64,000 bases of DNA. Source: a virus. Taxonomy: Duplodnaviria > Caudoviricetes. This document shows positions 1 through 64,000 of the stretch, piece by piece. Each line of letters starts with the position of its first letter. Within the stretch, counting starts at the first letter, position 1. The notes beneath the pieces were generated by a model that searched no databases, had not been told where the DNA came from, and worked only from the letters and a program-made list of their open reading frames with translations. The stretch is taken from IMG/VR virus record IMGVR_UViG_3300037424_001651, positions 1 through 64,000 of that record; one strand, 5' to 3'. The position numbers and the translations under genes were made by a program.

Positions 1-14
1 TTGTCAACTCGTTT

Positions 15-1016
15 GTGCCGCCCGTAGCGCCGCCTGAGATCCGTGAAGTGGTTTCGTCTGTGTCGAGCCTCCTTTCCGCTGAAGAATTTACACTCGTTGC
101 TGCCGAGCTTGGCGACGACGGCATGCTGCACGATTCCGCGATCCACACCGATGAACACGGGTTCTCCGGAACGTCCGGTTGGTGTGATCACACGTACAGG
201 CAGCGCGATGTACCAGTCGTTGCCGCGCTTGAACAACTTCGCATCGCCTCGCACGCTGGCGAGCCGATCTTGGTATTTGGCTGGGACACAAAGCGGCAGC
301 CGTGTATAGTGCCCACGCGTTTTCGTGGAAGTGCGCAAGACGTACCGGCCTTCTCGCTGTATGAGCTGGTAGCTTGCGACCCCAAGGCCCAGAATTGGTT
401 TGTGCAGAGCAGGTGGCCGCGCGGCGGAGTCTACGCTGAGCCATTCGTCGTAAGCGGCCAGTTGCGCCGCGACTTCGATGACGGCTGTGCGGGCTTGCTC
501 GGCCGTCAAGTCGAAGCGGTCCCGGAAGGTGCGGTAGCAAGCGTAGTGGATTGCGTTGCGCGAGGCTGGACACTCCCGCTCCAGCGCATGGTCGATGCCC
601 CACGCAGCGGCACGTCGGAAGGCTTCGGCACATTTTGTAAGCCACATGGCCTTGGCTGTATTGGGGCGGCGCAGCTTGAGCACGAGCGCTTCGCGCACGT
701 GCTGCTGGCGCTTCGCGTGTTTCGCGTGCTTCGCCTTAGATTTTCGGGAGTCACGTTTCAATTCGGCCCTGAGACGGAGGCACGCATGAAATATTCACGG
801 AAAACAACACAAAACCTCCCCGGCCTGAAGGCCGAGGCTTCCCGTTTGGGTGAGCTTAGCCGCGCTATTCGTCGCGCGTGCACGCACGAAGACATCGGAC
901 CCTCTGATCTCGAAGGCGCAGGCATCTGTCGAAGCTGCGGTGCCGACATCATGCCCGAGGACATGCCTGCACCCTCCGAAAGGCGCGGTGATGCCCGCGA
1001 GGAAAAAAGCACGTAG
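15..1016 (+). CDS. hypothetical protein
   Basis: Long ORF, GTG start, no recognisable motif; true start may lie outside the window. Confidence 0.35.
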   Translation: MPPVAPPEIREVVSSVSSLLSAEEFTLVAAELGDDGMLHDSAIHTDEHGFSGTSGWCDHTYRQRDVPVVAALEQLRIASHAGEPILVFGWDTKRQPCIVPTRFRGSAQDVPAFSLYELVACDPKAQNWFVQSRWPRGGVYAEPFVVSGQLRRDFDDGCAGLLGRQVEAVPEGAVASVVDCVARGWTLPLQRMVDAPRSGTSEGFGTFCKPHGLGCIGAAQLEHERFAHVLLALRVFRVLRLRFSGVTFQFGPETEARMKYSRKTTQNLPGLKAEASRLGELSRAIRRACTHEDIGPSDLEGAGICRSCGADIMPEDMPAPSERRGDAREEKST

Positions 1017-1383
1017 GCGTCGGTGGAGCCGGGTGACGTGGCTTGCGCTTTGGATAGTTCGTGGTCGTCCACAGCAACTTCCAATGTTCGAGCTTCTGAC
1101 CATCCCCGAGGAAGCCTTCGACTATCACAACGTGTTCTACGTTGGTGACGAGGCGCATCCGCAGGCGTCGATTTGGAGGAGCCGCGGTGGTTACTTCAGC
1201 GGGGAGGACGCTTTCCTCTACCAACCATCACACGGCGCAAGCTCTGCCGCACTACCACAAGCGTGCAAGAACCTCTGGGAGTGCTTGCGCAGCCATGGCG
1301 TCCCGGCGTGGTACGGTAAGGTCGTCAACCAGCGGCTGCGCAAGCCGGGCCGCTTCGACGGATCCGTGAGGCGACGCCCATGA
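850..1383 (+). CDS. hypothetical protein (start probably 991 or 1084)
   Basis: ORF track; protein-like C-terminal half. Confidence 0.4.
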   Translation: MSLAALFVARARTKTSDPLISKAQASVEAAVPTSCPRTCLHPPKGAVMPARKKARRRRWSRVTWLALWIVRGRPQQLPMFELLTIPEEAFDYHNVFYVGDEAHPQASIWRSRGGYFSGEDAFLYQPSHGASSAALPQACKNLWECLRSHGVPAWYGKVVNQRLRKPGRFDGSVRRRP

Positions 1384-1817
1384 CCTTTGCCTCTACCCGT
1401 TCTGGTTGTCGTGGGTGGTGCACGACACTGTGTGGCAGATCCAGGAGATAGTATTCAAGCTGCCTGGTGTGAGCGGATCCAGCAGCGGTTGGACAAGAGA
1501 CGGCGGCGGCAAGAGATCAAGGAGAGAATGCTCGATGCAGTGCGTCGGTCGAATAATAATCCACTCGACCCAGAAACGGCAGGTATGCGGCAGTGGCTGG
1601 ACGGCATTCGACGTCGGCCGATACTTTGAACTTGACGCGATGAGGGTGTAGCTGGTATACCAGCAACGGCGAGGTGAGTTGACATCTTGAATCAAGAAGT
1701 GGACGCTGCTGGACTTCCAGCAGTGATGTCTGATGGCACCGGATGGGACGAGAACAAGCGTATATGTGAACCCTGCGGCGGAACGGGCCGCGACATCGAA
1801 CAGTGGAGAGCAAGCAG

Positions 1818-2123
1818 ATGAGATTATTCGTAGGAAATCTTCCCTTCAGCACCGACGATGAAGAGCTGCGTGAGTTGTTCGGCAATCACGGAGCTGTCCA
1901 CGACGCTCAGGTCATCAAGGACCGTGACAACCCGGAACGCTCTCGTGGTTTCGGTTTCGTGGAGATGGGTACGGACGCTGAGGCGCGTGCCGCCATCAGC
2001 GCGCTGGATGGCTACGACCTTCACGGTCGCACGCTCAACGTGAATGAGGCTCGTGCACGCGAAAGCCGTAATAGTGGAGGTGGCAACGGTGGCGGCGGCG
2101 ACCGGCGCAGGAGTAGGAAATAG
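1818..2123 (+). CDS. RRM (RNP-1) RNA-binding protein with Gly/Arg-rich tail
   Basis: RNP2 LFVGNL and RNP1 RGFGFVEM, LNVNEAR, GGGNGGGGDRRR tail. Confidence 0.95.
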   Translation: MRLFVGNLPFSTDDEELRELFGNHGAVHDAQVIKDRDNPERSRGFGFVEMGTDAEARAAISALDGYDLHGRTLNVNEARARESRNSGGGNGGGGDRRRSRK

Positions 2124-2125
2124 AC

Positions 2126-2199
2126 GGACCCATAGCCTAATTGGTTAAGGCGTCTGGTTCATAACCGGAAGACTCTCGGTTCGATTCCGAGTGGGTCCA
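2126..2199 (+). tRNA. tRNA with CAT anticodon (elongator Met or Ile2), no encoded CCA
   Basis: GGACCCA/TGGGTCC acceptor, TCTGG-TTCATAA-CCGGA anticodon arm, TTCGATT T-loop; G1-C72 pair argues against initiator. Confidence 0.93.
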
Positions 2200-2206
2200 C
2201 GGAGGG

Positions 2207-2452
2207 GTGGTGGCAGACTGTATCGAAAGCTTGCGGCCGTACGTGAAGGCCCTCATCCGAATACAGGAAGAGGTCCACAAGGACCGGCATGCGTGTGCTG
2301 GCAGCATCACACAGCTTGCGCTAGCCATCGCCATCGGCCACGCGTTGGGTGACGACCCGCACTTCAAGCTGGCGGCGCGCGAGGATGTGGCGCGCGCGCT
2401 TCAGCACGTGCGCGACAAAGCGGCAGGCATTCTCCCGCTAGACGAGGGCTAG
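2207..2452 (+). CDS. hypothetical protein
   Basis: SD GGAGG + GTG. Confidence 0.55.
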   Translation: MVADCIESLRPYVKALIRIQEEVHKDRHACAGSITQLALAIAIGHALGDDPHFKLAAREDVARALQHVRDKAAGILPLDEG

Positions 2453-2456
2453 GCTG

Positions 2457-2915
2457 TTGGCGGACGAACGGCGCGGCGGCCTCGGTTGCTGGGGCACCTT
2501 CTTTATCGCGTGCCTTGCTGTACTGTTCATGCGTACGTGCTGCGCGAATACGTGTGCGGATGAGCCTTGTAAAGTGATCCAAGACCTCAACCGGAGGCTG
2601 ACCAAGGTCGAGCTGGAGAACCAGAAGTTCCGCTCGCTGTTCTTGCAAATCGCTGGGACGACCAAGGTTGACGGGTTGCGTGAACTCATCCGGTCGCTGA
2701 TTCCCGGCCCATACCACGACAACTGCGCGAGCATGGTCCCCGAAGCTTGTCAGGAGTGTATGGTAGGCGATAGCGAGCGGGAGCTTCGGGTTGGTCTGCG
2801 TGAGTTCAAAAGATGGATTGGCTCCAGTCCCGATGCAGGATTAATCGGTAACCAGCGTTGCAATATCACCGACAAGCTCCGTGCGTTGGGGTTGCTCGCC
2901 GAGGAGACACCGTGA
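2457..2915 (+). CDS. membrane-anchored Cys-rich hypothetical protein
   Basis: N-terminal hydrophobic segment, coiled coil. Confidence 0.55.
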   Translation: MADERRGGLGCWGTFFIACLAVLFMRTCCANTCADEPCKVIQDLNRRLTKVELENQKFRSLFLQIAGTTKVDGLRELIRSLIPGPYHDNCASMVPEACQECMVGDSERELRVGLREFKRWIGSSPDAGLIGNQRCNITDKLRALGLLAEETP

Positions 2916-3418
2916 AGCACGTCTATCACAAAACGGTTAATTCGGGCATCCGGTCCATGGTCATCGAAGACTCCATGGTTCAGGGCTGGTTGGATTTAAT
3001 AGAATTGCAACATGACTCTGGCATGGCTGAAACCATGGAAATTGTTGACACCGACACGTTCATGTTCGACCAGGGCGGGATCGTGGCGCAGGATGAACCC
3101 GCGGTGTCGGTGCGTCTTGGCCGTTGTACGTTTAGTGTTTTCCTCAGACACACTGATGGCGTGGTCGAAGCCCTGCGCCACGTCAGGTCTGGTGCGAAAA
3201 ACGACGCCATCGGTGACCACGTCTTCATACCGGGCTGGATTCACTCGCTTCTCTTGTCCCCGAAAACAGCGCAAGAGTTGGCCCACCTGCTCGAAATAGA
3301 GATCAAGTCAAGAGCTGACGACATCGACAAGGCGTGGGACATGTACAACAAGAGCATGTCCGACGTAAACAGCAATGGGTTCAAAGTTTTACCACGAAAG
3401 CGCGAGGACACGCGATGA
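2912..3418 (+). CDS. hypothetical protein
   Basis: GTGA overlap with upstream stop, SD GAGGAG. Confidence 0.6.
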   Translation: MKHVYHKTVNSGIRSMVIEDSMVQGWLDLIELQHDSGMAETMEIVDTDTFMFDQGGIVAQDEPAVSVRLGRCTFSVFLRHTDGVVEALRHVRSGAKNDAIGDHVFIPGWIHSLLLSPKTAQELAHLLEIEIKSRADDIDKAWDMYNKSMSDVNSNGFKVLPRKREDTR

Positions 3419-3855
3419 ACACAAACGAAATGAATGTTTGGATCGCTGCAATGGGGGGTCTTCTCGCAGTTACCCTCCTCATTTACTGTATCATTGTAGC
3501 CGGACGAATCCATCGAACTATAGTTATTCGAGAGTATCTCGAAGACCGGAAGAAGGCCGAGGAAATGCAGAGACATCGGCAAGTCTTCCGGCACGACTCG
3601 GCAGGCTTCTCGTTCACCCGACAACTTACCGCAGGCTCGGCGGCCATAGAAACGGTAGGTGTTCCATATGCTGTCATCAAACAAGTCACCACGAATCACC
3701 ACCTGCACCAGATCAACGAAGAAAGCAAAAAGATCTGTTTACCTGGCGGGCGCGAAATTAGCTGCGTAGATCACCAGATCGTCGTTGAAATAGAATATCT
3801 CGACGGAACAACACGAACCTTCGAGAACGTGTTTGCTGGCGAAACGCATGGGTGA
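3415..3855 (+). CDS. membrane-anchored hypothetical protein
   Basis: ATGA overlap; TM segment WIAAMGGLLAVTLLIYCIIVAG. Confidence 0.6.
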   Translation: MNTNEMNVWIAAMGGLLAVTLLIYCIIVAGRIHRTIVIREYLEDRKKAEEMQRHRQVFRHDSAGFSFTRQLTAGSAAIETVGVPYAVIKQVTTNHHLHQINEESKKICLPGGREISCVDHQIVVEIEYLDGTTRTFENVFAGETHG

Positions 3856-4231
3856 AGCTTACGCACGCTGCCCCGAGTGTGAGAAGACCAAGGACATTCG
3901 CTGGTGTGACAACTGCGGGTGCAGGCTCAAGTACGTGGCCATCGACGAGGGCCACGGCTTCGGCCACTACCTCGACGGCCACCGCTTCCACTTCTGCTCG
4001 GACGAGTGTCACGACGAATGGCACGCGATCAAGCGCCCGAAGAAACCCGAGAACTGGGACGGATCGGCGAACGCGCGCGCTACGGGCGGCGTGACGCTGG
4101 AGTGTCGGGGCTGCCAGTTCAAGATCAACTCGATAGACTTCGTCAAGTTGCGTCCGGAAGACTACACGTCCGAGGCGCTTGACATGGGCGGTTGTCCGCG
4201 ATGCGGTCACTACATGATCGTGGTGCTGTAG
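3848..4231 (+). CDS. Zn-binding (CxxC-rich) hypothetical protein
   Basis: Five CxxC-type motifs. Confidence 0.65.
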   Translation: MGEAYARCPECEKTKDIRWCDNCGCRLKYVAIDEGHGFGHYLDGHRFHFCSDECHDEWHAIKRPKKPENWDGSANARATGGVTLECRGCQFKINSIDFVKLRPEDYTSEALDMGGCPRCGHYMIVVL

Positions 4232-4286
4232 CGCCACCGGAAATAAACACGGCTCGTCAAAGCGGCTGGCCAAGGAAGGATCGGAA

Positions 4287-4775
4287 ATGAAGCACGTAGC
4301 ATGGACGTTTGTCTCTATCAGCTTGGTCATGGGCCTCCTCGCATGCGAGGCCAAAAAGTCCAAGGTTATCAGCGCGACTGGTGAGGATGCCGAGGCCGCG
4401 GATGCAGTGTCGGCCGATGGGCAGCTTCCGAAACCGGCGAAGACGTACACGCAAGTGACGGTCGTCAAGGAATTCGAGGAAGTGCGGTGCACGCGTTTCT
4501 TCGACTGCTTTCCCACCGAGCTTGTGGTGAAGATACAGAACGCGAAAGACGTCCCGGAGTGTGTGAACAACCGAATCGCAGACATCTACAACACACGCCG
4601 TGACGGCGAGGGCAAGCCGATGTTCTGCGAAACCGGTGAGACATTCCACAATGAGCAGGCGAACCTCTGTCTGGATTGGCTGCGAACTTCGCATTGCGGC
4701 GACTTCGTTCAGGCGTTCATGGCGACGGAACCCTTCGCAATCTGTCAGTTCGTGTGCACCACGCCTATGGACTGA
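4287..4775 (+). CDS. putative lipoprotein
   Basis: Signal peptide ending in lipobox-like LLAC. Confidence 0.65.
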   Translation: MKHVAWTFVSISLVMGLLACEAKKSKVISATGEDAEAADAVSADGQLPKPAKTYTQVTVVKEFEEVRCTRFFDCFPTELVVKIQNAKDVPECVNNRIADIYNTRRDGEGKPMFCETGETFHNEQANLCLDWLRTSHCGDFVQAFMATEPFAICQFVCTTPMD

Positions 4776-4784
4776 GCAAACGCC

Positions 4785-4802
4785 TTGTCCCTGACCCTGC
4801 CT
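4785..4802 (+). repeat. dispersed intergenic motif, copy 1
   Basis: TTGTCCCTGACCCTGCCT. Confidence 0.85.
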
Positions 4803-4827
4803 GTAGGCGGTGGTAAGAGGAGTGAAC

Positions 4828-5373
4828 ATGTCTGGTGATAACGACAGGGCCAAGGACAGCGCGGCCCCGGTGAAGAATGCCGTCACGCAAACCGTGGAGG
4901 CGACAGCCCGTGTCCTTGGTGATGGCATGGTACAAGTGATCCAAGAGAACCGTGATGCACCCTACATCTACATCCCCATCGTCCGCCGCATGCTCGACGC
5001 GCTGGAGCGTGTTAGTTCGATGCCCGTGTTGGGTGCGAGCGACCTCGGCGTTGGTGAGGACGGTTACGGTATGATCCGTGCAGGTAATCTCATGTCTGCA
5101 CGTGGCCTGCGTGACGATCCGGTCATGGCCGGTGTGCAAGGCGTGCTTGAAGTCCTTCAGCCTCTACTTGATCAGGTGATGGGGCAACAGCGCATTCCGG
5201 CGTTGCGGGCTGTGCTGGAGTCGCCGTTGTGCTCGGGTGAAGTCAAGCAGCGCGCGGCTGATGAACTCTCGCGTCTCGTCATGGACTTCATCGCCCCCGA
5301 GGCTGTGGATGCCGCAGCAGAATTTCTGGGAGCAGGACTCGATGGTGTTGTTCCGACCGTGGCCCCAAGGTGA
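4828..5373 (+). CDS. hypothetical protein
   Basis: SD GAGGAG + ATG. Confidence 0.6.
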   Translation: MSGDNDRAKDSAAPVKNAVTQTVEATARVLGDGMVQVIQENRDAPYIYIPIVRRMLDALERVSSMPVLGASDLGVGEDGYGMIRAGNLMSARGLRDDPVMAGVQGVLEVLQPLLDQVMGQQRIPALRAVLESPLCSGEVKQRAADELSRLVMDFIAPEAVDAAAEFLGAGLDGVVPTVAPR

Positions 5374-5472
5374 AACCATGAAAGTAGAAGTCAAGAACCA
5401 CTGCAATGGTGTCTTCTGCGAAAAGAAAGCCTTGAGGTAGTTCTTCTGACAACCGAAAGAAAGTAGGCAACC

Positions 5473-5757
5473 ATGAAAATTCGCACTGTGAATGCAGACT
5501 ACACTCTCGCAGTTGAGTCTGTAGACTATGATATCAGCAACAATGAAGTCAACGTACTTCTGACCAACACAGAAAATGGCGAGACAGTTTTCTTGATTTT
5601 TCACGAGGTAGACTGTCGCGAAATAGCTCATGCGCTGGCTCCGCACATTCGCCATGCGTGTTACGAGAAGGGCGCACATCCTGCGGCGCGCGAACTTCGG
5701 GATCTTACAAGTCTTGTCGAGAACACGATCCACGAGAGCGAGAAGGAGAAGCCATGA
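5473..5757 (+). CDS. hypothetical protein
   Basis: ORF track, coupled to next gene. Confidence 0.55.
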   Translation: MKIRTVNADYTLAVESVDYDISNNEVNVLLTNTENGETVFLIFHEVDCREIAHALAPHIRHACYEKGAHPAARELRDLTSLVENTIHESEKEKP

Positions 5758-5887
5758 AAATAACTACAGACATCATGTCACAAGACGGACGAAGAACCGA
5801 AGCTGATATCATGAACAAACACGCACTAGCGAGCGGGGACCGTGATCGTGCCTTGGAGAAGCTCCGCAAGGCGCTGGAGGGAACGGC

Positions 5888-6670
5888 ATGAACATTTACA
5901 TCCCGACAGTCTTTGGCGACGTGAACATTCACCCGGGGCGCGACGATGCCAAGGGTGTCACCGAAGTACAAACCACGAAGCTCACGCCGACTGAGAAAAA
6001 AGCTGTCATCGGCTTGCTCAACAAGTACACGGTGAATGCCGACCCGAAGGATCTGGAGGACAAGACCTTCCACATCGGCGAGAACTTTGCTGTGGTGCAC
6101 AGCTACCTTGTGAAACAGTTAAAAGCTGGGAAGAAGACGGTGACTGCGGCGAAGCTTGTAGATGGCAGCCTCATCGAGGTTCACGATGAAGAGCAGCTTC
6201 GCAAGCTCGGTGAGAGCGGCAAGGCGAAGGCTGTGACCACGACCTCGACGCCTGCACGTGGCTGTCCGATGCCGCGCTTCGAGCCTCGTGAGATCCGTGC
6301 GAGCCGGGTGCTGCAAGAGTTCCTCAACCCGGTACAGCTTCAAGACTTCGCGAACTACGGCGCGTTCGTGGTCTTCGGCGGCGACAGCGGTCACCGCTTT
6401 CGCATCACACATCGCTTTTCCCGTCTCTTCGAGAACCCCGATGAGCGCTGGTTCGTCAAGGACTTGGACGAGAATCGTGGTTACTGTTCGCACATCACCG
6501 AGCTTCCGCCGAGCGAGGAGATGCTGGCGCTCATGATCGCCATTGCCTTCAAGGAGAACTGGTGGCTGCATGAGCGGGGCTGCGACGACCCGGCGACCGG
6601 TGGCCCGGCGATTCGGCCCCTTTTGCGGGGTGACATCACTCCGATCCTCACGGCCATCGAGTTCGCGTGA
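5888..6670 (+). CDS. conserved-looking hypothetical protein
   Basis: ATGA overlap; strongly coding-like codon use. Confidence 0.7.
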   Translation: MNIYIPTVFGDVNIHPGRDDAKGVTEVQTTKLTPTEKKAVIGLLNKYTVNADPKDLEDKTFHIGENFAVVHSYLVKQLKAGKKTVTAAKLVDGSLIEVHDEEQLRKLGESGKAKAVTTTSTPARGCPMPRFEPREIRASRVLQEFLNPVQLQDFANYGAFVVFGGDSGHRFRITHRFSRLFENPDERWFVKDLDENRGYCSHITELPPSEEMLALMIAIAFKENWWLHERGCDDPATGGPAIRPLLRGDITPILTAIEFA

Positions 6671-6888
6671 TGCGCAGATCTTCTTTCAATGTTACCTACC
6701 GTCGCCGCGAGGACTGGGACGGCCCACCGGATCGGCCGAGCTACCGTATCGGCTTTGAGAAGGACGGCGAGGACATCGACTTGCTCCGTGCGATCCTCAA
6801 CACGTTGCAGGGTATGTGCGCACTGCACGAACTCGACGGCAAGCGTATCCGGGTCACCCTCTCCATCCTCGACGAAAAAACTTCTTGA
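6667..6888 (+). CDS. hypothetical protein
   Basis: Overlapping start, coding-like. Confidence 0.55.
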   Translation: MMRRSSFNVTYRRREDWDGPPDRPSYRIGFEKDGEDIDLLRAILNTLQGMCALHELDGKRIRVTLSILDEKTS

Positions 6889-6909
6889 CACCAACACCAA
6901 CATGGTGTT
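6885..6909 (+). promoter_or_regulatory. -35 TTGACA followed by inverted repeat AACACCA-ACA-TGGTGTT (candidate operator)
   Basis: Seen directly upstream of an RHH gene; -10 box is weak. Confidence 0.45.
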
Positions 6910-6922
6910 AGCTAGGGGAATC

Positions 6923-7093
6923 GTGACACCGAAAACCAAAACAGCTAAGAAAAAGGTCGTAACGATGAACCTTCGTATCCCCACAGTGCTGTATCGTAGG
7001 CTGGCGCGGGTCGCGGAGGCAGACCGTCGGTCTATGCATACATGTATCCTCATGGCCCTAGAAGCGTGGCTGGAGAGGCGGAAGAAGGCATGA
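6923..7093 (+). CDS. Arc/ribbon-helix-helix DNA-binding protein
   Basis: TMNLRIPTVLYRRLARVAEADRRSMHTCILMALE pattern. Confidence 0.75.
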   Translation: MTPKTKTAKKKVVTMNLRIPTVLYRRLARVAEADRRSMHTCILMALEAWLERRKKA

Positions 7094-7398
7094 TTCGGCG
7101 CTCCCAGCGTGGTTTTGGTGGCTATGCTGAAAAAGCACATACCCGGGTGAATACCCGGGTGACCTCGGTCGTCTCGCCCATCAGTACGGCACAGACGCTG
7201 ACGGAGGATAGTGTGGACACACAGACATGGCTAAAGCAGTGGGAAGATGCAGGTCGCCCGAAGGCGTTGCCGACCCGGCTTTTCTTTTCCTTGACAGCGG
7301 AGATCGTGCAGTTCTTGTACGAGACTGAGGACTGGGAGGTCTTCACGTGGGCTGAGGTGAATTCTGTCGTCGGCCTCGATCACGGCTTCGACGTTTAG
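7090..7398 (+). CDS. hypothetical protein
   Basis: Overlapping ATG; shares TWLxxxExAGRPxxLPxxLF motif with 17914. Confidence 0.6.
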   Translation: MIRRSQRGFGGYAEKAHTRVNTRVTSVVSPISTAQTLTEDSVDTQTWLKQWEDAGRPKALPTRLFFSLTAEIVQFLYETEDWEVFTWAEVNSVVGLDHGFDV

Positions 7399-7455
7399 TT
7401 CGATGAGGAGGGCTGCGCCGAGGACGCGGATGAGGGCGTCGAGAAGGGGTTTGTT

Positions 7456-7746
7456 ATGCAGGGCTTCAGCAACCAAGAGCAAGATGTGATCATGCTCTTG
7501 ACCGACGCGAATCTTCAGCGTCGCTATGCCATCGCTTGCTGGTGTGTGGCTGAGTTCGCGCCCGAGGCGCGTGAGAAGCTCATCCATGAGATCATTGGAC
7601 TTACGGCGTTGCGCCTCGATTGCATCCCGGAGCCGTGGAAGCTCTTCGCGTCTACAGCGGAAGATACGGACACGGTTCTTCTCCCGATACAACTTTCACG
7701 CTTGCGTGCGTTGGTGGACAACTATGAGGCGAGGATCAAGGAGTGA
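7456..7746 (+). CDS. hypothetical protein
   Basis: ORF track. Confidence 0.55.
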   Translation: MQGFSNQEQDVIMLLTDANLQRRYAIACWCVAEFAPEAREKLIHEIIGLTALRLDCIPEPWKLFASTAEDTDTVLLPIQLSRLRALVDNYEARIKE

Positions 7747-7751
7747 GGAAC

Positions 7752-9764
7752 ATGGGAAAAATTAGCACAGTCCCGATGGGGATCTATCAGCCTCAAGATC
7801 TGACGGAACTCATCCAAAATATGGCTGGGCATGTGGGTCGCCCATCGAACGTGGACTTCGAGCTTGTGCGTAACGCATGGCAGGCGATTATACGCAAGCG
7901 TGAAGAGATCGGCCCGTATCAAGGCGTGATCAGGGTTTGGTTCGATCCGTTCTACGCGCAGAAATATGGCATCTACAAGCTCATGTTTGTGGATAATGGC
8001 ATCGGGATGACCGGTGAGGAATTGTTTCACTACATCAATCACGTCGGATCTTCGGGTAACATACAGAGTGTTGTCAACTCCTTCGGGATTGGGGCGAAAA
8101 TCACGGCCATACGCTACAATCCAGAAGGCGTTGTCTACGTGTCTAAACGGGCTGGTTGTGCACCAGTCATGGGGGTGGTGCACTATAACGCTAAGGAGAA
8201 GTATTATGGGTTCCGGCGTATAAAAGATGTATACGGTCAAACACATGACTGGCATACGCTTGACGTTACAGACGAACGCTTCACCACTGCTGCGCTGGAT
8301 GTGATTAAGGATCACGGTACTGCTGTCATACTTTTGGGTACAAAGCTGGATTCCGATACATTCCGTCCACCAGCGAATGAGGATGTGCGCGGCGCTTCGC
8401 GGTTTCATGTCCGCAAGCTTAATACCCGTTTCTGGTGTGTCTCCGATGACATTCAGATCAGTTGTGCAAATGAGTATACACAACACGTTGTTGACGGTCA
8501 AAAGGTGTGGGGTTTCCCCCCAGACAAGCCCACACCGCGCCGGGATGTGCACGGACAGCAGCACTACCTTGCACAGAATTTACTACAGTGGGAAGGCGAA
8601 CCACTTTGTGGTGAAGTCTACCTGCCGGAAAATGAAGCGCTGGTACGTTATTACGTGCGCGATATTGATGCTACGCATGTACACCGTACTTCAGCGCATT
8701 ACGAAGGATCCGCGCAAGTGGGCGCACTGTACCAAAACGAGGTGTACGATCATCGGGTAGGTCCAGCGGCGTATATACGGCTCCGGCAATTTGGGCTGTA
8801 CGGCGCACCTAACGGTACGGCTATGATTATCGAGCCGTTTCCGCAGGCTCCTCGTATTATACGTGCAGATATCGGACGTGAAGCGCTCAAGATCATCACA
8901 CCCTTAAATCCCGGAGTGGATGTTGCGGGCGATTCCGTAGATCTTCCGTGGGCAGCTTATGGCGACGAGTTCCAGAAGCTGGCCGCGAGCAAAGCGCCTC
9001 GCTTGCTCGATTTTCTGACAGCACGTGCCGGTGGGCGTTCGGACGAAGAGGTAACCCGTGATGTGCACAACCGACTCAAAAAACAATGGTGGTTCAAGCG
9101 CGCACTGGACTGGTTCGAGCGTATACCTGTCGAGGAAAAAGTAGAAAAGCGTTACCGCAAGAAGGAGTCCGAGGAGGGCGGCGGTGGCGGTGGCGGTGGC
9201 GGTGGCGGTGGCGAACCGGATCTCGATAAGCTCATACCGGATGAGGACGGCAATATCGTACTGATCGGGACACAGACGAAGGATCGGGAGCGTCCTAAAG
9301 CGCGTCCGTTGCCACACGTAGAATGGGTCACCTTCGAGGAGGATGACACACAGATGCGTGCGTCTGTAGCTGATTACAGCGAATTGCGTAATTGTATCAA
9401 AGCCAATAAGGATTTTCCGGGGGTGCGTGGTGCGATACACTACTGGATCGCGCAGTTCGTCAAGCAATACGGCCCCTCGGAGCGGTTGCGTATCGAACGC
9501 GAGGTCGAGGCTGTCGTTTATGGTGTCTACGAGTACCGACTCATAGAGCACGTAGCTGTCGTACGGACGGCTGCGAAGCGACCTGAATGGTCGGACAAAG
9601 AGATCGCGAATCGTCTCAGTCCATTGAATTTCACAGACGCTGTGACGTGTTACACGAGCTTGAATCGCGACATCCAAACGCAATGTCGTATACGTGTCGG
9701 TAAGGTGGGGGGTGCCAGCACGTCGGGGAGTGCCAGCACGTCGGGGAGTGTCGATGGCAAATGA
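7752..9764 (+). CDS. GHKL (MORC/Hsp90/MutL-like) ATPase with poly-Gly linker
   Basis: ELVRNA, DNGIGMT, SFGIGAK and HGT Bergerat-fold motifs. Confidence 0.85.
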   Translation: MGKISTVPMGIYQPQDLTELIQNMAGHVGRPSNVDFELVRNAWQAIIRKREEIGPYQGVIRVWFDPFYAQKYGIYKLMFVDNGIGMTGEELFHYINHVGSSGNIQSVVNSFGIGAKITAIRYNPEGVVYVSKRAGCAPVMGVVHYNAKEKYYGFRRIKDVYGQTHDWHTLDVTDERFTTAALDVIKDHGTAVILLGTKLDSDTFRPPANEDVRGASRFHVRKLNTRFWCVSDDIQISCANEYTQHVVDGQKVWGFPPDKPTPRRDVHGQQHYLAQNLLQWEGEPLCGEVYLPENEALVRYYVRDIDATHVHRTSAHYEGSAQVGALYQNEVYDHRVGPAAYIRLRQFGLYGAPNGTAMIIEPFPQAPRIIRADIGREALKIITPLNPGVDVAGDSVDLPWAAYGDEFQKLAASKAPRLLDFLTARAGGRSDEEVTRDVHNRLKKQWWFKRALDWFERIPVEEKVEKRYRKKESEEGGGGGGGGGGGGEPDLDKLIPDEDGNIVLIGTQTKDRERPKARPLPHVEWVTFEEDDTQMRASVADYSELRNCIKANKDFPGVRGAIHYWIAQFVKQYGPSERLRIEREVEAVVYGVYEYRLIEHVAVVRTAAKRPEWSDKEIANRLSPLNFTDAVTCYTSLNRDIQTQCRIRVGKVGGASTSGSASTSGSVDGK

Positions 9765-10383
9765 TCGTGCGTGGGAGCTGCTCGAACGATTCCTCAAAGA
9801 GCTTGCTGCGGCTTACGTCGCTGACGACGCGCCGACGGGGGATCGCCTCGCGCTTCTCGAACGGGTCCAACGAAAAATGTTGGTGCTTGATCGTGAGTAC
9901 CGCGGCGACGCAGTTACAGTAGTCGCCGCAGTTGAACAGATGCAGGCGAAGATCGAAACAGATGGGGAAGCGACGTGTCCGTGTTGTTCGCGACCTACGA
10001 AGATCCGTCCGCGGACACTTCACGCCGAGATGATCCAGTTCTTGGTCGAGTTGGTAGATCACTATCAGGTAACACAGGATTGGGTGCCTATCAAAAAATT
10101 GTTCACAGGCAAGAGTGGTGATTATGGGAAGTTAGTGCATTGGGAGTTGACAGAGGCGCGAGAAGGGACGCCGGGTTTTTGGCGGCCGACTGCACTTGGT
10201 GTGCAATTCGTTTTGGGGGAAGTCCGTCTTCCCATAACTGCGCACCTCCTTGCTGGTCGCTGTGTCAAACGGACCGGTTCACGCGTATCCATCCGCGACG
10301 TCTTATGCACAGCACCTAGCACAGCCCAAACCAAAATGAACCGAATCATAAAGCAACTTAAACAGGACTTGGTTTCTGTGTGA
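9754..10383 (+). CDS. hypothetical protein with CPCC motif and winged-helix-like region; paralog of 17182
   Basis: CPCC...GDYGKLVHWEL...GFWRPT. Confidence 0.7.
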   Translation: MANDRAWELLERFLKELAAAYVADDAPTGDRLALLERVQRKMLVLDREYRGDAVTVVAAVEQMQAKIETDGEATCPCCSRPTKIRPRTLHAEMIQFLVELVDHYQVTQDWVPIKKLFTGKSGDYGKLVHWELTEAREGTPGFWRPTALGVQFVLGEVRLPITAHLLAGRCVKRTGSRVSIRDVLCTAPSTAQTKMNRIIKQLKQDLVSV

Positions 10384-10490
10384 GTGATATAGCCATCAAT
10401 GGTAGCGCAGCCGTTGGGGCACCCCCCTACGCGTAGTGATGCGTGTTAACGAAGAATAGCTTCGAGGCAAAGATCAAAGGAGTAAAGAAC

Positions 10491-11216
10491 ATGGGAAAAA
10501 CGAAAACGACGTCAGGTAGACTGACTTTTAGTGCGGCTGCGAAGCTGATCGGCGTCGATGAGCAGAGCTTCCGTACACACTACAAACGAATCTGTCCGAA
10601 AGTGGCGGCGTACCCAAAGGAGAAGCGCCCCTACGTTTCTCGGACACGTCTCCTCGCGTGGACGAACGCGGACCCTGAGATCCTCAACGTGTGGCGACAG
10701 GGTCAGACACGGACGGCCTTGACGTTGGCAGCAAAGAAGAAGGACATGGCTAAGGTGACGGTCGCGTCGAAGGCCAAGCCTGCGAAGGCCAAGCCTGCGA
10801 AGGCCAACAAGAAGCCCAAGGTTACCAAAGCCGAGCCGCACCAGTCACCTAAAAAACTGGTAGCGTTCTGTTGGGCTGACCTAGATACGGCGTTGCGGGC
10901 TGTACTTCCGAACGACTCCGCGACAGCAGCAGGCATCCATACGGCTTTCAATAGACTCCTTGCAGCGGATATGCGCATGGTGTGTACGCCACAACTTGTT
11001 ACCGAGACGGTGAAGACAGTTATCACCTACCGAGGCAAGCGTGGTGCTGAACTTGAAGCACTGGTGGCTGACGTGCTAGATCGCGTTCTCGGTGTGCAAG
11101 AGGAACCGCCTTGCTGTTCTGCGATGCGAACAGCAGTGCTGTGTGGGGTCGATTCGGCTGGATGGGCCTTTTGCCCGTATTGTCAGCAACCCTTGGCGAA
11201 AGATGGTGGCGCATGA
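10491..11216 (+). CDS. putative DNA-binding protein (HTH-like N-terminus, AKPAK repeats, C-terminal Zn ribbon)
   Basis: LTFSAAAKLIGV, Lys/Ala-rich repeat, CPYC. Confidence 0.6.
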   Translation: MGKTKTTSGRLTFSAAAKLIGVDEQSFRTHYKRICPKVAAYPKEKRPYVSRTRLLAWTNADPEILNVWRQGQTRTALTLAAKKKDMAKVTVASKAKPAKAKPAKANKKPKVTKAEPHQSPKKLVAFCWADLDTALRAVLPNDSATAAGIHTAFNRLLAADMRMVCTPQLVTETVKTVITYRGKRGAELEALVADVLDRVLGVQEEPPCCSAMRTAVLCGVDSAGWAFCPYCQQPLAKDGGA

Positions 11217-11467
11217 CCACAACGCAGGACAACGAGCAAAACGACGGGAAGGGGTCGGCGCAAAAGATCAAGCGCATGACCGAAGAAACGACACCCGTTC
11301 GCACCGTGGACGACGGCGAGGGGCTGCGCGTTTGCATCATGGGCAACTACAACGAGGCGTGGGTGTCAAAATGGTTACGTGAGTACACCAACCGCCAGTT
11401 CGTGTCTGCGCGCTATGACGAAATTTCCTTCGGAGTCGGCGCAAAGATCAAGGACTTGAACCGCTAG
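11213..11467 (+). CDS. hypothetical protein
   Basis: ATGA overlap. Confidence 0.55.
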   Translation: MTTTQDNEQNDGKGSAQKIKRMTEETTPVRTVDDGEGLRVCIMGNYNEAWVSKWLREYTNRQFVSARYDEISFGVGAKIKDLNR

Positions 11468-11484
11468 TGAATACCTGTTACAGT
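11456..11484 (+). promoter_or_regulatory. sigma70-like promoter upstream of the tRNA cluster
   Basis: TTGAAC-17 nt-TACAGT. Confidence 0.5.
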
Positions 11485-11521
11485 CCTCCCGTCTCAAGCA
11501 GACAGCTAGCGGAGGGACACC

Positions 11522-11710
11522 ATGTCCGACTACAGCTACGAATACACGAGCGTGAAGGGTAACTCACGCGGCCTCGGCAAGTCCGAGGCAGCCAGACGTG
11601 TAGGTGGTCGGCTGGCCCTCCGAAGGCGCATCTCCGACGCCCGACGACAAAGGCGCGCCAGCGCGACATCAGTCTCCGGCGGCAAGGTCACCGTACAACA
11701 AAGACCCTGA
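11522..11710 (+). CDS. small basic hypothetical protein
   Basis: SD GGAGG + ATG. Confidence 0.5.
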   Translation: MSDYSYEYTSVKGNSRGLGKSEAARRVGGRLALRRRISDARRQRRASATSVSGGKVTVQQRP

Positions 11711-11726
11711 CCGACGCCGGTAGTTC

Positions 11727-11802
11727 TGGGGCGTCGTCCAGTTGGTAGGACGCGACACTTTGGATGTCGATGTCGCAGGTTCGAGTCCTGCCGCCCCAGC
11801 CA
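11727..11802 (+). tRNA. tRNA-Gln(TTG) with CCA
   Basis: TGGGGCG/CGCCCCA, G73, CGACA-CTTTGGA-TGTCG, encoded CCA. Confidence 0.95.
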
Positions 11803-11810
11803 CAAAATCT

Positions 11811-11885
11811 GGACCCGTAGCACAACGGATAGTGTGGCGGCCTCCGAAGCCGTGGATACAGGTTCAAGTCCTGTCGGGTTCACCA
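11811..11885 (+). tRNA. tRNA-Arg(CCG) with CCA
   Basis: GCGGC-CTCCGAA-GCCGT arm, A20, TTCAAGT T-loop. Confidence 0.93.
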
Positions 11886-11886
11886 T

Positions 11887-11960
11887 GGGCCACTAGCTCA
11901 TCTGGATAGAGCACAAAATTCCTAATTTTGGGGTGGCCGGTTCGACTCCGGCGTGGCCTA
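11887..11960 (+). tRNA. tRNA-Arg(CCT)
   Basis: CAAAA-TTCCTAA-TTTTG arm, A20, TTCGACT T-loop. Confidence 0.93.
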
Positions 11961-11966
11961 CTGAAT

Positions 11967-12040
11967 GGACCCGTAGCTTAACTGGATCAAGCGCCGCACT
12001 ACGGATGCGGAGACTGGAGGTTCGAGTCCTCTCGGGTCTA
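11967..12040 (+). tRNA. tRNA-Arg(ACG)
   Basis: CCGCA-CTACGGA-TGCGG arm, A20. Confidence 0.94.
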
Positions 12041-12044
12041 CTGA

Positions 12045-12127
12045 GGGAGCGTTGGCGAATGGATTACGCCCCTGGATTTCTAATCCAGCGCCGAGAGGCA
12101 TTCCCGGTTCGAGTCCGGGCGCTCCTA
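12045..12127 (+). tRNA. tRNA-Arg(TCT) with long variable arm
   Basis: CTGGA-TTTCTAA-TCCAG arm; 14-nt variable region CGCCGAGAGGCATT. Confidence 0.85.
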
Positions 12128-12134
12128 CTACGAC

Positions 12135-12163
12135 TTGCACTGGTATAACAGACGTGCTAGGGT
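12135..12163 (+). promoter_or_regulatory. sigma70-like promoter
   Basis: TTGCAC-17 nt-TAGGGT. Confidence 0.5.
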
Positions 12164-12170
12164 AGCCTGC

Positions 12171-12419
12171 ATGAACGACACTGAAAGACTCAACTGGTTG
12201 GAGAAGCAGGACGGCGCAGGCGTCATCAGCGACGACAACGGACGCTGGGCTGTACCGGACAGCGGCTTCCAGAACTTGCAAGACGATGAGGGGAACTTCA
12301 TCACGGATCAAGCCATCGACGTGGAAAGCATGTTCCTGATTCCGGCGGCGTTCTGGAAGCCCAGTCTCCGCGAAGCCATCGACGACGCGGTGCGGCGCGC
12401 GCAAGACGAGGCGGACTGA
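12171..12419 (+). CDS. hypothetical protein
   Basis: Coding-like, TGATG coupling. Confidence 0.65.
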   Translation: MNDTERLNWLEKQDGAGVISDDNGRWAVPDSGFQNLQDDEGNFITDQAIDVESMFLIPAAFWKPSLREAIDDAVRRAQDEAD

Positions 12420-12700
12420 TGAAAGTGCTAACATGGGGCGGCCTATTCGCCCACGTAGACAAACAGTGCAACTTCCATTACGAAGGCGAGAAGAACGCGG
12501 ACAACTTCCGGTGGACCTGCCACCACGATCTGCGCTTCGCCAAGACATTCTGCGAGGAGAAGGGTGTTGCTTGGACACAGGTGAAGACGCGGCTGCACGA
12601 CACTGGTGGCTTCTGTGACTGCGAGATCCTTTTTAACACAGTCGAGCACTTCTCGGAGGCCGAGGAGGCGGAGCCGCTGCCTTTGCTGGCTTCGGCATAA
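12419..12700 (+). CDS. DUF2695-like protein
   Basis: CHHDLRFAK...GGFCDCEILFN. Confidence 0.75.
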   Translation: MKVLTWGGLFAHVDKQCNFHYEGEKNADNFRWTCHHDLRFAKTFCEEKGVAWTQVKTRLHDTGGFCDCEILFNTVEHFSEAEEAEPLPLLASA

Positions 12701-12712
12701 CGGGGGAGCGGC

Positions 12713-13057
12713 ATGACACCAGAAGACCAAGAGAAGATGGATGGTTCGCCAGCACGCGTCTTCGCAGTGCCGGTCAGCAATGACGACACGTGCGACGATA
12801 CCTACGCCGGGCACCACAGTCACTACATCGACATCAAGTTCCAGCTTGGCCCTTGCGGTGAGGTCGGCGTGAACGGTTGCAGCATCCGCGATGTGATTCG
12901 CGTCCTCGGCGACAGGTTGGAAGGCTTCCAACGAGGGCCGTTCAAGTGCCGAGAGAACGCGCTGGCCATCACCAAGTTGCAAGAGGCGCAGCGCTGGCTC
13001 GCGCACCGTACCGAGGAACGGATGCAGCGAGGCGTCAAGGGCCGCAACGAGCCATGA
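12713..13057 (+). CDS. tad1: Tad1-family anti-Thoeris/CBASS signal sponge
   Basis: IKFQxG...DRLxxFQxGPFxCRENAxAITKLxEAxxWxxxRxEERxxRGVxG matches the Tad1 pattern as recalled. Confidence 0.82.
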   Translation: MTPEDQEKMDGSPARVFAVPVSNDDTCDDTYAGHHSHYIDIKFQLGPCGEVGVNGCSIRDVIRVLGDRLEGFQRGPFKCRENALAITKLQEAQRWLAHRTEERMQRGVKGRNEP

Positions 13058-13653
13058 GCGACACCTTCTTGTCCCGGCCCTGCCTTGATGAGGGTAAACA
13101 GCGCAGTCTTTATATCGCGTGTATGCCCGGTATGTCTGCGAGTGTCGATGTGAAGGGATCGTTCTTCCGTCCGATCTTGCGGGGGCTTCTCAAGGAGATG
13201 CAGGTCACGGCGCATTTTATCCGTTCTTGCGATCCTTCAATCAAGCAAACCAAGCGGTTCATTGAAAGAAATGGTAGTGTTGACCTTGGTCGCGCGCTGT
13301 TGCTTGTGGCGAAGAGCTTTGGGGGCGTGCGTATGCTCGTGGACGTCATCCCACATACGAAGGTTCAGTATGGGCGCGTGGCTCTTTTGAGTATTGATCC
13401 GTACGGGAAAGGTTATAGCTTGCATCGCAAGCCTATTATCTTACCGAAGTGGTGGTACAGCGACCCTTACGCCAAGGCAGTTAATTTCTATCAGGACAAC
13501 AAGGGCTTTCGTGGGGCGAAGGTCGTTGGTGCGGCCAACAAGAAACTGAGCTGCTTCCCGGACGGGGAGAAGGTCGCGCACATGAACATCGTTTTTCACC
13601 CCGCGGTCAAAGAGGCTGCGTCTGGCTTAGTGGCGTGGTTGTTGGAGCGGTAG
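13054..13653 (+). CDS. basic hypothetical protein
   Basis: ATGA overlap at 13054. Confidence 0.55.
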   Translation: MSDTFLSRPCLDEGKQRSLYIACMPGMSASVDVKGSFFRPILRGLLKEMQVTAHFIRSCDPSIKQTKRFIERNGSVDLGRALLLVAKSFGGVRMLVDVIPHTKVQYGRVALLSIDPYGKGYSLHRKPIILPKWWYSDPYAKAVNFYQDNKGFRGAKVVGAANKKLSCFPDGEKVAHMNIVFHPAVKEAASGLVAWLLER

Positions 13654-13742
13654 TGGATTATCGCTATACGAAGGGGACGCCTCCGAAGAAACGTGGCGAG
13701 GACTGGTTCAGTGTTGTAGATCTTGGCGTGAAGGAGTGAATG

Positions 13743-14066
13743 ATGCGTAGAAAGAAGAAGCCAACACCCCGTCCGGTTATACGAAACGTGACGCGGTGCG
13801 TACCTAATAAGCCGCGTGTCTTTGGGCAGTCTACTGTTGGATATGGGCCGCCTTACAGATTAGCCTAGAGGATCGACGTCGTCAAGGTCACGTGCGAGGA
13901 TACAAGCTTGAAGGAGTACAAGACAGTCAAGCGCGTCATTGCTAAAGATTCGTATGTACTTTTGCGCAAGACTGACGACAGCCATATCCTCATTCCTTGG
14001 TAGCAAATTGTTGTGCTTGAGATTATGTATAAAGGAGTAGTGAACGAAGAGGAGGAGGGCGCATGA
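13743..14066 (+). pseudogene. ORF interrupted by two in-frame TAG codons (13866, 14001)
   Basis: SD AAGGAG + ATG; one frame to a TGA overlapping the next ATG. Confidence 0.5.
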
Positions 14067-14422
14067 AACGCGGACCATTCGGCACCCAGATGGGTGGAGG
14101 CTTTGGCGGTAGCTTCGGCAACGATCAACAACGTCCCGAAGTTCCATGGGGCACGTCCACCGGAATCGCGTGCAACACGTGCGGCAAGCCTATCCGTTTC
14201 GGCCGTGAGACGCATCGTCAGGGCAACGCTTTCACTTCCGGCCGTTGGAAGATCACGTGCCCGGGTCGGTTCTGCACGACGGACCACGTGATCACGGACG
14301 CCGAAGCAAATGCGTTGCGCGTAGCGATGGCCAACGGAGATCCGCGCAACGTCTGTCTCATGCTGCGCCAGATTGCGCGCTGGACCTACCCGTACAAGGA
14401 CTTGGAGAAATTGATGGCATGA
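14063..14422 (+). CDS. Zn-binding hypothetical protein
   Basis: SD GGAGG; CxxC and CPGRFC. Confidence 0.65.
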   Translation: MKRGPFGTQMGGGFGGSFGNDQQRPEVPWGTSTGIACNTCGKPIRFGRETHRQGNAFTSGRWKITCPGRFCTTDHVITDAEANALRVAMANGDPRNVCLMLRQIARWTYPYKDLEKLMA

Positions 14423-14664
14423 CCGATATTTATTCGTGTCCTGTGTGCAAGGAACGCCGTGGGTGTAACGTGCAGCAATACGGACCACGCAAGATGCAGA
14501 TCTGGACGCTGTGCTGCTCGAAGTGCGGGTACAATTATGTGTGGGTGGATCAGAAAGCACAGAACGTGCTTGATGCGTACAATCAAGCAGTGCGCTGGAC
14601 TGAGGAACACAATGCAAAATTCACAGGGCAAGGTGACGCGCCAACAAGCCGTGAAGGTACGTGA
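14419..14664 (+). CDS. Lar-like Zn-ribbon hypothetical protein
   Basis: CPVC...CSKCG, A..AWN-like tail. Confidence 0.45.
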   Translation: MTDIYSCPVCKERRGCNVQQYGPRKMQIWTLCCSKCGYNYVWVDQKAQNVLDAYNQAVRWTEEHNAKFTGQGDAPTSREGT

Positions 14665-14900
14665 AGTTGTCAGGGTGCACGGCGTCAACCGGATCGGTTG
14701 CAGTGCGTTCCAAATGGTAGATGGCCCTGATGCTGGTCGGTGGTGTGGTATAGGTTGTGAGTTTGCAAGTCGTTCGCTCGGGGACTGCCTATTCACGACA
14801 CAACCCATAAGTTATCCTACCCGTGAACGTGCAGCACAAGGCGCGCTGAATTTGCTAGCGCGTATTGTGGCAGGTAGGGAAGACGTGATCGAGGAGAAGG

Positions 14901-15113
14901 GTGATGAAGGTTGAGTGGTGGGACCAGTTCGAGGTTGAGGTGGCAGGTGCGTCTTACCTGTTCGATTTTGGCCGGGCCGAGTCTGGCACCTTCATCGCAA
15001 CCAACGGCGAGTTGAAATTCACGGTCGAAGGAGACACGTTGGCTGAGTGTCGTGAGGTAGCGCGCGAGGCCGTGATCTTGCTGTTGGAGGATGTGCGTGA
15101 AGTTGAAGCTTGA
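14901..15113 (+). CDS. small acidic hypothetical protein
   Basis: SD GAGGAG. Confidence 0.55.
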   Translation: MMKVEWWDQFEVEVAGASYLFDFGRAESGTFIATNGELKFTVEGDTLAECREVAREAVILLLEDVREVEA

Positions 15114-15753
15114 CCTGTCGGATCCGGAAGTCCGTAGCATTTGGGAAACAGTGTTGGAGGCACGCAAGCGTGTCGCGAATTGGCCTGCGTGGAAAAGAGG
15201 AGAAGACATGGTTGATCAGAACATACCGCCAAAGGCGTTGGAGTACGCGAAGGAAGTTGTGGAGCGCATCAAGAACGCGCCGCCTCTTCCGGACTTATCA
15301 GAGGAGGAGCGCACTCAGAAGGGCCACGAACTCTTCGAGTACGAGGGTACGAAGTTCAAGCGCTTCCAATTGTTCCGTCCCTTTGTCTGGGCATCTGACC
15401 TGGCCGGTGTCGGCCCAGGTTCTGATGATTACATGCGCGTTGGCTACATTGATGAGAAGGGCCGCCGCTGTCATCGTCCCATGCACAAACAGGACTTTCG
15501 CGCCCTTTTCGTGGAGGCGTCGGTACACCAGATGGATTACAAGGCTGCGTGGCAGGAGCTGTACGCCGAGGTTTTCGAGGCGGCGTGGCAGCCTCGCGAT
15601 GTGAACTTTCTAGCGGATTATTTGTTGGATATGCTGATCGAGATCGGCGCGAAGCATGGCGGCCCGACCATGGATGCGCTGGCTAATGGTACTGCCACGG
15701 CCGAGGTGCACGCCAAGCACAAGGATTTGCATGTCGGAAGCCCTGTTGAGTAA
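15091..15753 (+). CDS. hypothetical protein
   Basis: ORF track; start uncertain. Confidence 0.55.
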   Translation: MCVKLKLDLSDPEVRSIWETVLEARKRVANWPAWKRGEDMVDQNIPPKALEYAKEVVERIKNAPPLPDLSEEERTQKGHELFEYEGTKFKRFQLFRPFVWASDLAGVGPGSDDYMRVGYIDEKGRRCHRPMHKQDFRALFVEASVHQMDYKAAWQELYAEVFEAAWQPRDVNFLADYLLDMLIEIGAKHGGPTMDALANGTATAEVHAKHKDLHVGSPVE

Positions 15754-16227
15754 AAATCCGCACATGTGGTTTGAGGCTCTCGACGCGCCAGGTACGCCGC
15801 TGGATCGCAGGCGGTGGCAATGTTGTTGGTGTTACATGGTGGGTACGCACGACGAGTTGCAGGCGCAAGCGTGTATGCATGTCTACCCGCCGTGCCCGTA
15901 CTGCGGCCAGACGCCCGAGTGCGCATCGGACTGCGAAGGAATCGCACTTGCTTTTTCTGGTGAGCATCCCGACCTCGGGCCTGGTACCAAGGTCCATGTG
16001 GCAGGCATGTTTCCAGGGCAGAAGATCCGCGCGCCCGCCCGTCGGTGCCGGTGAGCACGATGCCCGCGAATGGGTGATCACTCTTTATCTTGGATGGCGG
16101 GTATACTGTGCGTGGAAACGGTGTCCCGCTTCGGGGTTTTGGGGCGAGTTCTACAACGAGAAAGATCGTTTCAAGGAGTGGTGTGAGGCTGTGAGGTAGT
16201 GGCGATCACCGATCAGAGGGGGACAAG

Positions 16228-16500
16228 ATGAGCGACGGTGGAGAACGTCTCAAGGAATTGTTGCTCCAGGCAGCAGTTGTTGCCCATGAGAATGACATTT
16301 CGTTCGTGACCGCTTTTGTAGGGCCAGACGATCCTCTAGACGTAATTCTAGATCCGGTCAGCGCGTCCGAAGAATTTATTCTCTGCAAAGCGATAGAAGT
16401 CACGGTTGCTGGTCGTGCGCTTCGCGCAACTATCGGTGGTGAAGCGGGAGACATTACTACAGCGGCTTCTTTTCTCGATGAAGCCAACGGCAAAGCGTGA
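16228..16500 (+). CDS. hypothetical protein
   Basis: SD GAGGGGG + ATG. Confidence 0.55.
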   Translation: MSDGGERLKELLLQAAVVAHENDISFVTAFVGPDDPLDVILDPVSASEEFILCKAIEVTVAGRALRATIGGEAGDITTAASFLDEANGKA

Positions 16501-16509
16501 GGTAATGCC

Positions 16510-16695
16510 ATGAGCGAAGATCAATTAAGTTCGGCCGTCCGAAACTGGACCACTGTCATTGGCCTATTGATGGTGATCGTGCCGCTGCTCATCGGCGGGG
16601 TCGTAGCTGTACTGCTCGGTCTGGGTGCGTGCTCGGCTTGCACGTCTGCGTGCGTGGGCTGTGCACTGATAGCCTCTGAAGAACCGGAGGAATGA
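16510..16695 (+). CDS. small membrane protein
   Basis: Long hydrophobic stretch. Confidence 0.55.
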   Translation: MSEDQLSSAVRNWTTVIGLLMVIVPLLIGGVVAVLLGLGACSACTSACVGCALIASEEPEE

Positions 16696-16877
16696 TCTCA
16701 TGCGAGCCAAGACTACAGGGCAGTCGTGACGGTGGCCATTTTCTACATCGCCGCACGCGATACCATTCGAGAGTTCATCAACAAGAGTGGTGTGGCAGGC
16801 ATCTTCACGCTGGCACTTCTCGGTGTGACCGCCCAGATTTGGCCACTGCACTCAAACGTGTCGAGGTTCTACAACTG

Positions 16878-17192
16878 ATGGCGATTGAGTGCGCATGCAG
16901 CATCGACATGGATGGCGACTGTTACGGACCGAGCTTCTTCGACGAGCGCTTCCCGAAGGCGCGCAAGGAACATCGTTGTTGCGAGTGTGGCGAAGCTATC
17001 CAGCCCGGCGAGACGTACGAGTACGTCAAAGGGTGCTGGGACGGTGAGTTCAGCGTGTACAAGACGTGCATGACGTGCCGCGCCATCCGCCATGACTACT
17101 GCTGTACGTGGGTCTACGGTGAGCTACGCGAGGCGATGTGGGAAGCCTTTGATTTTGACTACGTAACCGGGGAGGCACGCGATGACGACTGA
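16878..17192 (+). CDS. Zn-finger phage protein
   Basis: ARKEHRCCECG...KTCMTC. Confidence 0.7.
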   Translation: MAIECACSIDMDGDCYGPSFFDERFPKARKEHRCCECGEAIQPGETYEYVKGCWDGEFSVYKTCMTCRAIRHDYCCTWVYGELREAMWEAFDFDYVTGEARDDD

Positions 17193-17850
17193 CCGCGAAG
17201 AATGGGGCTATCGCTGGGCATGGGATGAACTCACCAAGGAACTGGATGGCCGGATCGAGTGCTACAATGGTAAAGAAGCCGGGCTGCACCAAGAAGCTCG
17301 GGGCTGGTTGGCGTGCCTGCGTCACATGCGCCGCAAGGCCAAGGTGTTGGAGCGTCGGATGCGGCGCGAAGGCGCGACCGTGGCGCTCGGCGCTGTCGTG
17401 GAGGAGATGTGGGCAGCTCTCAAAGATGATGGCGAGACGTCCTGTCCGTGCTGTGGGCGGCACATGCAGGTGTACAACCGCAACATCTATCGCGGGATGG
17501 CCATTTTCCTCATCTGGCTTGTCCACCAGTATGAGTCCGGACACGAGTGGGTCCACATCAGCAAGTTCCCGCGGAGCCGGAGCGGCGATTACGCCAAGCT
17601 CATGTATTGGAACCTCATCGAGCCGCGGCCGAAGGAAGACGATCACGAGAAGCGCGACAGCGGGTACTGGCGGCCTACCGAGGATGGCATTCGGTTCGCC
17701 CACTGTCACCTCGCGGTGCCCAAATACGCCCTCGTCTTCGATGGGGAGGTACAGGGGTTTGCTGGCGGGGGCGTCTTCATCCGAGATACGCTTGGGACGC
17801 GTTTTGACTACGATGAGATAACGTGTAAGATCGCGGCAGGTAAGATTTGA
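17182..17850 (+). CDS. hypothetical protein; paralog of 9754
   Basis: CPCC...GDYAKLMYWNL...GYWRPT. Confidence 0.75.
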   Translation: MTTDREEWGYRWAWDELTKELDGRIECYNGKEAGLHQEARGWLACLRHMRRKAKVLERRMRREGATVALGAVVEEMWAALKDDGETSCPCCGRHMQVYNRNIYRGMAIFLIWLVHQYESGHEWVHISKFPRSRSGDYAKLMYWNLIEPRPKEDDHEKRDSGYWRPTEDGIRFAHCHLAVPKYALVFDGEVQGFAGGGVFIRDTLGTRFDYDEITCKIAAGKI

Positions 17851-17882
17851 GCGCACGGTAGCGCATTGTGATAGATTAGAGC

Positions 17883-17911
17883 TTGACAGCGCATTTAGCG
17901 GAAGATAGGGT
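17883..17911 (+). promoter_or_regulatory. sigma70-like promoter
   Basis: TTGACA-17 nt-TAGGGT. Confidence 0.6.
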
Positions 17912-17913
17912 GG

Positions 17914-18624
17914 GTGGACATGGGCAAGGCTCCAAAAACGGATAAGTATGACGAGCTTCTCTCATCACGGGAAGTCACACGGCGGCTTAGCATCGCTTAT
18001 TCCACGCTACGCAAAAAAGTGAATAACGGCGAAATTCCGTCTGTACGCTGTGGCCGGAACTTTCGATTCCGTCGAGGGGACATCGAACAGTACATCGGCG
18101 GCGTCCTCCCATCCCAGCAAGCCCCGGAACTCGTCGCTCGGCCCGAGCCGGACCCCGATCCGGTACCGGCTGCGTCAGAGGAGCCGCTGGACGATAGAAC
18201 ATGGCTCCAGCGCTACGAAGCGGCAGGGCGGCCCGAGTCGTTGCCGCTCGACCTCTTTCTCACGGTACCGGACGCTGCCTTCGACCTCTCGGGCGAGATG
18301 CTCCCTCAGTTCCGAACTGCGGGGCCTGTTGCAGCCGTTATCGTCCGCAACGCACCCCGGAGCTTCCTCGTCTCGGTCTGCTGTGCCGGAAAATGGGAAG
18401 ACGTCGACGACGCCGCCAATACCACCGACGCGCGCTGGCTGGCCTGCGACGCCTTGTGGGCCACGATCCACGACAAGCCACACGCCGTCACGGAAGCCTT
18501 CGTCGAGGATCTGTGTCGTGCCTCCGTCCGTATGCATCGACTCCACGTGGTAGAAGATGCCCAGCTCTGGCGTGATAAATGCAACGAGGCTGAAGAAGGG
18601 TTTGAAGACGACTCGGCTGGGTAG
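17914..18624 (+). CDS. excisionase/MerR-type HTH (HTH_17-like) protein with C-terminal extension
   Basis: LLSSREVTRRLSIAYSTLRKKVNNGEIPSVRCGRNFRFRRGDI. Confidence 0.8.
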   Translation: MDMGKAPKTDKYDELLSSREVTRRLSIAYSTLRKKVNNGEIPSVRCGRNFRFRRGDIEQYIGGVLPSQQAPELVARPEPDPDPVPAASEEPLDDRTWLQRYEAAGRPESLPLDLFLTVPDAAFDLSGEMLPQFRTAGPVAAVIVRNAPRSFLVSVCCAGKWEDVDDAANTTDARWLACDALWATIHDKPHAVTEAFVEDLCRASVRMHRLHVVEDAQLWRDKCNEAEEGFEDDSAG

Positions 18625-18639
18625 CGCCTTGGAGGCAAC

Positions 18640-18960
18640 ATGCCCAAAGTAACTACGAACATCGAGCCGATGGTCGAGAAGCCGAAGAAGGCTGCGGCTA
18701 CATCTCAGAAGACTACATCCCAGAAGAAGTCTACTACTAAAAAGAAAGCACCTAAGAAAGAAGCGGCGGTTTTGATTGTGCCCGTGTGCGATGAGGAGTG
18801 CAATCTTCGCGCGAAATGGAAGGTTGTATCCTGTGACGATCCGGATGAGGACTATCGCTACACCTGCAATCAGCATCTTGGGAAGGTGTGTGAGCAGATT
18901 GTGAAGACCAGCAAAGTCAAGTATAACATCCTCTACCTCAAGGGGACATTTGGTGGGTAA
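18640..18960 (+). CDS. Lys-rich hypothetical protein
   Basis: SD GGAGG; H1-like K/A/T stretch plus Cys/His cluster. Confidence 0.6.
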   Translation: MPKVTTNIEPMVEKPKKAAATSQKTTSQKKSTTKKKAPKKEAAVLIVPVCDEECNLRAKWKVVSCDDPDEDYRYTCNQHLGKVCEQIVKTSKVKYNILYLKGTFGG

Positions 18961-19384
18961 GCAAAAACCCGGGATTCAAAAAGGAGACGGTGATGTGCCA
19001 AAAAAGGTATTCGTGATCGGCGGCAAGGACCGTCTACGGGAATTCGACGTGCGGCGCGACTTGGTTGCAGCAGGCTTCGAGGTCTTCTATGTACCTAAGC
19101 ACGTACCTGATAAGGTCTATGCTGGCCTCGACGCTTTCGTACTGGTCTTTCCGACCGATAATCTTGGCCGCACTCTCGCTGGTTGGCTCATGGGCCGTTG
19201 GCAGCGTCGTGGGTATAAGGACCATCGTGGCGTCTTCTTCCTCAGCGAACGCGAGATCAAGAACGGTGAAGCGCTTCCCGAGAACATGCCAGGCGGTCCC
19301 GAGCGAAACTTTTTCTGCAAGACCATGGACGAAGTGCTTGACGCCTTACGGCGCGACTTACCGGAAGCTCCTGAGTCGGCATAG
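18950..19384 (+). CDS. hypothetical protein, possible flavodoxin-like (NDT/TIR-like) fold
   Basis: KVFVIGG...DAFVLVF alternating beta/alpha pattern; weak. Confidence 0.4.
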   Translation: MVGKQKPGIQKGDGDVPKKVFVIGGKDRLREFDVRRDLVAAGFEVFYVPKHVPDKVYAGLDAFVLVFPTDNLGRTLAGWLMGRWQRRGYKDHRGVFFLSEREIKNGEALPENMPGGPERNFFCKTMDEVLDALRRDLPEAPESA

Positions 19385-19393
19385 AGGTGTGGT

Positions 19394-19954
19394 GTGGCAG
19401 CGCTGTGGGCAACAGGTGATACGCACTTCTGGCACTGGAATATCGGTAGGCCAGACTACTGTAACCGGCCCGACAACTGGCAGGAACTGATCATCGCACG
19501 CTGGAACGAGGTCGTACAACCCGGAGACTGGGTGTTACACGTCGGCGACTTCGCCTTTGGCCGGGACGCCACGTTCAATCGGATCATCGCGACACGCCAG
19601 CGACTCAACGGCCACATCTTGCTTATCTGGGGCAACCACGACCGCATCCTCAAGCCACGTAGATGGCTAGAGAACGTCGGTATCGATGTCATCCTTCGGG
19701 ATCACGGCACTAGCTTTGACATTGGTAAGTACAAGGTTGTATGTCTGCATCAACAGCCTGAAAAATATCCGCCTGAATGGGGAAAGCGCATCATCTTTGC
19801 CAGCCACGCCCCCATCCGGAATCAGGCTCAAATGCCTTATTTTTACGGCCACATCCACAATAATGAAGACACAGCGCAGTTTCCCGGGTGCTGCCTTTGC
19901 GTCGAGGTGACGGATTACAGGCCTGTATGCATTGCTCGGGATATTGATGCTTGA
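19394..19954 (+). CDS. calcineurin-like metallophosphoesterase
   Basis: DTHF, GDF, GNHD, SHAP, GHIH motifs. Confidence 0.92.
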   Translation: MAALWATGDTHFWHWNIGRPDYCNRPDNWQELIIARWNEVVQPGDWVLHVGDFAFGRDATFNRIIATRQRLNGHILLIWGNHDRILKPRRWLENVGIDVILRDHGTSFDIGKYKVVCLHQQPEKYPPEWGKRIIFASHAPIRNQAQMPYFYGHIHNNEDTAQFPGCCLCVEVTDYRPVCIARDIDA

Positions 19955-19979
19955 CACCAGAATGACACCACGGTATGTT
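19951..19979 (+). promoter_or_regulatory. sigma70-like promoter with GACACCA direct repeat
   Basis: TTGACA-17 nt-TATGTT. Confidence 0.6.
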
Positions 19980-19997
19980 GCGATTAAGGAGATGCAC

Positions 19998-20156
19998 ATG
20001 GCGGCGCAAGAAGAGAAGCGATTCACGTTTCGTGTTCCGCTGAAGCTTTATAAGAAGATCAAGCGGGCCGCAGAAAAGGAGCACCGTCCCCTCAATCAGT
20101 GGCTCATCGTACACCTCAAAGATCTGCTCAAGCAGCCGGTGCGTTATGGGAGCTAG
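19998..20156 (+). CDS. Arc/ribbon-helix-helix protein
   Basis: RFTFRVPLKLYKKIKRAAEKEHRPLNQWL. Confidence 0.8.
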   Translation: MAAQEEKRFTFRVPLKLYKKIKRAAEKEHRPLNQWLIVHLKDLLKQPVRYGS

Positions 20157-20157
20157 T

Positions 20158-20517
20158 ATGGATTACGAACAATACTTGACACGTATCGTCGATGAGGGCA
20201 TCGCAGCCGCCAAGACGGACTACACGAAAGAAAGTGACAAGGACAGGCTCAAGGGATCAGTTGAAGGCTTCGAGGCATGCCGCGGGAAGTCACCTGCTGA
20301 ACTCAAAACTCTACTCGTCACAGCCAGCGAACGTGTAAAGCAAGCGTACCTCGACGAAGCCGAGAACTACTTCGAGATCCGTTGTTACGAGGCCGAGGTC
20401 GAATGGGTTTGTAACTGCGTCAGCGCGATTCTCATGCATGAGGGTCAACCAGTGATCGTGCCGCCGACCGCGCGTGGCGTGATGAAGGCGGCCGAGGTTG
20501 TGGGCGTGCGCGAGTGA
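20158..20517 (+). CDS. hypothetical protein
   Basis: Coding-like. Confidence 0.65.
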   Translation: MDYEQYLTRIVDEGIAAAKTDYTKESDKDRLKGSVEGFEACRGKSPAELKTLLVTASERVKQAYLDEAENYFEIRCYEAEVEWVCNCVSAILMHEGQPVIVPPTARGVMKAAEVVGVRE

Positions 20518-20732
20518 TTGATATGCCTGACGCGATAAACACGGCGACAGCCAAAGATCAACTTGTGGGTGAGGCTGTGGAGCATGTGAAAAGGTATCGC
20601 AACAATCAAAGATGCGAAGGTGATCCTGAAACATGCGCGCCAAAATGGATGACGTGCCCCGTCGCTAAACTATGTCCGGCAGTTTTTCGTTGGCTGAACG
20701 AGGTCGACGACCGGACTCGCGAGAGGTAAGCG

Positions 20733-21165
20733 ATGACCACCCGTCGCCCCAAGCGCCTCAGCGAGATCCTGCCCGACCCGGCCGACCGGGACGCGGTGGT
20801 GAAGTGGATACTCGACCAGGACGACTGTGAAAGAGAGCACCTGATGAGACGAAGACAAAAATTGGATGTGTGGAGCTTACCTGATCATGTTCTTGACGGA
20901 TTGCTTATTCGCAAACTGTACGAGCTTGATGAACCTGGGTTGCTCGCACTAGACAAAGAACTTCTCGAAGGCGATGTGAAGGCTACGCAACGCAGTTCAC
21001 GAAACCACCGCTTGCACTCTACGACCGTGATAAGTGCCTCCAGATCCTCATGGACCGAGACGGCATGAGCTACGACGAGGCTGAGGAGTTCTTCAGCTTT
21101 AATTGCGAAGGTGCGTGGGTTGGTGAGAATACACCACTCATCGCGAAGCTGGGGGGCGCGGATTG
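20733..21165 (+). pseudogene. frameshifted phage gene (C-terminal part in another frame)
   Basis: Startless frame encodes GYATQF...ALYDRDKCLQILMDRDGMSYDEAEEFFSFNCEGAWVGENTP. Confidence 0.45.
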
Positions 21166-21888
21166 ATGGATCGTAAAGATGAAGTACTGATCGGCATCCC
21201 GCCCGAGATGTTACTGGGTGTGCACGCCGTGTACCAGTTATACGGTGCTGTGGATCGTGAGATCGAGGAGATGCTCCAGGTCGTTTCGCCACGGATTGCG
21301 GCTTTCTGTGCACCTATGTGGACAGCCCTGCATGCCGTTGTGCGCAGTGTTGCGCTCGACCAGACGGAAGGCCGTGAGCAGTGGGAGTTTGCCTTCTATG
21401 TGCCCAAGCTGGAGATCACGCCCGATTTTCGGTGTTCGCTTCCGACCCGCTTGACAGTGGGTTGCCCTTCCGATCCGCTGGAGGAGCCGCGGCACGAGTC
21501 ATTCGACGTATCGCCGGACGCGACGCTGGACTGGATCCTTGGTTGGCTTGGGCCGCGGCGTGCTGTCGCGGCTGCCGACCCGACGCTGCGTGCCAAGGAT
21601 CAGATCGAGTGTGAGTTGTGGCTTGTCACATTTCCGATCCGTGACGAGCGCATCGATCTCACATGCCCGATCACGGTCAAGTTGCCCGATGATCGTGTCG
21701 AGGTTCTGGAATATCCAGCGGACACGGTACTGACGGTTGCATCCATCATCAGCCGCGTGTACACCAAGCTCGTGATGAAGAAGTACCCGTGGCTCATGAC
21801 GACTTTTGCTTCGGCGGGCATATTTCTGTCGACAACGGTGGGGCTGATGACCAAAGTTTTGTATAGGAAGGCGCAGGCGCAAGGATGA
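21166..21888 (+). CDS. hypothetical protein, C-terminal TM
   Basis: ORF track. Confidence 0.6.
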   Translation: MDRKDEVLIGIPPEMLLGVHAVYQLYGAVDREIEEMLQVVSPRIAAFCAPMWTALHAVVRSVALDQTEGREQWEFAFYVPKLEITPDFRCSLPTRLTVGCPSDPLEEPRHESFDVSPDATLDWILGWLGPRRAVAAADPTLRAKDQIECELWLVTFPIRDERIDLTCPITVKLPDDRVEVLEYPADTVLTVASIISRVYTKLVMKKYPWLMTTFASAGIFLSTTVGLMTKVLYRKAQAQG

Positions 21889-22112
21889 AGTTCAAGGAGC
21901 CAAGTGGCGGCGTGCAGGTTGCTGTGATGAACCTGATCAAGGATCACGCCAAGACACCAGAAGAACTGAAGCGGGCGCTGGACCATGATCACCCGAATGC
22001 TGAGTGGACGTTCGATGATGTGCTCAAGTGCTTGTGCTTCTTGGAGCAACACAACCGAGTTCGTAGTACCAGACGCGAGAGCGGTGGTTACGAGTTCAAG
22101 AAGGAGGAATAA
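21885..22112 (+). CDS. small winged-helix-like protein
   Basis: ATGA overlap; helix pattern ending in a wing-like hairpin. Confidence 0.45.
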   Translation: MKFKEPSGGVQVAVMNLIKDHAKTPEELKRALDHDHPNAEWTFDDVLKCLCFLEQHNRVRSTRRESGGYEFKKEE

Positions 22113-22113
22113 T

Positions 22114-22419
22114 ATGTCCGATCCTGCACAGACGATGGCGCACGCTGAGGCGATGGTGGGTCCGATCCGTGAATTGCTCAACGTCAACGGCTTGACGAAC
22201 AGTCAGGCGTTGTTGGCACTGGCAGTCACCTTCGATTCGGTCCTATCTTCGACGCAGGGCGTGCAGACGTCGGTCGAGGTCAAAGATGCGATGCATGATA
22301 CGCTGCGCAAGCTTTGTGAGGCGTCTTCGGTGAACGCCGTGCTGGAGGCGACGTCGAGCTTCATGGTCGACGCGACGCGTTCTGTCATCCTCGTGACCGA
22401 GCAGGCCCCTACGCAGTGA
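22114..22419 (+). CDS. hypothetical protein
   Basis: SD AAGGAGG + ATG. Confidence 0.6.
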   Translation: MSDPAQTMAHAEAMVGPIRELLNVNGLTNSQALLALAVTFDSVLSSTQGVQTSVEVKDAMHDTLRKLCEASSVNAVLEATSSFMVDATRSVILVTEQAPTQ

Positions 22420-23318
22420 TGGCCGCTGTTAAAGCGACATCGCCCAATCCTCCTCCTGTTCTGGAGGGTGTGGTCGTACGGTTCCGTTTCCGCAAACAGG
22501 AGACGGGCTGGGGCGTAGTCGAGCTGCGCGCCATCAATGGAAAACACTACACCGTGACCGGCGTGTTTCCTTCAGTTCAGGAGGGTGACCGTATCGAGGT
22601 GCGCGGCGAGTGGGTGGCTACACAACGCTGGGGTACGGAGTTCAAGGCCAGGGAGTTCACGCTCAAATTCGGTGAGGAGGGGCTGTATCAGTTCCTTCGA
22701 CGGCTTGAACAGATCGGTCCGAAGCGCGCACGTGCCATCATGGACCGTTTCGGCGACGCTGTGCTCGACGTGATCAAAGACACGCCCGAACGTTTGCTGG
22801 AGATTCCAGGGATCACCGCGGATCGTGTGTCGCTGGTACAAGCCACTTATGCCAAGCTGCAAGAAGAGCAGGAAGCGCTTTTGTTTTTGCAGAGCTTGAA
22901 GCTGTCTTCCAACCAGATCGATAGGCTTTTGCGTGTTCACACCGGATCGAAGCTGCGTGCGGCTATCGAGGCCAATCCGTATCAGCTTGTCGGGCATGGT
23001 GGTATCACCTTCCGGTTGGCAGATGGTATGGCGCAGCGGCTCGGTCATGCCCTGGATAGTCCTTATCGGATTCGCGCGGGTTGCTTGCACACCATTCGAG
23101 GCGTGCAGCGCCGCGGCCACTCGTATAGCGTGCGTGAGGACTTCGTCGCCGAGGTAAATTATTTATTGAACGTCGAGGCAGACAAGATCGAGAAACAACT
23201 GGATCCGCTCGCTGTCGACAGTTTGCTGATCTTGCAAGGTGATCGTGTATACGGGCCGCAGCTTTATCGAGCTGAGCAGGACGTCGCGTTCAACTTGCGT
23301 AGACTGCGCCGAGGGTAG
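22416..23318 (+). CDS. recD2: RecD2 N-terminal half (OB + HhH + HHH_RecD2)
   Basis: GEWVATQRWGTEF, IGPKRARAI..FG, LLEIPGI, NPYQL..GITFRLAD, LYRAE. Confidence 0.88.
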   Translation: MMAAVKATSPNPPPVLEGVVVRFRFRKQETGWGVVELRAINGKHYTVTGVFPSVQEGDRIEVRGEWVATQRWGTEFKAREFTLKFGEEGLYQFLRRLEQIGPKRARAIMDRFGDAVLDVIKDTPERLLEIPGITADRVSLVQATYAKLQEEQEALLFLQSLKLSSNQIDRLLRVHTGSKLRAAIEANPYQLVGHGGITFRLADGMAQRLGHALDSPYRIRAGCLHTIRGVQRRGHSYSVREDFVAEVNYLLNVEADKIEKQLDPLAVDSLLILQGDRVYGPQLYRAEQDVAFNLRRLRRG

Positions 23319-23321
23319 CAG

Positions 23322-23525
23322 ATGCAGATAAAACGAGGGCGGCGGGCCTGGCGTTGCCGTCATCATGATCGCGATGAGTACGGCCGTGGGCTGTGCCATG
23401 ATTGTTACACGCGGCAATGGCGGCACGACGATCCGGATGCGCCGCGCTGTACTGTGCACGCAGATCGCCCATCGCGTTCCCGAGGCTTATGCGGCGAGTG
23501 TCTGCAAGGGGAGTGGCACTGTTGA
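23322..23525 (+). CDS. 67-aa Cys/His tandem-repeat protein
   Basis: Two repeats CxxH..R....RGLCxxC. Confidence 0.6.
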   Translation: MQIKRGRRAWRCRHHDRDEYGRGLCHDCYTRQWRHDDPDAPRCTVHADRPSRSRGLCGECLQGEWHC

Positions 23526-24763
23526 TCGACGTTCAATTCACTGCGGAGCAGCTACGCGCTGTTGAACTTGCGCTGTGCGAGCCTGTGAGCATCCTCACGG
23601 GCGGCCCGGGGACAGGGAAGACCACGGTCTGTCGTAAGATTGTGGAGGAGTTCCGAGCGGCGCGAAAGCGCGTGCTGTGCGCCGCGCCGACCGGGAAGGC
23701 GAGCCGACGGTTACAAGAACAGACAGGCTTCGCCTCTACCATTCACCGCTTGCTGGAATGGAGTCATCAGGAATCCGGGTTCACGCGCGACAACATGAAT
23801 CCACTCCAGGCCGATGCAGTTATCGTGGATGAGGCGTCCATGATCGACGTGGTGCTCATGGCATCGCTTCTGGACGCTATTGCGACTGGTACGCATCTTA
23901 TCGTGGTGGGGGACGCAGATCAGTTACCCCCGGTGGGGCCAGGTAGTGTGCTGCGTGATATGATCGCCTCTGGGATCATCCCAGTCACCCGGCTGACGGT
24001 GGTGCAGCGTTTCAAGGAGTCCGAGCGGCTGAAGGTGAACGCGCACCGTATCGTAAAGGGCGACGCGCTTTACCTGGATCGCCACAACAACGACGACTTC
24101 TTTTTCATGGAGCGCGAGGACCTGCAGCAAGCTGCGGATACAATTGTGAACCTCGTGACGAAGATCATTCCACGTCGCCATCAGTTCGACCCGGTGAACG
24201 ACGTGCAGGTGCTCTGCCCCATGAAAAAAGGCATCCTCGGGGTACACAACCTCAACGAGTTGTTGCGCGAGCGCCTCAACCCCGAAGAGTATGGGATGCC
24301 GGTTGCGAAGGTGTCGACGTACAACGTCGACAAGGATGTTTCTACCATCCGGACTTTTCGCATGGGCGACAAGGTCATGCAGATGCGCAACAACTACAAA
24401 ATCGGTGTCTTTAACGGTGAGGTAGGTCGTATTACGGCCATCGACACAGGAAAGCTGACTACGGTTACCTTCGACGAGCAAGACAAGTTCTATGACTTCC
24501 ATGCACTCAAGGAGCTTCAGCTTTGTTACGCTTCGACGGTACACAAGAGCCAAGGCTCGGAGTATCCCTGTGTCATCCTCGTGATGCACAACACGCACTG
24601 GAACATGCTTTTCAGGGCGCTGCTCTATACCGGCGTCACACGCGCCAAGAAGGTGGTCTACATCGTGGGCAACAAGCGTGGCCTCTACCAAGCTCTGAGT
24701 AACGACAGGCCTGTGCTGCGCAGAACGAGCTTGACTGAACGACTTCTAGAGGGTGCGTCATGA
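23513..24763 (+). CDS. recD2: RecD2 C-terminal SF1B helicase half
   Basis: GGPGTGKTT, DEASM, GDADQL, YASTVHKSQGSEY, LLYTGVTR; GTG 23513 with SD AAGGGGA. Confidence 0.92.
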   Translation: MALLIDVQFTAEQLRAVELALCEPVSILTGGPGTGKTTVCRKIVEEFRAARKRVLCAAPTGKASRRLQEQTGFASTIHRLLEWSHQESGFTRDNMNPLQADAVIVDEASMIDVVLMASLLDAIATGTHLIVVGDADQLPPVGPGSVLRDMIASGIIPVTRLTVVQRFKESERLKVNAHRIVKGDALYLDRHNNDDFFFMEREDLQQAADTIVNLVTKIIPRRHQFDPVNDVQVLCPMKKGILGVHNLNELLRERLNPEEYGMPVAKVSTYNVDKDVSTIRTFRMGDKVMQMRNNYKIGVFNGEVGRITAIDTGKLTTVTFDEQDKFYDFHALKELQLCYASTVHKSQGSEYPCVILVMHNTHWNMLFRALLYTGVTRAKKVVYIVGNKRGLYQALSNDRPVLRRTSLTERLLEGAS

Positions 24764-25236
24764 GGCAGGGTAAGGGCCAAGTGGTGCGGCGCATCACGGT
24801 CGAGTGGGAAGACGGCGACACTGAATACATCGAGGGCAATGATGCTGTGCGGTGGTGGTCGATCATCGACACTATCGTGCGGATGCACATAGCGGCGAAC
24901 CCGAATACGCCGGAGCGCCGCAACTTCGGCGGTACATGGAAGAAGGTTGGCGATGGCGAAGACTAAGTCCACGAAGCGCCGCCACCGCCGCGTCCCGTTG
25001 CCACAATACCGGAACCGATCTCGTGCGCGCGGAGGTTTGCGTGATGGCGCATGTGAAAACAGGAGATCCTTTCATCGATGCCGTCTTCGACGGGATCGAA
25101 ACTGAGGACATGGCGGACGCGGACGGGGAATATCCGCTGGTCTTCCAGTGTCCACAGTGCGGATGCTTGCCGTACGTCTATCGGTCTGCGCACCCCGAGA
25201 ACGGCGTCGCGTGTCCACAGTGCGGAAGGAGCAGTG

Positions 25237-25800
25237 ATGCACTTCGACATCGCTAAGCACACGATCTTCAAGACGGTGACTGGGAGCCACGCCTACGGGT
25301 TGGCCACGCCGGAGTCCGACACGGACTACCGCGGCGTATGCGTGCCGCCGCAGGTGTTGGTGCTCTCGCCGTTCAAGAACTTCGAGCAGTACGAGGGTGA
25401 CCCCGCATCGGATGACGACACGGTCATCTACAGCATCCTGAAGTTCGTCAAGCTGGCGTCCGAGGCGAACCCATCGTTGCTGGAGCTTTTCTACATCGAC
25501 GAGCGCCACTGGGTCCAGACCACGCCGTGGTGGGATACGCTGTACGAGCACCGAGATTGGTTTCTCTCGACGCGGGTCGTGCACGCGTTCAGCGGCTATG
25601 CAGCCGCGCAGTTAAAGCGGATGCGTAACCACGCCCGCTGGATAGAGAACCCGCCCACAGAGCCGAAGCCCGAGGACTTCAATCTGACGCACGCAATGCT
25701 GCTTGGCAAAGACGAGATCGGGGCCTACGACTGGCTCAACGAACAAGAGGTCGGGCACTTCCGGTCCGTGACGGTCATCTTACCTGTGGTGAGAAGCTAG
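25237..25800 (+). CDS. RlaP-like Pol-beta nucleotidyltransferase, apparently truncated or frameshifted
   Basis: GSHAYGLATPESDTDYRG, KFVKLA..ANP, FSGYA..Q; helical C-terminal region missing. Confidence 0.8.
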   Translation: MHFDIAKHTIFKTVTGSHAYGLATPESDTDYRGVCVPPQVLVLSPFKNFEQYEGDPASDDDTVIYSILKFVKLASEANPSLLELFYIDERHWVQTTPWWDTLYEHRDWFLSTRVVHAFSGYAAAQLKRMRNHARWIENPPTEPKPEDFNLTHAMLLGKDEIGAYDWLNEQEVGHFRSVTVILPVVRS

Positions 25801-25856
25801 AAGGAATCGATTTCCTTACACAGGAGATCATGCAGGACTTCTGGCGCAACCGCTAG

Positions 25857-25872
25857 TTGTCCCTGACCCTGC
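25857..25872 (+). repeat. dispersed intergenic motif, copy 2
   Basis: TTGTCCCTGACCCTGC. Confidence 0.85.
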
Positions 25873-25910
25873 ATCGGTTGTAGGTGTAGTGTGGTGCGCA
25901 GGAGGCGCGT

Positions 25911-27557
25911 GTGGCGATGTGGAAGTGGTGGCAGTGGAGCCGTGATCTAGGGTGGGTGGTAGGCGCTGTGTTCGTTTTGATCATAATTCTATGTCAATTA
26001 GCGTCTTGTCCGCGGTCCGCTGTAGGTGCAACACGAGAAAAGCTATCCAACGAAAACCATGCAGTTTACCGGGACTTCGCTGCTCGTTTCCTATGCAGCA
26101 CTCGATATACACGCACCCAAAAACTTGACAACGTGGTTACAGTCGAGGAAATTAAGGGCACGGCATGTTCCGTCGTTAGCTACAAAGATTCACGAGCAAA
26201 CTGCTTTCGCAACCTTTTTTGCGTGTGGTTGTGCTGGGCGACGAGCGGCCGAGACAGAGGAGGCGAAGTCATGATGCGACGTATACCAATAGGTGGAGTG
26301 TGTGTAGTAGCCGTTTGTGTGTTGCTTGCCGGTTCCGCGGTGGCGCAAGAAGTTGATTCTGGAGTTGATCCTGAAACCGATCCAAAAGCGTGGGAGGAAT
26401 ACGAAGACGCAGCTAAACAAGCCGGTGCTGGTGAAACTGTTGCGATGCCTGGGGACGCCGGTTGGGGCAAACCGTGGAAGCAGATGTGTGCGTCCAATGA
26501 TGATTGGTGTCCCAACATCGCGGATGGTGTGAATTCGGGTTTGCAGTGGTGTACATCACCAAAGTGTATGAACAACCATCGTAATGGGAGCTACGCGATT
26601 TATGTTGAGTGGAGCGCCTGGATCGAGGTGGATTGCGGGGCCGTAGACGGATTTGGCCAACCGGGTTTTTGGCCCGCGCAGACGATGCGCACCGAATCTT
26701 TTGGTGACGTGTTCGGCATGACGAAGTCAGGAACGAAAGAATGCGGTTTGGCGAGTGTTGACCGTGAGCATGCGGCGCAGTTGAATATCAACGCCTGCGA
26801 CCCGCGCGCAAATATATATGCAACTTGTTGGTATCGGAATAATCGCCTCATCGCTTTACGCGAGAAGATGCCAGAGGTGATAGTAGCTCCGTTGGAGGAT
26901 CAATGGTTGATTGCTGGTGCAGGTGGGTCTGTAGGCTTGGGTAAGGTGATCTTGTTGCTTCAGCGTTCAAACGCTCTCGCGACGGATGTGAATGGGGACC
27001 TCAAGCATGATCATCCGTACGAGTACATGATTCGTTATCTGCAAACCTTACACGCGAAGTGGAACAACGCACAGAAGGTCAACAAGCTCACGAAGTCCAT
27101 GGGCATTAATGGCGCGCTGGGTCAGCTTGGTTATACGGAGAAGCAGTGGGGGTACCTCAAGAAGTTCTTGGATCTGTACAAGAAGCAAGGCGAGTGGTCC
27201 TCGATCTTCGGCTTTCGCCCGGGCCGTACCGCATTTCGGATCGCGCGGCCGGGCCGCGTTGCGGAAATCGTTGCGCCACTTTATTACGGGACTATTCCGT
27301 GGGGGGAGCCGAAATTACCGGAACGTCCGAAGGGCATCACGGAGTATCCTGGGGACAAGTTGCATTGTGCATGCGGCAACTGGCCTGAATTAAAGACCAA
27401 GAAGCCGAGTGCCGCACAGACGCAGGCAGTGGCGGCTGTATTGCCTGCTGCGGCTGTTCCATTTGATCCGGCGGCGCTTATATGCGAGACAAAGAAGAAT
27501 ACCCTCGTTTGCGCGCATCCGAAGCTGCCCACTGGGACGTATCCAGGCGGAGGTTGA
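25911..27557 (+). CDS. secreted lytic-transglycosylase-like protein (second start 26271 with signal peptide)
   Basis: MRTES..T.S...CGLAS...DPRANIYA SLT-like pattern; SD GAGGAGG before 26271. Confidence 0.6.
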   Translation: MAMWKWWQWSRDLGWVVGAVFVLIIILCQLASCPRSAVGATREKLSNENHAVYRDFAARFLCSTRYTRTQKLDNVVTVEEIKGTACSVVSYKDSRANCFRNLFCVWLCWATSGRDRGGEVMMRRIPIGGVCVVAVCVLLAGSAVAQEVDSGVDPETDPKAWEEYEDAAKQAGAGETVAMPGDAGWGKPWKQMCASNDDWCPNIADGVNSGLQWCTSPKCMNNHRNGSYAIYVEWSAWIEVDCGAVDGFGQPGFWPAQTMRTESFGDVFGMTKSGTKECGLASVDREHAAQLNINACDPRANIYATCWYRNNRLIALREKMPEVIVAPLEDQWLIAGAGGSVGLGKVILLLQRSNALATDVNGDLKHDHPYEYMIRYLQTLHAKWNNAQKVNKLTKSMGINGALGQLGYTEKQWGYLKKFLDLYKKQGEWSSIFGFRPGRTAFRIARPGRVAEIVAPLYYGTIPWGEPKLPERPKGITEYPGDKLHCACGNWPELKTKKPSAAQTQAVAAVLPAAAVPFDPAALICETKKNTLVCAHPKLPTGTYPGGG

Positions 27558-27559
27558 TC

Positions 27560-28048
27560 ATGTGGTCTTTTCTTCCAGGTACGCTCAAGGAACGTATTCT
27601 GTACATTGTGATTGTCTTGTTGCTGGTCACAGTGATCGTTCTGGCGATGTCCGGGCGTGCGCAATCTGCGGATAGTCCACATCAGGTGCTGAATCTGGAG
27701 GTGTGTTTGTCGAACCTCGAAACAGCCGACATGATGAAGGATCATTACCGAAACGAGTTGAAACAAGAGCGTAAGTTGTACAAGACGGCGCTCCAGTCAC
27801 GTGAAGCTCTTTGGCAAGGGAAGTACAAACGGGTCAATCAGGAGAAAGCAGGCATCACGTGTTGGGCGGAGAATGTAGCACTGAAGCAACAGATCGAAGA
27901 CGAGAAGAATTTTTATCATTGGAGTCTCAAGTTCGGTGGCTACATCAAGGAGAAGACGCCGCGTGAGATCAAGCAGCACGAAAAGAAGGTGCAAGCTTAC
28001 GTGGACAGTTTGGATTCAGAGGAGCTTGCGAAGCTTGAAGATGACTGA
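27560..28048 (+). CDS. TM + coiled-coil protein (spanin-like architecture)
   Basis: N-terminal TM, coiled coil, directly after the SLT-like gene. Confidence 0.45.
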   Translation: MWSFLPGTLKERILYIVIVLLLVTVIVLAMSGRAQSADSPHQVLNLEVCLSNLETADMMKDHYRNELKQERKLYKTALQSREALWQGKYKRVNQEKAGITCWAENVALKQQIEDEKNFYHWSLKFGGYIKEKTPREIKQHEKKVQAYVDSLDSEELAKLEDD

Positions 28049-28257
28049 GGTGTGCGGCGGCAGACGAGGATACATTGAAGACGCGCGAGGTGGTCGTTTC
28101 GGGCAACTTAAACGTACTGCGTGTCCTACTGGGTTGTGTGCCACGTACACCGTCGATGTCGAGATTTACGACTGGCCCGAAATTTGACTTTCGGTAGCCT
28201 GGTCTGCTACAACAGTGATCGACACGGGCGACCATCCGCCTGAAAACCAACCACGCA

Positions 28258-28284
28258 GCCCCGCTCGGCGAAAGCTGACGGGGC
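28258..28284. terminator. GC hairpin with GAAA loop between convergent genes
   Basis: GCCCCG-C-TCGGC-GAAA-GCTGA-CGGGGC; no clear U tract. Confidence 0.4.
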
Positions 28285-28300
28285 ACACGTATTTCTGGGG

Positions 28301-29590
28301 TTAGAGCTTTTTCGGATCTACTAGAAGTTGGACCTTGTTGGTTGACCGTGCTTCGTCCCCGACCTTACTGGCCTGAATCTTCGATATGATCTCTTCGCTA
28401 TCGAGCTGCTCCACGGCAGCGTGTGCGTACTTGACGTCGACGGAGCGTTTCACAATTTCGCGGAAGGGGACAAGGTCACCTCGTTTGTATTCTGATTCCT
28501 TCAACCATGCTTTGATCCGTTGCGCGGCTCGGACGAAGTCTGAGTCGCTCATCATCTGGATGAGGTACTCTTCGATGACGTCGATGCAGCGATAGGTCAT
28601 GGGTGCGACCCGGTCCGTCACGAGGCTGCTGTAGACTGTGCGATGCTGCATCGAGGCTGCGTATAGCGCTGCAATCTTGTGAGCGTGTGTGGCGTTGCGC
28701 TCGATAAGGGATCCGTAACTACGGTCGACTTCATTGCCGCGTTTCTCTACCCATAAGGAGAGTTCAGCCAGCGCGTCGTCTGCTTCCTTCGAGGCGTGTA
28801 GCACACGTTGGGCTGCTGACCACTTCGCGATCTGGAGCAGCCCATCCTGTAGCCTGTTGAGGTCGTCTGGGTAGTATCGCGGGCGGCGCATCCACTTCTT
28901 CCGGTCCCCGGCCACGAAGAACATCCTCGACAAAAAGCCCGACCGGAAGTCCAAGTCCCTCAGATGTCGGTCGAGCAGGTCAAGGGCGGCTCCCCCGATC
29001 ATGTTGATGCGAGGATCCTCGATCTTCTCGTCGCCCTTGCCGCGGGTCACGCGCCCGCTCGTCTCGCCGTCGAACAAATCCATCAACTGCGTCTTCATTG
29101 ACCGCGCGTACTTCTGGTCAAGCTGGGCAAGAAACGACGGAAATTCCGGGATCACCATGATGCACTGCGGCTGCTGCGCAATCTTGCTGTAGATTGCCTC
29201 CGGCGACCCCGACCATGGAACGAGGAAGTAGGAGAAGTTCCGAGCCAAGACCTTCCGTACAAGGTTCACGGCCGTTGATTTCCGCTGCTTGGCGCTCGTC
29301 CCAGCCGTCAGTATCCACATATTGAGCGGAATGGGTGCGTCGTCTGGCGTGGGCTGGAAGACGCAGTTCGCGCCGACCACCGTGGCTAGGCAAGCCAAGC
29401 CCGAGGCGATATGGTAGATGGGCGGCGCGTCCGTGACCTCCAGCGCGTAATTCATGAAATCGCGCAGCCAACCTACCCCGGGGACCAGCTTGCGCCAGTC
29501 GTAGCCGTACGCTTCCGCGAGACAGCTATCGCATCGACAATCGTTAGGGTGATAATTCTTTCGCCGCCGACCCGACGCACGGCTTGTCAT
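28301..29590 (-). CDS. DUF3987 (YfjI-like) replication ATPase/helicase
   Basis: DAP..Y.IA, LN.WIL..G.S...KST, GSPEA, DLFDG, SGFLSRMFF. Confidence 0.8.
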   Translation of the reverse strand: MTSRASGRRRKNYHPNDCRCDSCLAEAYGYDWRKLVPGVGWLRDFMNYALEVTDAPPIYHIASGLACLATVVGANCVFQPTPDDAPIPLNMWILTAGTSAKQRKSTAVNLVRKVLARNFSYFLVPWSGSPEAIYSKIAQQPQCIMVIPEFPSFLAQLDQKYARSMKTQLMDLFDGETSGRVTRGKGDEKIEDPRINMIGGAALDLLDRHLRDLDFRSGFLSRMFFVAGDRKKWMRRPRYYPDDLNRLQDGLLQIAKWSAAQRVLHASKEADDALAELSLWVEKRGNEVDRSYGSLIERNATHAHKIAALYAASMQHRTVYSSLVTDRVAPMTYRCIDVIEEYLIQMMSDSDFVRAAQRIKAWLKESEYKRGDLVPFREIVKRSVDVKYAHAAVEQLDSEEIISKIQASKVGDEARSTNKVQLLVDPKKL

Positions 29591-29930
29591 GAACTTAGAT
29601 CCTTGATGACATATAGTTTGGTCTGTTCTCCTTGCGTATTAGGCGGGTTACACCAGTTCTGATTTTCGCCACCGACCCCTCCGTTGAAACGATTTACCGT
29701 CATCAGAACTCCTTCTTTTGTGTAGGAAGTGAGAGACTTGATGCGCGACTCCATCTTTGTTGTACAGAAGACGAGAGCCGCCGTTGTTTTCGTGTGCTAA
29801 TTTGAAATCTTGTGTTGTTTTCGCAGGTTAGACAGGTTGCTGACCCGTTTTCGGGCGACGTGTAGCTTATTCTCGGGGGGCAGTTTCCCGAGCTGCGTTC
29901 AATAGCATTCATCTGTTCCAATCACCTGTC

Positions 29931-31646
29931 TTGGTGGATACCCACAGTGTGGGGGATCTACGAACATACAGAAACCGGTTGTCGGATGTCAAGAATCCGT
30001 CTGGGGTTTTTTTATGGTCATGTCGTTTTTTTGTTGACGGCTTTGCAAAGGTCGTGGTACTAAGTTTTCTTGCGATGCGGAGGCGTCCAAATCGCAGGCA
30101 AGGTTGGTTGGAGGATGGTTTGGATTGGGTAAAGACTCGTCTTAGCCCACGGGAGCGGTCGCGCCTCGAAGGCGTACCCGGCGTCGTGGTTGGGGAAGGT
30201 TGGGACAAGGTACACCTTTCTCATTTCCCGTTGATCGAACGGGAACTCGGCACGGCCGCCGCGCCTGAGGATGTGCGTCTCAGACCGTATCAAGCGGAAG
30301 GCGTAGCATTCTTACTAGCGCGTGAGGGAGCACTCCTTGCTGACTCGTGCGGCCTTGGCAAAACCAGACAGGTGTTAGGGGCGACCCGGAAGTTTCCGGT
30401 TGTCGTGGTGGGACCGAAAATCGCAGTACGCGAGCGAGGGGTCTGGTTTGCCGAGGCGCGCGAGTTTTTTCCCGATGCTGAGTACGCCGCGTTGACGGGT
30501 CGTCAACAAGATCGTGCACTCCCCAAGGCCGACTTCTATTTACTTAACTATGACATCCTTCATCATCGGTGGGGCCAGTTCCTTACGGATGGTATCGGTA
30601 CACTGATCGTCGATGAGGCGCACAAAATCGGTAACCTCAAGACTCAGCGTTCTAGGGCAGTGCAGGCGTTATCAGGTTGCGCAGAAGTTGTGTACGCCGT
30701 GACAGCTACACCGATGCCGAATCGTCCCGCGAATTTGTATTCCTTACTGCACTTGATCAATTCAGGTGCGTGGGGCGGGTTCTGGGACTTCGCTAAGCGC
30801 TATGCCGACGCTCGACCGAACTACTACGGAATGGAGGCCAAGGGCCTCTCGAACAAGGAAGAGCTGCGCGCACGCCTTCAGGCTGTGATGCTCCAGCGTT
30901 TCTGGTACGAGGTTTCTGATCAGGTTCCGTCAGTGGCGCGTGAGCGCATGATCGTAGACCTCGATCCGAAAGCGCGTAGGCGCTATAAGCAGATCGAGGC
31001 CGACCTGCGACAAGCGGTGAAGCAGCGGACCAAGGCGGCTAAGCTTCAGCAGATCACTGCACTGCGTAAGTTCTGTGGGCTTGAGAAGGCCAAGGCTGTG
31101 GCCGAGTTCGTGATAGACCGCGTACCGGAAGAGTCGGTCGTCATTTGGATATGGCATCATGAAGTAGCCGACGAGATTGCTACCTTGCTTACAAAGCGAG
31201 GCATCGAGTCCGTGCAGGTGACGGGGGCCGAATCGGGCAAGGCCCGCGATGTTGCCATCGAGCGTTTCCAGACGAAGACAGTGCCCGTTATGCTGGCACA
31301 GTACGAGGCAGCAGGCGTCTCAGCCGATTTCACAGCCGCACGCCTTGCCGTCTTCTGTGAGTTGGACTGGCTCAACATCAATATTCAGCAGGCCGAGGGG
31401 CGCACATGGCGTTGGAAGCAGACTCGCGGCTGTTTGATGTACTACTTCATCGTCGAGGACTCCATCGAAGAGATGATCCTTGATTACTTATGGAAGAAGG
31501 CGTCGTTCACGGCCGATGCGCTCGGCGACGGAAGCCAGATCGACGTACTCAGCCAGATTGACGAGCGGGCAAACGTGGACCCGCGTGGGGAGATCCTCGA
31601 CATGATCGAGGAAATGGTTGCGAAGGGGTTGGATGTCGAAGCATGA
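29931..31646 (+). CDS. SNF2-family (HARP-like) helicase; start uncertain (possibly 30076)
   Basis: LRPYQ, ADSCGLGKT, DEAH, TATPMPN, QAEGRTWR. Confidence 0.92.
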   Translation: MVDTHSVGDLRTYRNRLSDVKNPSGVFLWSCRFFVDGFAKVVVLSFLAMRRRPNRRQGWLEDGLDWVKTRLSPRERSRLEGVPGVVVGEGWDKVHLSHFPLIERELGTAAAPEDVRLRPYQAEGVAFLLAREGALLADSCGLGKTRQVLGATRKFPVVVVGPKIAVRERGVWFAEAREFFPDAEYAALTGRQQDRALPKADFYLLNYDILHHRWGQFLTDGIGTLIVDEAHKIGNLKTQRSRAVQALSGCAEVVYAVTATPMPNRPANLYSLLHLINSGAWGGFWDFAKRYADARPNYYGMEAKGLSNKEELRARLQAVMLQRFWYEVSDQVPSVARERMIVDLDPKARRRYKQIEADLRQAVKQRTKAAKLQQITALRKFCGLEKAKAVAEFVIDRVPEESVVIWIWHHEVADEIATLLTKRGIESVQVTGAESGKARDVAIERFQTKTVPVMLAQYEAAGVSADFTAARLAVFCELDWLNINIQQAEGRTWRWKQTRGCLMYYFIVEDSIEEMILDYLWKKASFTADALGDGSQIDVLSQIDERANVDPRGEILDMIEEMVAKGLDVEA

Positions 31647-31672
31647 ACATTGTCCTGTGGGTGTGGTAAAGC

Positions 31673-32677
31673 GTGGGCGCGATGGACAGCGTGGCTGGAA
31701 CTAGCGGCAAGCGTATCATCCTGGACAGCGAGTGGGACATAGCGCCCCTCGATGTGCTCATGGACGACTTGTTGGATTCCGACCGCCGTGGCGGCCCAAC
31801 GCCGCATGGGTGGCACAAGTGGAATGATCTCTTACAGTGTCCGCGTAAGTACGATCTTCTCTACAACCAGAACCGTGCACCGATGGCGCGTAGCAACGCA
31901 CTGGAGTTCGGAGGCCTTATTCACGAGTGCCTCGCACTCTACTATGAAGAAATCGATGCGTTCATGGCAGAGGTCGATAACACGCGAGCCGACCGGTTAT
32001 ACGCTGCGTTCTGCGACGAGCCGCGCTGGATCCGTTTGCTTACTGGTATCCTTGATTCAGGCGTCGAGTCGTACATGGAGATAGCGCAAGACGTCAAACG
32101 CCTCATGGACGCTTACATCGGCTTCTATCCCATGCTCCAGGATCCGTTCTTGCAGCATGAGGTTGTCGCCGTCGAGGAGTTCGTGGAGGTCCAGGGGACC
32201 TTCCCCTTCACGTCACGCATCGATCTTGTCTACCGTACCGTGGGTGGTTTGTGGATCGTGGATCACAAGAGTTCGCGCGCGATGGGACAAGACTTGACCT
32301 CGGGCTGGGCGATCAACGGCCAGATGCTCGGCTTGGCTTATGCAGCCACACATCACTGGCCCGACGAACCGATACTGGGCCTCATCATCAATGTCCTGGT
32401 GCGGACCAAGACGCCGCAGTTCAAGCGGGTAACGTTACCGTTGCGCCGGGATCTGATTGGTGAGTGGATTACGAAAATGGAGATTTGGTTGAACAGCATA
32501 TTGCCGCAGTACGAAACGACGGGCTGGCCGCCGAATTATGCCTCATGCATACACCGTTACGGTCGTTGCCCCTTCTATTCGTATTGCGAAGCCGGGGAAG
32601 CTGATGCGTTGCTGGACGAGCCGCCACGACCGATGCTGGAAATCGATACTGACAACATCGACGACATCGAGGTGTAA
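31673..32677 (+). CDS. PD-(D/E)XK RecB/Cas4-like exonuclease
   Basis: QCPRKY, GGLIHE, RIDLV..IVDHKS, C...GRCPF...C. Confidence 0.88.
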   Translation: MGAMDSVAGTSGKRIILDSEWDIAPLDVLMDDLLDSDRRGGPTPHGWHKWNDLLQCPRKYDLLYNQNRAPMARSNALEFGGLIHECLALYYEEIDAFMAEVDNTRADRLYAAFCDEPRWIRLLTGILDSGVESYMEIAQDVKRLMDAYIGFYPMLQDPFLQHEVVAVEEFVEVQGTFPFTSRIDLVYRTVGGLWIVDHKSSRAMGQDLTSGWAINGQMLGLAYAATHHWPDEPILGLIINVLVRTKTPQFKRVTLPLRRDLIGEWITKMEIWLNSILPQYETTGWPPNYASCIHRYGRCPFYSYCEAGEADALLDEPPRPMLEIDTDNIDDIEV

Positions 32678-32680
32678 CGG

Positions 32681-33319
32681 ATGGATTGGAAAAAAGAACC
32701 GATTCTGTACGTGGATACTGAAACGACTGGTGTGAACCCGGAGGCGGATCGCATCGTCGAGCTTGCAATGGCACTCATGATGGATGGTGACGTGCGCTGG
32801 TCGTACGTTACGCTCGTCAATCCCGAGATGCCTATCCCGGAGGGCGCAGCCGCGGTCCATAAGATCCACGACGAGGACGTGACCAACGCCCCAATCTTCG
32901 CCGAGATCATGGAGATGGTTGGCTTGTGCATGGACTATCGCATCTGCGGCGCGTACAACGCACCGTTCGACAAGAACATCATCAAGGGCGAGTTTCACCG
33001 GTGCGGTGTTGATTTCGAGAAGGACTTTTGGATCGACCCGCTTGTGGTGGCGAAGCACTTCGTTACCATGCGCGGACGCGGTGTCCATCGGTTGGATACC
33101 ATGGCTTCCCGACTCGGCATCGATCTTGGTGACGCAGCACATACGGCCGCCGCAGATACCATCGCAGCCGGGAAGGTCATGCACTACTACGCAAACAAGC
33201 TCCCGGACGATCTCGACGCTTACGTGGAGTTGCAGAGTTTGTGGGCTGAACAACAGTGGTCTGAGTGGGTGGCTTATTGCGCACGTGCCGGGCGTAACCC
33301 AGGCAAGCGTTACCACTGA
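32681..33319 (+). CDS. DEDDh 3'-5' exonuclease (DnaQ-like)
   Basis: DTETTG, AYNAPFD, HTAAAD. Confidence 0.93.
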   Translation: MDWKKEPILYVDTETTGVNPEADRIVELAMALMMDGDVRWSYVTLVNPEMPIPEGAAAVHKIHDEDVTNAPIFAEIMEMVGLCMDYRICGAYNAPFDKNIIKGEFHRCGVDFEKDFWIDPLVVAKHFVTMRGRGVHRLDTMASRLGIDLGDAAHTAAADTIAAGKVMHYYANKLPDDLDAYVELQSLWAEQQWSEWVAYCARAGRNPGKRYH

Positions 33320-33330
33320 AGGAGAAGAAT

Positions 33331-33813
33331 ATGCACGACGCAACACTAGAACGCGTACAAAAGGTTGATCCTTTTATGGATGACGCCCTCATGCGCGCCG
33401 ATCTGAAGACAATGTCGGTAAGCGCAGTGGGTGGCGGCTATGTGATCCTCAAGGCACTGGAAAAGGTGTTAAAGAGCCGCCTTGCTACGTTCAAAGAGGT
33501 ACTCAAAACACAAGTCAAACCCGGCACGAAGCTGGACGAGTCGCTGTTTTACATCAACCACATCAAGGTGCAGGGCCAACCGGTCTTGTCCTTTGCCAAG
33601 GTGCGCGCGCTTCAAGTGAATTGCAAACTGCCGGAGGACAAAGTCTTCCTCGTTCCGCCTATCGAGCGCCGAACGGTCGACCTCGATTTTTTACGCGCCA
33701 ACGTTCCTGCGGCGAAGCTGGATGCGTGCTACGAGACATCCGGCGAGACAACACAAATACGGCAAGGTGCGAAGGGTGATCTGAAGAAGCGCCTTGCCGA
33801 AGTTATCCGGTAG
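33331..33813 (+). CDS. hypothetical protein
   Basis: SD AAGGAG; position within the recombination module. Confidence 0.65.
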   Translation: MHDATLERVQKVDPFMDDALMRADLKTMSVSAVGGGYVILKALEKVLKSRLATFKEVLKTQVKPGTKLDESLFYINHIKVQGQPVLSFAKVRALQVNCKLPEDKVFLVPPIERRTVDLDFLRANVPAAKLDACYETSGETTQIRQGAKGDLKKRLAEVIR

Positions 33814-34566
33814 GTGAATGTGGGCGCACAAGCAACACGGGGGCCGATCCTTGACAACGTCTACAACACACGCGATATGACCATCAGTGTTATCCGCGGC
33901 TTGAGCTATGGCCGCACTGGTGTCGGCAAAACCTACTTCGGTGGGACCTTCCCGCGACCCCTGTTTCTGAGTGCGCAGACCGAAGGTGGCATCGTCACCC
34001 TGCGTAACAAGGGTGTGGATGCTATTGACATCTATGACTCCACCGATATGCTCAATGCGCTGCAAGAACTGCGCGCGCTGGCGAATGTGGGCAAGCTGAC
34101 GGATCGCTGGAGCACGCTGGTCATCGACTCCATCACTCTCTACTGCGAACAGTACATCAACGAGCTGGTGGAGCAAGTGCCGGGCAACCGCAAGATGATG
34201 CGGCGGGTAGACTGGGGTCAACTCGATAGCCACCTGCGCACCCTCACGGTCATGGCACACGAGTTGCCCATGAACGTGTGGTGGATGGCGCTGGAGGACC
34301 ACGAGAAGGACGGCGAGACTGGGAAGGTAGTTAGCGCGTACCCGATGCTGTACGGCAAACGGTCCGCGAAGATTCTGGCGAGCATGGATGTGGTCCTGTG
34401 GCACGAGATGGTCAAGACCGGGAAGAACCTGGACAATATCTACCGGTGTCACACCCAGCCGTATCTGTACTACGACGCAAAAGATCGTTTCGGTGCATTA
34501 CCAAGTTCAATGGATAACCCAAGCTATCAGAAGATGGCGGATGCCATTGGGCTGCAACAACCCTAA
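33814..34566 (+). CDS. AAA_24 / Sak4-like ATPase (annealase)
   Basis: YGRTGVGKT, LVIDSIT, WGQL, AKDR. Confidence 0.85.
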   Translation: MNVGAQATRGPILDNVYNTRDMTISVIRGLSYGRTGVGKTYFGGTFPRPLFLSAQTEGGIVTLRNKGVDAIDIYDSTDMLNALQELRALANVGKLTDRWSTLVIDSITLYCEQYINELVEQVPGNRKMMRRVDWGQLDSHLRTLTVMAHELPMNVWWMALEDHEKDGETGKVVSAYPMLYGKRSAKILASMDVVLWHEMVKTGKNLDNIYRCHTQPYLYYDAKDRFGALPSSMDNPSYQKMADAIGLQQP

Positions 34567-34589
34567 CTCTGTACGAGGAGGTACGAGAG

Positions 34590-35171
34590 ATGCCGAAGAT
34601 TGGACTAGACCTGACAACCGTGGACGCCGTCAGTGGCGGTGGCTTCGTCAACGAGATCCTGCCGCCTGAGCAGGGTCCGTACGTCTTGCGGGTCAAAGAA
34701 GCAGTCGAGCAAAAGAGCAAGGCCGGGAACCCCATGGCCGTGTTCGACTTCGAGGTCGTGGAGAACCACGGCCAGGAAGCTGACGAGTTCGTGGACCACA
34801 GCGGGAAGACCTTCCGCCAGTGGTATCCGCTCATCCCCCGCCAGCCCATGGTCGGCCGGATCAAGGCACTTGCAAATGCTTGCGATGTGCCGTACGATAG
34901 GCAGGGTCTGGACTTGGACGACTTTTTGGATGCGGTACTCGAATGCGATTTGACGGTCGACACCAGCGGCGATGGCCGGGAGTACAACAGGATCGAGAAT
35001 CCTCGGCTCCCCCCTGCGGCTGGCGGCGATGTGGGAGGGGACGACCCCGGTGAGGATGCGAATCCCCCAGCGGAGACTCCCGCAACCAGCTCACAAGCTC
35101 GGCGTGCACCGAGCCGTGGGCGGACGGCCACGACGCGTCAACCGAGTCCTCCGCGCCGGAACGTCCGGTAG
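34590..35171 (+). CDS. DUF669-like phage SSB
   Basis: LPP..GPY..RVKE...KSKAGNPM...FEV; low-complexity tail; follows the Sak4-like gene. Confidence 0.8.
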   Translation: MPKIGLDLTTVDAVSGGGFVNEILPPEQGPYVLRVKEAVEQKSKAGNPMAVFDFEVVENHGQEADEFVDHSGKTFRQWYPLIPRQPMVGRIKALANACDVPYDRQGLDLDDFLDAVLECDLTVDTSGDGREYNRIENPRLPPAAGGDVGGDDPGEDANPPAETPATSSQARRAPSRGRTATTRQPSPPRRNVR

Positions 35172-35176
35172 GAAGA

Positions 35177-35361
35177 GCCACGTCTCCCGGTGGCGGCGAG
35201 CTTCGGCTTGTCCGTCGCGCGGGTTTTCGTGGAGGCAGGGTCAGGGACAAGAACGGGGATTGCGCTTCGGCGCATAACCGGTCCCCCGGGTGACCGAGTC
35301 TTCAGCATGGCGGGCTGGAGGTGCTCGGTCACCTGCTCCACGTAATTCCGAACACGGGAGG
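35177..35361 (+). ncRNA. candidate multi-branched structured RNA
   Basis: Four hairpins, two cUUCGg loops, long-range closing stem. Confidence 0.55.
35233..35250 (-). repeat. dispersed intergenic motif, copy 3
   Basis: Reverse complement TTGTCCCTGACCCTGCCT, identical to copy 1. Confidence 0.85.
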
Positions 35362-35366
35362 ATTAG

Positions 35367-35909
35367 GTGCGCATCGCATTTGATGTGGATGGCGTCCTGC
35401 GTGATCTGATGGCGGTCTACGCGCCGCACGTCGACCACAGTGTGGACGAGATTACGACTTACGATTCCGCGCTGAACTTCGCAGGCGGATTGGACCAGTT
35501 CCTGGAGCTGCTGGACGGTCAGCGCTGCTGGACGCTGGCCAAACCGCATCCGCACTTGCTCGGATTGTACAAGCACATCGAGGCCCACGGCCATACGATC
35601 CTCATCGCTACGGCCATCAGCACTGAGGCGGGGCGGCAAGGCACATTGGAGTGGCTTTGCAAGCACGATGTCAACTACGACGAGCTTCACTTCTGCGTAG
35701 ATAAGCTCCAGGTCCGGTTTGACGCCATCATCGAGGATTACCCCAGCATGGCCCTTGCGGCGGCACGCGCAGGCTGTGCGGCGTTCCTGGTCCACCGACC
35801 GTGGACCGCGAATGTGGAAATCAAGCATCCGAACTTGTTCAGGCTGCCGCCGGACGAGGCTGCGCTTGGTATGGTGATGGAGGTACTGGACGGGCGCAGC
35901 GGTAAGTAG
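35367..35909 (+). CDS. HAD 5'(3')-deoxyribonucleotidase (NT5C-like)
   Basis: FDVDGVL, IATA, WL..H, IIED. Confidence 0.88.
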   Translation: MRIAFDVDGVLRDLMAVYAPHVDHSVDEITTYDSALNFAGGLDQFLELLDGQRCWTLAKPHPHLLGLYKHIEAHGHTILIATAISTEAGRQGTLEWLCKHDVNYDELHFCVDKLQVRFDAIIEDYPSMALAAARAGCAAFLVHRPWTANVEIKHPNLFRLPPDEAALGMVMEVLDGRSGK

Positions 35910-36002
35910 TCCTTGCACGGCAAGGCGAACGGAGAACGATCTGTCCTGCACGGGTGCGGGTCACGATACCTCGCCTCCGTTCGCCTTGCGGCACAGGGAC
36001 AC

Positions 36003-36020
36003 TTGTCTCTGACCCTGCCT
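36003..36020 (+). repeat. dispersed intergenic motif, copy 4
   Basis: TTGTCTCTGACCCTGCCT. Confidence 0.8.
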
Positions 36021-36035
36021 GTGGAGGTTACGGTA

Positions 36036-36488
36036 GTGGACGCACCAACGAAGAAGATCCATCTTTCCATGGAGCGTAAGGGGATCACACAACGCTTTCG
36101 GATTGGTAACCTTAAAGGTTACATGACAGTGAATGAGGCCATCATTGGCGGTAAGCCGATGCCCGGTGAGATCTTCATGTATGTGGCCAAGGAGGGTGGG
36201 ACGCTGAGCGGTTTTGTGAATGCTACGGCACTGCTCATTTCCATGTGTTTGCAATACGGCGTTCCACTTGAGGTGTTGTGTACCAAGTTCATTGGGTCGC
36301 GGTTCGAGCCGCAAGGTTACGTGGAGAACTCGGAGGACATCAAGTATGCCGAGTCGATGTTGGATTATACCTTTCGCTGGATGGCACTGCGCTATCTGGG
36401 TAAGGCGTGGCTCAAGAAGCTCGACCTTATTGAAGGACGGCGTCAGCCTGTAGGTGTGCCTATGGCGTGGGAGGATGACGAGGTGTGA
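36036..36488 (+). CDS. stand-alone TSCPD domain (class II RNR NrdJ C-terminus)
   Basis: PGEIF...KEG.TL.G, S..LQYGVPL, RFEP.G, S.LDY.FRW. Confidence 0.85.
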   Translation: MDAPTKKIHLSMERKGITQRFRIGNLKGYMTVNEAIIGGKPMPGEIFMYVAKEGGTLSGFVNATALLISMCLQYGVPLEVLCTKFIGSRFEPQGYVENSEDIKYAESMLDYTFRWMALRYLGKAWLKKLDLIEGRRQPVGVPMAWEDDEV

Positions 36489-36856
36489 AGGTACACGTGA
36501 AGTGGCAGTTCGAGTGTGCGGCAAAGTTACCTGTTGATCCTGTGGGTCGCGGCCACAAGCAGGAAATCGAGTTGGCGGTTGTGCGCGGTCAAGATCCAAG
36601 GCTGGATGAAGTTGTGCAGCGTGGTCTGGGTAGGCGTGGGAAGCAGTGCTTGGCGCTGAACATGGCAGATGCTGTTTTTGGTAGGGGTCACCATGAGATT
36701 GTGTGCGGCTATTGCGGGGTGCCAGCTTTTCGCTTGTGGGTGTTTCCCTCGTCGCAAGCAGGTACATACACGGTTTTGTATCGGCAAGTCGAGAAGAGTT
36801 CTGACGTTGGCGTTGTAACTGTGGAGGTGGTAGATGCCGAGCCGGACGAAGACTGA
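36485..36856 (+). CDS. hypothetical protein
   Basis: GTGA overlap. Confidence 0.45.
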   Translation: MKVHVKWQFECAAKLPVDPVGRGHKQEIELAVVRGQDPRLDEVVQRGLGRRGKQCLALNMADAVFGRGHHEIVCGYCGVPAFRLWVFPSSQAGTYTVLYRQVEKSSDVGVVTVEVVDAEPDED

Positions 36857-39800
36857 TTGGCGGGCGAAGAAGTCGGAGGCGTGTCAGGATTGTCCGCTTT
36901 GCGACGAACCGATGGTACGCGGTGAGGGCAAACTGGATGGGCTTGGCCTTGTCATTATGGGTGAGGCTCCGGCACGGGAAGAGGTACGACAGAGCCGTCC
37001 CTTTGTTGGTGAGACAGGTCAGAAGGTGCTCGATCCGTTGTTGGAGCAGCACTTGCCGCAGAACGGGTGTCCCATCTCGCGTGAGGGTGTGTACATCACT
37101 AATGCATTACTTTGCCCATTGAATAAGAGTACCGTTACCCCCAAGCAGATCGAGGCTGCTATTGCATGCTGCAATCAGCGCCGTGTGGAGGAGCGCGAAC
37201 TTGTAGGGGCGAAGTTCATTATCGGCATGGGTGCGACTGCTGCACAGGCGCTCATTGGCGAAAAGACCGTCAAGACCTATCGCGGCGCAATCATGGATAG
37301 TCCATTCGGCCTGTGTTCAATCACGTATCACCCCACGTTCATCTTGCGTGGGAAGAAGACCGGTTCGCGCGTGCAGTCGGATGTGTACTATCAGGTGATT
37401 TTTCAAGATCTCGTCAACGCATATCGTATGGTTGATCCGACGGTGCCAGCCGACGAGCGCATGTTCCGTCCGGCGTACGACATCGCGCCGCCGATGGAAG
37501 ATGTGTTGGGCTTTCTCGATTGGATCCGCGCGAACAAGAAGTTGTGCTGTGTCGACATCGAGTGCGATAGCATTGACCCACTGGCCGCGAACTTGACGAT
37601 CATCGGGTTCGGGGCTGAGGTAGACGGTGTAGTCGTGTCGCATGCTGTTCCGGTCTGGGAAGGGTCCGGGTACACTACCGCTGAGCTTGAGGAGTTTTAT
37701 GCCACCTTTGCGGCGCTGGAAGCCGATCCGGCAGTTCCGAAGCTGTTTCACAATTTCACTTACGACGTCACGGTCCTGGAGCGCCACGGTATGCCAACAC
37801 GTGGCAAGGTCGAGGACACGCTCATTTTGCACTACTGTTTGTTCCCTGAACTCATGCACGATTTGCAGTCCGTGGCCACGTCTTATCTCAACATTGGTCC
37901 GTGGAAGGTGAACTTCCGTCGTCGGGAGAGTGCGCGCAGGAAGAAGTACGAGGCGCTGGCGCAGTGGCAGGAGAAAGCGGAGGAAGCGTCCGTCACGTTC
38001 ATGGAGTTTCGCAAGCATATCAAGGTCGTCGAGCCGCCCGGAAAGAAGCCGCTGGTGGGGAAAAAGTTGGCGGCGGCCTTTACGGGGCTGGGGCTGGATG
38101 AGATTGCGTTGGCCCGTTTCAAGAAGGCGCGTACAGCTCGTAAGCGTGCCGACAAGAAGCTGGTGCAACTTGAAGAGGAGATCAACAAGGAGTTCTACGA
38201 CGAGGAAGGCCGGGACATCAACAGCATCGAGGAGCTGCATTACAATGCCCTGGACGTTGCATGTACGCTCGGTTCGTGGCTGGCGATGCAAGAGGTTGAG
38301 CGAGAAGACCTCGACAAGATCACTGGTGAGACGACGCTGAAGGAACCGAAGCTCTACGAGACGGATGTGGCTGTTGCCGACATCGCGCGGCAGATGCAAC
38401 TACGGGGGTTGCCAGTCATCGGCGACGCACGTACGACCATGCAGACGAGCTTGCGCAAGCAGGTGGCGGAGCATGAGGTAGCTATTCAAGGCTTTTTGTG
38501 TGATGTCTTGGCCGCTGCTCAGCAGGCGAACCCTGAATGGTTCGATGGGCGCTTTGCTGATCCGAAGGCGTTGGAGGCCGAGATCAAGGCTGTGCGCGCG
38601 GCTGAAGAGGCTGCTTCGCAGCAACGCCGTGCAGATAAGGGTGGGAGCACTGTAGTGAAGGCTGTGGATTCGCGTGTGGAGGGCAATGCTACTGGGCCGC
38701 TTCCGATACTTAGCTTCGAGGCCGCGCAGTGGGATGAGCTGTCGATGCGGGATCGTAGTTGTGTACAGCTAGCTGCCATTTGTGCTGCCGGGGTCGTAGA
38801 CCCGAAGAAGGCCTTCAAGATCATGAGTCCGGAGCATAAGTCGTTCTTGCTTGATGCGTATGAGGTGCCTGTAGACGAGCTGACAGCCAAGACCGGCCAA
38901 CGTAAGATGGACAAGGACAATCTCGTCAAGTATAGGGGCGCGTACGACGTAGTACGATCCATGCTAGATTACAGTACGGCGCACAAGCTCTTGCGCACGT
39001 TCGTGGAAGGCAAGAAGATCATTATCGGTGAAGACGGGCGCATTCACCCGTCATGGAACTCCAAAGGCAGCACGAATCCCGAGGAGTACGGCACGGTTAC
39101 TGGCCGTTGGGCCAGTACCCCGAACGTCCAGAACTGGCCCTACGAGATGCGCGCCATGATTGGCTTTCGTGACGATGAAGACTGGACGCTGGTCGGTGCA
39201 GACTTCAGCCAATTGGAGTTTCGCATCCTTGCGTGGTTCGCTGGACAGACGGATCTGGTCATCGCCTTTAACGAAGGTCCGATCCTAACGCTGGACGGGG
39301 CTAACCCCGAGCATAACAAGCTACTGAAGGCTCGGAACGAAGAGAAGAAGAATCTCAAGGAGTGTCCCGAGGGCCTTGACGTGGACGGCTTGAAGCTGGG
39401 CGAGTTCAAGAACCTCATCCCAGATTCGCATCGTGATCTCTGGATGCAGCGCATCTTGCGCGTCGAGAAGAACGCTAAGGGCGAGATCTTTGTCGAGCGT
39501 GACATTCATTCTGCTACTGCCGTGAGCATCTTCGGAAACGAGTATATCGACGCGCCCCTCAAAAAGTACAAGCTGTTGCGCAACCTCACCAAGCGTGCGA
39601 CCTATGGTGGCATGTACGGTGGCAATGCAGATACGTTGTACAGCGCATTGCATCGGGACTTCCCAGGCACAAGCAAAACGCAGTGTGAGTTGTTCTTGGA
39701 AAAGTTCGACCGGATCTGGCCGGATATTGTCTCGTGGCGCAAGGATTCACATGACCGGGCAACGAAGGATGGAGAGCTGCGCACGCCGCTACTCGGGCGC

Positions 39801-40115
39801 TGCCGTCTCTTCCCGCTGCACCGACCGGAAGCTACGGTCGCCTTCAATTGGCCCATTCAAGCCACGGCCGGGGACATTATGAACACGAGCTTGCGCAGGC
39901 TCTATAACTACGTTCAGTCCCGGGACGACTTACGCGGCCGGGCCTACCCGATCATTCAAGTACACGACGCTATCTACTGGGAAGTCCGTCAGGAGATCGC
40001 CGAGGAGTTCCGGGCCGTCGTCGAGGAGCAGATGTCTTGTTACCTGGAGCACGAGACGGTGTGGATGAACTTCCCGGTCGAGGCCAAGATCGGCAAGATC
40101 TGGAGCGAGACATGA
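36834..40115 (+). CDS. polA: family A DNA polymerase with N-terminal family-4 UDG and 3'-5' exonuclease
   Basis: CxxC..GEAP..FVG..N..C..YHP; DIECD, FHNFTYD, YNALD; DFSQLE, KRATYGGMYG, QATAGDI, VHD. Confidence 0.95.
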   Translation: MPSRTKTDWRAKKSEACQDCPLCDEPMVRGEGKLDGLGLVIMGEAPAREEVRQSRPFVGETGQKVLDPLLEQHLPQNGCPISREGVYITNALLCPLNKSTVTPKQIEAAIACCNQRRVEERELVGAKFIIGMGATAAQALIGEKTVKTYRGAIMDSPFGLCSITYHPTFILRGKKTGSRVQSDVYYQVIFQDLVNAYRMVDPTVPADERMFRPAYDIAPPMEDVLGFLDWIRANKKLCCVDIECDSIDPLAANLTIIGFGAEVDGVVVSHAVPVWEGSGYTTAELEEFYATFAALEADPAVPKLFHNFTYDVTVLERHGMPTRGKVEDTLILHYCLFPELMHDLQSVATSYLNIGPWKVNFRRRESARRKKYEALAQWQEKAEEASVTFMEFRKHIKVVEPPGKKPLVGKKLAAAFTGLGLDEIALARFKKARTARKRADKKLVQLEEEINKEFYDEEGRDINSIEELHYNALDVACTLGSWLAMQEVEREDLDKITGETTLKEPKLYETDVAVADIARQMQLRGLPVIGDARTTMQTSLRKQVAEHEVAIQGFLCDVLAAAQQANPEWFDGRFADPKALEAEIKAVRAAEEAASQQRRADKGGSTVVKAVDSRVEGNATGPLPILSFEAAQWDELSMRDRSCVQLAAICAAGVVDPKKAFKIMSPEHKSFLLDAYEVPVDELTAKTGQRKMDKDNLVKYRGAYDVVRSMLDYSTAHKLLRTFVEGKKIIIGEDGRIHPSWNSKGSTNPEEYGTVTGRWASTPNVQNWPYEMRAMIGFRDDEDWTLVGADFSQLEFRILAWFAGQTDLVIAFNEGPILTLDGANPEHNKLLKARNEEKKNLKECPEGLDVDGLKLGEFKNLIPDSHRDLWMQRILRVEKNAKGEIFVERDIHSATAVSIFGNEYIDAPLKKYKLLRNLTKRATYGGMYGGNADTLYSALHRDFPGTSKTQCELFLEKFDRIWPDIVSWRKDSHDRATKDGELRTPLLGRCRLFPLHRPEATVAFNWPIQATAGDIMNTSLRRLYNYVQSRDDLRGRAYPIIQVHDAIYWEVRQEIAEEFRAVVEEQMSCYLEHETVWMNFPVEAKIGKIWSET

Positions 40116-40306
40116 GCGTTGGGCGCGTCGACAAGCCGTACTTTTGCACCACGTGTGGGTTGGAGGTCCAGATTGCCGTGCAGTCGTTTCGCATCAGCGA
40201 GTTTGGCGGCACGATGCTTGCCGTCGTTCCGCCTAGTTCACAATCAGAGCTTCGTTGTCCGCGGGTGGATTGCCCGGGGCGCTTGAAACGTGACCATCGA
40301 GGGTGA
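40112..40306 (+). CDS. small Zn-ribbon protein
   Basis: CxxC...CPRVDC. Confidence 0.55.
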   Translation: MSVGRVDKPYFCTTCGLEVQIAVQSFRISEFGGTMLAVVPPSSQSELRCPRVDCPGRLKRDHRG

Positions 40307-41028
40307 AGGAGGAAGGTGTGCCGGAGAACAACGAGAAGATCGAGATCATCGAACCGCACAGCGTCGTGCTGTATCCCTCATTCGACGAGGTGCAGGACTT
40401 CCCACGCGTGCTGGAGGTCGCGGGTCGGACCTGTTACAAGAGTGAGGACAAGATCACAGGCGAGAGCAACTGCAAGTTCATCGAGAAGATCCGTGACAGC
40501 GGGCACCACAGCGTGCTGGAGCATTGCTCCATCACTGTCAAGATCGTGGGCGACCGGTCGATGAGTCATCAGCTTGTCCGTCACCGCATCGCCGCCTTCT
40601 CACAGGAGTCCATGCGCTACTGTGATTATTCCCGGGACAAGTTCGGCAAGCTGCAAGTTATCTGTCCACCCAAAATCCAACAGGAAGGTGAGAACCGCGT
40701 TGACAAGTTCGCAAGGTGGAGCTGTTGCATCGAAGAGTGTTATCGTGCCTACCTTGATCTCCGGGAGATGGGCGTGCCCGCTGAGGATGCACGTTCGGTG
40801 CTGCCGCAGGCTACAAAGACCGAGGTCGTGACGACTTTCAACGTGCGGCAGTGGCGGCATGTCTTCGAGCATCGCGCATTGAACTCTAAAGCACAGTGGC
40901 AAATCCGTCGGCTCCTGTGTGGCGTCCTGCTCAGCCTGGCTGAGGCGACACCAATCTTGTTCGGGGATCTACGCGAGAAGATGGGCGAGCTTGCAGATGC
41001 GGAAGCCTTTCCGTGCACGTGGGCGTAG
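40303..41028 (+). CDS. thyX: FAD-dependent thymidylate synthase
   Basis: GHHSVLEH, RHRIAAFSQESMRY, AQWQIR. Confidence 0.96.
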   Translation: MKEEGVPENNEKIEIIEPHSVVLYPSFDEVQDFPRVLEVAGRTCYKSEDKITGESNCKFIEKIRDSGHHSVLEHCSITVKIVGDRSMSHQLVRHRIAAFSQESMRYCDYSRDKFGKLQVICPPKIQQEGENRVDKFARWSCCIEECYRAYLDLREMGVPAEDARSVLPQATKTEVVTTFNVRQWRHVFEHRALNSKAQWQIRRLLCGVLLSLAEATPILFGDLREKMGELADAEAFPCTWA

Positions 41029-41055
41029 GAGGCGGGGCGGGACAAGGAGGGCGTT

Positions 41056-41556
41056 GTGGGGTTGGAAGAACTGAAGTCTATATATCCCAGTGGGATCGTA
41101 GTCGCAGGGACGGGGCACAGATGGTTTGGTGGTGCTGACATTGTGGAGATCGTACGAGACTGGATCAACAACATGCTGGCTACTATCGAGCCGCGACGCG
41201 TCGTCACAGGGATGGCTGTTGGGTTCGATACGTATCTTGCGCGTGAAGCGCTCCGACAACAGATCCCGTTGCTAGCGGCTATTCCGTACGAAGGGCAAGA
41301 AGATCAGTGGCCTGATGGGGCACGTACCGAGTATCGCAAAATCCTCAAGCAAGCAGAAACGGTGCATATTGTCGAGAAGGGTGGCTACGCGAGTTGGAAG
41401 TACCAGAAGCGCAACGAGTGGATGGTGAACAACTGCGATCTGCTCCTGGCGGCGTGGAGCGGGAAGCCGGGCGGTACAGCGAACTGCGTTCGGTACGCGC
41501 ATCAAGTCGAGCGGCGGGTCGAGTTATTGCCAGGCCTCAAGCCCGAGGCCATTTAG
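41056..41556 (+). CDS. YspA/DUF1273 SLOG-family protein
   Basis: TGHR, GMAVGFD, IPYEGQ..W, RNEWMV, GGTANCV. Confidence 0.88.
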   Translation: MGLEELKSIYPSGIVVAGTGHRWFGGADIVEIVRDWINNMLATIEPRRVVTGMAVGFDTYLAREALRQQIPLLAAIPYEGQEDQWPDGARTEYRKILKQAETVHIVEKGGYASWKYQKRNEWMVNNCDLLLAAWSGKPGGTANCVRYAHQVERRVELLPGLKPEAI

Positions 41557-42582
41557 ATGTGTGTCGACACGTTAATCGTATCACTTCCTTCTTGGCGCTG
41601 GGACAGTGTGTCAAGCAGCCTCGCTGAGGGCCTCGCTGATGTTGTTCGGTGTGTGGCAGAAGATGTGTTTGTCGCTGTTCGGTCTTTAGCTGCGGGTGGC
41701 TGTGTGTGGATTCACAGTGTAGATGTACCCCACGATGTCGTATCGTGGGCTGACCCGCGCCAAGCTCAACGATTTCACAAGAAAAGACAGGCAGGGATTT
41801 CCCCTCGACGACGCGACGGTAGTCTCACAAATCCTACGACAGACATACAAGCGGCGGCGGCGGAGAGATACGTTTGTGAATTATTGGGCAAGCGTTTTGA
41901 TGGTTCAACACGGTCTTTCGGAGATCGCTTGGATTTCAACTTAATAGATGGTCGCAGCGTTGACGTGAAATGGATGGATCGGGCACGAGGCCGGTTAATC
42001 GTGAACCCCACTGATCCTCCCAAGGATGTGTACGTGTTGGTAAGTGGGATAGCTGAGCGTGGGCTTACCGTCAAAGGTTGGTGTACGCGCAGTGAACTGA
42101 TTGTTGGTGGCCGTCGCAATCCGGGGATGGAGGATCTAGGATTCGGCCCGAAATACACATTGTGGGACGATGAGCTTCGGCCGTTTTTAAGTCTGGAGCG
42201 TTTGGAGGCTGCGGCCAACTTTCGTGGGCGCTGGATTCTCGCGGCGCATGTAGTTACCGCGGTGCATCCGGTGCTCGTCCTTCAAGAAGCGATTTGGCTG
42301 CAAAAGGCCCAAGGTGCCTTATTCCGTTTGAGCAAACCGAGCCGTCCTACACTGCCGGGGAAGCCATCGGTACAGTTGGCTTTGCGTCGCAGCCCGACGT
42401 GGGCTGACGAAGGTTGGCTTGATCACTGTTTGGTTGGTGCGAAGATAGTCGGTGCTGTTTACGTCGATAAGTGTGTTAGAGCTACTGTTGAAGCGGCTGG
42501 TTTAGTTCACAAAGATGTGTCGCCGTACCGAGACGAGGCACAACGTCCAGCCGGACTCCTGCAACGCATCCCGCAATGTTGA
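41557..42582 (+). CDS. putative PD-(D/E)XK nuclease-fold protein; start uncertain
   Basis: AE..V...G...D...VDVK...D.YVLV...V.GW core. Confidence 0.5.
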   Translation: MCVDTLIVSLPSWRWDSVSSSLAEGLADVVRCVAEDVFVAVRSLAAGGCVWIHSVDVPHDVVSWADPRQAQRFHKKRQAGISPRRRDGSLTNPTTDIQAAAAERYVCELLGKRFDGSTRSFGDRLDFNLIDGRSVDVKWMDRARGRLIVNPTDPPKDVYVLVSGIAERGLTVKGWCTRSELIVGGRRNPGMEDLGFGPKYTLWDDELRPFLSLERLEAAANFRGRWILAAHVVTAVHPVLVLQEAIWLQKAQGALFRLSKPSRPTLPGKPSVQLALRRSPTWADEGWLDHCLVGAKIVGAVYVDKCVRATVEAAGLVHKDVSPYRDEAQRPAGLLQRIPQC

Positions 42583-42587
42583 TCGTG

Positions 42588-42806
42588 TTACTTGTGGCGG
42601 TAGGTGATGAACCCGCGACTCGGGTCGTACGGTGAAACCGCAACCGTCACATGATCCCCGAGCACGACGCGGATCTTGTAGCGCCGCATGCGGCCTGCTA
42701 GACGGGCTTTCACTTCCAACCCTTCACCGGTTGTGACCACGAAGTTGCCTTGAGCATTGACCGTTGTGATTCGCCCTTCCATATCGATGAGGTCAGCGCG
42801 GCTCAT
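42588..42806 (-). CDS. infA: translation initiation factor IF-1
   Basis: EG.I......F.V......A.LAGRMR...IRV..GD.V.V..SPYD..RG.ITYR. Confidence 0.95.
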   Translation of the reverse strand: MSRADLIDMEGRITTVNAQGNFVVTTGEGLEVKARLAGRMRRYKIRVVLGDHVTVAVSPYDPSRGFITYRHK

Positions 42807-42807
42807 G

Positions 42808-44169
42808 CTACATCCACGGGACGAGGCCACGCGCGACAGCGGTGTTGATCGACGCTTCCGCTTCTTGTGGTGTGAGGGTGGGCCACGCGTGCAGCACCTT
42901 GCCTTGCCTCTCCGTAACCAGGCCCGCCATCTTTCCGCCGTTTTTAAGGTAAGCGTCTAACGAGGTGCGCAGACCTCTGGCGGCTTTTTCTGCGACTGAT
43001 GTCATGCACCAGCGACAGGTTTGGCAGTTCCCAGAGACGCGAGGGTTGGTGGCGGCGCATTCCATCGGATCGCCGACTTCGGTGTGCCGCCCCATGCAGT
43101 GGTAGCCGAACACGGTGGCGATCCCTAAGCCTTCCCGTTTCAGCGTATAGCGAACCTCGTCGATCCGTTCTCCCAGCGGGAACCCGGCGGGGATGGGTTG
43201 CGCGAAGGCCATAGAGGCTTCGGTGGCATAAGCAAAACCGACGAAGCTGTCGCCAAGCTTATGCGCAGCGTCTATGAGCTTGCCGAGGTGTTGGCCGTGA
43301 GGCCCGAACGGAGGGGTGCTGGGATCGAGGCTGATCTGGATGAAGAGGTTGCGGCGCGGGGTGAGCTTCTTGGCCCACTTCGCAATACGCGTGAAACCCC
43401 ACAGACGGAAAGGTCCGCTGTCAAGTTCGCCGAGCAAGGGATCAATGCTCATTTGTTTCGATGTGAAGGTGTCGCGTTCAGAGAGCTTCGTGATCGTGTT
43501 GGCGAGCTTGACTGCGCCGCTATCGAAATCGCCGCCTCCGTTCCAGCGCAGGTTGTTGATTCCGACAGGGTAGAAGTACGGCTTGCGGTTCCGACAAAAA
43601 TGTATGATACGTTTCGCTTCCTTTTCAAGCTCAGCCTGGGGTGCGTTACGGTACCACTTCGTCAAGAGGCGGTTCTGCATGTAGCGGCGTTGATGGGCGT
43701 TCATCGTATCCCAGTTGGTTTCGGCCCACGTCACGAACCGAGCGGTCTTGGCATAGCAGTGGCTCATGCACCAGTCGGTTGGCATGCACGTACCGCCTTC
43801 AACGCGGACGTCTTTCTTGTTGTAGGGGTTCAGCCCTTGGCCGCGCGCCAGTTTGGCTCGGCCTTGTTTGGTCGGAACCCTGTACCCGTCGATGCGGGTG
43901 TTGAAGGAGCGGATGGCCTTGCCGTTGTCGGAGATCTTTAGCTTGTACCGTGCAAGGTCTTTCACAATTATGGCCGGTGTGTCGGCTGGTGCGAGGTAGC
44001 CTGGAGGCAGTGGCGGCGTCGGCACGACCTGTCCGAAGGCTCCATAACCAGAACCATCATCCTCGCAGTAACCCTCCAGTACCGGTGCCGGTGCGCCCGT
44101 AAGTGGGCATTGGTCGGGCGGGAACCAAAGATCTTCTTCGAGGTACCGCTCTTCGTAGTCGTCTTGCAT
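42808..44169 (-). CDS. GP88-like Cys-rich phage protein
   Basis: N.K....FN, TCxxxxxCxxxCYAK, RW..GGDF, C-terminal CxxCxxC. Confidence 0.55.
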   Translation of the reverse strand: MQDDYEERYLEEDLWFPPDQCPLTGAPAPVLEGYCEDDGSGYGAFGQVVPTPPLPPGYLAPADTPAIIVKDLARYKLKISDNGKAIRSFNTRIDGYRVPTKQGRAKLARGQGLNPYNKKDVRVEGGTCMPTDWCMSHCYAKTARFVTWAETNWDTMNAHQRRYMQNRLLTKWYRNAPQAELEKEAKRIIHFCRNRKPYFYPVGINNLRWNGGGDFDSGAVKLANTITKLSERDTFTSKQMSIDPLLGELDSGPFRLWGFTRIAKWAKKLTPRRNLFIQISLDPSTPPFGPHGQHLGKLIDAAHKLGDSFVGFAYATEASMAFAQPIPAGFPLGERIDEVRYTLKREGLGIATVFGYHCMGRHTEVGDPMECAATNPRVSGNCQTCRWCMTSVAEKAARGLRTSLDAYLKNGGKMAGLVTERQGKVLHAWPTLTPQEAEASINTAVARGLVPWM

Positions 44170-44181
44170 CCTGCACTCCTT

Positions 44182-44583
44182 CTAGTACATATCTGCGATC
44201 TGCTGCACGAACTCATTGGGGACACCGCGTCCGAAGTGAATCGCGACCAGGGCTTGCGCAGGCAAGACGAACCGGTCAGTCCACGTCGGGCCGATTTGCC
44301 ACCGTTTGCCGATTTGATCGAGCAGGTAGTTGCGGATGAACAGCTTGCCTTCGCGGATGTTGAGGTGCACATAGGCGAGGCTGGCACCGCCTTGGGAAGT
44401 TGGTAGTTCGATGACGATGCCCGGAGGCTGCGTGGGTAGTCGTTTGTTCCGCACGGGCGGCCCCTTCTGAACGTGTACGCTGACGCGCTTGACGCGCGTC
44501 CCTGCGAAGGTGCCGCGATCCTCGAAGGCGTGAGCGAGCTGCTCGGCCAGTTTGGTAACCAGGACTATCTCGTGCGGCGTCAT
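44182..44583 (-). CDS. hypothetical protein
   Basis: ATG 44583; coupled to the GP88-like gene. Confidence 0.55.
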   Translation of the reverse strand: MTPHEIVLVTKLAEQLAHAFEDRGTFAGTRVKRVSVHVQKGPPVRNKRLPTQPPGIVIELPTSQGGASLAYVHLNIREGKLFIRNYLLDQIGKRWQIGPTWTDRFVLPAQALVAIHFGRGVPNEFVQQIADMY

Positions 44584-44635
44584 CGACTTGCATTGTGGCA
44601 CAAGAGGTGTGTAAATTCCAACTACGGAGGTTGCG

Positions 44636-44956
44636 ATGCTGCCGAAAGTGAAGGTCAATGAGTTTAACTCGAAGGTGTTGAAAGCCAAGAAGCCTGTAGT
44701 CGTAGACTTCAGCGCTGATTGGTGTGAGCCGTGCAAGATGCTGGAGCCGATCCTCGACAAGATCGCTGACAAGTACAAGGAAGACGTGGAGTTCTACTCC
44801 GCGGATGCCGACGAGATCGGCGAAGTCATGGCCCGGTACAAGCTGTTTAGCTTGCCCACTGTTGCCCTGTTCCGCGCAGGCCAGCTCGTGGGAACCGCAG
44901 TAGGTGTCGACAACAACTCCGCGGCCGAGATCGAGGCGCTGTTGCAGCCGAATTGA
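44636..44956 (+). CDS. trxA: thioredoxin
   Basis: VVVDFSADWCEPCKML.P, SLPT. Confidence 0.93.
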   Translation: MLPKVKVNEFNSKVLKAKKPVVVDFSADWCEPCKMLEPILDKIADKYKEDVEFYSADADEIGEVMARYKLFSLPTVALFRAGQLVGTAVGVDNNSAAEIEALLQPN

Positions 44957-44964
44957 CCGCGATC

Positions 44965-44981
44965 TTGTCCTGACCCTGCCT
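44965..44981 (+). repeat. dispersed intergenic motif, copy 5
   Basis: TTGTCC-TGACCCTGCCT. Confidence 0.8.
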
Positions 44982-45028
44982 TCGGGAACGTGTTTTCGCG
45001 GACTTACGCGCACAAATTCACTTAATTC

Positions 45029-45058
45029 TTGCAATCCTGGCACGACTGCGTTTATATT
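45029..45058 (+). promoter_or_regulatory. sigma70-like promoter
   Basis: TTGCAA-18 nt-TATATT. Confidence 0.5.
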
Positions 45059-45083
45059 AGAGTCGATTCAAGGAGGCTCTTCT

Positions 45084-45806
45084 ATGAACCGATTTGCATG
45101 GCTCGTCTTTTTGTCCGTGGTCTTTTACGGCTGCGGTGGTCCTACCCTCTACAAAACAGTTCGCTATTCTCGGTTGTCGGTGAACACCGTCATGCTTGGG
45201 ACGCAGGAGGCTGATAAGGTCAATGGCGAAGCGTTCACGGAGTCAAGCGATACCATCGCGAAGGCCGCATATGACGAGCATGTGCTTCCGGTCGCTACCG
45301 AAATGGGCCTCGAAGGCGAAGACGACGTGTGTTCGCTGGATGGGTTGACGATTACTGACGATGCCAAGGCTGAGCTTCAAGAAGCTTGCGACGCTGGGTT
45401 CGCACAATGGTGTACCGACATCAAGCCTATTTGGCACGACCACTGCTTACGTACGTGTATCATTCATACGGTGAAGGATGGTCTACGCGCAGTCGAGAAG
45501 ACGGTAAATGCGCTTCAGTACGTTCAAGAGAATTACTCGGCGGACTCCAAGTTCAAGCAACTCAAGGCAGACGACAAGCTCAAATGGACGGATTATGCTG
45601 GACAGGTCAAGAACTGGTTTGTGATGGCACTGGTCCAACTTGGGTCGCTTGTTCACCTTCTGCACGAGACTGGAATCCCCATTCCCGAAGCGCTCAACGT
45701 TATCACTGACATTTCGGGCGGTTTCGTGAACATGCCGAATAACTACGAGGAACCAGCGTGTGAATGTACGCCTTACCCCGAGAATTCGGGCTGCGAAGGA
45801 GACTGA
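45084..45806 (+). CDS. putative lipoprotein
   Basis: SD AAGGAGG; signal peptide with FYGC lipobox-like site. Confidence 0.7.
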   Translation: MNRFAWLVFLSVVFYGCGGPTLYKTVRYSRLSVNTVMLGTQEADKVNGEAFTESSDTIAKAAYDEHVLPVATEMGLEGEDDVCSLDGLTITDDAKAELQEACDAGFAQWCTDIKPIWHDHCLRTCIIHTVKDGLRAVEKTVNALQYVQENYSADSKFKQLKADDKLKWTDYAGQVKNWFVMALVQLGSLVHLLHETGIPIPEALNVITDISGGFVNMPNNYEEPACECTPYPENSGCEGD

Positions 45807-45935
45807 CATGGCACGACCGAAATTGTTCACTGATAGAGAACTCCTCCAGATGGGCGGCAAGCCCTTCCAAGCTCCGTCACCAGTCGGGCGATCCTACATC
45901 AAAACGCTGGAATCGGCTGTTTCGTAGGGGTTATC

Positions 45936-46169
45936 ATGGCTGATTCACCTGCTGCGGTTGAAGCGTATACTATCGAAGGCTACGACGATACGTCTCGTGC
46001 TGGTATTACAGTCGCGACTGTGGTGGGCATTGGCATGTTGACGCTGGCTTTAGGGACTGTGCTCTACTTCGGGTTGCGCCGCCCTCGTCAGGCTCGTGGA
46101 CGCTCTCCGTACCATCCTGCCACAACATGGGCTACTGAAGCCGTGCCGTATTACAGCGGGAGGGGATAG
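45936..46169 (+). CDS. small single-pass membrane protein
   Basis: TM followed by RRPR. Confidence 0.6.
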   Translation: MADSPAAVEAYTIEGYDDTSRAGITVATVVGIGMLTLALGTVLYFGLRRPRQARGRSPYHPATTWATEAVPYYSGRG

Positions 46170-47216
46170 ATGTACGAGCTTGCATGCCCTAGCTGTATGA
46201 TGTTTGGCGATTTGGGCGGAGGCGAGATCATGACGAAGACGCTCGTCCTTCGCGAGCTTCAAGTTGGCCTCGCTGATTGGGGTTTGGCTGATACTGGTAG
46301 TCCAGGTGTGTGGAGCGCTAAACTTGGTAGCGCACTCAAGAGCTATCAACAAGAACGGAAGTATCCGTATCTTACCACCAAGCCGGAATACTGGACGATC
46401 TATGACATTGTCGAGCCGCGTATTGGTGAGCCGACGTTCGACATTTGGTCCCGGATCTATCAGGAAGCGACAGGCAAGACACCGAATGCCGGTGTTTGGC
46501 AGGTTCAATTCGCGCTGCGCCAGTTGAAATTCAATCCTGGTCCTGTGGATGGCTTGTCAGGAACCCAGACGACGAACGCGATCAAGTTATGGCAGAAGAT
46601 GCACGCTTTCCCGCAAACCGGTGTGCTCTTACCGACGCAAGTATCTGTGTTGGGGGCCGAGGTCGCAGAGGAGAAGTTGCTTGGTACGCTGCTGGTCACA
46701 GCCGAAATCCCGTCTGATACCTTGATCGAGACGATTGATCCGGCTGTCTCGTTCGAGGATCCGCCTGAAGTTGTAGAAGCGATTATCGAAGCGCAGGCGG
46801 CGGGTGTTCCGATCACTGTGCGCGAAGATCGTGCAGTAACAGAACCAAAAGTTGTGGTTGAGCGTGAGCCGACTACGCAAAAGATCATTTCTGTGACGAA
46901 GCTCATTCCAGCTACACCTCCCAAGCCGGTGAATCCGTGGGTGTGGGTAGGCGTCAGCGCGGCTAGTGTTGTTGCTGTGGGTGGGATCATTGCATTGGTT
47001 GTGCGGGCTGTTGGAGCTTCGGCCGCAACCGCTGCGGTTGCGGGGCTGGGGGCGTACGAAGAAGACCCCCGTGACGCACATCTACGTCGGGTCGGGCGCA
47101 TGATGCGCGTAAAGGTTCGGCAACGTTCTGAACCGATGCTGTCCAAACGCGAGAAGCGCCAGCGTAAAGGTGGTCGAAAAGGCCGTCATGCGCAAGCATG
47201 GCGTGAGGAGCAGTAA
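46170..47216 (+). CDS. peptidoglycan-binding-domain protein with C-terminal TM
   Basis: VWQVQFAL..L.F.PGPVDG..G.QT..AIK.WQ PG_binding_1 pattern. Confidence 0.75.
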   Translation: MYELACPSCMMFGDLGGGEIMTKTLVLRELQVGLADWGLADTGSPGVWSAKLGSALKSYQQERKYPYLTTKPEYWTIYDIVEPRIGEPTFDIWSRIYQEATGKTPNAGVWQVQFALRQLKFNPGPVDGLSGTQTTNAIKLWQKMHAFPQTGVLLPTQVSVLGAEVAEEKLLGTLLVTAEIPSDTLIETIDPAVSFEDPPEVVEAIIEAQAAGVPITVREDRAVTEPKVVVEREPTTQKIISVTKLIPATPPKPVNPWVWVGVSAASVVAVGGIIALVVRAVGASAATAAVAGLGAYEEDPRDAHLRRVGRMMRVKVRQRSEPMLSKREKRQRKGGRKGRHAQAWREEQ

Positions 47217-47217
47217 G

Positions 47218-47454
47218 ATGCGCGGCAAATATAGAGCCATGGGTGTTGTAACGCCTGAGTGGGATAATCGCATGCTCAAGCGCCTAACTAATGCGATCAC
47301 GGAGACAGTCGCGGCCATGCAGGGCTTTCAGAAGCGAGCCATGCGTTCGTCTGTGTACGATGCGGAATATTTCGAGGCCGCTGAAAGCCTTCTTGATTTG
47401 CGGATGGTGCCAAGATGCTTGCAACGGCCGTCGAGGACAACGCAGAGGCTCTGA
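47218..47454 (+). CDS. hypothetical protein
   Basis: ATG after upstream TAA. Confidence 0.4.
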   Translation: MRGKYRAMGVVTPEWDNRMLKRLTNAITETVAAMQGFQKRAMRSSVYDAEYFEAAESLLDLRMVPRCLQRPSRTTQRL

Positions 47455-47471
47455 AGGCAGGGTAAGGACAA
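47455..47471 (-). repeat. dispersed intergenic motif, copy 6
   Basis: Reverse complement TTGTCCTTACCCTGCCT. Confidence 0.7.
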
Positions 47472-47508
47472 GAACTCAATGTGCAGGCAACAATAAGGAG
47501 GAATAGCA

Positions 47509-48285
47509 ATGTACAACGTGAACTTCTCAAATAGTCTTGGCGCAGTGGAGCCACTCGAACAAGGGCTGTGGGATAGCGTTCCTGGCGACGTTTATCAAGA
47601 CGGCAAGTTTATCGCCGAGACAAGCGACGAGAACTTCGAGTACATCGAGAAGATGTCTCCGCCCTTGAGCAAGGAAGCTGCCGAGGCCATGGTTGCGGAG
47701 CTGACGGCCACCTTGAATGCGCGTCGCGCGGGGCTGGCGGCGCGTGGCATCGACGTGACTGAGGCGAATGTGACGTACGCTTGTGACGATGCGGTGTGCG
47801 GCGTCAAGTGGTCGTACGTGGCCCCGGTTCGTGAGTGGATGGGTCGTCAGCAATTCACCACGCAAAGCGAGGCTGAAGCATATCTGAATACGACGCTTCA
47901 GATGCTGCAAGCCAATGGCTGGGAAGTCCTGAACTCGCGCGTGACCGATCTCGATACTCCCGGGTACTGGTGCGTCGTGCACACTGTGGACATGACGCCG
48001 CTCTACCTTCAGATGGCAGAGCCAGGCGAGGGTGAAACGCTTGCTCCGCCGATCATTACAGACCTGCCCGAGACAATCGTGATCCCAGCCGCTACGATGA
48101 GCCGTGGCAAGAAGATCGGCTTGGGCCTCGGTATCGCCGGTGCTGTGTTGCTTCTGGGTGGCATTGTGACGGCGGTTGTGGTGAAGAAGCGCAACGACGC
48201 TGACGACGCGCCGGTGCATGGCTACGGTCGATACGGGCGTGCGTCTATGCACGGCCACTACAGCAAGCCTCGCAGCCGTTACTAG
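47509..48285 (+). CDS. protein with C-terminal TM anchor
   Basis: SD AAGGAGG; GLGLGIAGAVLLLGGIVTAVVV. Confidence 0.7.
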   Translation: MYNVNFSNSLGAVEPLEQGLWDSVPGDVYQDGKFIAETSDENFEYIEKMSPPLSKEAAEAMVAELTATLNARRAGLAARGIDVTEANVTYACDDAVCGVKWSYVAPVREWMGRQQFTTQSEAEAYLNTTLQMLQANGWEVLNSRVTDLDTPGYWCVVHTVDMTPLYLQMAEPGEGETLAPPIITDLPETIVIPAATMSRGKKIGLGLGIAGAVLLLGGIVTAVVVKKRNDADDAPVHGYGRYGRASMHGHYSKPRSRY

Positions 48286-48304
48286 GCGCGAAGGAGATTT
48301 ACGG

Positions 48305-48577
48305 ATGAACCCACTGGTAATCGTGTTCCGGCTCGTGACGGGACTCACAGAACTTATCGTGCACGAACTCAGGGCGAATCAGGAAGAGGCTGCGGCAGCC
48401 AACGTCGAAGTTGCCATGGGCTTCGGCCTCAAGGTCTTCGAGCGCCTCACCAATGGTGAGCCGCTTGATGAGCTGCTGAACAAGCGCGCCCGGGATCTCA
48501 TGACCGAGGAGGACGAGTCCGAGGTCGCGGCCGACGAGGCTGTGAAACGCGCCAAGAACATGTTCGGGAGGAAGTAG
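48305..48577 (+). CDS. hypothetical protein
   Basis: SD AAGGAG. Confidence 0.65.
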   Translation: MNPLVIVFRLVTGLTELIVHELRANQEEAAAANVEVAMGFGLKVFERLTNGEPLDELLNKRARDLMTEEDESEVAADEAVKRAKNMFGRK

Positions 48578-48805
48578 ATGGCTAGCGTCAAAAAGATCCG
48601 TCAAGTTGCGGAAGCGTGGACACGTTACGAAGACTACCTTGCGCAGTTTATGGGTTGGTATGCGCTGGACCTGCTCGATGACGCCGAGCGTGATGGCCTG
48701 TCAGAGCGAGAAACAGCAGCCATCATTCGACAGATGCTGGAGGAATACATTCCATCAACCGTTGACGACGCTTCAAGCGAGTTCTGGCGACAAGCAGGGC
48801 TGTAG
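48578..48805 (+). CDS. acidic hypothetical protein
   Basis: TAG-ATG junction. Confidence 0.6.
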   Translation: MASVKKIRQVAEAWTRYEDYLAQFMGWYALDLLDDAERDGLSERETAAIIRQMLEEYIPSTVDDASSEFWRQAGL

Positions 48806-49078
48806 ATGACTGAGGAAGGCAAGACGCTTGGCATCGCGTTCGGGAGCATCGCGGTTTCCATTGCGCTTGTCGCGTTGGTCGTTGGTGCGCTGCACAAACC
48901 GTCGGGAGGGAATGGTGCTATGGGCGGGGCTGGGACGAAGCTGATCAATAGAGCACGAATGCTTCTCGCGTATATGTCGCCGCAGGACGCGGTACGTGAG
49001 CTTGTGTCGACCGGTGTCGACAAGACAGATGCGTATTTCGCAGTTAAGGCAGCAGGCGTTCTGCTTGAGGAGAAGTAG
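48806..49078 (+). CDS. N-terminal TM protein
   Basis: TM then GAMGGAG. Confidence 0.6.
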   Translation: MTEEGKTLGIAFGSIAVSIALVALVVGALHKPSGGNGAMGGAGTKLINRARMLLAYMSPQDAVRELVSTGVDKTDAYFAVKAAGVLLEEK

Positions 49079-49366
49079 ATGGCACGTAAGAAGACGCACA
49101 AGGACGTCGAGTTCGCCGTGGAGTTCGCAGGTCCGCGCGGCGGACAGGAAAAGATGCACCGCTCTTTCGAGGAAGCGGCTGGTACGGCGATTGCCATGGC
49201 AGCTTCGACCGGACAAGAAGTGTACCTCGACGTCTTGATCTACAGCAAGGCAGGTGCTCGTTGGTGGGGCGGCGATACTGCGGTGGAAATGTACGAAGAG
49301 GATCCCGAGGCGTCGATTTCGCAGCGCGTCATCGTGCGCGCTGAGGACGAAGGCCGCATCGCATAG
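49079..49366 (+). CDS. hypothetical protein
   Basis: SD GAGGAG. Confidence 0.65.
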   Translation: MARKKTHKDVEFAVEFAGPRGGQEKMHRSFEEAAGTAIAMAASTGQEVYLDVLIYSKAGARWWGGDTAVEMYEEDPEASISQRVIVRAEDEGRIA

Positions 49367-49375
49367 GGGGGTGTC

Positions 49376-49756
49376 GTGAGCTTCGGACGTAAATGGAAGA
49401 ACTGGGGCGGTTCCAGTGAGACTAAGCCGCGTGGGATGGGCGGCTTCGCCGACATTGGCAGCCGCATCGTGAGCGCAGGCAAGCTCTCCAAGGCACTCAA
49501 GGACGCGGGCCTCTGGCCGCGGACCTTCACAGCGAACGACCTCAAGAAGGGTACCCCTGCCGCAAAGGACGTAGGCCACGAGATCTTCGGTAGTAGGGCG
49601 ATGATCTTCATCCATGCACAAGACATGGAGCATCGTCAGGCTATCGAGCGGTTCCTTCGCCGGGAAGACTACAAGTACAACCGGCGTTACTGGCCCGGCG
49701 CACCGGTCGTTGAGGCGCAGGTGTCGTATTTCAAGGGATGGCACTGGGACGAGTAG
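49376..49756 (+). CDS. leader-tagged hypothetical protein
   Basis: Starts MSFGRKWKNWGG. Confidence 0.7.
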   Translation: MSFGRKWKNWGGSSETKPRGMGGFADIGSRIVSAGKLSKALKDAGLWPRTFTANDLKKGTPAAKDVGHEIFGSRAMIFIHAQDMEHRQAIERFLRREDYKYNRRYWPGAPVVEAQVSYFKGWHWDE

Positions 49757-49767
49757 GAGACAATCTG

Positions 49768-50235
49768 ATGTTCAACCTCACCAAAGCAGACAAGACGGTC
49801 ATCGCCGCTTTCCTCGACCAGCGCCCGGCCTCGTCGAAGAAGCTCATAACGGACGGACAACGTCTTGATGGGCTGTGGATGGGCGGCATGGGAATCGCCG
49901 AGTGGCGTGGTCGCCGAATCCTGTTCACGGATCTGGGAAGCAAGGCGGCGCAGATTGTGCAGCACGCAATCGAGAAGAAGGCTCCGCGCAACTGGCTCGG
50001 CGGCTTTGGGCAGGCGCGCGGGCCGGAGTTGGACCCAGAGCAGGAGCAGATGCTCCACGAGATCGTCCTCATGGCGCGCAACGACGGTCGCTACTATCCC
50101 AACCAGCCTGCGATCTCTGTCGAGCAGGCTATAAAGGAATATATCAAGATCAAAACTGGGGGGCTGCGTGAGGATGCGCAGATCATCCGCCGTGCTGCCG
50201 TACGCGAAGTGCAGCACGTATGGAGGCAGCGATGA
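49768..50235 (+). CDS. two-domain hypothetical protein (LGGFG linker)
   Basis: SD AGGAG. Confidence 0.7.
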   Translation: MFNLTKADKTVIAAFLDQRPASSKKLITDGQRLDGLWMGGMGIAEWRGRRILFTDLGSKAAQIVQHAIEKKAPRNWLGGFGQARGPELDPEQEQMLHEIVLMARNDGRYYPNQPAISVEQAIKEYIKIKTGGLREDAQIIRRAAVREVQHVWRQR

Positions 50236-51017
50236 AACGACGTAGTTATGGCAGCAGCGCTGCCGATCTCGAACTAGCACACGAGGCAGTGAAGAAGGCG
50301 CGCAACTTTGTGTGGGAAGGCCCGAGCGACGAGTCGGACCCGGACAAGTGGGCCTTCACAGTCTCGCGGCATCGCGATTCGGGCCTGCTCGACGAGTCCA
50401 ACTTCGCGACGATCAGTAAGGACATGGAAGCGCGCTTCCCCGATGACGTCGAGGTGGTGCATTCCAGCCACTGGGCTGTGGGCTGGATCGACGAGCTTGC
50501 CGTGCGCGTCTTCGACGAGCAGGGCGGCATCACCGACGCTTTCCATGCCATTGTGGACTGGAAAGACAAGCTCGAAGACTATCCTATCGCCGACGAGGAC
50601 GATTACAGCGAACGCGAACAGAATGCGCTCATCGAACATATCGCTTCACAGATCATGTTTTCAGGTTTTACCGTGGATGATCCCGAAGATTGGGCGTATC
50701 GCGTGGCGCAGTGGTTGTCAGAGAACGGCTACGACAACGAGCTTGAGAACATCGATGATCGCGGCGCATACCCAAGCGAGGAAGCCGTTCAGGAAGCACT
50801 GCGTGTGCTTACACAAGCGGTTGGGGCGCTGGGTGAGATGGTAATGTCTGAAACCGCGGACGATGGACTTCGATACTGGTCGGTATATGCCCAAAGGTGG
50901 GTTGAGGTATCACCGGGTGGTTGGATACCTGTTGAGGAGTTGGCAGCGATGTCACCGGCCGACCGGGCACAAGCTATCGATTGGATAGAAAGGACCAGAC
51001 AATGGCAAAAAAGATGA
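50232..51017 (+). CDS. acidic phage protein (HW..GW / YP..DE motifs) plus short C-terminal domain
   Basis: RDS.LL.ESNF...HWAVGWI...LEDYPIADEDDYSERE. Confidence 0.7.
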   Translation: MKRRSYGSSAADLELAHEAVKKARNFVWEGPSDESDPDKWAFTVSRHRDSGLLDESNFATISKDMEARFPDDVEVVHSSHWAVGWIDELAVRVFDEQGGITDAFHAIVDWKDKLEDYPIADEDDYSEREQNALIEHIASQIMFSGFTVDDPEDWAYRVAQWLSENGYDNELENIDDRGAYPSEEAVQEALRVLTQAVGALGEMVMSETADDGLRYWSVYAQRWVEVSPGGWIPVEELAAMSPADRAQAIDWIERTRQWQKR

Positions 51018-51343
51018 TCATCAGGGCGCGGAGCTTCGAGAAGTGGATGCAGGCGAACTTCACGCGGGGCGAGCTTCAGGATCTCGCGCGCTACGGCGCG
51101 AACACAGGCTGGCAGGGCTTGACCTATTACAACGACACGGTCGCGCTCTACGACAAGTTCAACGTTGAGATCTGGACCGCGCTCTACGAAGATGCCGAAT
51201 CCTTCGGCGCGAAGAACGCCATCGCATTCATCGCTGACTTTGGTGGTGCAGACAGCGTCTCCGACGACGACACGTTCAAAAACCTGCTCGTATGGTACAT
51301 GGCCGAGCGCACAGCACACGAACTGCTTGGAGATGATTACTAA
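51002..51343 (+). CDS. conserved acidic phage protein
   Basis: G..G..GL.YYNDT..LYD....EI...N.LVW...E. Confidence 0.7.
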   Translation: MAKKMIIRARSFEKWMQANFTRGELQDLARYGANTGWQGLTYYNDTVALYDKFNVEIWTALYEDAESFGAKNAIAFIADFGGADSVSDDDTFKNLLVWYMAERTAHELLGDDY

Positions 51344-52107
51344 TGGGTTTCTTCTCGTGGGACTGCAACGTCTGCGGCCATCCGATGCTTTCACCGGATG
51401 CGACGAACCGGACCAACCGGTGGATGGCGGACGTCGTAGTCATCGAGCCGAACGGTTCCATCTTGATGGGTGAATACGACGGCTACGGCCGCGTGAACGA
51501 CCGCGACGTCGATGGGGAACCCTGCTGTTACCACCACGCTTGCTGGGAAGTTGCAGGCAAGCCCACGAAGTACATCCCAAGTGAGTCCGCGCACGATCAG
51601 GGGTGGTTCTTCGACGACCCCAAGCACGACATGCCCGATCCCCGCAAGTCCCGCGGCATGCGCGGCTTCGGGGCCGTGGCACGAAAGATCAAGAAGCAGC
51701 TTCCTGATGAGGCCGAGTTCTACGCATACCTCTACAAGAAGAATAAGGGCATCTTCTATCGCGGGGAAGGTGCGGATGGTCATGGTGTTGGGATGGGTGC
51801 GCTGGGTGCAGGCTTGTACGTGACGTGGGAAAAGGCCATGGCGAAGGCTTTCGCTGACCGGCAGAATAGTCACGTGTTCAAGTACAAGCTCAAGCCCGGC
51901 TTGAAACTGCTCGACGCGCAGAGTCGTACGATGGCATGGCTCAAAGCGGAAATGGGTTTCCATCCGTGGGAGTACAGCGACGACCCCATGTACGCTTTGA
52001 TGCTCACAGACAAGGTCCGCAGTTTGGGCTACGACGGCGTGATCAGCGACAAGTTGGCAGATGGGCTTGTGATCTTCAACGCGAAAAACGCAAAGAAGGT
52101 GAAGTGA
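51343..52107 (+). CDS. Cys/His domain fused via MRGFG to an ADP-ribosyltransferase-like (ART-PolyVal-like) domain
   Basis: FYRG...LG.GLYVT...A..FA...YDGVI...LVIF. Confidence 0.6.
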   Translation: MGFFSWDCNVCGHPMLSPDATNRTNRWMADVVVIEPNGSILMGEYDGYGRVNDRDVDGEPCCYHHACWEVAGKPTKYIPSESAHDQGWFFDDPKHDMPDPRKSRGMRGFGAVARKIKKQLPDEAEFYAYLYKKNKGIFYRGEGADGHGVGMGALGAGLYVTWEKAMAKAFADRQNSHVFKYKLKPGLKLLDAQSRTMAWLKAEMGFHPWEYSDDPMYALMLTDKVRSLGYDGVISDKLADGLVIFNAKNAKKVK

Positions 52108-52970
52108 TGGGCTTCGGACGCAAATGGAAGAACTGGGGCGACGCGGCTTCCGACAGGCGCGCGGAAGTCGGACGCATCATCTTCGAGCAGTTCGGCGGCA
52201 GGCAGGCCATGGCCATGATCGGCGGTCAAGCCACGTTGCTGAACTTGCCGCACTACGGCGAAGGCGGCCTCGGCATCAAATGGCCGAACAAGCAGCGCTC
52301 CAAGGGAAACTACGTCGAGATCCTCTTGAGGCCCGACGATACGTACGACATGACCTTCTACAACCTGACGATCCGGGCCAAGAAGCCGGTCAAGAAGTTC
52401 GAGGGTGTGTACGCGGAAGACCTTCGACGGCTGTTCGAGGATCAGACGGGTTGGTACCTGTCGCTGGGTGGTGCAGGATTCGGTGCGCACAAGAAGAAGG
52501 GTGAGGCTAAAGCCCCCACGATATACCTGACCAAGAGCGGCTCGCACTGGCAAGTCATCGCGCACGGGCAGGCTATAGCCCAACACCGCAGTGAAGAGCA
52601 AGCGGCGCGTGCCTACTTGTGGTACGGCGGCGTCCCGCTTGAGCCTTGGGTCTACTTGGGTGGCATCACAGGGGAAGATCGTTTCATCCGCCGCTCTGAA
52701 CTCTACGCAGCAGGACTCCAAGGCTTGGGAGCACTTGCTCTAGGTCCGCATCTGACCGAGGCGCAGATTGCAGCAGTGCGAGAAGAAGTCATACGCGAAG
52801 GTGTGCCTGTGCGTTTCCTTCACGACGGACAGAACTTGAACATCGTGACTGGGGAGTTGCTCCCGCGTGGCACTAACGTCCTGCACCAAATGGTGTACTG
52901 GGGCTTCCCGCGGTCGACCTCGAAGAAGATCGCCAAGTGGCTCGGTGTCAAGGCCGTGTTCTCGGAGTGA
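52107..52970 (+). CDS. leader-tagged three-domain polyprotein
   Basis: MGFGRKWKNWG; I.EQFGG...M.G...DDTY.M.F...GVYAEDL...FE.QTG.YLSL; linkers GAGFG and LQGLG. Confidence 0.72.
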   Translation: MGFGRKWKNWGDAASDRRAEVGRIIFEQFGGRQAMAMIGGQATLLNLPHYGEGGLGIKWPNKQRSKGNYVEILLRPDDTYDMTFYNLTIRAKKPVKKFEGVYAEDLRRLFEDQTGWYLSLGGAGFGAHKKKGEAKAPTIYLTKSGSHWQVIAHGQAIAQHRSEEQAARAYLWYGGVPLEPWVYLGGITGEDRFIRRSELYAAGLQGLGALALGPHLTEAQIAAVREEVIREGVPVRFLHDGQNLNIVTGELLPRGTNVLHQMVYWGFPRSTSKKIAKWLGVKAVFSE

Positions 52971-52975
52971 AGCAC

Positions 52976-53365
52976 ATGAGCTTTGGACGCAAATGGAAGA
53001 ACTGGGGCGGCCTGCGTGGGACGTCATGTAGCGAAGCGGATGGGTGGCTCCCCGAAGCAGAGTGTAGGAAGTACCACCCCAAGTATTTCCGCTTCGAGTG
53101 GAACGCGGATCACACGTACTGTCGCCCGCACAGAGGCGATGCGTGGTGGGACGATGCCTCCTACATCGCGCATCAAACAGGTGTAGATGCGATGGCGATG
53201 GAGGATTGGTGGTTCCGCGAGGAGGCACGCCAGCACGAAGCCGCGCGACAAGAACAGCGCGAGACGCGTGAGGCGGGCTGGCGGCGTAGAGGCAGTGCGC
53301 TGCCGGGGCGCAAGCCACAAAAGTATCGCCGCAGGCGGATCGATGTGGATGACATCCCCTTTTAA
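52976..53365 (+). CDS. leader-tagged hypothetical protein
   Basis: Starts MSFGRKWKNWGG. Confidence 0.65.
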   Translation: MSFGRKWKNWGGLRGTSCSEADGWLPEAECRKYHPKYFRFEWNADHTYCRPHRGDAWWDDASYIAHQTGVDAMAMEDWWFREEARQHEAARQEQRETREAGWRRRGSALPGRKPQKYRRRRIDVDDIPF

Positions 53366-53374
53366 GGCGCGAAG

Positions 53375-53662
53375 ATGAGCTTTGGGCACAAATGGAAGAA
53401 CTGGGGCCACCTGCCCGAGAAAAAGATCCTTTGGGAGGAAGCTGCCTTCCGCATCACAACGGACGGTTCGGGTGCCTACAACATGGAGAAACTACGCGGC
53501 CGCCCCACTGACAATCTTCCTGTAGGGAGCATCGAGTATTTTCCTCCTGAGACGCCATTGGAAGTTGTCATCAAGGAAGCGCGGTTGCTTTGCCAAGCCC
53601 AGATTCAACGGCAACGATTGACACGCGTCTATCGCCGTGGTGGACGCGGACGCGGAAGGTGA
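53375..53662 (+). CDS. leader-tagged hypothetical protein
   Basis: Starts MSFGHKWKNWG. Confidence 0.65.
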   Translation: MSFGHKWKNWGHLPEKKILWEEAAFRITTDGSGAYNMEKLRGRPTDNLPVGSIEYFPPETPLEVVIKEARLLCQAQIQRQRLTRVYRRGGRGRGR

Positions 53663-53665
53663 ATC

Positions 53666-54547
53666 ATGAAATTTGGACGTAAGTGGGCGAACTGGGGCGG
53701 CTTTGGGGCGACGCCAACTGCACGCGAGCTGGAAGTGCTCAAGGCTATCATCCACAGCGCGTATCACGACGGCGCGGATCCGGTGGACAACCCGGTCTGG
53801 TCGTGGTCAGCCCTGAAGAGCCGCAGTGACAACGCCGTCTTCGGTTCCTTGGTGAAGAAGGGCTGGGCTGGTTCTTCGTACTATGAGGAGAACGAGACAA
53901 TCGTCTGGATTACGCAGGAAGGCATGAACGTGCTACGCGCCGCAGGCGGGATGGCCGGTTTCGGTGGTCATGGCGCAGACATCATCGTGGTGGACCGCGC
54001 CGGGAATGTGCTGGAGACAGCGAAGGAAGGGATCCCGCGAGCTGCCATCGCCCAAGGCCGCTTTGACTCGCGGCGCTTCATCGAGGCGAACCTGCCGTGG
54101 TCGAGCGTCGCACGGATGTCTGACACGGAAGTCCTCGGCGTGGACGTCAGCTTCACAGAGCGGGATAGGCACGTCATCCGGGTCGTCGTGGCAACGCCGG
54201 AGCAGCGCGGCCACTGGAAAGAAGGCAGCGCGGACGATTGGGAATTGTACAGCAAGCCCGGTAGGAATGCTGCTGCCAAGGGCCTGAATGCAGCGCTGAA
54301 GAAAGCTATGAAGATGATCGACACCACACTGGTGATCGGGGACCTGGACTTGCAGCCAGAGGACATCGCAAAGATCGCGAAGGTGATCTCCAACGCGTAC
54401 GCGAAGTACATGGCTCCGGCGCTGATCAAGTATCGAGCGCTGGGTGCCGGAGATAGCGAGGGCTACTACCACGCGAATCAAGCGCTGATCGACCACGTGA
54501 AGCGCGCAAACGGCTGGTGGGACATCGACTTCAGAGACTACCTGTGA
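53666..54547 (+). CDS. leader-tagged multi-domain protein
   Basis: MKFGRKWANWGGFG; internal MAGFG. Confidence 0.7.
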   Translation: MKFGRKWANWGGFGATPTARELEVLKAIIHSAYHDGADPVDNPVWSWSALKSRSDNAVFGSLVKKGWAGSSYYEENETIVWITQEGMNVLRAAGGMAGFGGHGADIIVVDRAGNVLETAKEGIPRAAIAQGRFDSRRFIEANLPWSSVARMSDTEVLGVDVSFTERDRHVIRVVVATPEQRGHWKEGSADDWELYSKPGRNAAAKGLNAALKKAMKMIDTTLVIGDLDLQPEDIAKIAKVISNAYAKYMAPALIKYRALGAGDSEGYYHANQALIDHVKRANGWWDIDFRDYL

Positions 54548-54565
54548 TGCACGCGCCGCTCACAG

Positions 54566-54582
54566 TTGTCCCGACCCTGCCT
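54566..54582 (+). repeat. dispersed intergenic motif, copy 7
   Basis: TTGTCCC-GACCCTGCCT. Confidence 0.75.
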
Positions 54583-54596
54583 CAAGGAGTAGTACG

Positions 54597-55079
54597 ATGA
54601 CGACACGTTGCACAGTTGAGATCTGGGCTGCTGATATGCGCGTACCAACGGTGAGTCTATATCATCACACCGATGGTGATCCAGGCTTCATGGGTCCGAA
54701 GCTCGAAAGGTTCATGAAGTACATCATGAAAGTGTTACCATACCGACACGACGAAGCGGCGACAGTTGCAGCGATGCTCGTGAAGCTCTCGTCCGATAAT
54801 TATGATGGGCCGGTTGAACCGAATACTGGACCTGTCGAAACCTGGATTCCGAAAAATAGCGAGGTGATGGGGGCACGGGCGCTGATTCCGTTCTTCCATC
54901 CGACGTGTGTGGTGCACTGGGACATCGCTTACTTGTGGCGTGTCAAACTCGGGAAGGTATACGCAAAGAATAGGGGCTACAAGATCGAGTGTTATGTACC
55001 CAGCTTTGATTATGAAACAGGTGAGGTTCTCGATCTGAGGAAGGTCAACTGGAAGGCTGAGGCAAAGAAGAGGCGTTGA
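54597..55079 (+). CDS. conserved phage protein
   Basis: MTTR.....LY.H.DG.P..MG..L pattern; SD AAGGAG. Confidence 0.7.
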   Translation: MTTRCTVEIWAADMRVPTVSLYHHTDGDPGFMGPKLERFMKYIMKVLPYRHDEAATVAAMLVKLSSDNYDGPVEPNTGPVETWIPKNSEVMGARALIPFFHPTCVVHWDIAYLWRVKLGKVYAKNRGYKIECYVPSFDYETGEVLDLRKVNWKAEAKKRR

Positions 55080-55678
55080 TGTACGCTGTTGGGCACATGG
55101 CTGGATTTGGTGCGACCGCTGAGAAGCGGCGTGTGGACGTCGTCGGTCTATACCCCGAGGAGAATAAGTACCTCGGGACGGTGTGGAAGGTGTTCTACAC
55201 GGGTGCAGTGTCTACTATGTACCCGAGCGAACGTACATTGCGGTTCGTGAACGAATACTTCGCGACGAAGTATCCACATGTTCCAGCGACGGCTGAAGCA
55301 CATTTCAAGCTTGATGGGACGATGGACTACATGGAGGTCTTCGCACCGTTCGCGGTTGGGCCTCGTCCGGCTCCGGTTTCGTTGCCTTATACAACGGTAT
55401 CGATCCCAGTTGAGATTCGTTATGGGAGCTATCTCATTCGTACAACTGGTTTTCGTACGAGCTATTTGTCGGAGCGTAGTATTGCGTTCCTTAACGCATG
55501 GGTTACTTCGCAACAGCATTGGTCGGAGAAGTACAAGTATGAATTCTGGAAGCCGAAGGATGTGGTAGTGCGGTTGGATGCTGTGACTGGACGTCCTGAC
55601 AAGATAACCGTAAACGTTGGCCTTGGATCACTCGCGGACGCGAGCAAGGCGAAGGAAACCTACCTCGCAATGTTGTGA
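55076..55678 (+). CDS. hypothetical protein with MAGFG leader and internal duplication
   Basis: Two similar halves (YPSERTLRFVN / YLSERSIAFLN). Confidence 0.6.
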   Translation: MMYAVGHMAGFGATAEKRRVDVVGLYPEENKYLGTVWKVFYTGAVSTMYPSERTLRFVNEYFATKYPHVPATAEAHFKLDGTMDYMEVFAPFAVGPRPAPVSLPYTTVSIPVEIRYGSYLIRTTGFRTSYLSERSIAFLNAWVTSQQHWSEKYKYEFWKPKDVVVRLDAVTGRPDKITVNVGLGSLADASKAKETYLAML

Positions 55679-55704
55679 GGAACCAGAAAGAAGAGGAAGC
55701 TAAA

Positions 55705-56106
55705 ATGGCCCAAAAAACAAGTAGCAAGAAGCGGACGAGTAGCAAGAAGCGGACGAAGTCTGGCGACAAGTGCAAAGGCAAGATCTACTGGAACGCGGTC
55801 GCAATGGCGCAAGGGACCAAGCATAAGACGGCTGCAAGTACGCAGGTCGATCATTGTGTCCGTACTTGTCGTGTCGGGCGCGATGTTTGCGAAAGCACTG
55901 TGAAGTCCGGCCTGAAGGGGCGCAGGAAGGCTCGCAAGAGCGGTGTGCCTTATGGACGCAAGCTGTCGCAGACCAAGGCCGCGAAGGCGGCTCGTACAGG
56001 CTTCAAGACGGCTTCCAAGTCGTGCAAGCGCGCGAGCAAGAGCCGAGTGGGCTTCCTGTCCTGCATGAAGAAGACGGCCCCGAGGGAGATCGCGAAGAAG
56101 ATGTAA
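55705..56106 (+). CDS. very basic Lys/Arg-rich, Cys-containing protein (candidate DNA-condensing core protein)
   Basis: SSKKRT x2, high K/R content. Confidence 0.55.
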   Translation: MAQKTSSKKRTSSKKRTKSGDKCKGKIYWNAVAMAQGTKHKTAASTQVDHCVRTCRVGRDVCESTVKSGLKGRRKARKSGVPYGRKLSQTKAAKAARTGFKTASKSCKRASKSRVGFLSCMKKTAPREIAKKM

Positions 56107-56122
56107 GCAGGGTCAGGAACAA
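56107..56122 (-). repeat. dispersed intergenic motif, copy 8
   Basis: Reverse complement TTGTTCCTGACCCTGC. Confidence 0.75.
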
Positions 56123-56141
56123 TTTGAGGAGGAGGGTCACC

Positions 56142-56687
56142 ATGGCCGAGAAGTGGCGACGTTTTACTGCGTCCGATAATCCGTGGTCCCACGAGCCAGC
56201 AGAAGGTTGGCGGTCCAAGAACTGGGAGATTATCTTCCGGCCGAACTTCCATATCGTGTCCGGCTTGGTCCGGGCACGGTATGTGCGGCCCGACGGGTAT
56301 TTGCCGTGGGCTTACTTCCTTGTTTACAGCAGCGGCAAGCTTGGGTGGGACTGGCCGGAGCGCGTGCCGAAGTATGTTGAGGACAAGGTCAACGCCTTGA
56401 CGCGCGCGCAAGCTGGATCGTTTGGGGACGGCGCGCCGAAACGTCAGGGATATCGAGTTTTATACGCTCCGTTGGGTTCTTCCCGAAAGGTAGAGTGGAG
56501 CACACACGCAAACGCGCGTGAGGCAGTGAAGGAAGCACGTCGGTTGGTCCGGCATCGCGGTGTTTCAGGGGCACACGCTCGGTATGCACCGTGGATCAGC
56601 GTCATCGTTTTGGGGCCGCGCGGTAAGCTTTACTACGAGGGTTGGAACGAATTATTCGGCCCATCTGAGAGTTGGCGGGACGTTTAG
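56142..56687 (+). CDS. two-domain hypothetical protein (AGSFG linker)
   Basis: SD GAGGAGG + ATG. Confidence 0.65.
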   Translation: MAEKWRRFTASDNPWSHEPAEGWRSKNWEIIFRPNFHIVSGLVRARYVRPDGYLPWAYFLVYSSGKLGWDWPERVPKYVEDKVNALTRAQAGSFGDGAPKRQGYRVLYAPLGSSRKVEWSTHANAREAVKEARRLVRHRGVSGAHARYAPWISVIVLGPRGKLYYEGWNELFGPSESWRDV

Positions 56688-56702
56688 GAACAGGAGGATG
56701 CG

Positions 56703-57092
56703 ATGAGAAGACGAACTTTTGGTTTGGCAGCATGGCCTGAGTTGCAGCGGATCGGTGGCGTTGATGATCTCGTGCTCAGCGACGATGACATCATCAAACT
56801 GAGTCGCCACGTGACGGATCGACCCGGTGGTGGCGACAGCCCACTTGCGTCCTTGCTGGGTGCGTGCCTTGTCTGGCGACGCGGCACGAATGCAGTTGGG
56901 AAGGTCATAGGCGGCGCGACCGCGAACTTCGTGGCTTACCACCTCAGCAAGGGAAAGTCCGAGTCTTGGATCGTCAAGAGTTACCGTGCACATGTTGGCC
57001 GGGTTCTTCGCGCCGAGTTGAATAAGCAGCAAGCGGAGTTCGACTCCTACTTCGAGGAGTTGTGGGAGTTGCGGCAGCATCGCCGCCGCTAA
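56703..57092 (+). CDS. hypothetical protein
   Basis: SD AGGAGG. Confidence 0.6.
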   Translation: MRRRTFGLAAWPELQRIGGVDDLVLSDDDIIKLSRHVTDRPGGGDSPLASLLGACLVWRRGTNAVGKVIGGATANFVAYHLSKGKSESWIVKSYRAHVGRVLRAELNKQQAEFDSYFEELWELRQHRRR

Positions 57093-57118
57093 AGGAGTAG
57101 ACGTGATGACTCTGTTAC

Positions 57119-58300
57119 CTAAAGGAGACAGCTTCTAGGAACATGCAGACCAACGTCCACATTACGTCCCTCCGGCTCCATCCAAGCCGGGAGTGCGCGC
57201 GCGAGGATATTTCTCGCCGCGTTCTCGTCTCTGTGCAGGACCAGCCCGCAATGCGGACACGAGTGTTTCCGCTCGCGCAGCGTCTTGGGCACCTTCTGGC
57301 CGCAGCCGCTGCAATCTTGGCTTGTTCCTGCGGGATTCACAGCCACAACCTGCGTACCGGCGCTCTCAGCCTTGTACTTCAAGATGTTCAAGAACTGGCC
57401 CCAGCCAGCGTCTCGAATCGCCCGGTTCAACCAGCGGGGACCGCCCATCGTGGTAATGGTCAAATCCTCCACGGCGATGAAGCCGTAGCGACGGATCAAT
57501 TCCAGAGCTTCTTTGTGATGAAAGTCGCGCCGCTTGTTCGCGACGTGCGCATGCAGCGCCTGCACGCGTCCCTTCGTCTTCGCCCGGCGTTTGCTTCCGG
57601 GTTTGGCCCGGGCGAGCGCTTTTTGCTTGCGGCGCAGCGTAGGCAAGGTGTCTTTGAGAAAGCGCGGGTTCGGGATCTTCGCGCCATCAGGATGCGTGGC
57701 GAAACGCTCCAGCCCCAGATCGATCCCGGTCTTCGGCTCGTGAGCGCGCTCTTCAGGCAAGATTTTCGGCGCGCCGACGTCACAGGAAAAGACGGCGTAC
57801 CACTTGCCTGCTTCGCGCTTGATACAGACGGTTTTGATCTCGCCTTGCAACGGCCGGTGCAACTTGATACGCACCTTACCGACGTACTGGACGCGCAGCC
57901 TCGGGTGTGCCGGGTCGAGCAGCACAATTCCATCCCCATAACTCGGAAGCGTGAACGAGTCGAAGCGATCTCGGGGCTTGAAGCGTGGGTAGCCCGGCTT
58001 CTCGCCCGGTTTGGCCTTTTTGACGCGCCGGAAGAACGCCTCGAAGGACTTGTTGAGCTGACGCAAGGTAGCTTGCGCGCTGGAGAAGTTGAGCCGGGCG
58101 AAGTAAGCGTTCGAGCCGCGTTCGGCTTTGTACCACGCAGATTGTTCAGGGTAATTGACGCTACGTCCTTCGGCTTCCCAGCCTGCTTTGCGCTTAGCGA
58201 GGGCGACGTTGTAGAGGCGGCGGTGGGTTTCGAGCATGCTCGAAAGCTCCCCGATCTGTACCTTGTTGGGGTACAGACGGTACTTGAAGCTACGCCTCAT
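57119..58300 (-). CDS. tnpB: TnpB RNA-guided nuclease
   Basis: YRLYPN HTH, GIDLGL, AVEDL, CxxC...CxxC, RDENAA; RuvC D-E-D intact. Confidence 0.96.
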   Translation of the reverse strand: MRRSFKYRLYPNKVQIGELSSMLETHRRLYNVALAKRKAGWEAEGRSVNYPEQSAWYKAERGSNAYFARLNFSSAQATLRQLNKSFEAFFRRVKKAKPGEKPGYPRFKPRDRFDSFTLPSYGDGIVLLDPAHPRLRVQYVGKVRIKLHRPLQGEIKTVCIKREAGKWYAVFSCDVGAPKILPEERAHEPKTGIDLGLERFATHPDGAKIPNPRFLKDTLPTLRRKQKALARAKPGSKRRAKTKGRVQALHAHVANKRRDFHHKEALELIRRYGFIAVEDLTITTMGGPRWLNRAIRDAGWGQFLNILKYKAESAGTQVVAVNPAGTSQDCSGCGQKVPKTLRERKHSCPHCGLVLHRDENAARNILARALPAWMEPEGRNVDVGLHVPRSCLL

Positions 58301-58303
58301 ACC

Positions 58304-58702
58304 TTATTTACCCTTCTGGGCCTCGATATATTCACGAACTGTCTTCTCGTTGACGTGTCCGACGGTCCCGGCGTAGTAGCTTCGACTCCAGAGGGTCGGC
58401 AAGCGCGAGCGCAACGCCGGGAATTTTTGACGCAAGATGCGCGAGGTCGATCCTTTGAGGCGGTTGATGATCTCGGCCACGCACCAGCGAGGATCGGCTT
58501 CGACAAAGAGATGTACATGATCGGGCATGATCTCCAGCGTGTGTACAGTCATGTCCAGCGTATCCGCCTTTTCACGCAGCAAGACTTCGAGTCGCGCAGC
58601 CACATCGTCGTCGAGGACGGGCCGACGATACTTGGGGCACCACACGATGTGATACTTCAAGTTGAAGACGGCTCCGGCGTTTTTGCTGCAGCGAGCTTCC
58701 AT
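58304..58702 (-). CDS. tnpA: Y1 HUH transposase
   Basis: YHIVWCPKYRR, DHVH, WSRSYY, YIEAQ. Confidence 0.96.
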   Translation of the reverse strand: MEARCSKNAGAVFNLKYHIVWCPKYRRPVLDDDVAARLEVLLREKADTLDMTVHTLEIMPDHVHLFVEADPRWCVAEIINRLKGSTSRILRQKFPALRSRLPTLWSRSYYAGTVGHVNEKTVREYIEAQKGK

Positions 58703-58709
58703 GCCGCAC

Positions 58710-58737
58710 AGTATACACAAGACAAATACTTAATCAA
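58710..58737 (-). promoter_or_regulatory. tnpA promoter
   Basis: TTGATT-16 nt-TATACT with upstream TG. Confidence 0.5.
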
Positions 58738-58797
58738 GAAAGCAGGGACTGCATTCCTCCGCCACCTGAAGGAGGCGGTCCCCTGCGGGAGAAGATT

Positions 58798-59235
58798 ATG
58801 GCTGGACCGAAGAAGACCGAGAAACGCGACCCGGGCGATCCGCTTGAGGTTGTCATACAGCCGATGCTGGAAGTGCCGAACCGAACCATCTTCTATGTGC
58901 GCAAGGTCAAGATCTACAAGCTTGGTCTGGTAGCATACGAACGCATGGCGAAACAAGGCATCCAGCCTAAATTAGCTTCGCAGGCGTTCATGGGCACGCC
59001 GCGCTATTGGCAGCTTCGCCGCCGGATCCGGCAAGAGGCTGGCTACCGCGATGATGGGTCGGGCAAGTTCATTTACCTGCCTGACGGTTACCGTGAGCGT
59101 GTGCAGGCCAACGAGAACGAACTGCTCGACGCTTTCTGGTCGGGTTGGTACGGCTGGGGAATGCTCGACCGTGGCGGGAGCATCGAGAACGCGAAGTACG
59201 ACGGCCGCTGGCGCATGACCGTAGGAGATTTCTGA
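58798..59235 (+). CDS. hypothetical protein whose ATG is the IS target site
   Basis: ATGG = reverse complement of CCAT. Confidence 0.7.
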   Translation: MAGPKKTEKRDPGDPLEVVIQPMLEVPNRTIFYVRKVKIYKLGLVAYERMAKQGIQPKLASQAFMGTPRYWQLRRRIRQEAGYRDDGSGKFIYLPDGYRERVQANENELLDAFWSGWYGWGMLDRGGSIENAKYDGRWRMTVGDF

Positions 59236-59237
59236 TA

Positions 59238-59534
59238 GTGCCGAAGATCTATGGAAAGCTGGCGGGTGTTTTACAGGCGCGTGATGCGGCGGGCAAGTTG
59301 ATCAAGCCCGTGCGGCGCATCGGTATGACGAGTATCGAGTCAACCCTCATGACGCACTATGGTGGTTTGACGTTGACGTTGGACGCGCGCGGCTACTTCT
59401 GTTTGGTAGCGCAATCGCGCAGCGGAGAAACGCTAGCTGTGCAGGAAGGTAATGTACACGCGTTGCTCGACGCCGCTGGATTGTTGGAACCAGAAGTATT
59501 GGAAGCGCTCTTGAGCGAGGAAGAGCTGCACTGA
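59238..59534 (+). CDS. hypothetical protein
   Basis: SD AGGAG + GTG. Confidence 0.5.
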   Translation: MPKIYGKLAGVLQARDAAGKLIKPVRRIGMTSIESTLMTHYGGLTLTLDARGYFCLVAQSRSGETLAVQEGNVHALLDAAGLLEPEVLEALLSEEELH

Positions 59535-60181
59535 TGAGTTGGGGCCGCTGGAAAGCGTGGGGTAGCTTGGGCGAACGCAGGTTCGATTCGCGCCAAGCGG
59601 CGCGGAAACCGGTACGCCCATTGCGTGTTCCAAAACCATACGAATTGCCTTCCTTCGTACCGCCTGTCCGTCCTGGTGCTGGGCGGCATGAGCATTGGAC
59701 TGAAAAGCAGGTTTACCCGGATTTGCTGCGGTTTGCCGCCGAGGTGCTGAAGTTTCGCGATCCGCGACTCAAGAGCCACTTTGCGGATACAGGTAATGTC
59801 GACGCTATCGTGTACGACGCTGGGCGGCGTAGCAAGCCCTGTGCACGGTTCGAGGTCAAGAGCGCGCAGCCTTACGTCAAGGATGTACACGCACGTACAG
59901 GACGTCGTGTGGGCCGTTATCAAGTCAGCCCGCGTCAGCATGCGCTACACAAGACAGGTGTTTGCGATTTGTTCTACGTGCTTGTGCCAGTTCGGGACGA
60001 GAAGATCGAGCATGTGGGCATTTGTAATGTACCGATGATCGAGAAGGTGTTGGAGAAACCGCTTACCACGGCTATCGGTATCCATCGTATTGGTGGGTTC
60101 GAGTGCCCTGGCGTGGATGACTGGGTCAAGGCCCAGCGGGCACAAAAACGGCGTAGAATAAGTGATACGCGTGAATTTTGA
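59534..60181 (+). CDS. putative PD-(D/E)XK endonuclease with degenerate leader (MSWGRWKAWGSLG)
   Basis: E...VDAI...FEVKS. Confidence 0.6.
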   Translation: MSWGRWKAWGSLGERRFDSRQAARKPVRPLRVPKPYELPSFVPPVRPGAGRHEHWTEKQVYPDLLRFAAEVLKFRDPRLKSHFADTGNVDAIVYDAGRRSKPCARFEVKSAQPYVKDVHARTGRRVGRYQVSPRQHALHKTGVCDLFYVLVPVRDEKIEHVGICNVPMIEKVLEKPLTTAIGIHRIGGFECPGVDDWVKAQRAQKRRRISDTREF

Positions 60182-60205
60182 GAAAACGAGGCGGTAGGGT
60201 ATAGT
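60178..60205 (+). promoter_or_regulatory. sigma70-like promoter
   Basis: TTGAGA-16 nt-TATAGT. Confidence 0.45.
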
Positions 60206-60458
60206 GCTAAAAGGTAGGAGACAGGGTCATGCGCCGACGTTGCTGTTGCGGTTGGTCGATGACGACACGGAGGATGTGATTCTCGACACGCAGCTACATG
60301 TGGATGCGCTGACCCCTTCCTTCATTGAAGAGGGCCTGTTGGCTTATTTCCACGGCCACACGGGCTGGAACTTGCAAGCTGTGCAAGATTGGGAAATGGA
60401 ACTCGATAGCTTACCGCCACGCCTGATCGTTTTCGTTCAGGCTGTACGGGGAGGTTGA
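60204..60458 (+). CDS. hypothetical protein (start uncertain)
   Basis: ORF track. Confidence 0.45.
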   Translation: MLKGRRQGHAPTLLLRLVDDDTEDVILDTQLHVDALTPSFIEEGLLAYFHGHTGWNLQAVQDWEMELDSLPPRLIVFVQAVRGG

Positions 60459-60459
60459 T

Positions 60460-60681
60460 ATGTATCAAATCGGCTTCGGAGAACCACCACGCTGGGGTCG
60501 GATGGCGGGCGGCGGTCTGGGGCCGCGAGCACAGGCTGGGACGTGCCTTTACGTCGGCGAGTTTGCTGGGGGTCTTGGGCCACTGCCTGCACGCGTTCGG
60601 CCGTGGGTGCTTAGCACCTCGCGGCGGGTCCGGCTGTTCCGGCGCATGTACGGTCCCGGGTCGTTCTTGGGCGCGAGGTAG
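60460..60681 (+). CDS. small basic protein (IGFG leader)
   Basis: SD GGAGG. Confidence 0.5.
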   Translation: MYQIGFGEPPRWGRMAGGGLGPRAQAGTCLYVGEFAGGLGPLPARVRPWVLSTSRRVRLFRRMYGPGSFLGAR

Positions 60682-60683
60682 CT

Positions 60684-61529
60684 GTGGCCAAAGGACCATT
60701 CAATAAGATGTCTAACCGCGAGTTGAACCGGTGGATCGGGGAGTGGGAGGCGCAGGCCCCGGAGAACTTCTGGATGGACGGTCTCCACGCAGGAGGCTTT
60801 ATGCGTCGGCAGGCCGCCTACAAGATGTACCGTCGCGGCTGGCGGATGCGATCCCCGGCCGAGCAACAACGCATGTTGGACGACTTGGGGCGTAGCGCCT
60901 ACTACGGCTATGGTGGATACTACGGCTATGGTGGATACGGCCAGGAAATCTACCCGGAGCACACAGCCATTGGTCGGCGTGGGAAGCCGTCACGTCCGGC
61001 GCGCTATCTCGTCGAGAAGTGGCTGGAGGCGGGGCCATTCCGGTCAATTTCACCGCAGCGTCTCTCGATCCTTGACTATGGCTGTGGTCGCGGCACCGAC
61101 ACGCAGTGGTTCATGTCGCTGGGCTACAAGGCGCACGGCTACGATCCGGTGCCGTCCGCTGACGTGCCCTACTGTACCGGCAAGAAGCCACGCAAGAATT
61201 ACCACATCGTGTTCGTCAATTACGTCATCAACGTCGTTCCGACCTTGGAAGGACGGATGGGGTTGCTCAAGTCTGCGTGGGACTGTGTCCGGCGTGGCGG
61301 TTTGCTTTATGTGACCTCGCGTCCGGTCAAGGACGTCGAGTCTGGTGCAAAGAAGGGCAAGTGGAAGCGGCACGGGGACGGTTGGTACGTCCCGTCGACG
61401 CAGACCTTCCAGAAGGGCCACAGCAACGAGGAACTCATCGAGATGGCCTCGATGCTGCCCGGCGCTGCGTGGGTCCACAAGTTCGCAGCCAGTGGCTGGG
61501 CTGGCGTGATGGTCGCGAAGAAGAAGTAG
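60684..61529 (+). CDS. class I SAM-dependent methyltransferase with N-terminal extra domain and (YYGYGG)2 linker
   Basis: LDYGCGRG.D, YDP, NYVINVV, TFQKG. Confidence 0.85.
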   Translation: MAKGPFNKMSNRELNRWIGEWEAQAPENFWMDGLHAGGFMRRQAAYKMYRRGWRMRSPAEQQRMLDDLGRSAYYGYGGYYGYGGYGQEIYPEHTAIGRRGKPSRPARYLVEKWLEAGPFRSISPQRLSILDYGCGRGTDTQWFMSLGYKAHGYDPVPSADVPYCTGKKPRKNYHIVFVNYVINVVPTLEGRMGLLKSAWDCVRRGGLLYVTSRPVKDVESGAKKGKWKRHGDGWYVPSTQTFQKGHSNEELIEMASMLPGAAWVHKFAASGWAGVMVAKKK

Positions 61530-61596
61530 CTTGGGGAAGCTACAGTAAGGAAGAACATGTCGAACTGGAGCGAAAGGGGCGTCAGGAGATGAGTTG

Positions 61597-61923
61597 ATGT
61601 CAACGGCGGCGAACGGCAAGCGTAAGGCGTATCAAGTCGCTGCGAAGGTCGATGCAGACCTCAAACGACGCATCGATGAATTCGCGGTTCAGTATGGCAT
61701 GGAGCCGAGTGAGGCTATCCGGACGTTGTTATCTTTCGCTGTAATGCAGAATGAGGATCCCAAGACACGGATCATGTACGCGCTGTACAATAACTTGAAT
61801 GTACGCTGTTACCGACTGCTTCAGGAGGGGCTGAAGGCCGGGATGGGTAATATCAATAAGTGGCTCATCGATAGCATTGGCAAGGCGATGAACGAAGAGA
61901 AGATGAACATTCCGAATGTGTAG
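61597..61923 (+). CDS. CopG/RHH-like DNA-binding protein
   Basis: VAAKVDADLKRRIDEFA...SEAIRTLL. Confidence 0.65.
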   Translation: MSTAANGKRKAYQVAAKVDADLKRRIDEFAVQYGMEPSEAIRTLLSFAVMQNEDPKTRIMYALYNNLNVRCYRLLQEGLKAGMGNINKWLIDSIGKAMNEEKMNIPNV

Positions 61924-61934
61924 GAGGGAGCGCG

Positions 61935-62138
61935 GTGGCACAGGTTGCGAGATTGCAAGCGGTTGATGCTGATACAGGTAAGTCGAAGTACACCATGGAG
62001 ATCACCGAGGCTCGCGCAAGTGAGGCAGTGGTGTGGGCTGGCAAGTTCGGGTACGAGGTCGTGGATTTTCACGTGACCTTCCACGAGCCTGACACTCACA
62101 ACATCATTGTGTACGTGCGCAAGAAAAAGAAGAAGTAG
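61935..62138 (+). CDS. hypothetical protein
   Basis: SD GGAGG. Confidence 0.55.
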   Translation: MAQVARLQAVDADTGKSKYTMEITEARASEAVVWAGKFGYEVVDFHVTFHEPDTHNIIVYVRKKKKK

Positions 62139-62147
62139 GCGGCTATC

Positions 62148-63242
62148 GTGACTGCGTTTATCTATGCCAAGAATATTGCCGAAGCCATCGAGTGGGCGAA
62201 GGCGGCACAGATCAACGCATCTTCGGAAGCCAAGATTCGCGCGTTCTACAGCCAGAACAAAGCCATCGTCGATCCTTACTTGGGTGCGCTGACACCGCTG
62301 GGTGCTTGTTCTGGTATGGCCCATGAATCAAATTTCAGCGCGACGCATACCAGTGATCCAGTCATCATGGAAAGTGGTCTTTGGTCGCTTACGCCTGGTG
62401 TAGCTATCAGGTACGACATTGACCCATTCGACATGGAATCTGCAATTTGGGCTGGGTGCCGCATGCGCAATGAGCGCATCCGCACAATCCTCAAGCTTTA
62501 TCCGTGGCTCGTAAATTCAGATAAATATGATTATGCGAAGCTGACACAGAAGTTGCCGGGTAGCTTTGGCATGGGTGGTTTCGAGCAGGTCATGAGCCTC
62601 ATGGGCTATACCGCGAAAGCTCCGGCGAACGCGTGGGTGCAGCGCTTCCCGTATCGCGCCATGCGCAACTGGTTTCTCAATTCCGCGAACTGGTCGCGCA
62701 TCCCGAAGATCGGGCGGATGTCTCCTCAGATCGTCGCAGGACGTGTGGTACGCAGCTCGGCTGTCGATTTCATGGAACGTGTTGGTGAGATCGACAAAAT
62801 CCAGCGGGGTTATTACAAGATCATCGGCCGTCCTGAATACTTGCCGCCTTTCAACTCCAGTCGTTTCATCACAATCTGGACACCGAAGATTCGCGCTTAC
62901 TTCAACGATGTGATGGCTGCACCTCCCCAAGATCGTGAGAATTACACACTGTACAAGCGCTACGGTGCAAGTGGGCTAGCTGCAATGGCCTCCGGGGATC
63001 CGCACGCGTGGGCGGAAGTCTTTAAGGGTCAGCGCGCTTCTAATTTGTATCGGACTATCGAAGACGTCATCAACTATTTTGGGCATCCTGGTACAGCACT
63101 TGGGTTCATTTCGCTTGTGGGGCTGCTCGCACTTGGTGGCAGCCTTGGCGTGCTCGGCTACTACAGCTATCGTGATCGGCGCAGGTTCGGCGCAGGCTGG
63201 CAACAGCTTCGTGCACGTTTCCAGGATCGGGCGGGGGTGTGA
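62148..63242 (+). CDS. lytic-transglycosylase-like protein with C-terminal TM; paralog of 26271
   Basis: MAHES.F...SD....ESGLWSL.P..A....DPFD...AIWAG. Confidence 0.62.
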   Translation: MTAFIYAKNIAEAIEWAKAAQINASSEAKIRAFYSQNKAIVDPYLGALTPLGACSGMAHESNFSATHTSDPVIMESGLWSLTPGVAIRYDIDPFDMESAIWAGCRMRNERIRTILKLYPWLVNSDKYDYAKLTQKLPGSFGMGGFEQVMSLMGYTAKAPANAWVQRFPYRAMRNWFLNSANWSRIPKIGRMSPQIVAGRVVRSSAVDFMERVGEIDKIQRGYYKIIGRPEYLPPFNSSRFITIWTPKIRAYFNDVMAAPPQDRENYTLYKRYGASGLAAMASGDPHAWAEVFKGQRASNLYRTIEDVINYFGHPGTALGFISLVGLLALGGSLGVLGYYSYRDRRRFGAGWQQLRARFQDRAGV

Positions 63243-63243
63243 A

Positions 63244-63582
63244 ATGGTACGCGTTTTCCTAGAAGTTGCGCGAACGCCGAAAGAGCAGCGGCAAGGGCTG
63301 ATGCACCGGCGACAGCTTGTTCCTGATAGAGGAATGCTATTCGTATATGATGAGCCGCGCGAGCGTTGCCTCTGGATGAAAAATACACACATCCCGCTCG
63401 ACATGATCTTCTTGGACCATAAGCACGTCGTTGTTGACGTGATCGAGAACGCTGCGCCGCGCACGACACGGAGACGCTGCTCTGCGGCCCCTGCACAGTA
63501 CGTGATCGAGGTCGTGGGCGGCTTCGCACGCAAGCACGGGATTCGGCCAGGATCACGGGTCGAGTTCGAGGGGTTGACATGA
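63244..63582 (+). CDS. DUF192 family protein
   Basis: LEVART...GLM.R..L....GMLF..WMKNT.IPLDMIF. Confidence 0.92.
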   Translation: MVRVFLEVARTPKEQRQGLMHRRQLVPDRGMLFVYDEPRERCLWMKNTHIPLDMIFLDHKHVVVDVIENAAPRTTRRRCSAAPAQYVIEVVGGFARKHGIRPGSRVEFEGLT

Positions 63583-64000
63583 CACGTAAACTTCCAAAGC
63601 TTCCTGTGGTGCAGAAAGTAAAGGTGTATCACGTTGGTAAAGAGCCTTCAGCTAAACCCAAACGTAGACGTTTCTCGCTTGAAGGTCCGGGTTTGTCTGT
63701 CTCCGAGCATCCACAAGAATGGAGCCGCATAGCGCGTCTTGGCGGTGTTGTTTGGGAGCTTCAGCGTGTGCGTGGAGATGGTGTATTCGTCGATGTGCAC
63801 GGCATCACAAAAAAGCAGAAAGCGACCATCCTCAACCGCGCTGTGGAAACAGGTTGGATCACGCCTGCAACCCTTTGGCGATTCACGTATTACGACGACG
63901 AGGCCGACGAGGAACGCTTCTTTACTTTCGCTACGCGTGAGGAGGCTGCGGACGAGTCGGAGGGCTGGGGTTATGCTGCTGAAGAGGGTGTAACAGAGAT
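63579..64000 (+). CDS. partial ORF running off the window; possible ART-fold protein
   Basis: Own translation: VYHVG...SLEGPGLSVSEHP.EW..IARLGG; absent from the ORF track. Confidence 0.5.
   Translation, partial: MTRKLPKLPVVQKVKVYHVGKEPSAKPKRRRFSLEGPGLSVSEHPQEWSRIARLGGVVWELQRVRGDGVFVDVHGITKKQKATILNRAVETGWITPATLWRFTYYDDEADEERFFTFATREEAADESEGWGYAAEEGVTE

Follow-up and report, generated by a model that had tools for sequence, protein, structure and literature searches.

Inverted pairs of an asymmetric two-block DNA word at the gene junctions of an uncultured phage: a possible docking site for a phage regulator

An uncultured phage carries, at its gene junctions, 14 copies of an asymmetric, bipartite DNA word of 17–18 bp, composed of TTGTCC, a free spacer of 2–3 nt and ACCCTGCCT. 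We interpret the word as a putative bipartite site that a phage DNA-binding protein would read, serving as an operator, a roadblock or a loop anchor, and give this reading a probability of somewhat under one half (about 0.45). Among known systems the nearest to it, in our best reading, are the C1 operators of phage P1. The window comprises the opening 64 kb of an IMG/VR phage record of 75.5 kb, itself an incomplete contig; ten of the sites lie within the window and four beyond its end.

A two-block weight matrix finds the 14 sites at 21–27 bits across the 75.5 kb record, where about 0.1 would be expected by chance, and below them there is a gap in the scores, the next matches reaching 19.4 and 16.6 bits. 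With up to three mismatches allowed there are nine matches against 0.57 expected, and for the 18-mer six against 0.06. No other 9-mer of the genome is as over-represented as ACCCTGCCT; the half-blocks alone show no enrichment in it. Information content drops to zero immediately outside the two blocks, leaving the flanks empty, and the spacer varies in both sequence and length, the 1-nt length variation sitting mid-element. Information restricted to the blocks, a variable spacer and empty flanks together form the signature of direct base readout. We rejected an adapter or assembly artefact because the copies differ from one another, come in two lengths and lie exactly between intact genes.

The sequence-only reading had reported eight copies, and all eight are present at the positions and on the strands it gave, the last spanning 56105–56122; the copies at 4785(+) and 35233(−) are, as it remarked, identical across 18 bp. 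The observation is real, and larger than first noted. The copies at 13069(+) and 24763(−) had been missed. Of the partial matches it mentioned, the one near 41031 is a plausible decayed copy; the one near 60221 scores below 9 bits and is no copy. Twelve of the 14 copies form six close inverted pairs (A to F), with members 0.17–2.5 kb apart, and the nodes of the arrangement lie about 10 kb from one another. The copies, and a promoter within one pair, are as follows.

4785..4802, plus strand: copy, 18-nt form, perfect; single copy, node 1; in a 52-nt gap between ORFs 4287–4775 and 4828–5373
13069..13085, plus strand: copy, 17-nt form, one mismatch, about 22–23 bits; node 2; 12 nt past the stop of ORF 12713–13057 and within the first codons of ORF 13054–13653, whose start is uncertain
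24763..24780, minus strand: copy, 18-nt form, 1–2 mismatches; pair A, left; adjoins the stop codon of a RecD2-like helicase gene
25857..25874, plus strand: copy, 18-nt form, one mismatch; pair A, right
35233..35250, minus strand: copy, 18-nt form, perfect; pair B, left; 61 nt past the stop of the SSB gene
36003..36020, plus strand: copy, 18-nt form, one mismatch; pair B, right; 15 nt ahead of the start of a TSCPD-domain gene
41030..41045, minus strand: possible decayed copy with a 1-nt spacer and two block mismatches; 16.3 bits, a score at which chance is possible; fills a 27-nt gap separating two ORFs
44965..44981, plus strand: copy, 17-nt form, perfect; pair C, left; 8 nt past the stop of a thioredoxin-like gene and 47 nt upstream of a sigma70-like promoter
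45029..45058, plus strand: sigma70-like promoter inside pair C; hexamer matches 9/12, 18-nt spacer
47455..47471, minus strand: copy, 17-nt form, perfect blocks; pair C, right; directly past a stop codon and 37 nt ahead of the next start
54566..54582, plus strand: copy, 17-nt form, perfect; pair D, left; in a 49-nt gap, with a ribosome-binding site immediately after it
56105..56122, minus strand: copy, 18-nt form, two mismatches, about 21–22 bits; pair D, right; reaches into the stop codon of the preceding ORF, 19 nt ahead of the next start
65367(+), 65532(−), 74383(+) and 74742(−), genome coordinates beyond the window: copies of pairs E and F

All 14 copies lie at gene junctions. The earlier claim that every copy is intergenic holds without ambiguity for ten of them, in a genome of which about 16% is intergenic; the remaining four extend into the first or last codons of ORFs with weak support for their starts or for their being real. 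The copies at 13069(+) and 24763(−) each sit at a stop/start overlap. Several of the gaps contain little beyond the motif and a ribosome-binding site.

The inverted pairs bracket short cassettes or strong sigma70 promoters, and three of the six bracketed units carry a promoter of their own. Pair A encloses a small ORF and a RlaP-type nucleotidyltransferase gene, pair B a 5'-nucleotidase-like gene, pair C a cassette with an endolysin-like protein bearing a PG_binding_1 domain, and pair D three ORFs without an assigned function. Pairs A and B are opposite in polarity to pairs C–F, and the plus copies of pairs C, E and F each precede the promoter. Perfect sigma70 promoters (TTGACA-N17-TATATC) lie within two of the pairs; a motif copy stands on either side of the start site, upstream and downstream, which is the geometry of loop repression.

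The motif itself is not a sigma70 promoter, as had been proposed from the missing −10 box at 17 bp: in no copy is a −10-like hexamer properly spaced from TTGTCC, and the promoter scanner called no sigma70 promoter at any motif site. Only three of the 14 sites are near a recognisable promoter, plus copies that sit 28–51 nt upstream of sigma70-like −35 boxes, and none overlaps one. A promoter or terminator for unrecognised phage transcription machinery would account for the length and sharp edges of the word, which resemble those of phage RNA polymerase promoters. It would also suit an incomplete contig in which neither sigma70-like promoters nor intrinsic terminators are enriched. We consider it the least probable of the readings weighed here: half of the copies face against every neighbouring gene, the length varies by 1 nt in the middle of the element, and neither a sigma region 2 nor a T7-type polymerase was found in the contig, although the search for the latter (PF00940) gave no match in control genomes either. 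Other look-alike signals were considered and rejected: the DnaA box of high-GC bacteria (6/9 positions, with the CACA end missing), the sigma54 −24/−12 element (the GG-N10-GC register misfits), KOPS (no fit) and the MotA-type −30 box (no consistent −10).

Seven copies are on the plus strand and seven on the minus strand of a genome transcribed almost wholly rightward, and their orientation nearly alternates (11 of 13 neighbours, P about 0.01). The presence of both orientations in a one-way-transcribed genome accords better with recognition of duplex DNA than with an RNA or promoter signal. The balance and alternation would nevertheless give each copy a complementary one on its own rightward transcript, where plus and minus copies could pair over 17 bp, the duplex being a target of RNase III or a shield for the enclosed mRNA; long-range duplexes cut by RNase III have a precedent in rRNA operons. 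The sequences of the partners make such an RNA-level element highly improbable. They show no covariation, and their differences yield G.A, A.A and C.A mismatches: five of the six pairs differ at non-pairing positions, only the single difference in pair B being a G.U. Pair D retains just an 8-bp helix, though identical copies exist elsewhere in the genome. Transcripts from the promoters of pairs C, E and F start beyond the plus copy and so miss one strand of the duplex, and local RNA folding gave no consistent structure that includes the motif.

The proposal of the sequence-only reading that the motif is bound by a phage regulator is supported in part, and a site acting at the DNA level remains the best reading. 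Such a site would be a composite of double-stranded DNA, with contacted blocks of 6 and 9 bp and 2–3 uncontacted bases between them, read by one phage-encoded sequence-specific protein, either a two-headed monomer or a small asymmetric complex. Docked at gene junctions, the protein could control the flow of transcription. Where copies fill tiny gaps within operons, it may act as a roadblock against elongating host RNA polymerase. At inverted pairs, two docked proteins might bridge and loop out the bracketed strong promoter or accessory cassette, and the looped-out unit would be repressed or insulated. The layout counts in part against a plain operator model, which predicts neither the near-alternating orientation nor nodes set evenly about 10 kb apart.

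The spacing of the nodes is regular, with a gap CV of 0.12 for eight nodes; none of 20000 random placements was equally regular and a period scan gave P values of 0.004–0.03, a regularity that depends partly on including the weaker 13069 copy. The segments between sites also differ in composition: all those running from a plus to a minus copy have a GC content of 0.51–0.57, below all those running from a minus to a plus copy (0.57–0.61). Both features would fit an element of genome architecture, replication or packaging, in which the sites, as polar barriers, nick sites or anchors, partition the chromosome at intervals of about 10 kb and are not gene-specific operators. We think this unlikely. 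The GC asymmetry changes with window size (nine of 14 sites at 100–150 bp, 13 of 14 at 750–1000 bp), GC skew has no breaks at the nodes, and we know of no evenly spaced, alternating barrier or anchor system in phages. A related idea, to which we give a slightly lower chance, is that the sites are boundary elements: inverted pairs set about 10 kb apart, with an orientation that depends on the base composition of the DNA beside them, would be bound by a bridging protein, and this protein would fold the chromosome of the phage into insulated domains or loops. To our knowledge, oriented insulator sites have so far not been described in viruses of bacteria. For nicking, the closest likeness is to the nick-associated motifs of T5, the phiKMV group and the phage tf group, which have about a dozen copies per genome, no assigned function and a short asymmetric consensus that is sometimes bipartite (PMC3517423, PMC11780129). 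Those motifs lie on one strand and inside as well as outside genes (PMC3517423, PMC11780129), whereas the present word is split 7:7 between the strands and confined to junctions; the strand count argues against a one-strand nick motif.

The six close inverted pairs enclose discrete units, much as inverted repeats flank the invertible segments of the Hin/Gin or Mpi systems, and the three units with their own promoter resemble invertible switches. The sequence-only reading had raised a recombination or packaging signal marking module boundaries. In that line, the copies could be recombination sites, either invertase crossovers or short linkers for cassette exchange between related phages, and inverted flanks would guard a cassette against deletion. 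We regard this, too, as improbable. Resolvase (PF00239) and Phage_integrase (PF00589) domains are absent from the 75.5 kb contig, with positive controls found. Among the 25 Pfam families listed of the 75 that match the proteome there is no recombinase; nor do these 25 include a C1-family repressor or a recognisable structural gene. Inversion of pairs A, B or D would merely put promoter-less genes antisense, and copies two apart are direct repeats, between which a recombinase would delete essential DNA. The cassette genes resemble the rest in GC3 and codon score on average, giving no sign of recent import.

The inverted 17–18 bp ends around segments of 0.18–2.5 kb, and the restriction of the motif to this lineage, are also what the terminal inverted repeats or scars of a small family of mobile, MITE-like elements would leave. 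This origin is very unlikely: neither target-site duplications nor subterminal similarity are present, the flanks of partner copies share nothing, the six bracketed segments carry unrelated genes or promoters, and the pairs differ in polarity. The only transposase found in the contig is of the IS200/IS605 type, which does not use inverted ends. The gene within pair B is conserved in relatives, with a divergence about equal to that of the polymerase (both on contigs of the same 33.8 kb length), which argues against mobility and against exchange of this cassette.

Dispersed asymmetric words are the means by which some phages, such as P1 and L5, run a whole genome with one protein. The C1 operators of P1, which a monomer binds, are found in either orientation and in part as inverted double sites. 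With 22 dispersed operators of an asymmetric 17-bp consensus (PMC8546580), P1 resembles the present phage in carrying many copies genome-wide. P1 operators overlap or adjoin promoters; of the 14 sites described here three lie near a recognisable promoter and none overlaps one. Even spacing with alternating orientation is found here and is not a known feature of P1. The sequences are unrelated, no C1-like protein was identified among the Pfam families listed and there is no sign of lysogeny. As no integrase was found, the phage looks virulent, and a global repressor of the lysogeny type is not expected.

The cluster A stoperators (L5 gp71, TipsytheTRex repressor) are likewise short asymmetric words in many copies, more than 20 in L5, that occupy promoter regions as well as short intergenic gaps within operons (PMC9283540). 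Their reader is a monomer with two DNA-binding domains (PMC9283540), which would suit the bipartite site described here. A defining property of L5 stoperators is an orientation linked to that of transcription, and repression is lost when a site is turned round (PMC9283540); in the present phage the copies alternate in orientation under a single direction of transcription. The label stoperator-like, used in the earlier reading, fits the short intergenic gaps and fails on orientation, which is untied to transcription. Stoperators are also shorter (13 bp against 17–18 bp), and a search of solved chains with the protein at 17914 found no homologue of their repressor. Cluster O mycobacteriophages carry more than 30 copies of a 17-bp repeat scattered across the genome, many of them intergenic and of a function not known (PMC4351075), but those repeats have dyad symmetry and one third lie inside genes.

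The phage encodes putative DNA-binding proteins with two HTH_17 domains and Arc-like ribbon-helix-helix proteins. Of the binders suggested earlier, those at 19998 and 17914 have solid domain matches; 6923 has a marginal one, and for 61597 there is no support. The features concerned are the following.

17914..18624, plus strand: candidate binder, 236-aa protein with an N-terminal HTH_17 domain (excisionase/MerR-like, E 2.7e-8)
19951..19979: sigma70-like promoter just upstream of the 19998 gene
19998..20156, plus strand: candidate binder, 52-aa Arc-like ribbon-helix-helix protein (Arc, E 1.6e-6)

The protein at 17914 matched no solved chain by sequence at E up to 1, and searches with its C-terminal part gave nothing. 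None of the candidate binder genes adjoins a motif site, and we only infer that either protein might read the motif.

Pfam and PHROGs searches with about 60 proteins individually annotated almost nothing. Megablast and tblastn against cultured phages recovered remote polymerase domains only, and scans of IMG/VR with the polymerase, a polymerase alignment, Ro60 and a nucleotidase alignment, as well as a scan of GTDB genomes, found no relatives. JGI metagenomes contain one relative with a polymerase identity of 32%, which has neither the motif nor an analogous repeat family. Closer relatives came from Logan, ENA and one JGI contig; only three polymerase relatives were found among 5.8 billion proteins. 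Pattern scans for the motif in IMG/VR and GTDB genomes returned single chance-level matches and no locus with two good copies.

With no recognisable structural gene among the listed Pfam hits and few relatives, the motif is the clearest handle on regulation in a lineage that is almost entirely uncharacterised. Its layout of inverted pairs and even spacing has not been described for the known systems compared. If a bridging protein binds, the sites would offer a way to insulate accessory cassettes and strong RNA-gene promoters within long operons, here concerning nucleotide- and RNA-metabolism genes, a Y RNA promoter and a tRNA. A plain operator set would be a new yet ordinary member of the known dispersed operators; boundary elements, if that reading were true, would give phages an equivalent of oriented insulator sites.

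The Y RNA array has no complementarity of at least 8 nt to the motif, and the idea of a Y RNA guide was rejected. Strong hairpins are not co-located with motif sites except at 36003, where the longest local hairpin of the genome (35909–36000) directly precedes the copy.

All eight copies of the motif described in the sequence-only reading were confirmed. Querying the whole genome with TTGTCC, two or three free bases and ACCCTGCCT, we detected 14 sites scoring 21–27 bits, a range in which about 0.1 sites are expected by chance; the next-best scores are 19.4 and 16.6 bits. The copies added by this census, together with a probable decayed copy, are the following:

13069, plus strand: motif copy within the window
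24763, minus strand: motif copy within the window
Genome 65367, plus strand: motif copy beyond the window
Genome 65532, minus strand: motif copy beyond the window
Genome 74383, plus strand: motif copy beyond the window
Genome 74742, minus strand: motif copy beyond the window
41030, minus strand: probable decayed copy

Among the genome's 9-mers the block ACCCTGCCT shows the strongest over-representation, and k-mers enriched between genes are dominated by the motif. Information content is restricted to the two blocks and is zero on either flank, and the spacer between them varies in length and sequence. The k-mer analysis showed no separate enrichment of either block, so the motif is one composite, asymmetric and sharp-edged site. 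Outside its own genome, pattern scans of IMG/VR and GTDB genomes gave only isolated hits at the level of chance.

Ten of the 14 copies are clearly intergenic, compared with ∼16% of the genome. The remaining four extend into the opening or closing codons of ORFs for which the start, or the ORF itself, is weakly supported; two of them lie exactly at a stop/start overlap. Several gaps of 35–52 nt contain the motif, the next ribosome-binding site and little else; they lie within operons and have neither promoter nor terminator. Two other features were observed next to individual copies. No local inverted repeat of the genome is longer than the one directly upstream of the copy at 36003 (window 35909–36000; 26-nt arms, 85% complementary, 40-nt loop), possibly a hairpin that serves in processing or termination. 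Downstream of the copy at 25857, ∼400 nt (window 25875–26270) combine a weak coding signal with patches rich in AT and a promoter-like site facing left (26104–26131, minus strand); where the 548/428-aa ORF truly begins is uncertain.

The best reading of the motif, judged from sequence, is a putative recognition site of a sequence-specific protein that binds duplex DNA. This reading is based on the sharp edges of the bipartite word, on its apparently uncontacted spacer and on its occurrence in either orientation and exclusively between genes. A sigma70 promoter had already been rejected for want of a −10 box, and indeed no −10 element occurs at the right distance and the promoter scanner reports no promoters at the sites. 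A promoter for a phage polymerase or a dedicated sigma factor is contradicted by half of the copies, which point against every nearby gene; searches for a T7-type polymerase and for sigma region 2 found neither, the former having been run without a positive control. Folds around 13 sites share nothing that would indicate local RNA structure. A long-range RNA duplex between inverted partners is opposed by the differences between them, which give G.A, A.A or C.A mismatches, and by pair D, which retains only an 8-bp helix though the genome has identical copies at other sites; moreover, in pairs C, E and F the plus copy lies upstream of the local promoter. The Y RNAs lack complementarity of at least 8 nt to the motif, which argues against their targeting it.

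The strand order of the copies along the genome is + + − + − + + − + − + − + −, alternating in 11 of 13 steps (P about 0.01), or in 9 of 11 steps (P about 0.03) for the twelve strongest copies. Twelve copies can be grouped into six close inverted pairs, and the nearest-neighbour pairs are inverted in all six cases, an arrangement that is new relative to the earlier observation:

Pair A, 24763 (minus) and 25857 (plus): brackets an RlaP-type nucleotidyltransferase cassette (window 25237–25800)
Pair B, 35233 (minus) and 36003 (plus): brackets a 5'-nucleotidase (NT5C-like) gene (window 35367–35909)
Pair C, 44965 (plus) and 47455 (minus): brackets a promoter and an endolysin-like cassette
Pair D, 54566 (plus) and 56105 (minus): brackets three genes without known function
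Pair E, 65367 (plus) and 65532 (minus): brackets the perfect sigma70 promoter of the Y RNA array
Pair F, 74383 (plus) and 74742 (minus): brackets a second perfect sigma70 promoter and a tRNA-Met gene

Inverted pairs that bracket discrete units would suit the proposed recombination signal at module boundaries, but no serine or tyrosine recombinase was found in the contig in searches whose positive controls worked. An inversion system is further opposed by three of the six pairs, for which inverting would make no sense. Were the pairs the ends of MITEs, target duplications and subterminal similarity would be expected; both are absent, the bracketed contents are unrelated, and the pair B gene is conserved in relatives with a divergence similar to that of the polymerase, on a contig of the same 33.8-kb length as that encoding the related polymerase. 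Known nick motifs are placed on one strand only and occur inside genes (PMC3517423, PMC11780129), unlike this motif.

The copies fall at nodes, at about 4.8, 13.1, 25, 35.5, 46, 55, 65.5 and 74.5 kb. The gaps between nodes have a coefficient of variation of 0.12, a regularity equalled by none of 20,000 random placements, and the best-supported period in a scan is 10.0 kb (P 0.004–0.03, depending on inclusion of the weaker 13069 copy). Across 13 inter-site segments, every segment running from a plus to a minus copy (G+C 0.51–0.57) lies below every segment running from a minus to a plus copy (0.57–0.61), a perfect separation in which G+C is lower beyond the GCCT end of the motif than beyond its TTGTCC end. 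The local asymmetry depends on window size, being seen at 9 of 14 sites at 100–150 bp and at 13 of 14 at 750–1000 bp. A plain operator model predicts neither alternation nor even spacing; these two features and the G+C asymmetry keep an architectural role of the motif alive as its most novel interpretation.

The pattern TTGACA, 16–18 nt, TATA[A/T][T/C] is matched in full at just two places in the genome, one in pair E and one in pair F, and both matches end in TATATC. Each is accompanied by a 15-bp palindrome (positions in L124, the stretch holding DNA beyond the window, are given in brackets):

Genome 65412–65440 (L124:3412–3440): sigma70-type promoter in pair E, driving the Y RNA array
Genome 74451–74480 (L124:12451–12480): sigma70-type promoter in pair F, driving a second tRNA-Met gene (genome 74492–74566)
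Genome 65344–65358 (L124:3344–3358): palindrome GATCTAGTATAGATC
Genome 74409–74423 (L124:12409–12423): second copy of the palindrome, with 2 mismatches

In both pairs the start site is flanked by one motif copy upstream and one downstream, by analogy the geometry of loop repression. The palindrome lies 8–9 nt from the plus motif copy, on opposite sides in E and F, and nowhere else in the genome; a second regulator, a dimeric one, probably uses it as its operator.

Two known systems come closest: the 22 C1 operators of P1, which are dispersed, asymmetric and 17 bp long (PMC8546580) and which the motif resembles as a dispersed asymmetric word, and the stoperators of L5-like phages, which number more than 20 and are bound by a monomer carrying two DNA-binding domains (PMC9283540). 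A defining feature of stoperators is an orientation tied to transcription; that of the motif is not so tied, and we therefore do not class it as a stoperator, the suggested likeness being a loose one in that the sites lie in short gaps between genes. On the model of these precedents, we propose a phage regulator that would block elongation when bound at in-operon copies and, by bridging inverted partners, would loop out the bracketed units, silencing or insulating them. A regulator binding site, as first proposed, remains the best reading of the sequence, but the candidate binders are unproven:

17914: HTH_17 protein
19998: Arc-like protein, with a weaker Arc-like match at 6923
Genome 66492–68417 (L124:4492–6417): HTH_17 domain at the C-terminus of Ro60

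The extra C-terminal HTH_17/excisionase-like DNA-binding domain of this Ro60 (TROVE) protein spans ∼80 residues. Annotations of the closest homologues, the database proteins P0012 and P0014, show this fusion too, and homologue P0025 has a ribbon-helix-helix domain in its place; most homologues have neither.

The record is linear, 75,547 bp long, with 57% G+C and an estimated completeness of 83% (IMG/VR virus record); its first 64,000 bases are the window. A crude codon-usage gene call gives ∼120 genes, nearly all on the plus strand. They include a family A DNA polymerase fused to a UDG-like domain, SNF2 and RecD2-like helicases, primase, a PD-(D/E)XK nuclease, SSB and ThyX, and there is one IS200/IS605 element. 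No capsid, portal, terminase or tail gene appears in the Pfam and PHROGs results for 118 ORFs (25 listed of 75 matching Pfam families). Possibly the record covers only the non-structural portion of a larger genome, which makes the completeness estimate doubtful. The relatives are missing from phage, IMG/VR and GTDB collections, and a single metagenome scan recovered only a remote relative, without the motif. Related proteins are encoded on contigs of other collections: P0002 and P0136 in Logan (33.8 kb), P0003, P0132 and P0137 in ENA, and P0133 in JGI (2.1 kb). Among 5.8 billion proteins the polymerase has only three relatives (61–69% identity); the lineage is very isolated. RNA-handling functions are unusually abundant in this phage: the RlaP-type nucleotidyltransferase, the 5'-nucleotidase-like protein, Ro60 with its Y RNA array, an RRM protein (window 1818–2123) and seven tRNA genes. 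Just upstream of the motif copy at 13069 lies the gene of a 114-aa protein (window 12713–13057) that matches the Acb2/Tad1 hairpin domain below threshold (E 1.5e-4) and may be an anti-defence sponge.

Follow-up and report, generated by a model that had tools for sequence, protein, structure and literature searches.

A structured, probably Shine-Dalgarno-sequestering RNA leader in a phage replication module and a dispersed 19-nt motif that it carries

The gap at positions 35172-35366 (+ strand) of a 64-kb stretch of phage DNA, the whole of which we call the window, is a real structured RNA. It lies directly upstream of an NT5C-like gene. The reading that we favor, which we judge to be about evenly balanced between right and wrong, is that of a two-fold translational leader of this gene whose exposed strand would also act as an antisense regulator, like the c4 RNA of phage P1. 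The best-supported part of this reading, in which we have good confidence, is the cis-acting one, namely an SD-sequestering, probably two-state leader of the NT5C-like gene.

Genomic setting and evidence for a structured RNA

The window is the first part of a 75.5-kb IMG/VR virus record estimated to be approximately 83% complete, and no DNA match to it, near or distant, was found among the 50,697 phage records of a cultured-phage database. The 35172-35366 gap sits within a co-directional replication module, which begins with genes for an SNF2 helicase, a PD-(D/E)XK nuclease, an RNase T-like exonuclease and an uncharacterised product, followed by an AAA_24 gene (33814-34566) and a DUF669/SSB-like gene (34590-35171, +). 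The 195-nt gap runs from the stop codon of the latter (TAG, 35169-71) to the GTG start codon (35367-69) of the NT5C-like gene (35367-35909, +), which encodes a protein of the 5'(3')-deoxyribonucleotidase family (Pfam PF06941, E 8.8e-6). A stand-alone TSCPD-domain gene, a small gene and the UDG-PolA gene (36834-40115, +) follow. The annotated TTG start of the TSCPD gene at 35913 is probably wrong, and GTG 36036 agrees with the relatives. The first-pass annotation had described the downstream genes as a nucleotidase/RNR/PolA operon; the supposed RNR is only the stand-alone TSCPD-domain protein. The UDG-PolA gene is a single ORF of 1093 aa that combines a uracil-DNA glycosylase-superfamily domain with a 3'-5' exonuclease and a family A DNA polymerase; this fusion is retained in relatives at 1067 aa, and its protein shares at most approximately 32% identity with that of any cultured phage. 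Gene calls outside the replication module come from a self-trained codon model and are rough. Six tRNA genes lie at 2126-2199 and 11727-12127 (+) of the window, five of them in one cluster.

The NT5C-like protein has seven other cluster representatives among 5.8 billion proteins, with 49-69% identity (eight homologues in total). Every homologue with readable DNA carries the leader upstream of the NT5C-like gene, in a gap of 170-205 nt, and the order AAA_24, SSB-like, gap, NT5C-like, TSCPD and PolA is common to all relatives read. In syntenic relatives whose NT5C-like proteins are approximately 62% identical, the spacer is approximately 90% identical. The relatives originate from soil, sediment and aquatic metagenomes. 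Single-protein and alignment-based locus searches of IMG/VR returned no relatives, and the 15 matches of a pattern scan of IMG/VR were all due to chance (the covariance model scored none of the 15). The same kind of scan gave 97 matches in JGI metagenomes, one of which is real (L036, with a leader identical to that of L009), and 99 matches in 185,579 species genomes, none of which is real, and hence no prophage copy. The 75.5-kb record holds no second copy of the whole leader. Four DNA sequencing runs yielded short, near-identical fragments with three single-base differences, which added no diversity. Judging from these searches, the leader family is so far confined to one small, rare clade of uncultured phages.

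The + strand of 35172-35366 has an MFE of -99.3 kcal/mol, compared with -79.6 +/- 4.4 kcal/mol for 200 dinucleotide shuffles (z -4.46), none of which folded as well. The reverse strand of the same interval folds worse (-79.8, z -3.3) and the leader structure contains several invariant G.U pairs, which together indicate that the structure is specific to the gene-sense strand. We then assessed covariation in seven distinct sequences (the window, L005, L007, L008, L009, L010 and L011). Standard pairs fill 98.0% of 449 pair cells, a share that falls to approximately 45% if the 3' partners are shifted by 1-3 columns. Both sides have changed in 15 of 66 pairs, a number reached by none of 500 shuffles. 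These compensatory changes are located in P1, both junction hairpins, the anti-SD/SD helix and the long-range helix. Covariance model R1, for which six sequences were used, scores 205.7 bits at 35172-35366 of the window, 201-216 bits on the six close sequences and 63 bits (E ~1e-12) on the most distant one, L011.

Rfam 15 contains no match to the leader, either at the gathering score across the whole window or at E<=10 within 35000-35500, and the loci of the relatives L008-L011 gave no Rfam match at E<=1. The proposal of a new cis-regulatory anti-SD RNA or a stand-alone non-coding RNA is therefore supported by covariation, folding, the absence of an Rfam family and the SD pairing described below. 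On sequence grounds, the leader is a new RNA family that would use a known kind of mechanism.

Other readings of the gap were rejected. A small protein gene does not fit, as every + frame of every sequence contains stop codons and 1-nt indels break the frame. An intrinsic terminator or attenuator was considered on account of the UUUU that follows P1; this stretch occurs only in the window, the relatives having UACG, UUUG or UUCUG in its place, and a terminator scan found none. A promoter scan likewise found no sigma-70 promoter in the gap.

In six relatives, the nucleotide sequence of the last ~22 nt of the SSB-like gene (35150-35171, +) does not vary, and it can fold into a small CCGGA/UCCGG hairpin, so that the start of the leader may fall inside this upstream gene.

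Architecture of the leader and its two predicted folds

Near the 5' end of the leader, whose elements all lie on the + strand, GCCACG (35177-35182) is the partner of the switching strand in an alternative fold (A4 columns 7-12 with 65-70; 97.6% paired, two compensatory pairs). It is followed by the anti-SD UCUCCC (35183-35188), which in the MFE structure pairs with 35356-61 in a helix for which the relatives show 97.6% pairing and one pair with changes on both strands. The P1 hairpin (35190-35218; helix 3, 100% paired, two compensatory pairs) has a UUCG loop, an invariant base and a covarying tip. The switching strand CGUGGAG (35228-35234) can pair either with 35336-42, giving a closed three-way junction, or with 35177-82, giving the alternative fold. 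It overlaps a purine-rich 19-mer (35233-35251), the master copy of the motif described in the next section, which forms the junction strand and the 5' side of the base of the next hairpin. Half of this 19-mer is unpaired and half is paired in the predicted closed fold, and it is invariant in six close relatives except for one U/A position. The next hairpin (35243-35287; P2 in the first-pass annotation) has internal loops and a covarying UUCG tip, and L011 has a short hairpin instead. The long hairpin that follows (35288-35334; formerly P3) has a conserved apical loop and 19 pairs, of which four are compensatory (helix 11, 98.5% paired); no convincing pseudoknot between this apical loop and the 5' region was found in the seven distinct sequences. 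Farther downstream are the 3' strand of the long-range helix, CUCCACG (35336-35342; helix 6, two compensatory pairs), and the SD GGGAGG (35356-35361) of the NT5C-like gene.

All stems that the first-pass annotation listed are present in the sequence where it placed them. The MFE structure contains its P1, the apical part of its P2 with the UUCG loop, its P3 with the inner stem, and the pairings 35228-34/35336-42 and 35183-88/35356-61. The base of P2, proposed as GGGGA/TCCCC, is drawn in another register in the consensus fold (35243-48/35281-85 together with 35254-56/35278-80), and we leave the choice of register undecided because the bases are invariant in close relatives. The local P0 hairpin (35177-81/35190-94) fared less well: the relatives are compatible with it (97% paired, one compensatory pair), but 84 of 500 shuffles equal it, and it competes with two other pairings of the same 5' bases.

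In the MFE structure, the 5' CCUCCC pairs with the SD GGGAGG, and the helix 35228-34/35336-42 closes the three-way junction. The SD clamp, already suspected from the window, is kept with six base pairs in all sequences, including L011, in which it differs on both strands yet still forms six pairs (CUCUUC with GAGGAG). The helices of the alternative fold are 94% paired with three compensatory pairs, a level matched by one of 500 shuffles, while slid controls reach 29-58%. When the alternative helix is forced, the two folds differ by 0-6.6 kcal/mol, and the alternative fold is itself the MFE structure in L007 and L011. This fold dispenses with the strong SD clamp and hides part of the anti-SD in a longer 5' hairpin. 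At two positions of the switching strand (A4 columns 9/68/191 and 11/66/193), changes are matched in each of the two competing partners, and such triple covariation is expected of a switch. The leader is thus likely to be a two-state switch as far as comparative sequence analysis can tell; we grade this model as likely, short of proven, because the compensatory changes that support the alternative fold and the SD clamp all come from a single divergent lineage, L011. The open fold need not leave the SD fully free, since a short run of pyrimidines immediately 5' of it offers another pairing partner in some relatives.

A switch of this kind directly before a nucleotidase-family gene in a replication module raises the question of a small-molecule riboswitch, in which the junction would be an aptamer for a nucleotide-related ligand, the anti-SD/SD pairing and the competing helix would be the expression platform, and the 19-mer would have no connection with the other copies of the motif. 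The leader's size, junction architecture and invariant junction bases fit this reading, as do the two mutually exclusive conserved helices, which include the SD, with support for the second fold from one divergent sequence. On the other hand, the invariant junction strand corresponds exactly to the dispersed motif, so that its conservation is otherwise explained. Moreover, one junction hairpin is cut to a stub in L011, the Rfam searches revealed no resemblance to a known aptamer class, and the family is limited to one rare phage clade, as IMG/VR, JGI and the 185,579 species genomes provided a single further copy, identical to that of L009. A metabolite riboswitch is therefore the less likely explanation, and we regard it as improbable. 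Since the most conserved strand of the leader is a motif dispersed genome-wide, the likely effector shifts from a metabolite to an RNA or a protein.

A dispersed 19-nt motif and its possible readers

Searching the window against itself, we found that 35233-51 has an exact 19-nt reverse-complement match at 4784-4802. A scan with up to three mismatches, which was also run on the whole record, yielded six copies of the motif as against 0.03 expected. Allowing 1-nt gaps raised the number to ten, of which at least eight lie clearly at gene boundaries. The motif adjoins SDs without covering them, occurs in both senses and lies 13-36 nt from start codons. Its ends are sharply defined, with complementarity stopping at the flanks, and 1-nt length differences in the middle of the motif are present in four of the ten window copies as well as in all complement sites of the L005 type.

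Six copies (at 4784, 13068, 25856, 36002, 44964 and 54565) are of the complement type, and all of these are on the + mRNA strand, after a stop codon and between + genes; four of the six lie 2-24 nt before a clear SD (genes 4828, 25911, 36036 and 54597). The exact copy at 4784-4802 (+) is located 25 nt before ATG 4828 and 12 nt before its SD. The copy at 13068-13085 (+), 11 nt after a stop codon, has a 1-nt deletion and one wobble-compatible change, and that at 25856-25874 (+), with two terminal mismatches, directly follows a stop codon 36 nt before GTG 25911. At 36002-36020 (+), a copy with one G>A change, which gives a G.U pair, ends 2 nt before the SD of the TSCPD gene. The remaining two have a 1-nt deletion each and lie 8 nt after the stop codon of the thioredoxin gene (44964-44981, +) and 3 nt before an SD, 14 nt before ATG 54597 (54565-54582, +). 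The thioredoxin gene itself occupies 44636-44956 (+), and the ~1.2 kb after it (44957-46169) is without a confident gene call and includes an AT-rich, promoter-like stretch.

Four copies, each at a gene boundary, are of the same sense as the leader, namely the leader itself and those at 24763, 47455 and 56105. The copy at 24763-24781 (+; two mismatches) overlaps the stop codon of a Dda-like helicase gene and the ATG (24760) of a 68-aa ORF, and that at 56105-56123 (+; three mismatches) lies between the stop codon at 56104-06 and an SD/ATG near 56143. The third, at 47455-47472 (+; 1-nt deletion and one mismatch), is ~35 nt before the start of gene 47509, inside a 292-nt gap that is unstructured (z +1.1) and partly taken up by a small ORF. 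Copies 24763 and 25856 flank a gene for a nucleotidyltransferase of the RlaP family (RNA repair pathway; 25078-25800, +), with the Dda-like helicase gene upstream.

The leader and its sites change together between related phages. Base nine of the leader 19-mer is U in the window, L009 and L010 and A in L005, L007 and L008, and the site in the TSCPD leader mirrors it, with A opposite U and U opposite A. In L011, the leader strand has several differences and is one base shorter, and the TSCPD-leader site follows with a single G.U pair. In the relatives L228 and L229, the site homologous to 4784-4802 has a variant that is their own. L229 and L006 share a sample of origin, and the L229 site upstream of the gene-4828 homologue, a second putative target besides the TSCPD leader, matches the TSCPD-leader site of L005 in every base (L232 begins 19 nt before the gene, too late to include the site). 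Near this homologue, L229 also has a NusB-family gene and a Cas3-like gene (HD, DEAD and Cas3 C-terminal domains), at 608-1012 and 4559-6461; no NusB match was found in the record of the window. For the three leader types, the computed duplex between leader and cognate site is always the most stable one, by 3.5-8 kcal/mol. Co-variation between leader and site is equally expected with a common protein reader or with homogenisation by gene conversion, and is therefore not decisive alone.

Compared with the master copy, complement-type sites carry no internal substitutions other than G>A and T>C, which are compatible with G.U pairing, while the same-sense copies carry transversions. We estimate that a wobble-compatible pattern of this kind would arise by chance with a probability of roughly 0.001-0.01, counting ~4-6 independent events. 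The TSCPD-leader site, which contributes two or three of the wobble-compatible changes, also forms a local hairpin that could alone explain these. When the whole leader was cofolded with each of six target leaders of 50-70 nt, an intermolecular duplex was predicted every time (ddG -12 to -23 kcal/mol); the cofolded leader is predicted to adopt the alternative 5' fold, with the duplex forming despite the cost of opening the junction.

The main rival explanation is that the 19-nt motif is a protein-binding site, either a double-stranded DNA operator resembling a stoperator or an RNA site, for example for an RRM protein, in which case the leader would be a protein-controlled translational operator and the copies would not pair with each other as RNA. 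The occurrence of copies in both orientations (six versus four) is natural for a DNA site, and the sharp motif ends and the flanks without complementarity also speak for a protein reader. Repressor/stoperator systems and ESAS repeats offer known examples of site sets that change in concert from one phage to its relatives (PMC3203893). The phage also encodes an RRM_1 protein (1803-2123, +; Pfam E 7.5e-22). Such proteins are uncommon in phages, one relative's contig has one as well, and the protein encoded at 1803-2123 is a candidate reader of the motif. However, an RNA-binding protein would be unable to read both the purine and the pyrimidine version of the motif, and length variation of 1 nt in its middle is awkward for a rigid reader of DNA half-sites. 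The copies, moreover, lie 2-25 nt from SDs and away from promoters, none of which were found there by a promoter scan; the 75.5-kb record, ~83% complete, has no Phage_integrase match and only a sub-threshold HTH_3 match; and the substitutions in complement-type copies are without exception wobble-compatible. We consider a protein reader to be a doubtful, if serious, alternative.

A second conserved RNA structure, a hairpin of ~25 bp, is located at 35911-36001 (+) between the NT5C-like and TSCPD genes (31 pairs, eight of them with compensatory changes, in four sequences), and the motif copy at 36002-20 and the SD are directly 3' of it. RNase III is known to act on duplexes such as those of the 16S rRNA flanks and the T7 intercistronic sites, and the leader could correspondingly be an element of mRNA processing or stability: 35233-51 would pair with 36002-20 along the polycistronic RNA and loop out the NT5C-like cistron to give an RNase III substrate, the other copies pairing similarly. 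Two single genes do lie between a sense and a complement copy (24763/25856 and 35233/36002), a 19-bp duplex containing a single G.U pair is predicted, and the conserved 25-bp hairpin between the two latter copies is of the kind cut by RNase III. Against this, four mismatches would interrupt the 24763/25856 duplex, three of the complement copies lack a sense partner upstream, the alternating order of sense and complement copies along the genome is not significant (~0.12 by chance), and the SD clamp and the two-state 5' domain are left unexplained. A long-range duplex of the RNase III type around the cistron is possible and explains less; we think it quite unlikely to be the principal role of the leader.

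In the antisense reading that we favor, the leader would alternate between two folds. In the closed fold, CCUCCC would clamp the SD, with 35228-34/35336-42 closing the junction and its two hairpins. In the open fold, GCCACG would capture 35228-32 and the anti-SD would be drawn into a long 5' hairpin around P1, so that the junction opens and the clamp is lost. The junction strand 35233-51 may pair with the complement sites, in trans or along the polycistronic RNA, at the SDs of at least four, probably six, other phage genes, the next downstream gene included. Such pairing would block or process the initiation regions of the targets and simultaneously pull the leader into the open fold, following the same logic as P1 c4, an antisense regulator transcribed together with its targets. 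We infer that the RNA is transcribed, that it changes fold in vivo and that RNA-RNA pairing occurs at the complementary sites; such pairing would fit the SD-adjacent sites, the preference of complement copies for the sense strand, the wobble pattern and the fact that 1-nt bulges are tolerated. The extra same-sense copies (24763, 47455 and 56105) and the leader itself are unexplained by a model of one RNA with many targets.

It is tempting to speculate further that the leader is a dual-function RNA hub, with a 19-nt antisense seed acting on a scattered regulon of at least six phage genes, and that target pairing flips the leader and switches the nucleotidase gene on; we put this forward only tentatively. 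Distant phage modules would then be coupled purely by RNA-RNA contacts, with regulator and targets co-evolving as a specificity code between relatives. Dispersed short repeats near gene starts are a long-standing puzzle of phage genomes, and here such a repeat is physically tied to a large covarying RNA that carries its complement, which makes this RNA a concrete, testable candidate reader. Confirmation would mean a new RNA family as well as a phage that coordinates scattered genes by one antisense seed in an mRNA leader, and the three leader types are natural specificity variants suited to orthogonality tests. Should a protein be the reader instead, a defined 19-nt recognition site and a new SD-sequestering leader would still result.

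Comparison with known systems

With SD-sequestering riboswitch platforms and with the leaders of T4 genes 32 and 43, the leader shares a 5' anti-SD, a releasing helix and a place in a replication/nucleotide module. It differs from these platforms and operators in that it matches no known family and that its conserved 'pocket' strand is a dispersed repeat. The stoperators of Cluster A mycobacteriophages are asymmetric 13-14 bp sites at which the immunity repressor of temperate phages binds DNA, oriented according to the direction of transcription. Like them, the motif is present in many copies in short intergenic gaps and evolves in concert with its putative reader. Unlike them, it is of mixed orientation, varies in length by 1 nt and is SD-adjacent, and no repressor or integrase was found in the record.

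The c4 RNA of the immI operon (Rfam C4 family) is a structured RNA at the head of an operon, whose exposed bases complement sites beside the RBS farther downstream on the same transcript, and in which regulator and targets change together between phages. It is a stable small RNA that is cut out by RNase P and represses in trans. The c4 RNA of P1/P7 is reported to pair with sites by the icd RBS (PMC8198154, citing Citron and Schuster, 1990). Similarly, 35233-51 has its complement at 36002-20, which ends 2 nt short of the next gene's SD, and leader and target co-vary between related phages in three leader types, as a shared protein reader would also predict. In contrast to c4, however, the leader has no sequence or structure match to the Rfam C4 model, measures ~190 nt, contains a three-way junction and would itself sequester the SD of the gene behind it. 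Its complements span at least 50 kb of the genome, where those of c4 stay within one operon; same-sense copies exist as well, and no immunity function is apparent, with neither a repressor nor an integrase found in the record.

The SAS and extended SAS (ESAS) of Cluster K mycobacteriophages are short asymmetric repeats that occur in one phage group only, a few bases from the starts of a subset of genes (PMC3203893). Conservation extends across subclusters, each of which has variants of its own, and the authors did not commit themselves as to whether the partner of the repeats is a phage-encoded RNA or a protein; since departures from the inverted repeat of ESAS break its pairing, they favored a DNA-binding protein there (PMC3203893). 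The motif described here is likewise a short repeat near the starts of a gene subset, clade-specific and with variants. SAS contain the SD, lie 3-7 bp from the start and have nearly all one orientation, whereas this motif lies beside the SD and in both senses. Unlike in ESAS, departures here keep the pairing intact, and one of the copies forms part of a large covarying RNA structure. By analogy, P1/P7 c4 and SAS/ESAS are the nearest analogues of this leader and its motif in logic.

Follow-up and report, generated by a model that had tools for sequence, protein, structure and literature searches.

The region between 46 and 61 kb of the window (the whole 64,000-nucleotide stretch of DNA analysed here) belongs to an uncultured sediment phage and forms a hypervariable block of accessory genes, whose unrelated proteins obey one common peptide grammar, in which short N-terminal leaders recur on different genes and a G-[FL]-G signature, in most cases preceded at a distance of three positions by a hydrophobic residue, stands at leader ends and between modules. 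With a probability of about 0.4, we read this grammar as a targeting leader combined with processing sites, similar to T4 capsid targeting and using a new motif akin to the consensus site of the adenovirus protease. The earlier note had described the region as a set of polyproteins, which was not borne out: the region holds approximately 27 separate plus-strand ORFs of 73–348 aa, with individual starts and each preceded by a Shine-Dalgarno-like stretch, and fusion of two to three modules is seen in only some of these genes. The block is placed after the replication genes, not beside structural genes, and is broken up by an IS200/IS605 insertion (TnpB and Y1 TnpA; 57119..58720, minus strand) that lies outside the motif system. 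The contig as a whole is 75.5 kb long, incomplete, and carries approximately 104 ORFs; since no terminal repeat was found, it cannot be called complete. Its sole full holder among public runs is a sediment metagenome, possibly the source itself, and no RNA datasets containing this genome are listed among these runs. Neither megablast of the region against a phage record collection nor IMG/VR queries with three proteins and one alignment returned relatives.

An 11-residue N-terminal leader (type 1), with the consensus M-x-F-G-[RH]-K-W-[KA]-[NS]-W-G, is common to five otherwise unrelated plus-strand genes of the block. These are 49376..49756 (126 aa; GTG start, leader in codons 1–11, followed by the variant M-G-G-F-A), 52107..52970 (287 aa, three modules, leader in residues 1–11), 52976..53365 (129 aa, with a relative in P0007), 53375..53662 (95 aa), and 53666..54547 (293 aa), in which W-G-G-F-G (53693–53707) ends the leader. 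A sixth plus-strand gene (59534..60181, 215 aa) starts with a looser, degenerate copy, M-S-W-G-R-W-K-A-W-G-S-L-G. Similarity among the proteins is limited to residues 1–17, the remainder being dissimilar. The same leader is joined to different cargo in the metagenomic relatives P0002, P0004, P0007, P0008, P0009, and P0010, and four genes of a second genome, L027, likewise carry it on other cargo. The leader genes occupy a hypervariable slot with conserved genes on either side and show cassette-like turnover: L027 has orthologues of the flanking genes of the window (77% and 61% identity) but not of the leader genes that they enclose. The shared leader points to a putative targeting-leader system of the T4 kind, and not to a polyprotein. 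Searches with the leader DNA pattern gave zero matches in IMG/VR and 24 matches in JGI metagenome contigs, none at ORF starts and all out of context; an exact scan of one genome each of 185,579 prokaryote species gave only four matches, attributable to chance and out of context, and no leader-initiated gene. The shared leader, absent from the earlier note, is the clearest and strongest signal of the region.

A second leader (type 2) begins with M-Y-x-[VI] and is found mainly where the protein has a membrane helix close to its C-terminal end. Four plus-strand genes carry it: 46170..47216 (348 aa), which starts with M-Y, has the leader end F-G-D-L-G, and encodes a PG_binding_1 domain and, close to the C-terminus, a membrane helix; 47509..48285 (258 aa), whose leader opens with M-Y-N-V and ends in S-L-G, and whose product has a single membrane helix near the C-terminus; 55079..55678 (199 aa), with the leader end M-A-G-F-G (55097–55111); and 60460..60681 (73 aa), whose leader M-Y-Q-I-G-F-G is kept in L027 and in L026. 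All 15 peptides that the earlier note had listed are present where it placed them, and its proposal that the signature marks the ends of short leaders and the junctions between modules is backed by comparison with relatives at approximately 10 of them. Of the 15, V-A-G-L-G (~47037) is present, yet it is a weak item directly downstream of a membrane helix, and Y-G-G-Y-G does not hold as a junction, being no G-[FL]-G motif and lying in a Tyr/Gly low-complexity linker of a methyltransferase that also has an N-terminal extension (60684..61529, plus strand).

At the internal sites, relatives differ from one another by module insertion, exchange, or permutation. The 52107 product is divided by G-A-G-F-G (52470–52484) and L-Q-G-L-G (52716–52730), and its module 1 (residues ~19–121) is of the phrog_9437 type, a family of unknown function and the only match named in the PHROGs search. 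Across relatives, the residues before module 1 are N-W-G, F-G-F-G, G-G-F-G, or G-A-L-G, those after it are G-F-G or G-L-G, and P0009 and P0014 carry the modules in permuted order. In the 53666 product, the W-G-G-F-G leader end is followed by an inserted module, M-A-G-F-G (53951–53965), and a conserved domain Y; the inserted module is absent from P0002 and replaced by a different one in P0004, so that leader and domain Y are joined in three ways, directly or via two different inserted modules, always at G-F-G. Further plus-strand examples include the two-module gene 49738..50235, with the internal junction L-G-G-F-G (49996–50010); 50220..51017, where V-G-A-L-G (50820–50834) precedes an extra C-terminal module absent from the L027 orthologue, which itself bears a type-1 leader; and 56142..56687 (181 aa from a start conserved in a relative), where A-G-S-F-G (56412–56426) lies at the end of a conserved module and L027 diverges downstream. 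The gene 51343..52107, also on the plus strand, encodes a Zn-ribbon-like module, M-R-G-F-G (51658–51672), and an ART-PolyVal-like module, the latter related to stand-alone proteins that match ART-PolyVal weakly. P0161 has a different downstream part at this point, opening with an in-frame leader copy with its own ATG. Given this internal leader and the frequency of Met at P5 of internal sites, some junctions may be left over from gene fusions or internal starts and not serve as cut sites. The signature is missing at some orthologous junctions, namely after module 1 in P0010 and at L027 13706. The modules of these proteins are found elsewhere in proteins of 84–2427 aa, with module 1 occurring in proteins as long as 2427 aa, and only 4 of 104 module-1 homologues, all four close relatives, have the signature after it. 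The signature is restricted to this lineage, distant homologues of the same modules being without it.

Structure prediction placed the signature in disordered linkers, as the earlier note had anticipated. In the AlphaFold model of the 52107 product (109 sequences), module 1 has a pLDDT of approximately 90, and the leader and both junctions are contained in segments with pLDDT below 50 (residues 1–6, 8–11, 124–127, and 203–214), which are among the lowest-confidence linkers of the model; values below 50 also occur at three other places (184–188, 246–256, and 282–287). One G-L-G of module 1 is intrinsic to the module and buried, and because G-L-G occurs within this folded module, the tripeptide alone is insufficient to define a junction. 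The 53666 product (4 sequences) gave a poor model with a pLDDT of 54, too weak to be relied on, in which both motif sites fall in predicted coil. A Foldseek comparison of the 52107 model with the PDB returned nothing at E ≤ 0.001.

The closest parallel to this arrangement is found in phage T4, whose internal proteins are diverse defence proteins with only the capsid-targeting sequence (CTS) in common (PMC3012670). As with the T4 CTS, which is carried by IPI–III and Alt and removed by the prohead protease gp21, a leader of approximately ten residues begins unrelated accessory proteins, the tagged proteins turn over rapidly and cluster in a variable locus, and the short motif that ends the leader recurs at further sites. 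The two systems differ in that the leaders are unrelated, the putative site here is hydrophobic-x-G-[FL]-G instead of the T4 [LI]-x-E, and the motif here also links modules within multi-module proteins, so that leader end and internal junctions share the G-[FL]-G signature. Moreover, the contig fragment lacks head genes and protease genes, including any gp21-like protease, scaffold, or capsid gene: peptidase, capsid, scaffold, portal, and terminase families gave no Pfam match among the approximately 104 ORFs of the incomplete contig. The lack of a protease is weak evidence, as structural genes are missing from this fragment. Two candidates for the missing functions were set aside, namely the conserved neighbour ORF 54597 as a protease, whose atlas look-alikes are phage proteins without names, and ORF 7743 as a capsid protein, which is GHKL-ATPase-like instead. 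The leader/junction code is best read as a variant on T4-like targeting and processing with a new motif. In this grammar, each protein begins with a short leader of type 1 or type 2 terminated by hydrophobic-x-G-[FL]-G, and the same signature parts independently folding modules within disordered linkers. Through its leader, the protein would attach to a single partner shared by all, most plausibly the virion under assembly, as with the T4 CTS. A viral or host protease would then cleave at G-[FL]-G or beside it, removing the leader and freeing the modules. What we infer here are the targeting, the cleavage, and which protease acts and where it is encoded. In its fullest form, which we put forward tentatively, the grammar would be a two-part peptide code of a lineage of uncultured bacterial viruses, made up of an 11-residue Trp-rich leader and adenovirus-like cut sites, serving particle loading and the separate release of a hypervariable set of effector modules.

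The principal rival to cleavage, which we regard as possible, holds that the leader is a binding tag that stays uncut and the signature a hinge. As a short linear motif, the leader would bind one partner, for example the membrane surface, an adaptor or chaperone, or a hub protein of the host; G-[FL]-G together with the hydrophobic residue before it would be the preferred inter-module hinge of the lineage or a second docking motif, and the proteins would work full-length, as beads on a string. The shared leader and the location of the signature in linkers fit this explanation as well as they fit cleavage, and it is consistent with the finding of no protease among the ORFs of the incomplete contig. 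In addition, F3, W7, and W10 of the leader are helically spaced and interspersed with basic residues, an arrangement characteristic of membrane-binding amphipathic peptides. However, an amphipathic-helix test of the leader was not significant, its hydrophobic moment (0.49) being reached by 10% of shuffles. Plain flexible linkers, furthermore, would not normally preserve the spacing of an aromatic and a hydrophobic residue from one unrelated junction to the next, and the freedom with which modules are permuted and inserted suggests that they act independently.

Coming back to targeting combined with processing, the composition of the sites bears on which protease might be involved. Adenain, the clan-CE protease of adenoviruses, cuts at (M/I/L)-X-G-X↓G and (M/I/L)-X-G-G↓X (PMC3386624), and the likeness lies in a hydrophobic-any-Gly-any-Gly pattern that recurs in several proteins of one virus. 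Of the 33 sites tabulated, 26 have a hydrophobic residue at P5 and 30 have G at P3; P2 holds F in 22 cases and L in 10, and a small or acidic residue occupies P1′. The consensus fit reported in the earlier note stands on paper for (M/I/L)-X-G-X↓G, the first of the two adenain site types, and is loosened by the identity of the hydrophobic residue, since only 8 of the 26 at the position matching adenain P4 are M or L and the remainder are W, V, or F; at the fourth position, where adenain sites allow any residue, only F or L occurs here. The version proposed in that note, a virus-encoded, adenain-like clan-CE cysteine protease cutting hydrophobic-x-G-x↓G, maps onto this consensus (PMC3386624) but is improbable: the hydrophobic position is chiefly not M, I, or L, the virus is a bacterial one, with the atlas look-alikes of two contig genes coming mostly from tailed phages, and Pfam searches of the approximately 104 ORFs gave zero matches to Peptidase_C5, C48, C57, C63, or any other peptidase. 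The CE-clan or prohead protease looked for on the contig was accordingly not found on this fragment.

The signature might alternatively operate at the DNA level, the 36-nt leader DNA and the G-F-G codons serving as microhomology for recombination during cassette exchange, with a functionless peptide. The hypervariable slot between conserved genes, the direct G-F-G repeats flanking insertions, and the resemblance among leader DNA copies would all be expected in that case. We nevertheless consider it doubtful, as the conservation is at the peptide level. It extends from the start codon to approximately 36 nt downstream, with none upstream of the start codon, and in ten copies from two genomes the codons for F3, G4, K6, and G11 vary synonymously while the residues themselves never change. 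Likewise, the G-F-G codons vary by site, with at least six codon combinations in use, and orthologous junctions keep the class of motif and change its residues, as at the 49738 junction, where L-G-G-F-G corresponds to V-R-G-L-G in L027.

The signature is markedly enriched in the region. The pattern [MLAW]-x-[GS]-[FL]-G, as given in the earlier note, occurs 11 times in 4808 region residues versus 2 times in the other 16388 residues (Fisher 4e-6), with a shuffle expectation of 1.55, although this comparison is partly circular because the pattern was derived from the same sites. The plain G-F-G tripeptide, which provides an independent measure, was observed 9 times against 1.33 expected, with 0 of 1000 shuffles as high. 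The form hydrophobic-x-G-[FL]-G was counted 7 times in the region against 1.43 expected (P ~0.001), versus 5 against 3.23 outside it (P 0.22). In the syntenic part of L027, G-F-G occurs 7 times against 0.97 expected, and the five-residue form 9 times against 0.89. Post hoc selection of motifs in Gly-rich proteins, suggested by the higher Gly (9.0% vs 7.3%) and Trp (2.9% vs 2.0%) content of the region relative to the rest of the contig and by the definition of the original pattern from its own test sites, is extremely unlikely and already contradicted by composition-preserving within-protein shuffles that never match the observed counts, by the replicated excess in L027, and by an 11-residue leader on five unrelated ORFs, which is not attainable by chance.

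Iyer et al. 2017 (PMC5512222) predict that the polyvalent proteins of phages and conjugative elements are delivered with DNA and released by proteolysis. As in these polyvalent proteins, effector-type modules are strung together here and their order is shuffled in relatives, with several unrelated conflict-type domains per polypeptide. The proteins here differ in having only two to three modules, alongside many single-module genes, and no embedded peptidase domain; no match to a processing peptidase such as MPTase was obtained within the proteins or their neighbourhood in the region. A keyword search of that article yielded neither a shared N-terminal leader nor a defined junction motif. The motif described here, if it acts as proposed, would supply the concrete junction motif missing so far from the polyvalent-protein concept.

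A further comparison is provided by Staphylococcus phage 80alpha, in which capsid and scaffold proteins undergo Prp-dependent N-terminal processing that mimics ribosomal protein L27. Both cases involve a short N-terminal leader on several phage proteins that could be removed by a protease not encoded adjacently, whereas the motifs differ, and there is no hint of host-protein mimicry here because the leader starts no gene in the 185,579-species scan. If the grammar is indeed a loading-and-cutting signal, sequence alone would mark the delivered or co-handled effectors of this lineage among its orphan genes, and the tag with its cleavable linker would be portable to foreign cargo, in the way that the T4 capsid-targeting sequence has been used. 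The two-part code, if true, would also require a phage protease, active in maturation or processing, whose specificity is new to, and unprecedented in, bacterial viruses. Even without cutting, a short tag on many unrelated proteins points to a single partner that handles interchangeable phage proteins. As a minor observation, the product of the leader gene 52976..53365 has the C-terminal end D-D-I-P-F, which resembles the tip of an SSB tail.

An earlier note had read the accessory-gene block at ~46-61 kb as a set of polyproteins; it consists instead of about 27 separate plus-strand ORFs of 73-348 aa, with their own start codons and a purine-rich upstream stretch, and comes after the replication genes. 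On the opposite strand within it lies an IS200/IS605 unit (57119-58720, minus strand; TnpB at 57119-58300 and Y1 TnpA at 58304-58720), which is missing from the matching place in L027, a 33-kb syntenic contig from a metagenome. Five ORFs, named here by their start coordinates (49376, 52107, 52976, 53375 and 53666), begin with a shared 11-residue peptide, M-x-F-G-[RH]-K-W-[KA]-N-W-G (the type-1 leader), that had been overlooked, and ORF 59534 carries a looser version. All-against-all BLASTP found no likeness among the leader proteins past the first 11-17 residues. The leader DNA is conserved from the start codon for about 36 nt, with variable sequence upstream, and across ten copies from two genomes F3, G4, K6, W7, W10 and G11 are invariant, with synonymous codon variation at F3, G4, K6 and G11. 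The constraint therefore acts on the peptide. Leader genes 52976, 53375 and 53666 run consecutively in one reading frame (52976-54547), with one stop codon and a spacer (9 nt and 3 nt) between neighbours. The 129-aa product of ORF 52976-53365 ends in D-V-D-D-I-P-F (53345-53362), resembling the extreme C-terminus of bacterial SSB, and its metagenomic relative P0007 ends in D-D-M-P-F; this protein may recruit host proteins that bind SSB, or compete for them.

The type-1 leader also precedes different cargo in the metagenomic proteins P0002, P0004, P0007, P0008, P0009 and P0010. Besides four leader genes, L027 has one internal copy of the leader, in frame and with an ATG of its own. The flanks are orthologous between the window and L027 (77% identity for the first module of ORF 51343, 61% for ORF 55079), whereas the leader genes between them are not; moreover, ORF 50220 is leaderless in the window and its L027 orthologue bears the type-1 leader. 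The leader-gene slot is cassette-like and hypervariable, with the tag as its sole constant. A second, looser leader class (M-Y-x-[VI], a few residues, then G-[FL]-G) is found at the N-termini of ORFs 46170, 47509, 55079 and 60460 and of their L027 orthologues, and comparable starts are seen again in the more remote contig L026. ORFs 46170 and 47509 each encode one membrane helix close to the C-terminus, the former together with a peptidoglycan-binding domain. L026 (JGI contig Ga0118657_10003726; example genes at 7347-8261, 16351-17091 and 11387-11668) has recurrent N-termini of its own, M-F-D-V-S-F-G and M-Y-N-I-G-G-N-G-L-G, and N-N-F-[FW]-P-R-P-R-D at the start of two paralogues, so leader families vary by lineage.

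The second element is hydrophobic-x-G-[FL]-G, which ends the leaders and, as comparison shows, is located at module starts and ends. In P0002, the conserved domain of ORF 53666 is fused straight to the leader; in P0004 and ORF 53666 itself, the two are linked via unrelated inserted modules, one in each protein, both bounded by G-F-G. Homologues of module 1 of ORF 52107 (residues ~19-121), which represents the entire phrog_9437, number more than 1200 and lie in proteins 84-2427 aa long; the same downstream module-1 sequence is preceded by N-W-G, F-G-F-G, G-G-F-G or G-A-L-G, and G-F-G or G-L-G follows the module in the window, P0009, P0011 and P0014. One further module is permuted, lying C-terminal to module 1 in P0009 and N-terminal in P0014. 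ORF 51343 and P0161 share a first module and M-R-G-F-G and diverge completely thereafter, and comparison of ORFs 49738, 50220 and 56142 with their relatives repeats the junction pattern. Since the signature follows module 1 only in the four closest relatives (4 of 104 homologues with a recognisable C-terminal end), it is a property of the virus lineage and not of the domain. A hydrophobic residue occupies P5 at 26 of 33 leader-end and junction sites; P4 holds G, R or A, P3 holds G at 30 sites, P2 holds F at 22 sites and L at 10, and the P1′ residue is small or acidic. Many codon combinations encode G-F-G. The motif is absent at some junctions. The Met residues at internal sites may be remnants of gene fusions or internal starts, and so may the internal leader of P0161, which has a start of its own.

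All peptides listed in the earlier note are present where it placed them, and its pattern [MLAW]-x-[GS]-[FL]-G is enriched (11 sites in 4808 residues of the region versus 2 in 16388 elsewhere; Fisher 4e-6), a test that is partly circular because the pattern was derived from the same sites. Within-protein shuffling gave 1.33 expected G-F-G in the region against 9 observed, a number reached in 0 of 1000 shuffles; for hydrophobic-x-G-[FL]-G the values were 7 versus 1.43 (P about 0.001) in the region and 5 versus 3.23 (P 0.22) outside it. The L027 block reproduces the excess (G-F-G 7 versus 0.97; five-residue form 9 versus 0.89). G-F-G also shows a mild excess outside the block (9 versus 3.2 expected), where each of the small ORFs 7042-7398 and 14063-14422 carries a basic N-terminal segment that terminates in G-F-G (R-R-S-Q-R-G-F-G and G-G-G-F-G-G-S-F-G).

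The expectation that the motifs fall in disorder was borne out by an AlphaFold2 model of ORF 52107 (alignment of 109 sequences): pLDDT is under 50 in the leader (residues 1-6 and 8-11), at G-F-G (124-127) and at G-L-G and A-L-G (203-214), as well as at 184-188, 246-256 and 282-287, whereas a conserved G-L-G within module 1 (pLDDT near 90) is buried in a strand, so the tripeptide by itself cannot carry all of the signal. For ORF 53666, the model was too poor to use. In the disordered linkers, a conserved aromatic residue or Leu stands between the glycines with a hydrophobic residue three positions before, and the motif class is retained while residues differ (L-G-G-F-G versus V-R-G-L-G); the signature behaves more like a recognition motif than a passive linker.

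The earlier observation is thus genuine, though wrongly framed: together, leader and junction signature constitute a two-part peptide grammar on a variable accessory-gene block rather than a polyprotein. In the reading we favour (probability about 0.4), the leader would target a variable set of accessory proteins and the G-[FL]-G sites would be processed, by a putative mechanism that would be a variant of an already known leader-and-cleavage theme. Weighing against this reading are the lack of protease and head genes on the fragment, the position of the block behind the replication genes, the junctions without the motif, and the possible origin of the internal Met residues and of the P0161 leader in gene fusions or internal starts. 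The closest known arrangement to an N-terminal tag on a hypervariable protein set is the T4 capsid-targeting sequence, where the leader is all that the diverse internal proteins have in common and is taken off by the head protease (PMC3012670). As had been claimed, the motif matches the adenovirus protease type-1 consensus on paper (PMC3386624). Some block modules are of the polyvalent-protein kind, for which an earlier study predicts release by proteolysis (PMC5512222). Somewhat less probable is an uncleaved tag for a common partner, combined with a preferred hinge. The specific version with a clan-CE protease seems unlikely. The ~104 ORFs of the contig fragment gave no match to peptidase, capsid, portal, terminase or tail families (Pfam; PHROGs for some). 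A DNA-level recombination signal is similarly improbable, and the synonymous variation speaks against it. Chance is excluded by the shuffles and the L027 replication.

The window covers the opening 64 kb of a single 75,547-bp contig, classed as a virus record; because a search for a terminal repeat found none, this contig is best taken as one piece of a larger genome. No close relatives were found among isolated phages or in IMG/VR, and a sediment metagenome is the sole public run containing the whole stretch. Phage-type replication genes comprise a UDG-PolA fusion (36834-40115; a 1093-aa family A DNA polymerase with a fused uracil-DNA-glycosylase domain), an SNF2 helicase, a split RecD2, a PD-(D/E)XK nuclease and a primase. 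A weak batch-Pfam match (E 1.5e-4) to the Acb2/Tad1 hairpin domain, an anti-defence sponge family, came from one of the 42 ORFs in alignment A5. A conserved 364-aa protein (62148-63242) with a membrane helix close to its C-terminus shares a ~180-residue domain with a 548-aa membrane protein (25911-27557); an E-S...G-L-W-S-L stretch is reminiscent of lytic transglycosylase motifs, with no Pfam match. The 673-aa ORF at 7743-9764, also lacking a Pfam match, shows Atlas likeness to GHKL (HATPase_c_3, Hsp90/MORC-like) ATPases. The contig additionally carries an RNA-related gene set unusual for a phage, encoding an RRM-domain protein (1803-2123), an IF1/eIF-1A-like protein (42588-42830, minus strand) and a Ro60-like protein (G000 66492-68420; L025 2492-4420) composed of TROVE and vWA domains with a C-terminal HTH.

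Follow-up and report, generated by a model that had tools for sequence, protein, structure and literature searches.

Five genes of a large uncultured phage begin with one and the same short peptide and then continue into unrelated sequence, and we conclude that this leader very probably is a portable peptide tag that has been set on shuffled protein modules. Our work concerns a stretch of 64,000 nucleotides (the window) of a contig of 75.5 kb. The five open reading frames, which lie on the + strand and start at 49376, 52107, 52976, 53375 and 53666, share M-x-FG[RH]KW[KA]NWG as their first 11 codons, and four of them run consecutively (52107-54547; see the table). The coordinates and peptides given in the original prediction were confirmed: in an all-vs-all BLASTP comparison, residues 1-11 to 1-17 were the sole overlap among the five proteins, with the exception of one weak alignment reaching about residue 30. 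What the prediction overlooked is a second conserved element, the GFG junction, as well as the multi-module build of the leader proteins. Purine-rich Shine-Dalgarno-like stretches are located 5-10 nt 5' of all five starts (GTG at 49376, ATG at the other four), an independent gene caller picked the identical starts for 52107, 52976 and 53375, and the start of 53666 is backed by the protein P0001, which is 100% identical over the full length. A scan of the full contig with a leader model, as had been proposed, recovered the five copies and otherwise noise: Our local profile, built from 14 leaders, scored the five at 25-37 bits (E <= 6e-7), and no other part of the 75.5-kb contig, translated in all six frames, rose above the noise level. 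The protein encoded at 59534 had been regarded as a degenerate copy. Its beginning (MSWGRWKAWGS) does resemble the leader at a start codon, and the pattern M-S-aromatic-G-R...W-K-x-W-G at this place is very unlikely to arise by chance as judged by a composition estimate for a pattern picked post hoc; however, it can be aligned to the leader only with a one-residue deletion, and it is missed by the profile. A sixth, diverged copy is plausible here, without statistical support; the 59534 protein has no family match. The peptide MFGRK that closes the ORF 48218-48577 was rejected as a coincidence, and it overlaps a ribosome-binding site.

Table. Genes with the leader, its candidate diverged copy, or a GFG junction in the window.
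Feature	Position	Strand	Description
Leader gene 1	49376..49756	+	126 aa, GTG start; leader 49376-49411; short spacer with GMGGFA after the leader, then module Y (residues 28-126)
Leader gene 2	52107..52970	+	287 aa; leader 52107-52139; residues 12-121 form module P (phrog_9437 family); predicted disordered linker containing GGAGFG (GFG = 52476-52484); then a C-terminal module starting at about residue 136
Leader gene 3	52976..53365	+	129 aa; leader 52976-53011
Leader gene 4	53375..53662	+	95 aa; leader 53375-53410 (MSFGHKWKNWGH); C-terminal tail Arg/Gly-rich
Leader gene 5	53666..54547	+	293 aa; leader 53666-53698, then GFG 53699-53707; module X, residues about 19-92, helix-helix-helix-strand-strand pattern; internal GMAGFG (GFG = 53957-53965); module Z, residues 98-293
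Candidate diverged leader gene	59534..60181	+	215 aa; MSWGRWKAWGSLG
Leaderless two-module gene	51343..52107	+	internal GMRGFG junction, GFG = 51664-51672
Leaderless gene	55076..55678	+	MAGFG at residues 8-12, GFG = 55103-55111
Leaderless gene	49738..50235	+	internal ...RNWLGGFGQ..., about 49990-50013

The leader proteins are made of one to three interchangeable cargo modules, and this is new in the present analysis. For module P, the expectation that homologues of the cargo should lack the leader was borne out: there are 22 metagenome and three cultured-phage proteins in which this module stands alone, of about 90-130 aa with a few of up to 195 aa, and most of them stop exactly at the position of GGAGFG in the window protein. 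A homologue in unrelated genomes that carries the leader as part of its fold, which would speak against a tag, was not found. Moreover, the one leader is placed on differing modules in related phages, as is to be expected for a portable add-on. Module P directly follows the leader in the window and in L011, and it stands behind another module in P0007 and P0008, with the join reading GFG/DAASDRR in these two proteins versus NWG/DAASDRR in the window protein. Module Y is also present in P0009 (117-209), P0013 (125-223) and the first gene of L011, in each case preceded by other N-terminal modules. P0002 has the leader and GGFG fused straight onto module Z, P0003 has module Z behind a different N-terminus and no leader, and the modules Y, Z, H and J occur in varied combinations among the relatives.

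The second conserved element is Gly-aromatic-Gly, mostly GFG, which is found at most module joins, often behind the leader, in linkers that are predicted to be disordered. G[FYW]G was counted 20 times as compared to 4.8 +/- 2.2 times after shuffling (maximum 14 in 2000 shuffles), and about half of the junctions continue with an alanine (GFG/A). GFG is absent behind several leaders (NWGDAAS, NWGHLPE, NWGGSSE), and GFG joins are present in the leaderless proteins 51343, 49738 and 55076. Thus, either element can occur without the other, and the tag cannot be a requirement for the junction. The ...RNWLGGFGQ... stretch of the 49738 gene resembles a leader end plus junction; its orthologue in L012 has no GFG at the corresponding place. 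The stop codon of the 51343 gene and the start of leader gene 2 overlap by 1 nt.

The leader lies outside the folded cargo. In the AlphaFold2 model of the 52107 protein, the leader is without secondary structure and its pLDDT is low, while the modules are modelled with confidence (about 90 for module P), and residues 122-135, which remain below 50, are unstructured; in a second AlphaFold2 model, which is poor (mean pLDDT 51), the leader has a pLDDT of 25. Searches of the leader proteins in Pfam, NCBIfam and PDB sequences yielded no match, PHROG gave a single match to a family of unknown function, Foldseek with the 52107 model retrieved uncharacterised phage proteins only, and the ESM Atlas had no usable match. 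The cargo looks nucleic-acid directed: there is a winged-helix-like module, an Arg/Gly-rich tail, and a mimic of the SSB tail, i. e. the C-terminus of leader gene 3 (...IDVDDIPF), which is similar to the C-terminal tip of bacterial SSB. Such cargo would suit proteins that work at or near the DNA as it enters. Signals of the Sec, Tat or lipoprotein type were rejected because Gly-rich or polar residues come after the leader, without a hydrophobic stretch or a Cys. Double-glycine leaders are 15-30 aa long, follow the pattern LSxxELxxIxGG and have an ABC transporter with a C39 peptidase domain encoded nearby. They have only the GG in common with our leader, and only with most copies, and the contig ORFs that were searched include neither a transporter nor a peptidase.

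Outside the window, the leader was found at residue 1 in nine genes of related uncultured phages, which come from four or more additional datasets: P0002, six proteins detected by the leader profile (P0007, P0008, P0009, P0011, P0012, P0013), and one gene each on the contigs L011 and L012. Datasets containing the lineage are JGI 3300042731 and 3300060480, ENA ERZ23498361, SRR10072863 and SRR17165164. If the window's own contig is counted, there are 14 tagged proteins from at least five datasets, with the overall consensus M-[SGKR]-F-G-[RH]-[KR]-W-[KA]-N-W-G. The identity of the tagged cargo between datasets is only 45-80%, and the leader is retained. It was the exhaustive search with the leader profile that detected the relatives. 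With exact degenerate DNA patterns, the leader was absent from IMG/VR, unmatched in the JGI metagenome contigs, and absent from 185,579 prokaryote species (GTDB genomes) apart from one internal chance match. Similarly, tblastn against 50,697 GenBank phages found no match for the leader or for the 53666 protein, and residues 1-40 of the 52976 protein, used as the query of a word-index search, retrieved only this protein itself. A locus search for module Z gave weak matches in IMG/VR (31% over 80 residues), none with the leader, and nothing in metagenome contigs. The leader is a lineage-specific tag. No IMG/VR relative was found for the contig's DNA polymerase, and the lineage carrying the leader is rare. 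One protein with integrase repeats, P0010, was also caught by the leader profile, at internal repeats; the repeats of this family (PF14882, INT_rpt) end with W-x-[NG]-W-G-D-F-L-G (Pfam). The leader proteins have no PF14882 match at E <= 0.1.

Selection acts on the leader peptide. In codons 3-11 of the five window copies, pS is 0.46 and pN is 0.053 (ratio 0.11), in good agreement with the initial remark that the DNA differences are partly synonymous, and the ratio falls to 0.06 once four copies from related contigs are included. The codons of the GFG junction vary synonymously as well and are not conserved as DNA, and it is therefore the peptide that is the conserved entity. This weighs against the view of the leader as an evolutionary relic with no function of its own, a 5' cassette or handle that recombination or gene conversion copied among neighbouring genes and that the phage simply tolerates. 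The 18-mer AAATGGAAGAACTGGGGC is indeed present in four exact copies (plus one with 3 mismatches; + strand only; 0.06 expected), the leader genes are clustered, and related phages have clearly exchanged modules by recombination, with the joins located either at GFG or where the leader ends; however, pN/pS values of 0.06-0.11 at a pS of about 0.46 indicate long persistence under peptide constraint, the leader has been kept in spite of the divergence of its cargo, and the GFG codons are unconserved as DNA. We consider a relic distinctly improbable. The original prediction had also suggested that the conserved DNA might serve as a recombination handle; this idea fits the observed module shuffling, but it is unneeded given that synonymous variation marks the peptide as the conserved entity. 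Even less probable, to a degree that we hardly count on it, is an element at the mRNA level, i. e. the operator of a translational repressor or a translation enhancer in the 5' coding stretch. RegA-type control targets several T4 mRNAs, and the conserved DNA is located exactly at the translation starts of several genes in an operon-like array. Yet the likeness extends from the start codon to about 36 nt with unconserved DNA upstream, synonymous sites vary while the residues are constant, and most of the DNA identity stems from the Trp and Asn codons. RNA folds at the leader gene starts are neither shared nor unusually stable (z -0.2 to +1.7), and RNA structure at the starts was rejected. Iterons or other DNA repeats were rejected in view of the location of the copies at gene starts, their synonymous variation and the lack of conservation in the DNA upstream.

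The peptide might act in the infected cell as a localisation tag that anchors its cargo at the membrane interface, at the DNA or nucleoid, or in a phage compartment or condensate, with GFG as hinges. We regard this as rather unlikely. It would agree with the basic-aromatic character of the leader, in which F3, W7 and W10 occupy one face and R5, K8 and N9 the opposite one with K6 at the edge, and with its composition, which presumably is like that of Trp/Lys-rich interfacial or nucleic-acid-binding peptides. The helical hydrophobic moment of the leader is 0.56, a value reached by 7.5% of shuffles. Moreover, membrane proteins with hydrophobic segments flank the cluster (46170, 47509, 48806, 62148), the cargo appears DNA-related, and the leader genes are found in an accessory or early-looking rather than a structural region. 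On the other hand, the amphipathicity is only moderate, the glycines (positions 4, 11 and 12) are unfavourable for a helix, none is predicted for the leader by AlphaFold2, and the strict conservation of nine residues, Asn9 included, exceeds the needs of a generic affinity for membranes or DNA. A recognition tag for a protease or chaperone, i. e. a degron for common timed turnover or a handle for folding or processing, is improbable: host-protease-handled N-terminal motifs common to non-homologous phage proteins are documented (PMC5744158), the leader is predicted to be exposed and unstructured, and the junctions consist of an aromatic followed by small residues as in GFG/A; however, none of the 185,579 prokaryote species has a host protein with this N-terminus, the leader is unlike the Prp motif, and no protease was found encoded nearby.

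The leading reading, which we hold tentatively, is that of a virion-packaging tag, a portable peptide that serves the loading and delivery of its cargo. One common partner would recognise the leader on all tagged proteins, most likely the assembling prohead (core, scaffold or protease). The tagged "mini-polyproteins" would be taken up by the capsid and cut back at their exposed aromatic-Gly junctions, and they would be delivered along with the DNA, comparable to the capsid targeting sequence (CTS) of T4 for internal proteins. It is conceivable, and somewhat speculative, that one lineage of large uncultured phages uses a two-part "tag-and-junction" grammar, with the leader as a capsid-loading/ejection signal and the joins as protease sites. 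Gly-aromatic-Gly would then be cut by a maturation protease with a specificity undescribed for phages, and small effector modules could be arranged in strings, swapped through recombination at the joins, and then packaged, separated by cleavage and injected together with the DNA. GFG could instead be a plain hinge. Among the ORFs searched in the 75.5-kb contig, there were no genes for capsid, portal, terminase, scaffold or prohead protease. The contig has no terminal repeat and begins inside a TnpB-like ORF, and the genome is therefore incomplete. Both here and on related contigs, the leader genes adjoin the replication module amid small accessory genes. A scan for promoters and terminators was uninformative. 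There is no Glu in or directly behind the leader core, and thus the leader lacks the x-x-Glu motif at which T4-type and giant-phage proteases cleave.

In encapsulins and bacterial microcompartments, a short terminal peptide with a flexible linker steers unrelated cargo into the shell. The leader differs from these loading peptides in sequence, and no shell gene was found among the contig ORFs searched. The leader is not known to resemble the T4 CTS in sequence. The likeness to the CTS is one of layout: a short N-terminal peptide of about 10-20 aa is the sole common part of diverse small, often basic accessory proteins and is separable from the cargo, just as the diverse T4 internal proteins IPI-III have the CTS alone in common (Mullaney and Black 1996; PMC3012670). 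In contrast, the leader lacks the L/I-x-Glu motif, and the window cargo is multi-modular with GFG joins and modules exchanged between relatives. Cleavage occurs at L/I-x-Glu in T4 and at A/S/G-x-Glu in phiKZ and SPN3US, whose ejection proteins contain several such motifs per polypeptide that permit trimming by the protease, and gp53 and gp54 of SPN3US have an identical 15-residue N-terminus containing protease motifs (PMC5694885). These two are paralogues with A/S/G-x-Glu, whereas the window cargo is unrelated and its candidate site is Gly-aromatic-Gly. Polyvalent proteins and MuF-fused polymorphic toxins of phages likewise have variable effector domains behind a constant N-terminal part, which is thought to bring the effectors into the capsid, and show extensive mosaicism between relatives (PMC5512222, PMC5576092); variable multi-domain architectures are also present among the relatives of the leader proteins. 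However, they have a folded MuF/gp7 head-morphogenesis domain or known enzyme domains, and they are often very large, often with a peptidase of their own, and encoded beside head genes, whereas the constant part here is an 11-residue peptide on proteins of 95-349 aa. MuF/SPP1 gp7 and other known effector or peptidase domains were not detected in the leader proteins (Pfam, NCBIfam, PDB sequence, PHROG). Finally, the host protease Prp cuts an N-terminal motif of L27 and of the capsid and scaffold proteins of phage 80alpha between F and A (PMC5744158). The leader proteins are alike in that a conserved N-terminal peptide (about 13 residues in 80alpha) is attached to non-homologous proteins, and that an aromatic is found at the cut site, which in the leader proteins is a candidate site; the motif of the Staphylococcus phage copies a host ribosomal protein, whereas no host counterpart was found for the leader.

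We know of few short portable peptides by which phages address unrelated proteins to one destination, and known phage address peptides such as the T4 CTS have become tools to pack foreign proteins into capsids. The leader comes with a natural module-swapping experiment and with a second conserved motif at the joins; since it is also well defined, its function is directly testable by reporter fusions. If the tag-and-junction grammar is true, it would amount to polyvalent proteins in miniature, of a plug-and-play kind. If the leader is a loading or ejection signal, the set of small proteins of unknown function would become candidates for injected counter-defence or take-over factors, and a new cleavage specificity would be revealed. 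If it turns out to be a localisation or turnover tag, the leader would still be a compact, transferable handle.

Our analysis demonstrates a portable N-terminal peptide that is under purifying selection, lies outside the fold, and is carried by interchangeable modules joined by a conserved exposed motif. As the original prediction stated, this 11-residue leader, M-x-FG[RH]KW[KA]NWG, is common to the ORFs 49376 (GTG start), 52107, 52976, 53375 and 53666; the last four are consecutive with gaps of 3-9 nt, and the start of 52107 overlaps the stop of the preceding gene. The cargo is indeed otherwise unrelated: BLASTP all-against-all found only residues 1-11 to 1-17 to be shared, with one weak alignment reaching about residue 30. 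When the contig was translated in six frames, a profile built from 14 leaders matched only these five genes. ORF 59534 (MSWGRWKAWGS), proposed as a degenerate copy, is plausible as a diverged copy but was missed by this profile. In addition, the internal stretch MRFGLTQAERQAAWSGFG, located beyond the window, resembles a stretched leader plus junction and precedes a module with two transmembrane segments; its profile score is at noise level.

The leader also occurs elsewhere. The metagenome protein P0002, the first homologue found, matches the C-terminal two-thirds of the 53666 protein at 65% identity; it begins MSFGRRWKNWGGFG, joined straight to this module, and lacks the intervening module of about 85 residues. 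When 1.84 billion representative proteins were searched exhaustively with a profile, six more leaders emerged (P0007, P0008, P0009, P0011, P0012 and P0013; E 2.5e-6 to 5.9e-4), and two further leader genes are present on the small related contigs L011 and L012. Outside the window, the leader is always located at residue 1, and at least four datasets besides the window's own contributed such sequences. Searches of IMG/VR, the JGI metagenome contig collection, GenBank phages, and one genome for each of 185,579 prokaryote species did not find the leader, the single match in the prokaryote genomes being rejected as internal and due to chance; thus, the leader is specific to a rare lineage and is no copy of a host protein. 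Besides the one near 52107, a DUF7222 gene lies directly before the P0007 gene on its contig, indicating that the neighbourhood is conserved and the tagged genes differ. The profile also matches internal repeats of the metagenome 'integrase repeat unit' protein P0010 (PF14882), each ending W-x-[NG]-W-G-D-F-L-G-T-G, similar to the leader end plus junction (KWKNWGGFG or KWKNWGD); the similarity could be accidental, or the leader could descend distantly from such repeats.

The tagged proteins consist of modules that recur in differing combinations. Module P directly follows the leader in the window and in L011 (NWG/DAASDRR) and another module in P0007 and P0008 (GFG/DAASDRR), and is itself followed by three different C-terminal modules. 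The 49376 protein has module Y as its cargo, which in P0009 and P0013 stands after other N-terminal modules; module Z stands after the leader in P0002, after module X in the window, and after a leaderless N-terminus in the metagenome protein P0003. The partner of module H is module I in P0011 and module J in P0012, the latter also following a further module in L012. Most joins are Gly-aromatic-Gly (GGFG, FGFG, AGFG, RGFG, QGFG, DGFG; AGYG once), and GFG or GLG is often present directly after the leader. In these proteins, G[FYW]G occurs 20 times as compared to 4.8 +/- 2.2 in composition-preserving shuffles (maximum 14 in 2000 shuffles). The junction codons vary at synonymous sites, so the junction is a peptide feature and no DNA site. 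Since it is also found in the leaderless neighbours 51343, 55076 and 49738, leader and junction are separable. Module shuffling and this second conserved element are newly described here.

For module P (phrog_9437; residues 12-121 of the 52107 protein), 22 metagenome homologues (45-66% identity) and three in the cultured Morganella phage Mecenats66, Ralstonia phage RSP15 and Tenacibaculum phage pT24 were identified, and, as anticipated, none of them has the leader. They mostly stand alone with about 90-130 aa, a few reaching 195 aa, and most stop exactly where the 52107 protein continues with GGAGFG. In an AlphaFold2 model of this protein, built on the alignment of these homologues, residues 1-12 (the leader) are of low confidence without secondary structure, residues 13-121 (module P) fold confidently (pLDDT about 90), residues 122-135 (the GFG linker) have a pLDDT below 50, and a second module folds confidently from residue 139.

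In the single contig of 75,547 bp, treated as a virus record with the window as its first 64 kb, there is a replication and nucleotide module of phage type: SNF2 and RecD-like helicases, a DUF3987 protein, a PD-(D/E)XK nuclease, a family A DNA polymerase with an N-terminal UDG-family domain, ThyX, an RNase T-like exonuclease, and six tRNA genes. Otherwise, there are numerous small genes on the + strand that match no family. As the contig has no terminal repeat and starts within a TnpB-like ORF, which probably explains the assembly break, it probably represents only part of a larger phage genome. A TROVE/Ro-like ORF and an RlaP nucleotidyltransferase suggest an RNA-repair or RNA-quality-control theme. 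The remainder of L007, a stretch that reaches beyond the window, apparently encodes an MT-A70-like methylase, an RNase H and a DUF1848-like protein (ORFs read by eye).

Features of the contig and of related contigs with their coordinates
Feature	Coordinates	Observation
Second TnpB-like ORF	window 3-761 (- strand)	truncated; very start of contig
tRNA cluster	window 11727-12128 and 2126-2200	tRNA-Gln, four tRNA-Arg (anticodons CCG, CCT, ACG, TCT), separate tRNA-Met
673-aa ORF	window 7743-9764	no family match; 12-glycine run separates two halves
RlaP family nucleotidyltransferase	window 25078-25800	Pfam PF10127
DNA polymerase A	window 36834-40115	1093 aa; N-terminal uracil-DNA-glycosylase-superfamily domain, 3'-5' exonuclease domain; best GenBank phage matches <35% identity
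DUF7222 gene	window 50981-51343	just upstream of 51343 and 52107 genes
52976 protein	window 52976-53365	C-terminus ...IDVDDIPF (53342-53365)
IS200/IS605-type pair	window 57119-58720 (- strand)	TnpB-like ORF 57119-58300, TnpA-like ORF 58304-58720 (read from translations); embedded in array of small accessory genes
Leader-like internal stretch	genome 64349-64402 (L007 1349-1402)	within ORF 64235-64705
642-aa ORF	genome 66492-68420 (L007 3492-5420)	TROVE/Ro-type look (by eye)
Leader gene, L011	L011 1186-1536	
Leader gene, L012	L012 1584-2288	

The DNA likeness among the leader genes begins at the start codon and spans about 36 nt, and an 18-mer noted in the original prediction recurs in four exact copies and one with three mismatches (0.06 expected). 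A recombination relic is quite improbable as an explanation. An mRNA element is highly improbable: upstream, there is no similarity apart from purine-rich ribosome-binding stretches, and RNA folds around the gene starts showed neither a common fold nor unusual stability. Over codons 3-11, pairs of copies differ by 0.46-0.47 at synonymous sites, whereas non-synonymous sites differ by 0.053 among five and 0.029 among nine copies, giving ratios of 0.11 and 0.06, small numbers with a clear direction. Thus, the leader is selected as a peptide, as had been proposed; the leaderless homologues of module P mark it as an add-on to the cargo.

A common partner would read the leader on all tagged proteins. 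We tentatively rank the assembling prohead first, by analogy to the T4 capsid targeting sequence; in no other well-studied case do diverse small proteins of a phage have only a short N-terminal peptide in common (PMC3012670). Ejection proteins of giant phages also have common N-termini, with several protease motifs per chain (PMC5694885). In a 'load, then trim' scheme, the leader would be combined with an exposed motif that also separates modules; this predicts the same exposed motif after the leader as between modules, and the observed arrangement matches. The cargo includes a helix-helix-helix-strand-strand module (predicted structure, low confidence), an SSB-like tip and an Arg/Gly-rich tail, hints that fit action on or beside DNA. 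However, neither capsid, portal, terminase and scaffold genes nor a protease gene were found among the ORFs searched in the 75.5-kb contig, the leader has no Glu-type cleavage motif, cleavage at leader or junction is only putative, and untagged proteins carry the junction as well. A recognition tag for a protease or chaperone, like the Prp-cut motif of phage 80alpha (PMC5744158), is distinctly unlikely. Intracellular localisation is an unlikely role, too. In bacterial SSB, the acidic tip of the C-terminus, DDDIPF, serves to recruit many proteins of DNA repair and replication. The 52976 protein, alone in the contig, ends very much like this tip; judged by this likeness, it could act as a decoy for host proteins that bind SSB, or hijack them.

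Neither the leader nor the Gly-aromatic-Gly module junction was found to be described before in database searches and the literature on the comparator systems. The leader proteins differ from those with the T4 capsid targeting sequence, from MuF-fused toxins and from polyvalent proteins in that they are no members by sequence, cleavage motif or domain content, but by analogy the leader may function like that targeting sequence or like the N-terminal part that stays constant in the latter two (PMC5576092, PMC5512222). We rate the system as belonging to a known kind, in which diverse accessory proteins of a phage carry a short targeting leader, with the module-and-junction grammar as its unusual part.
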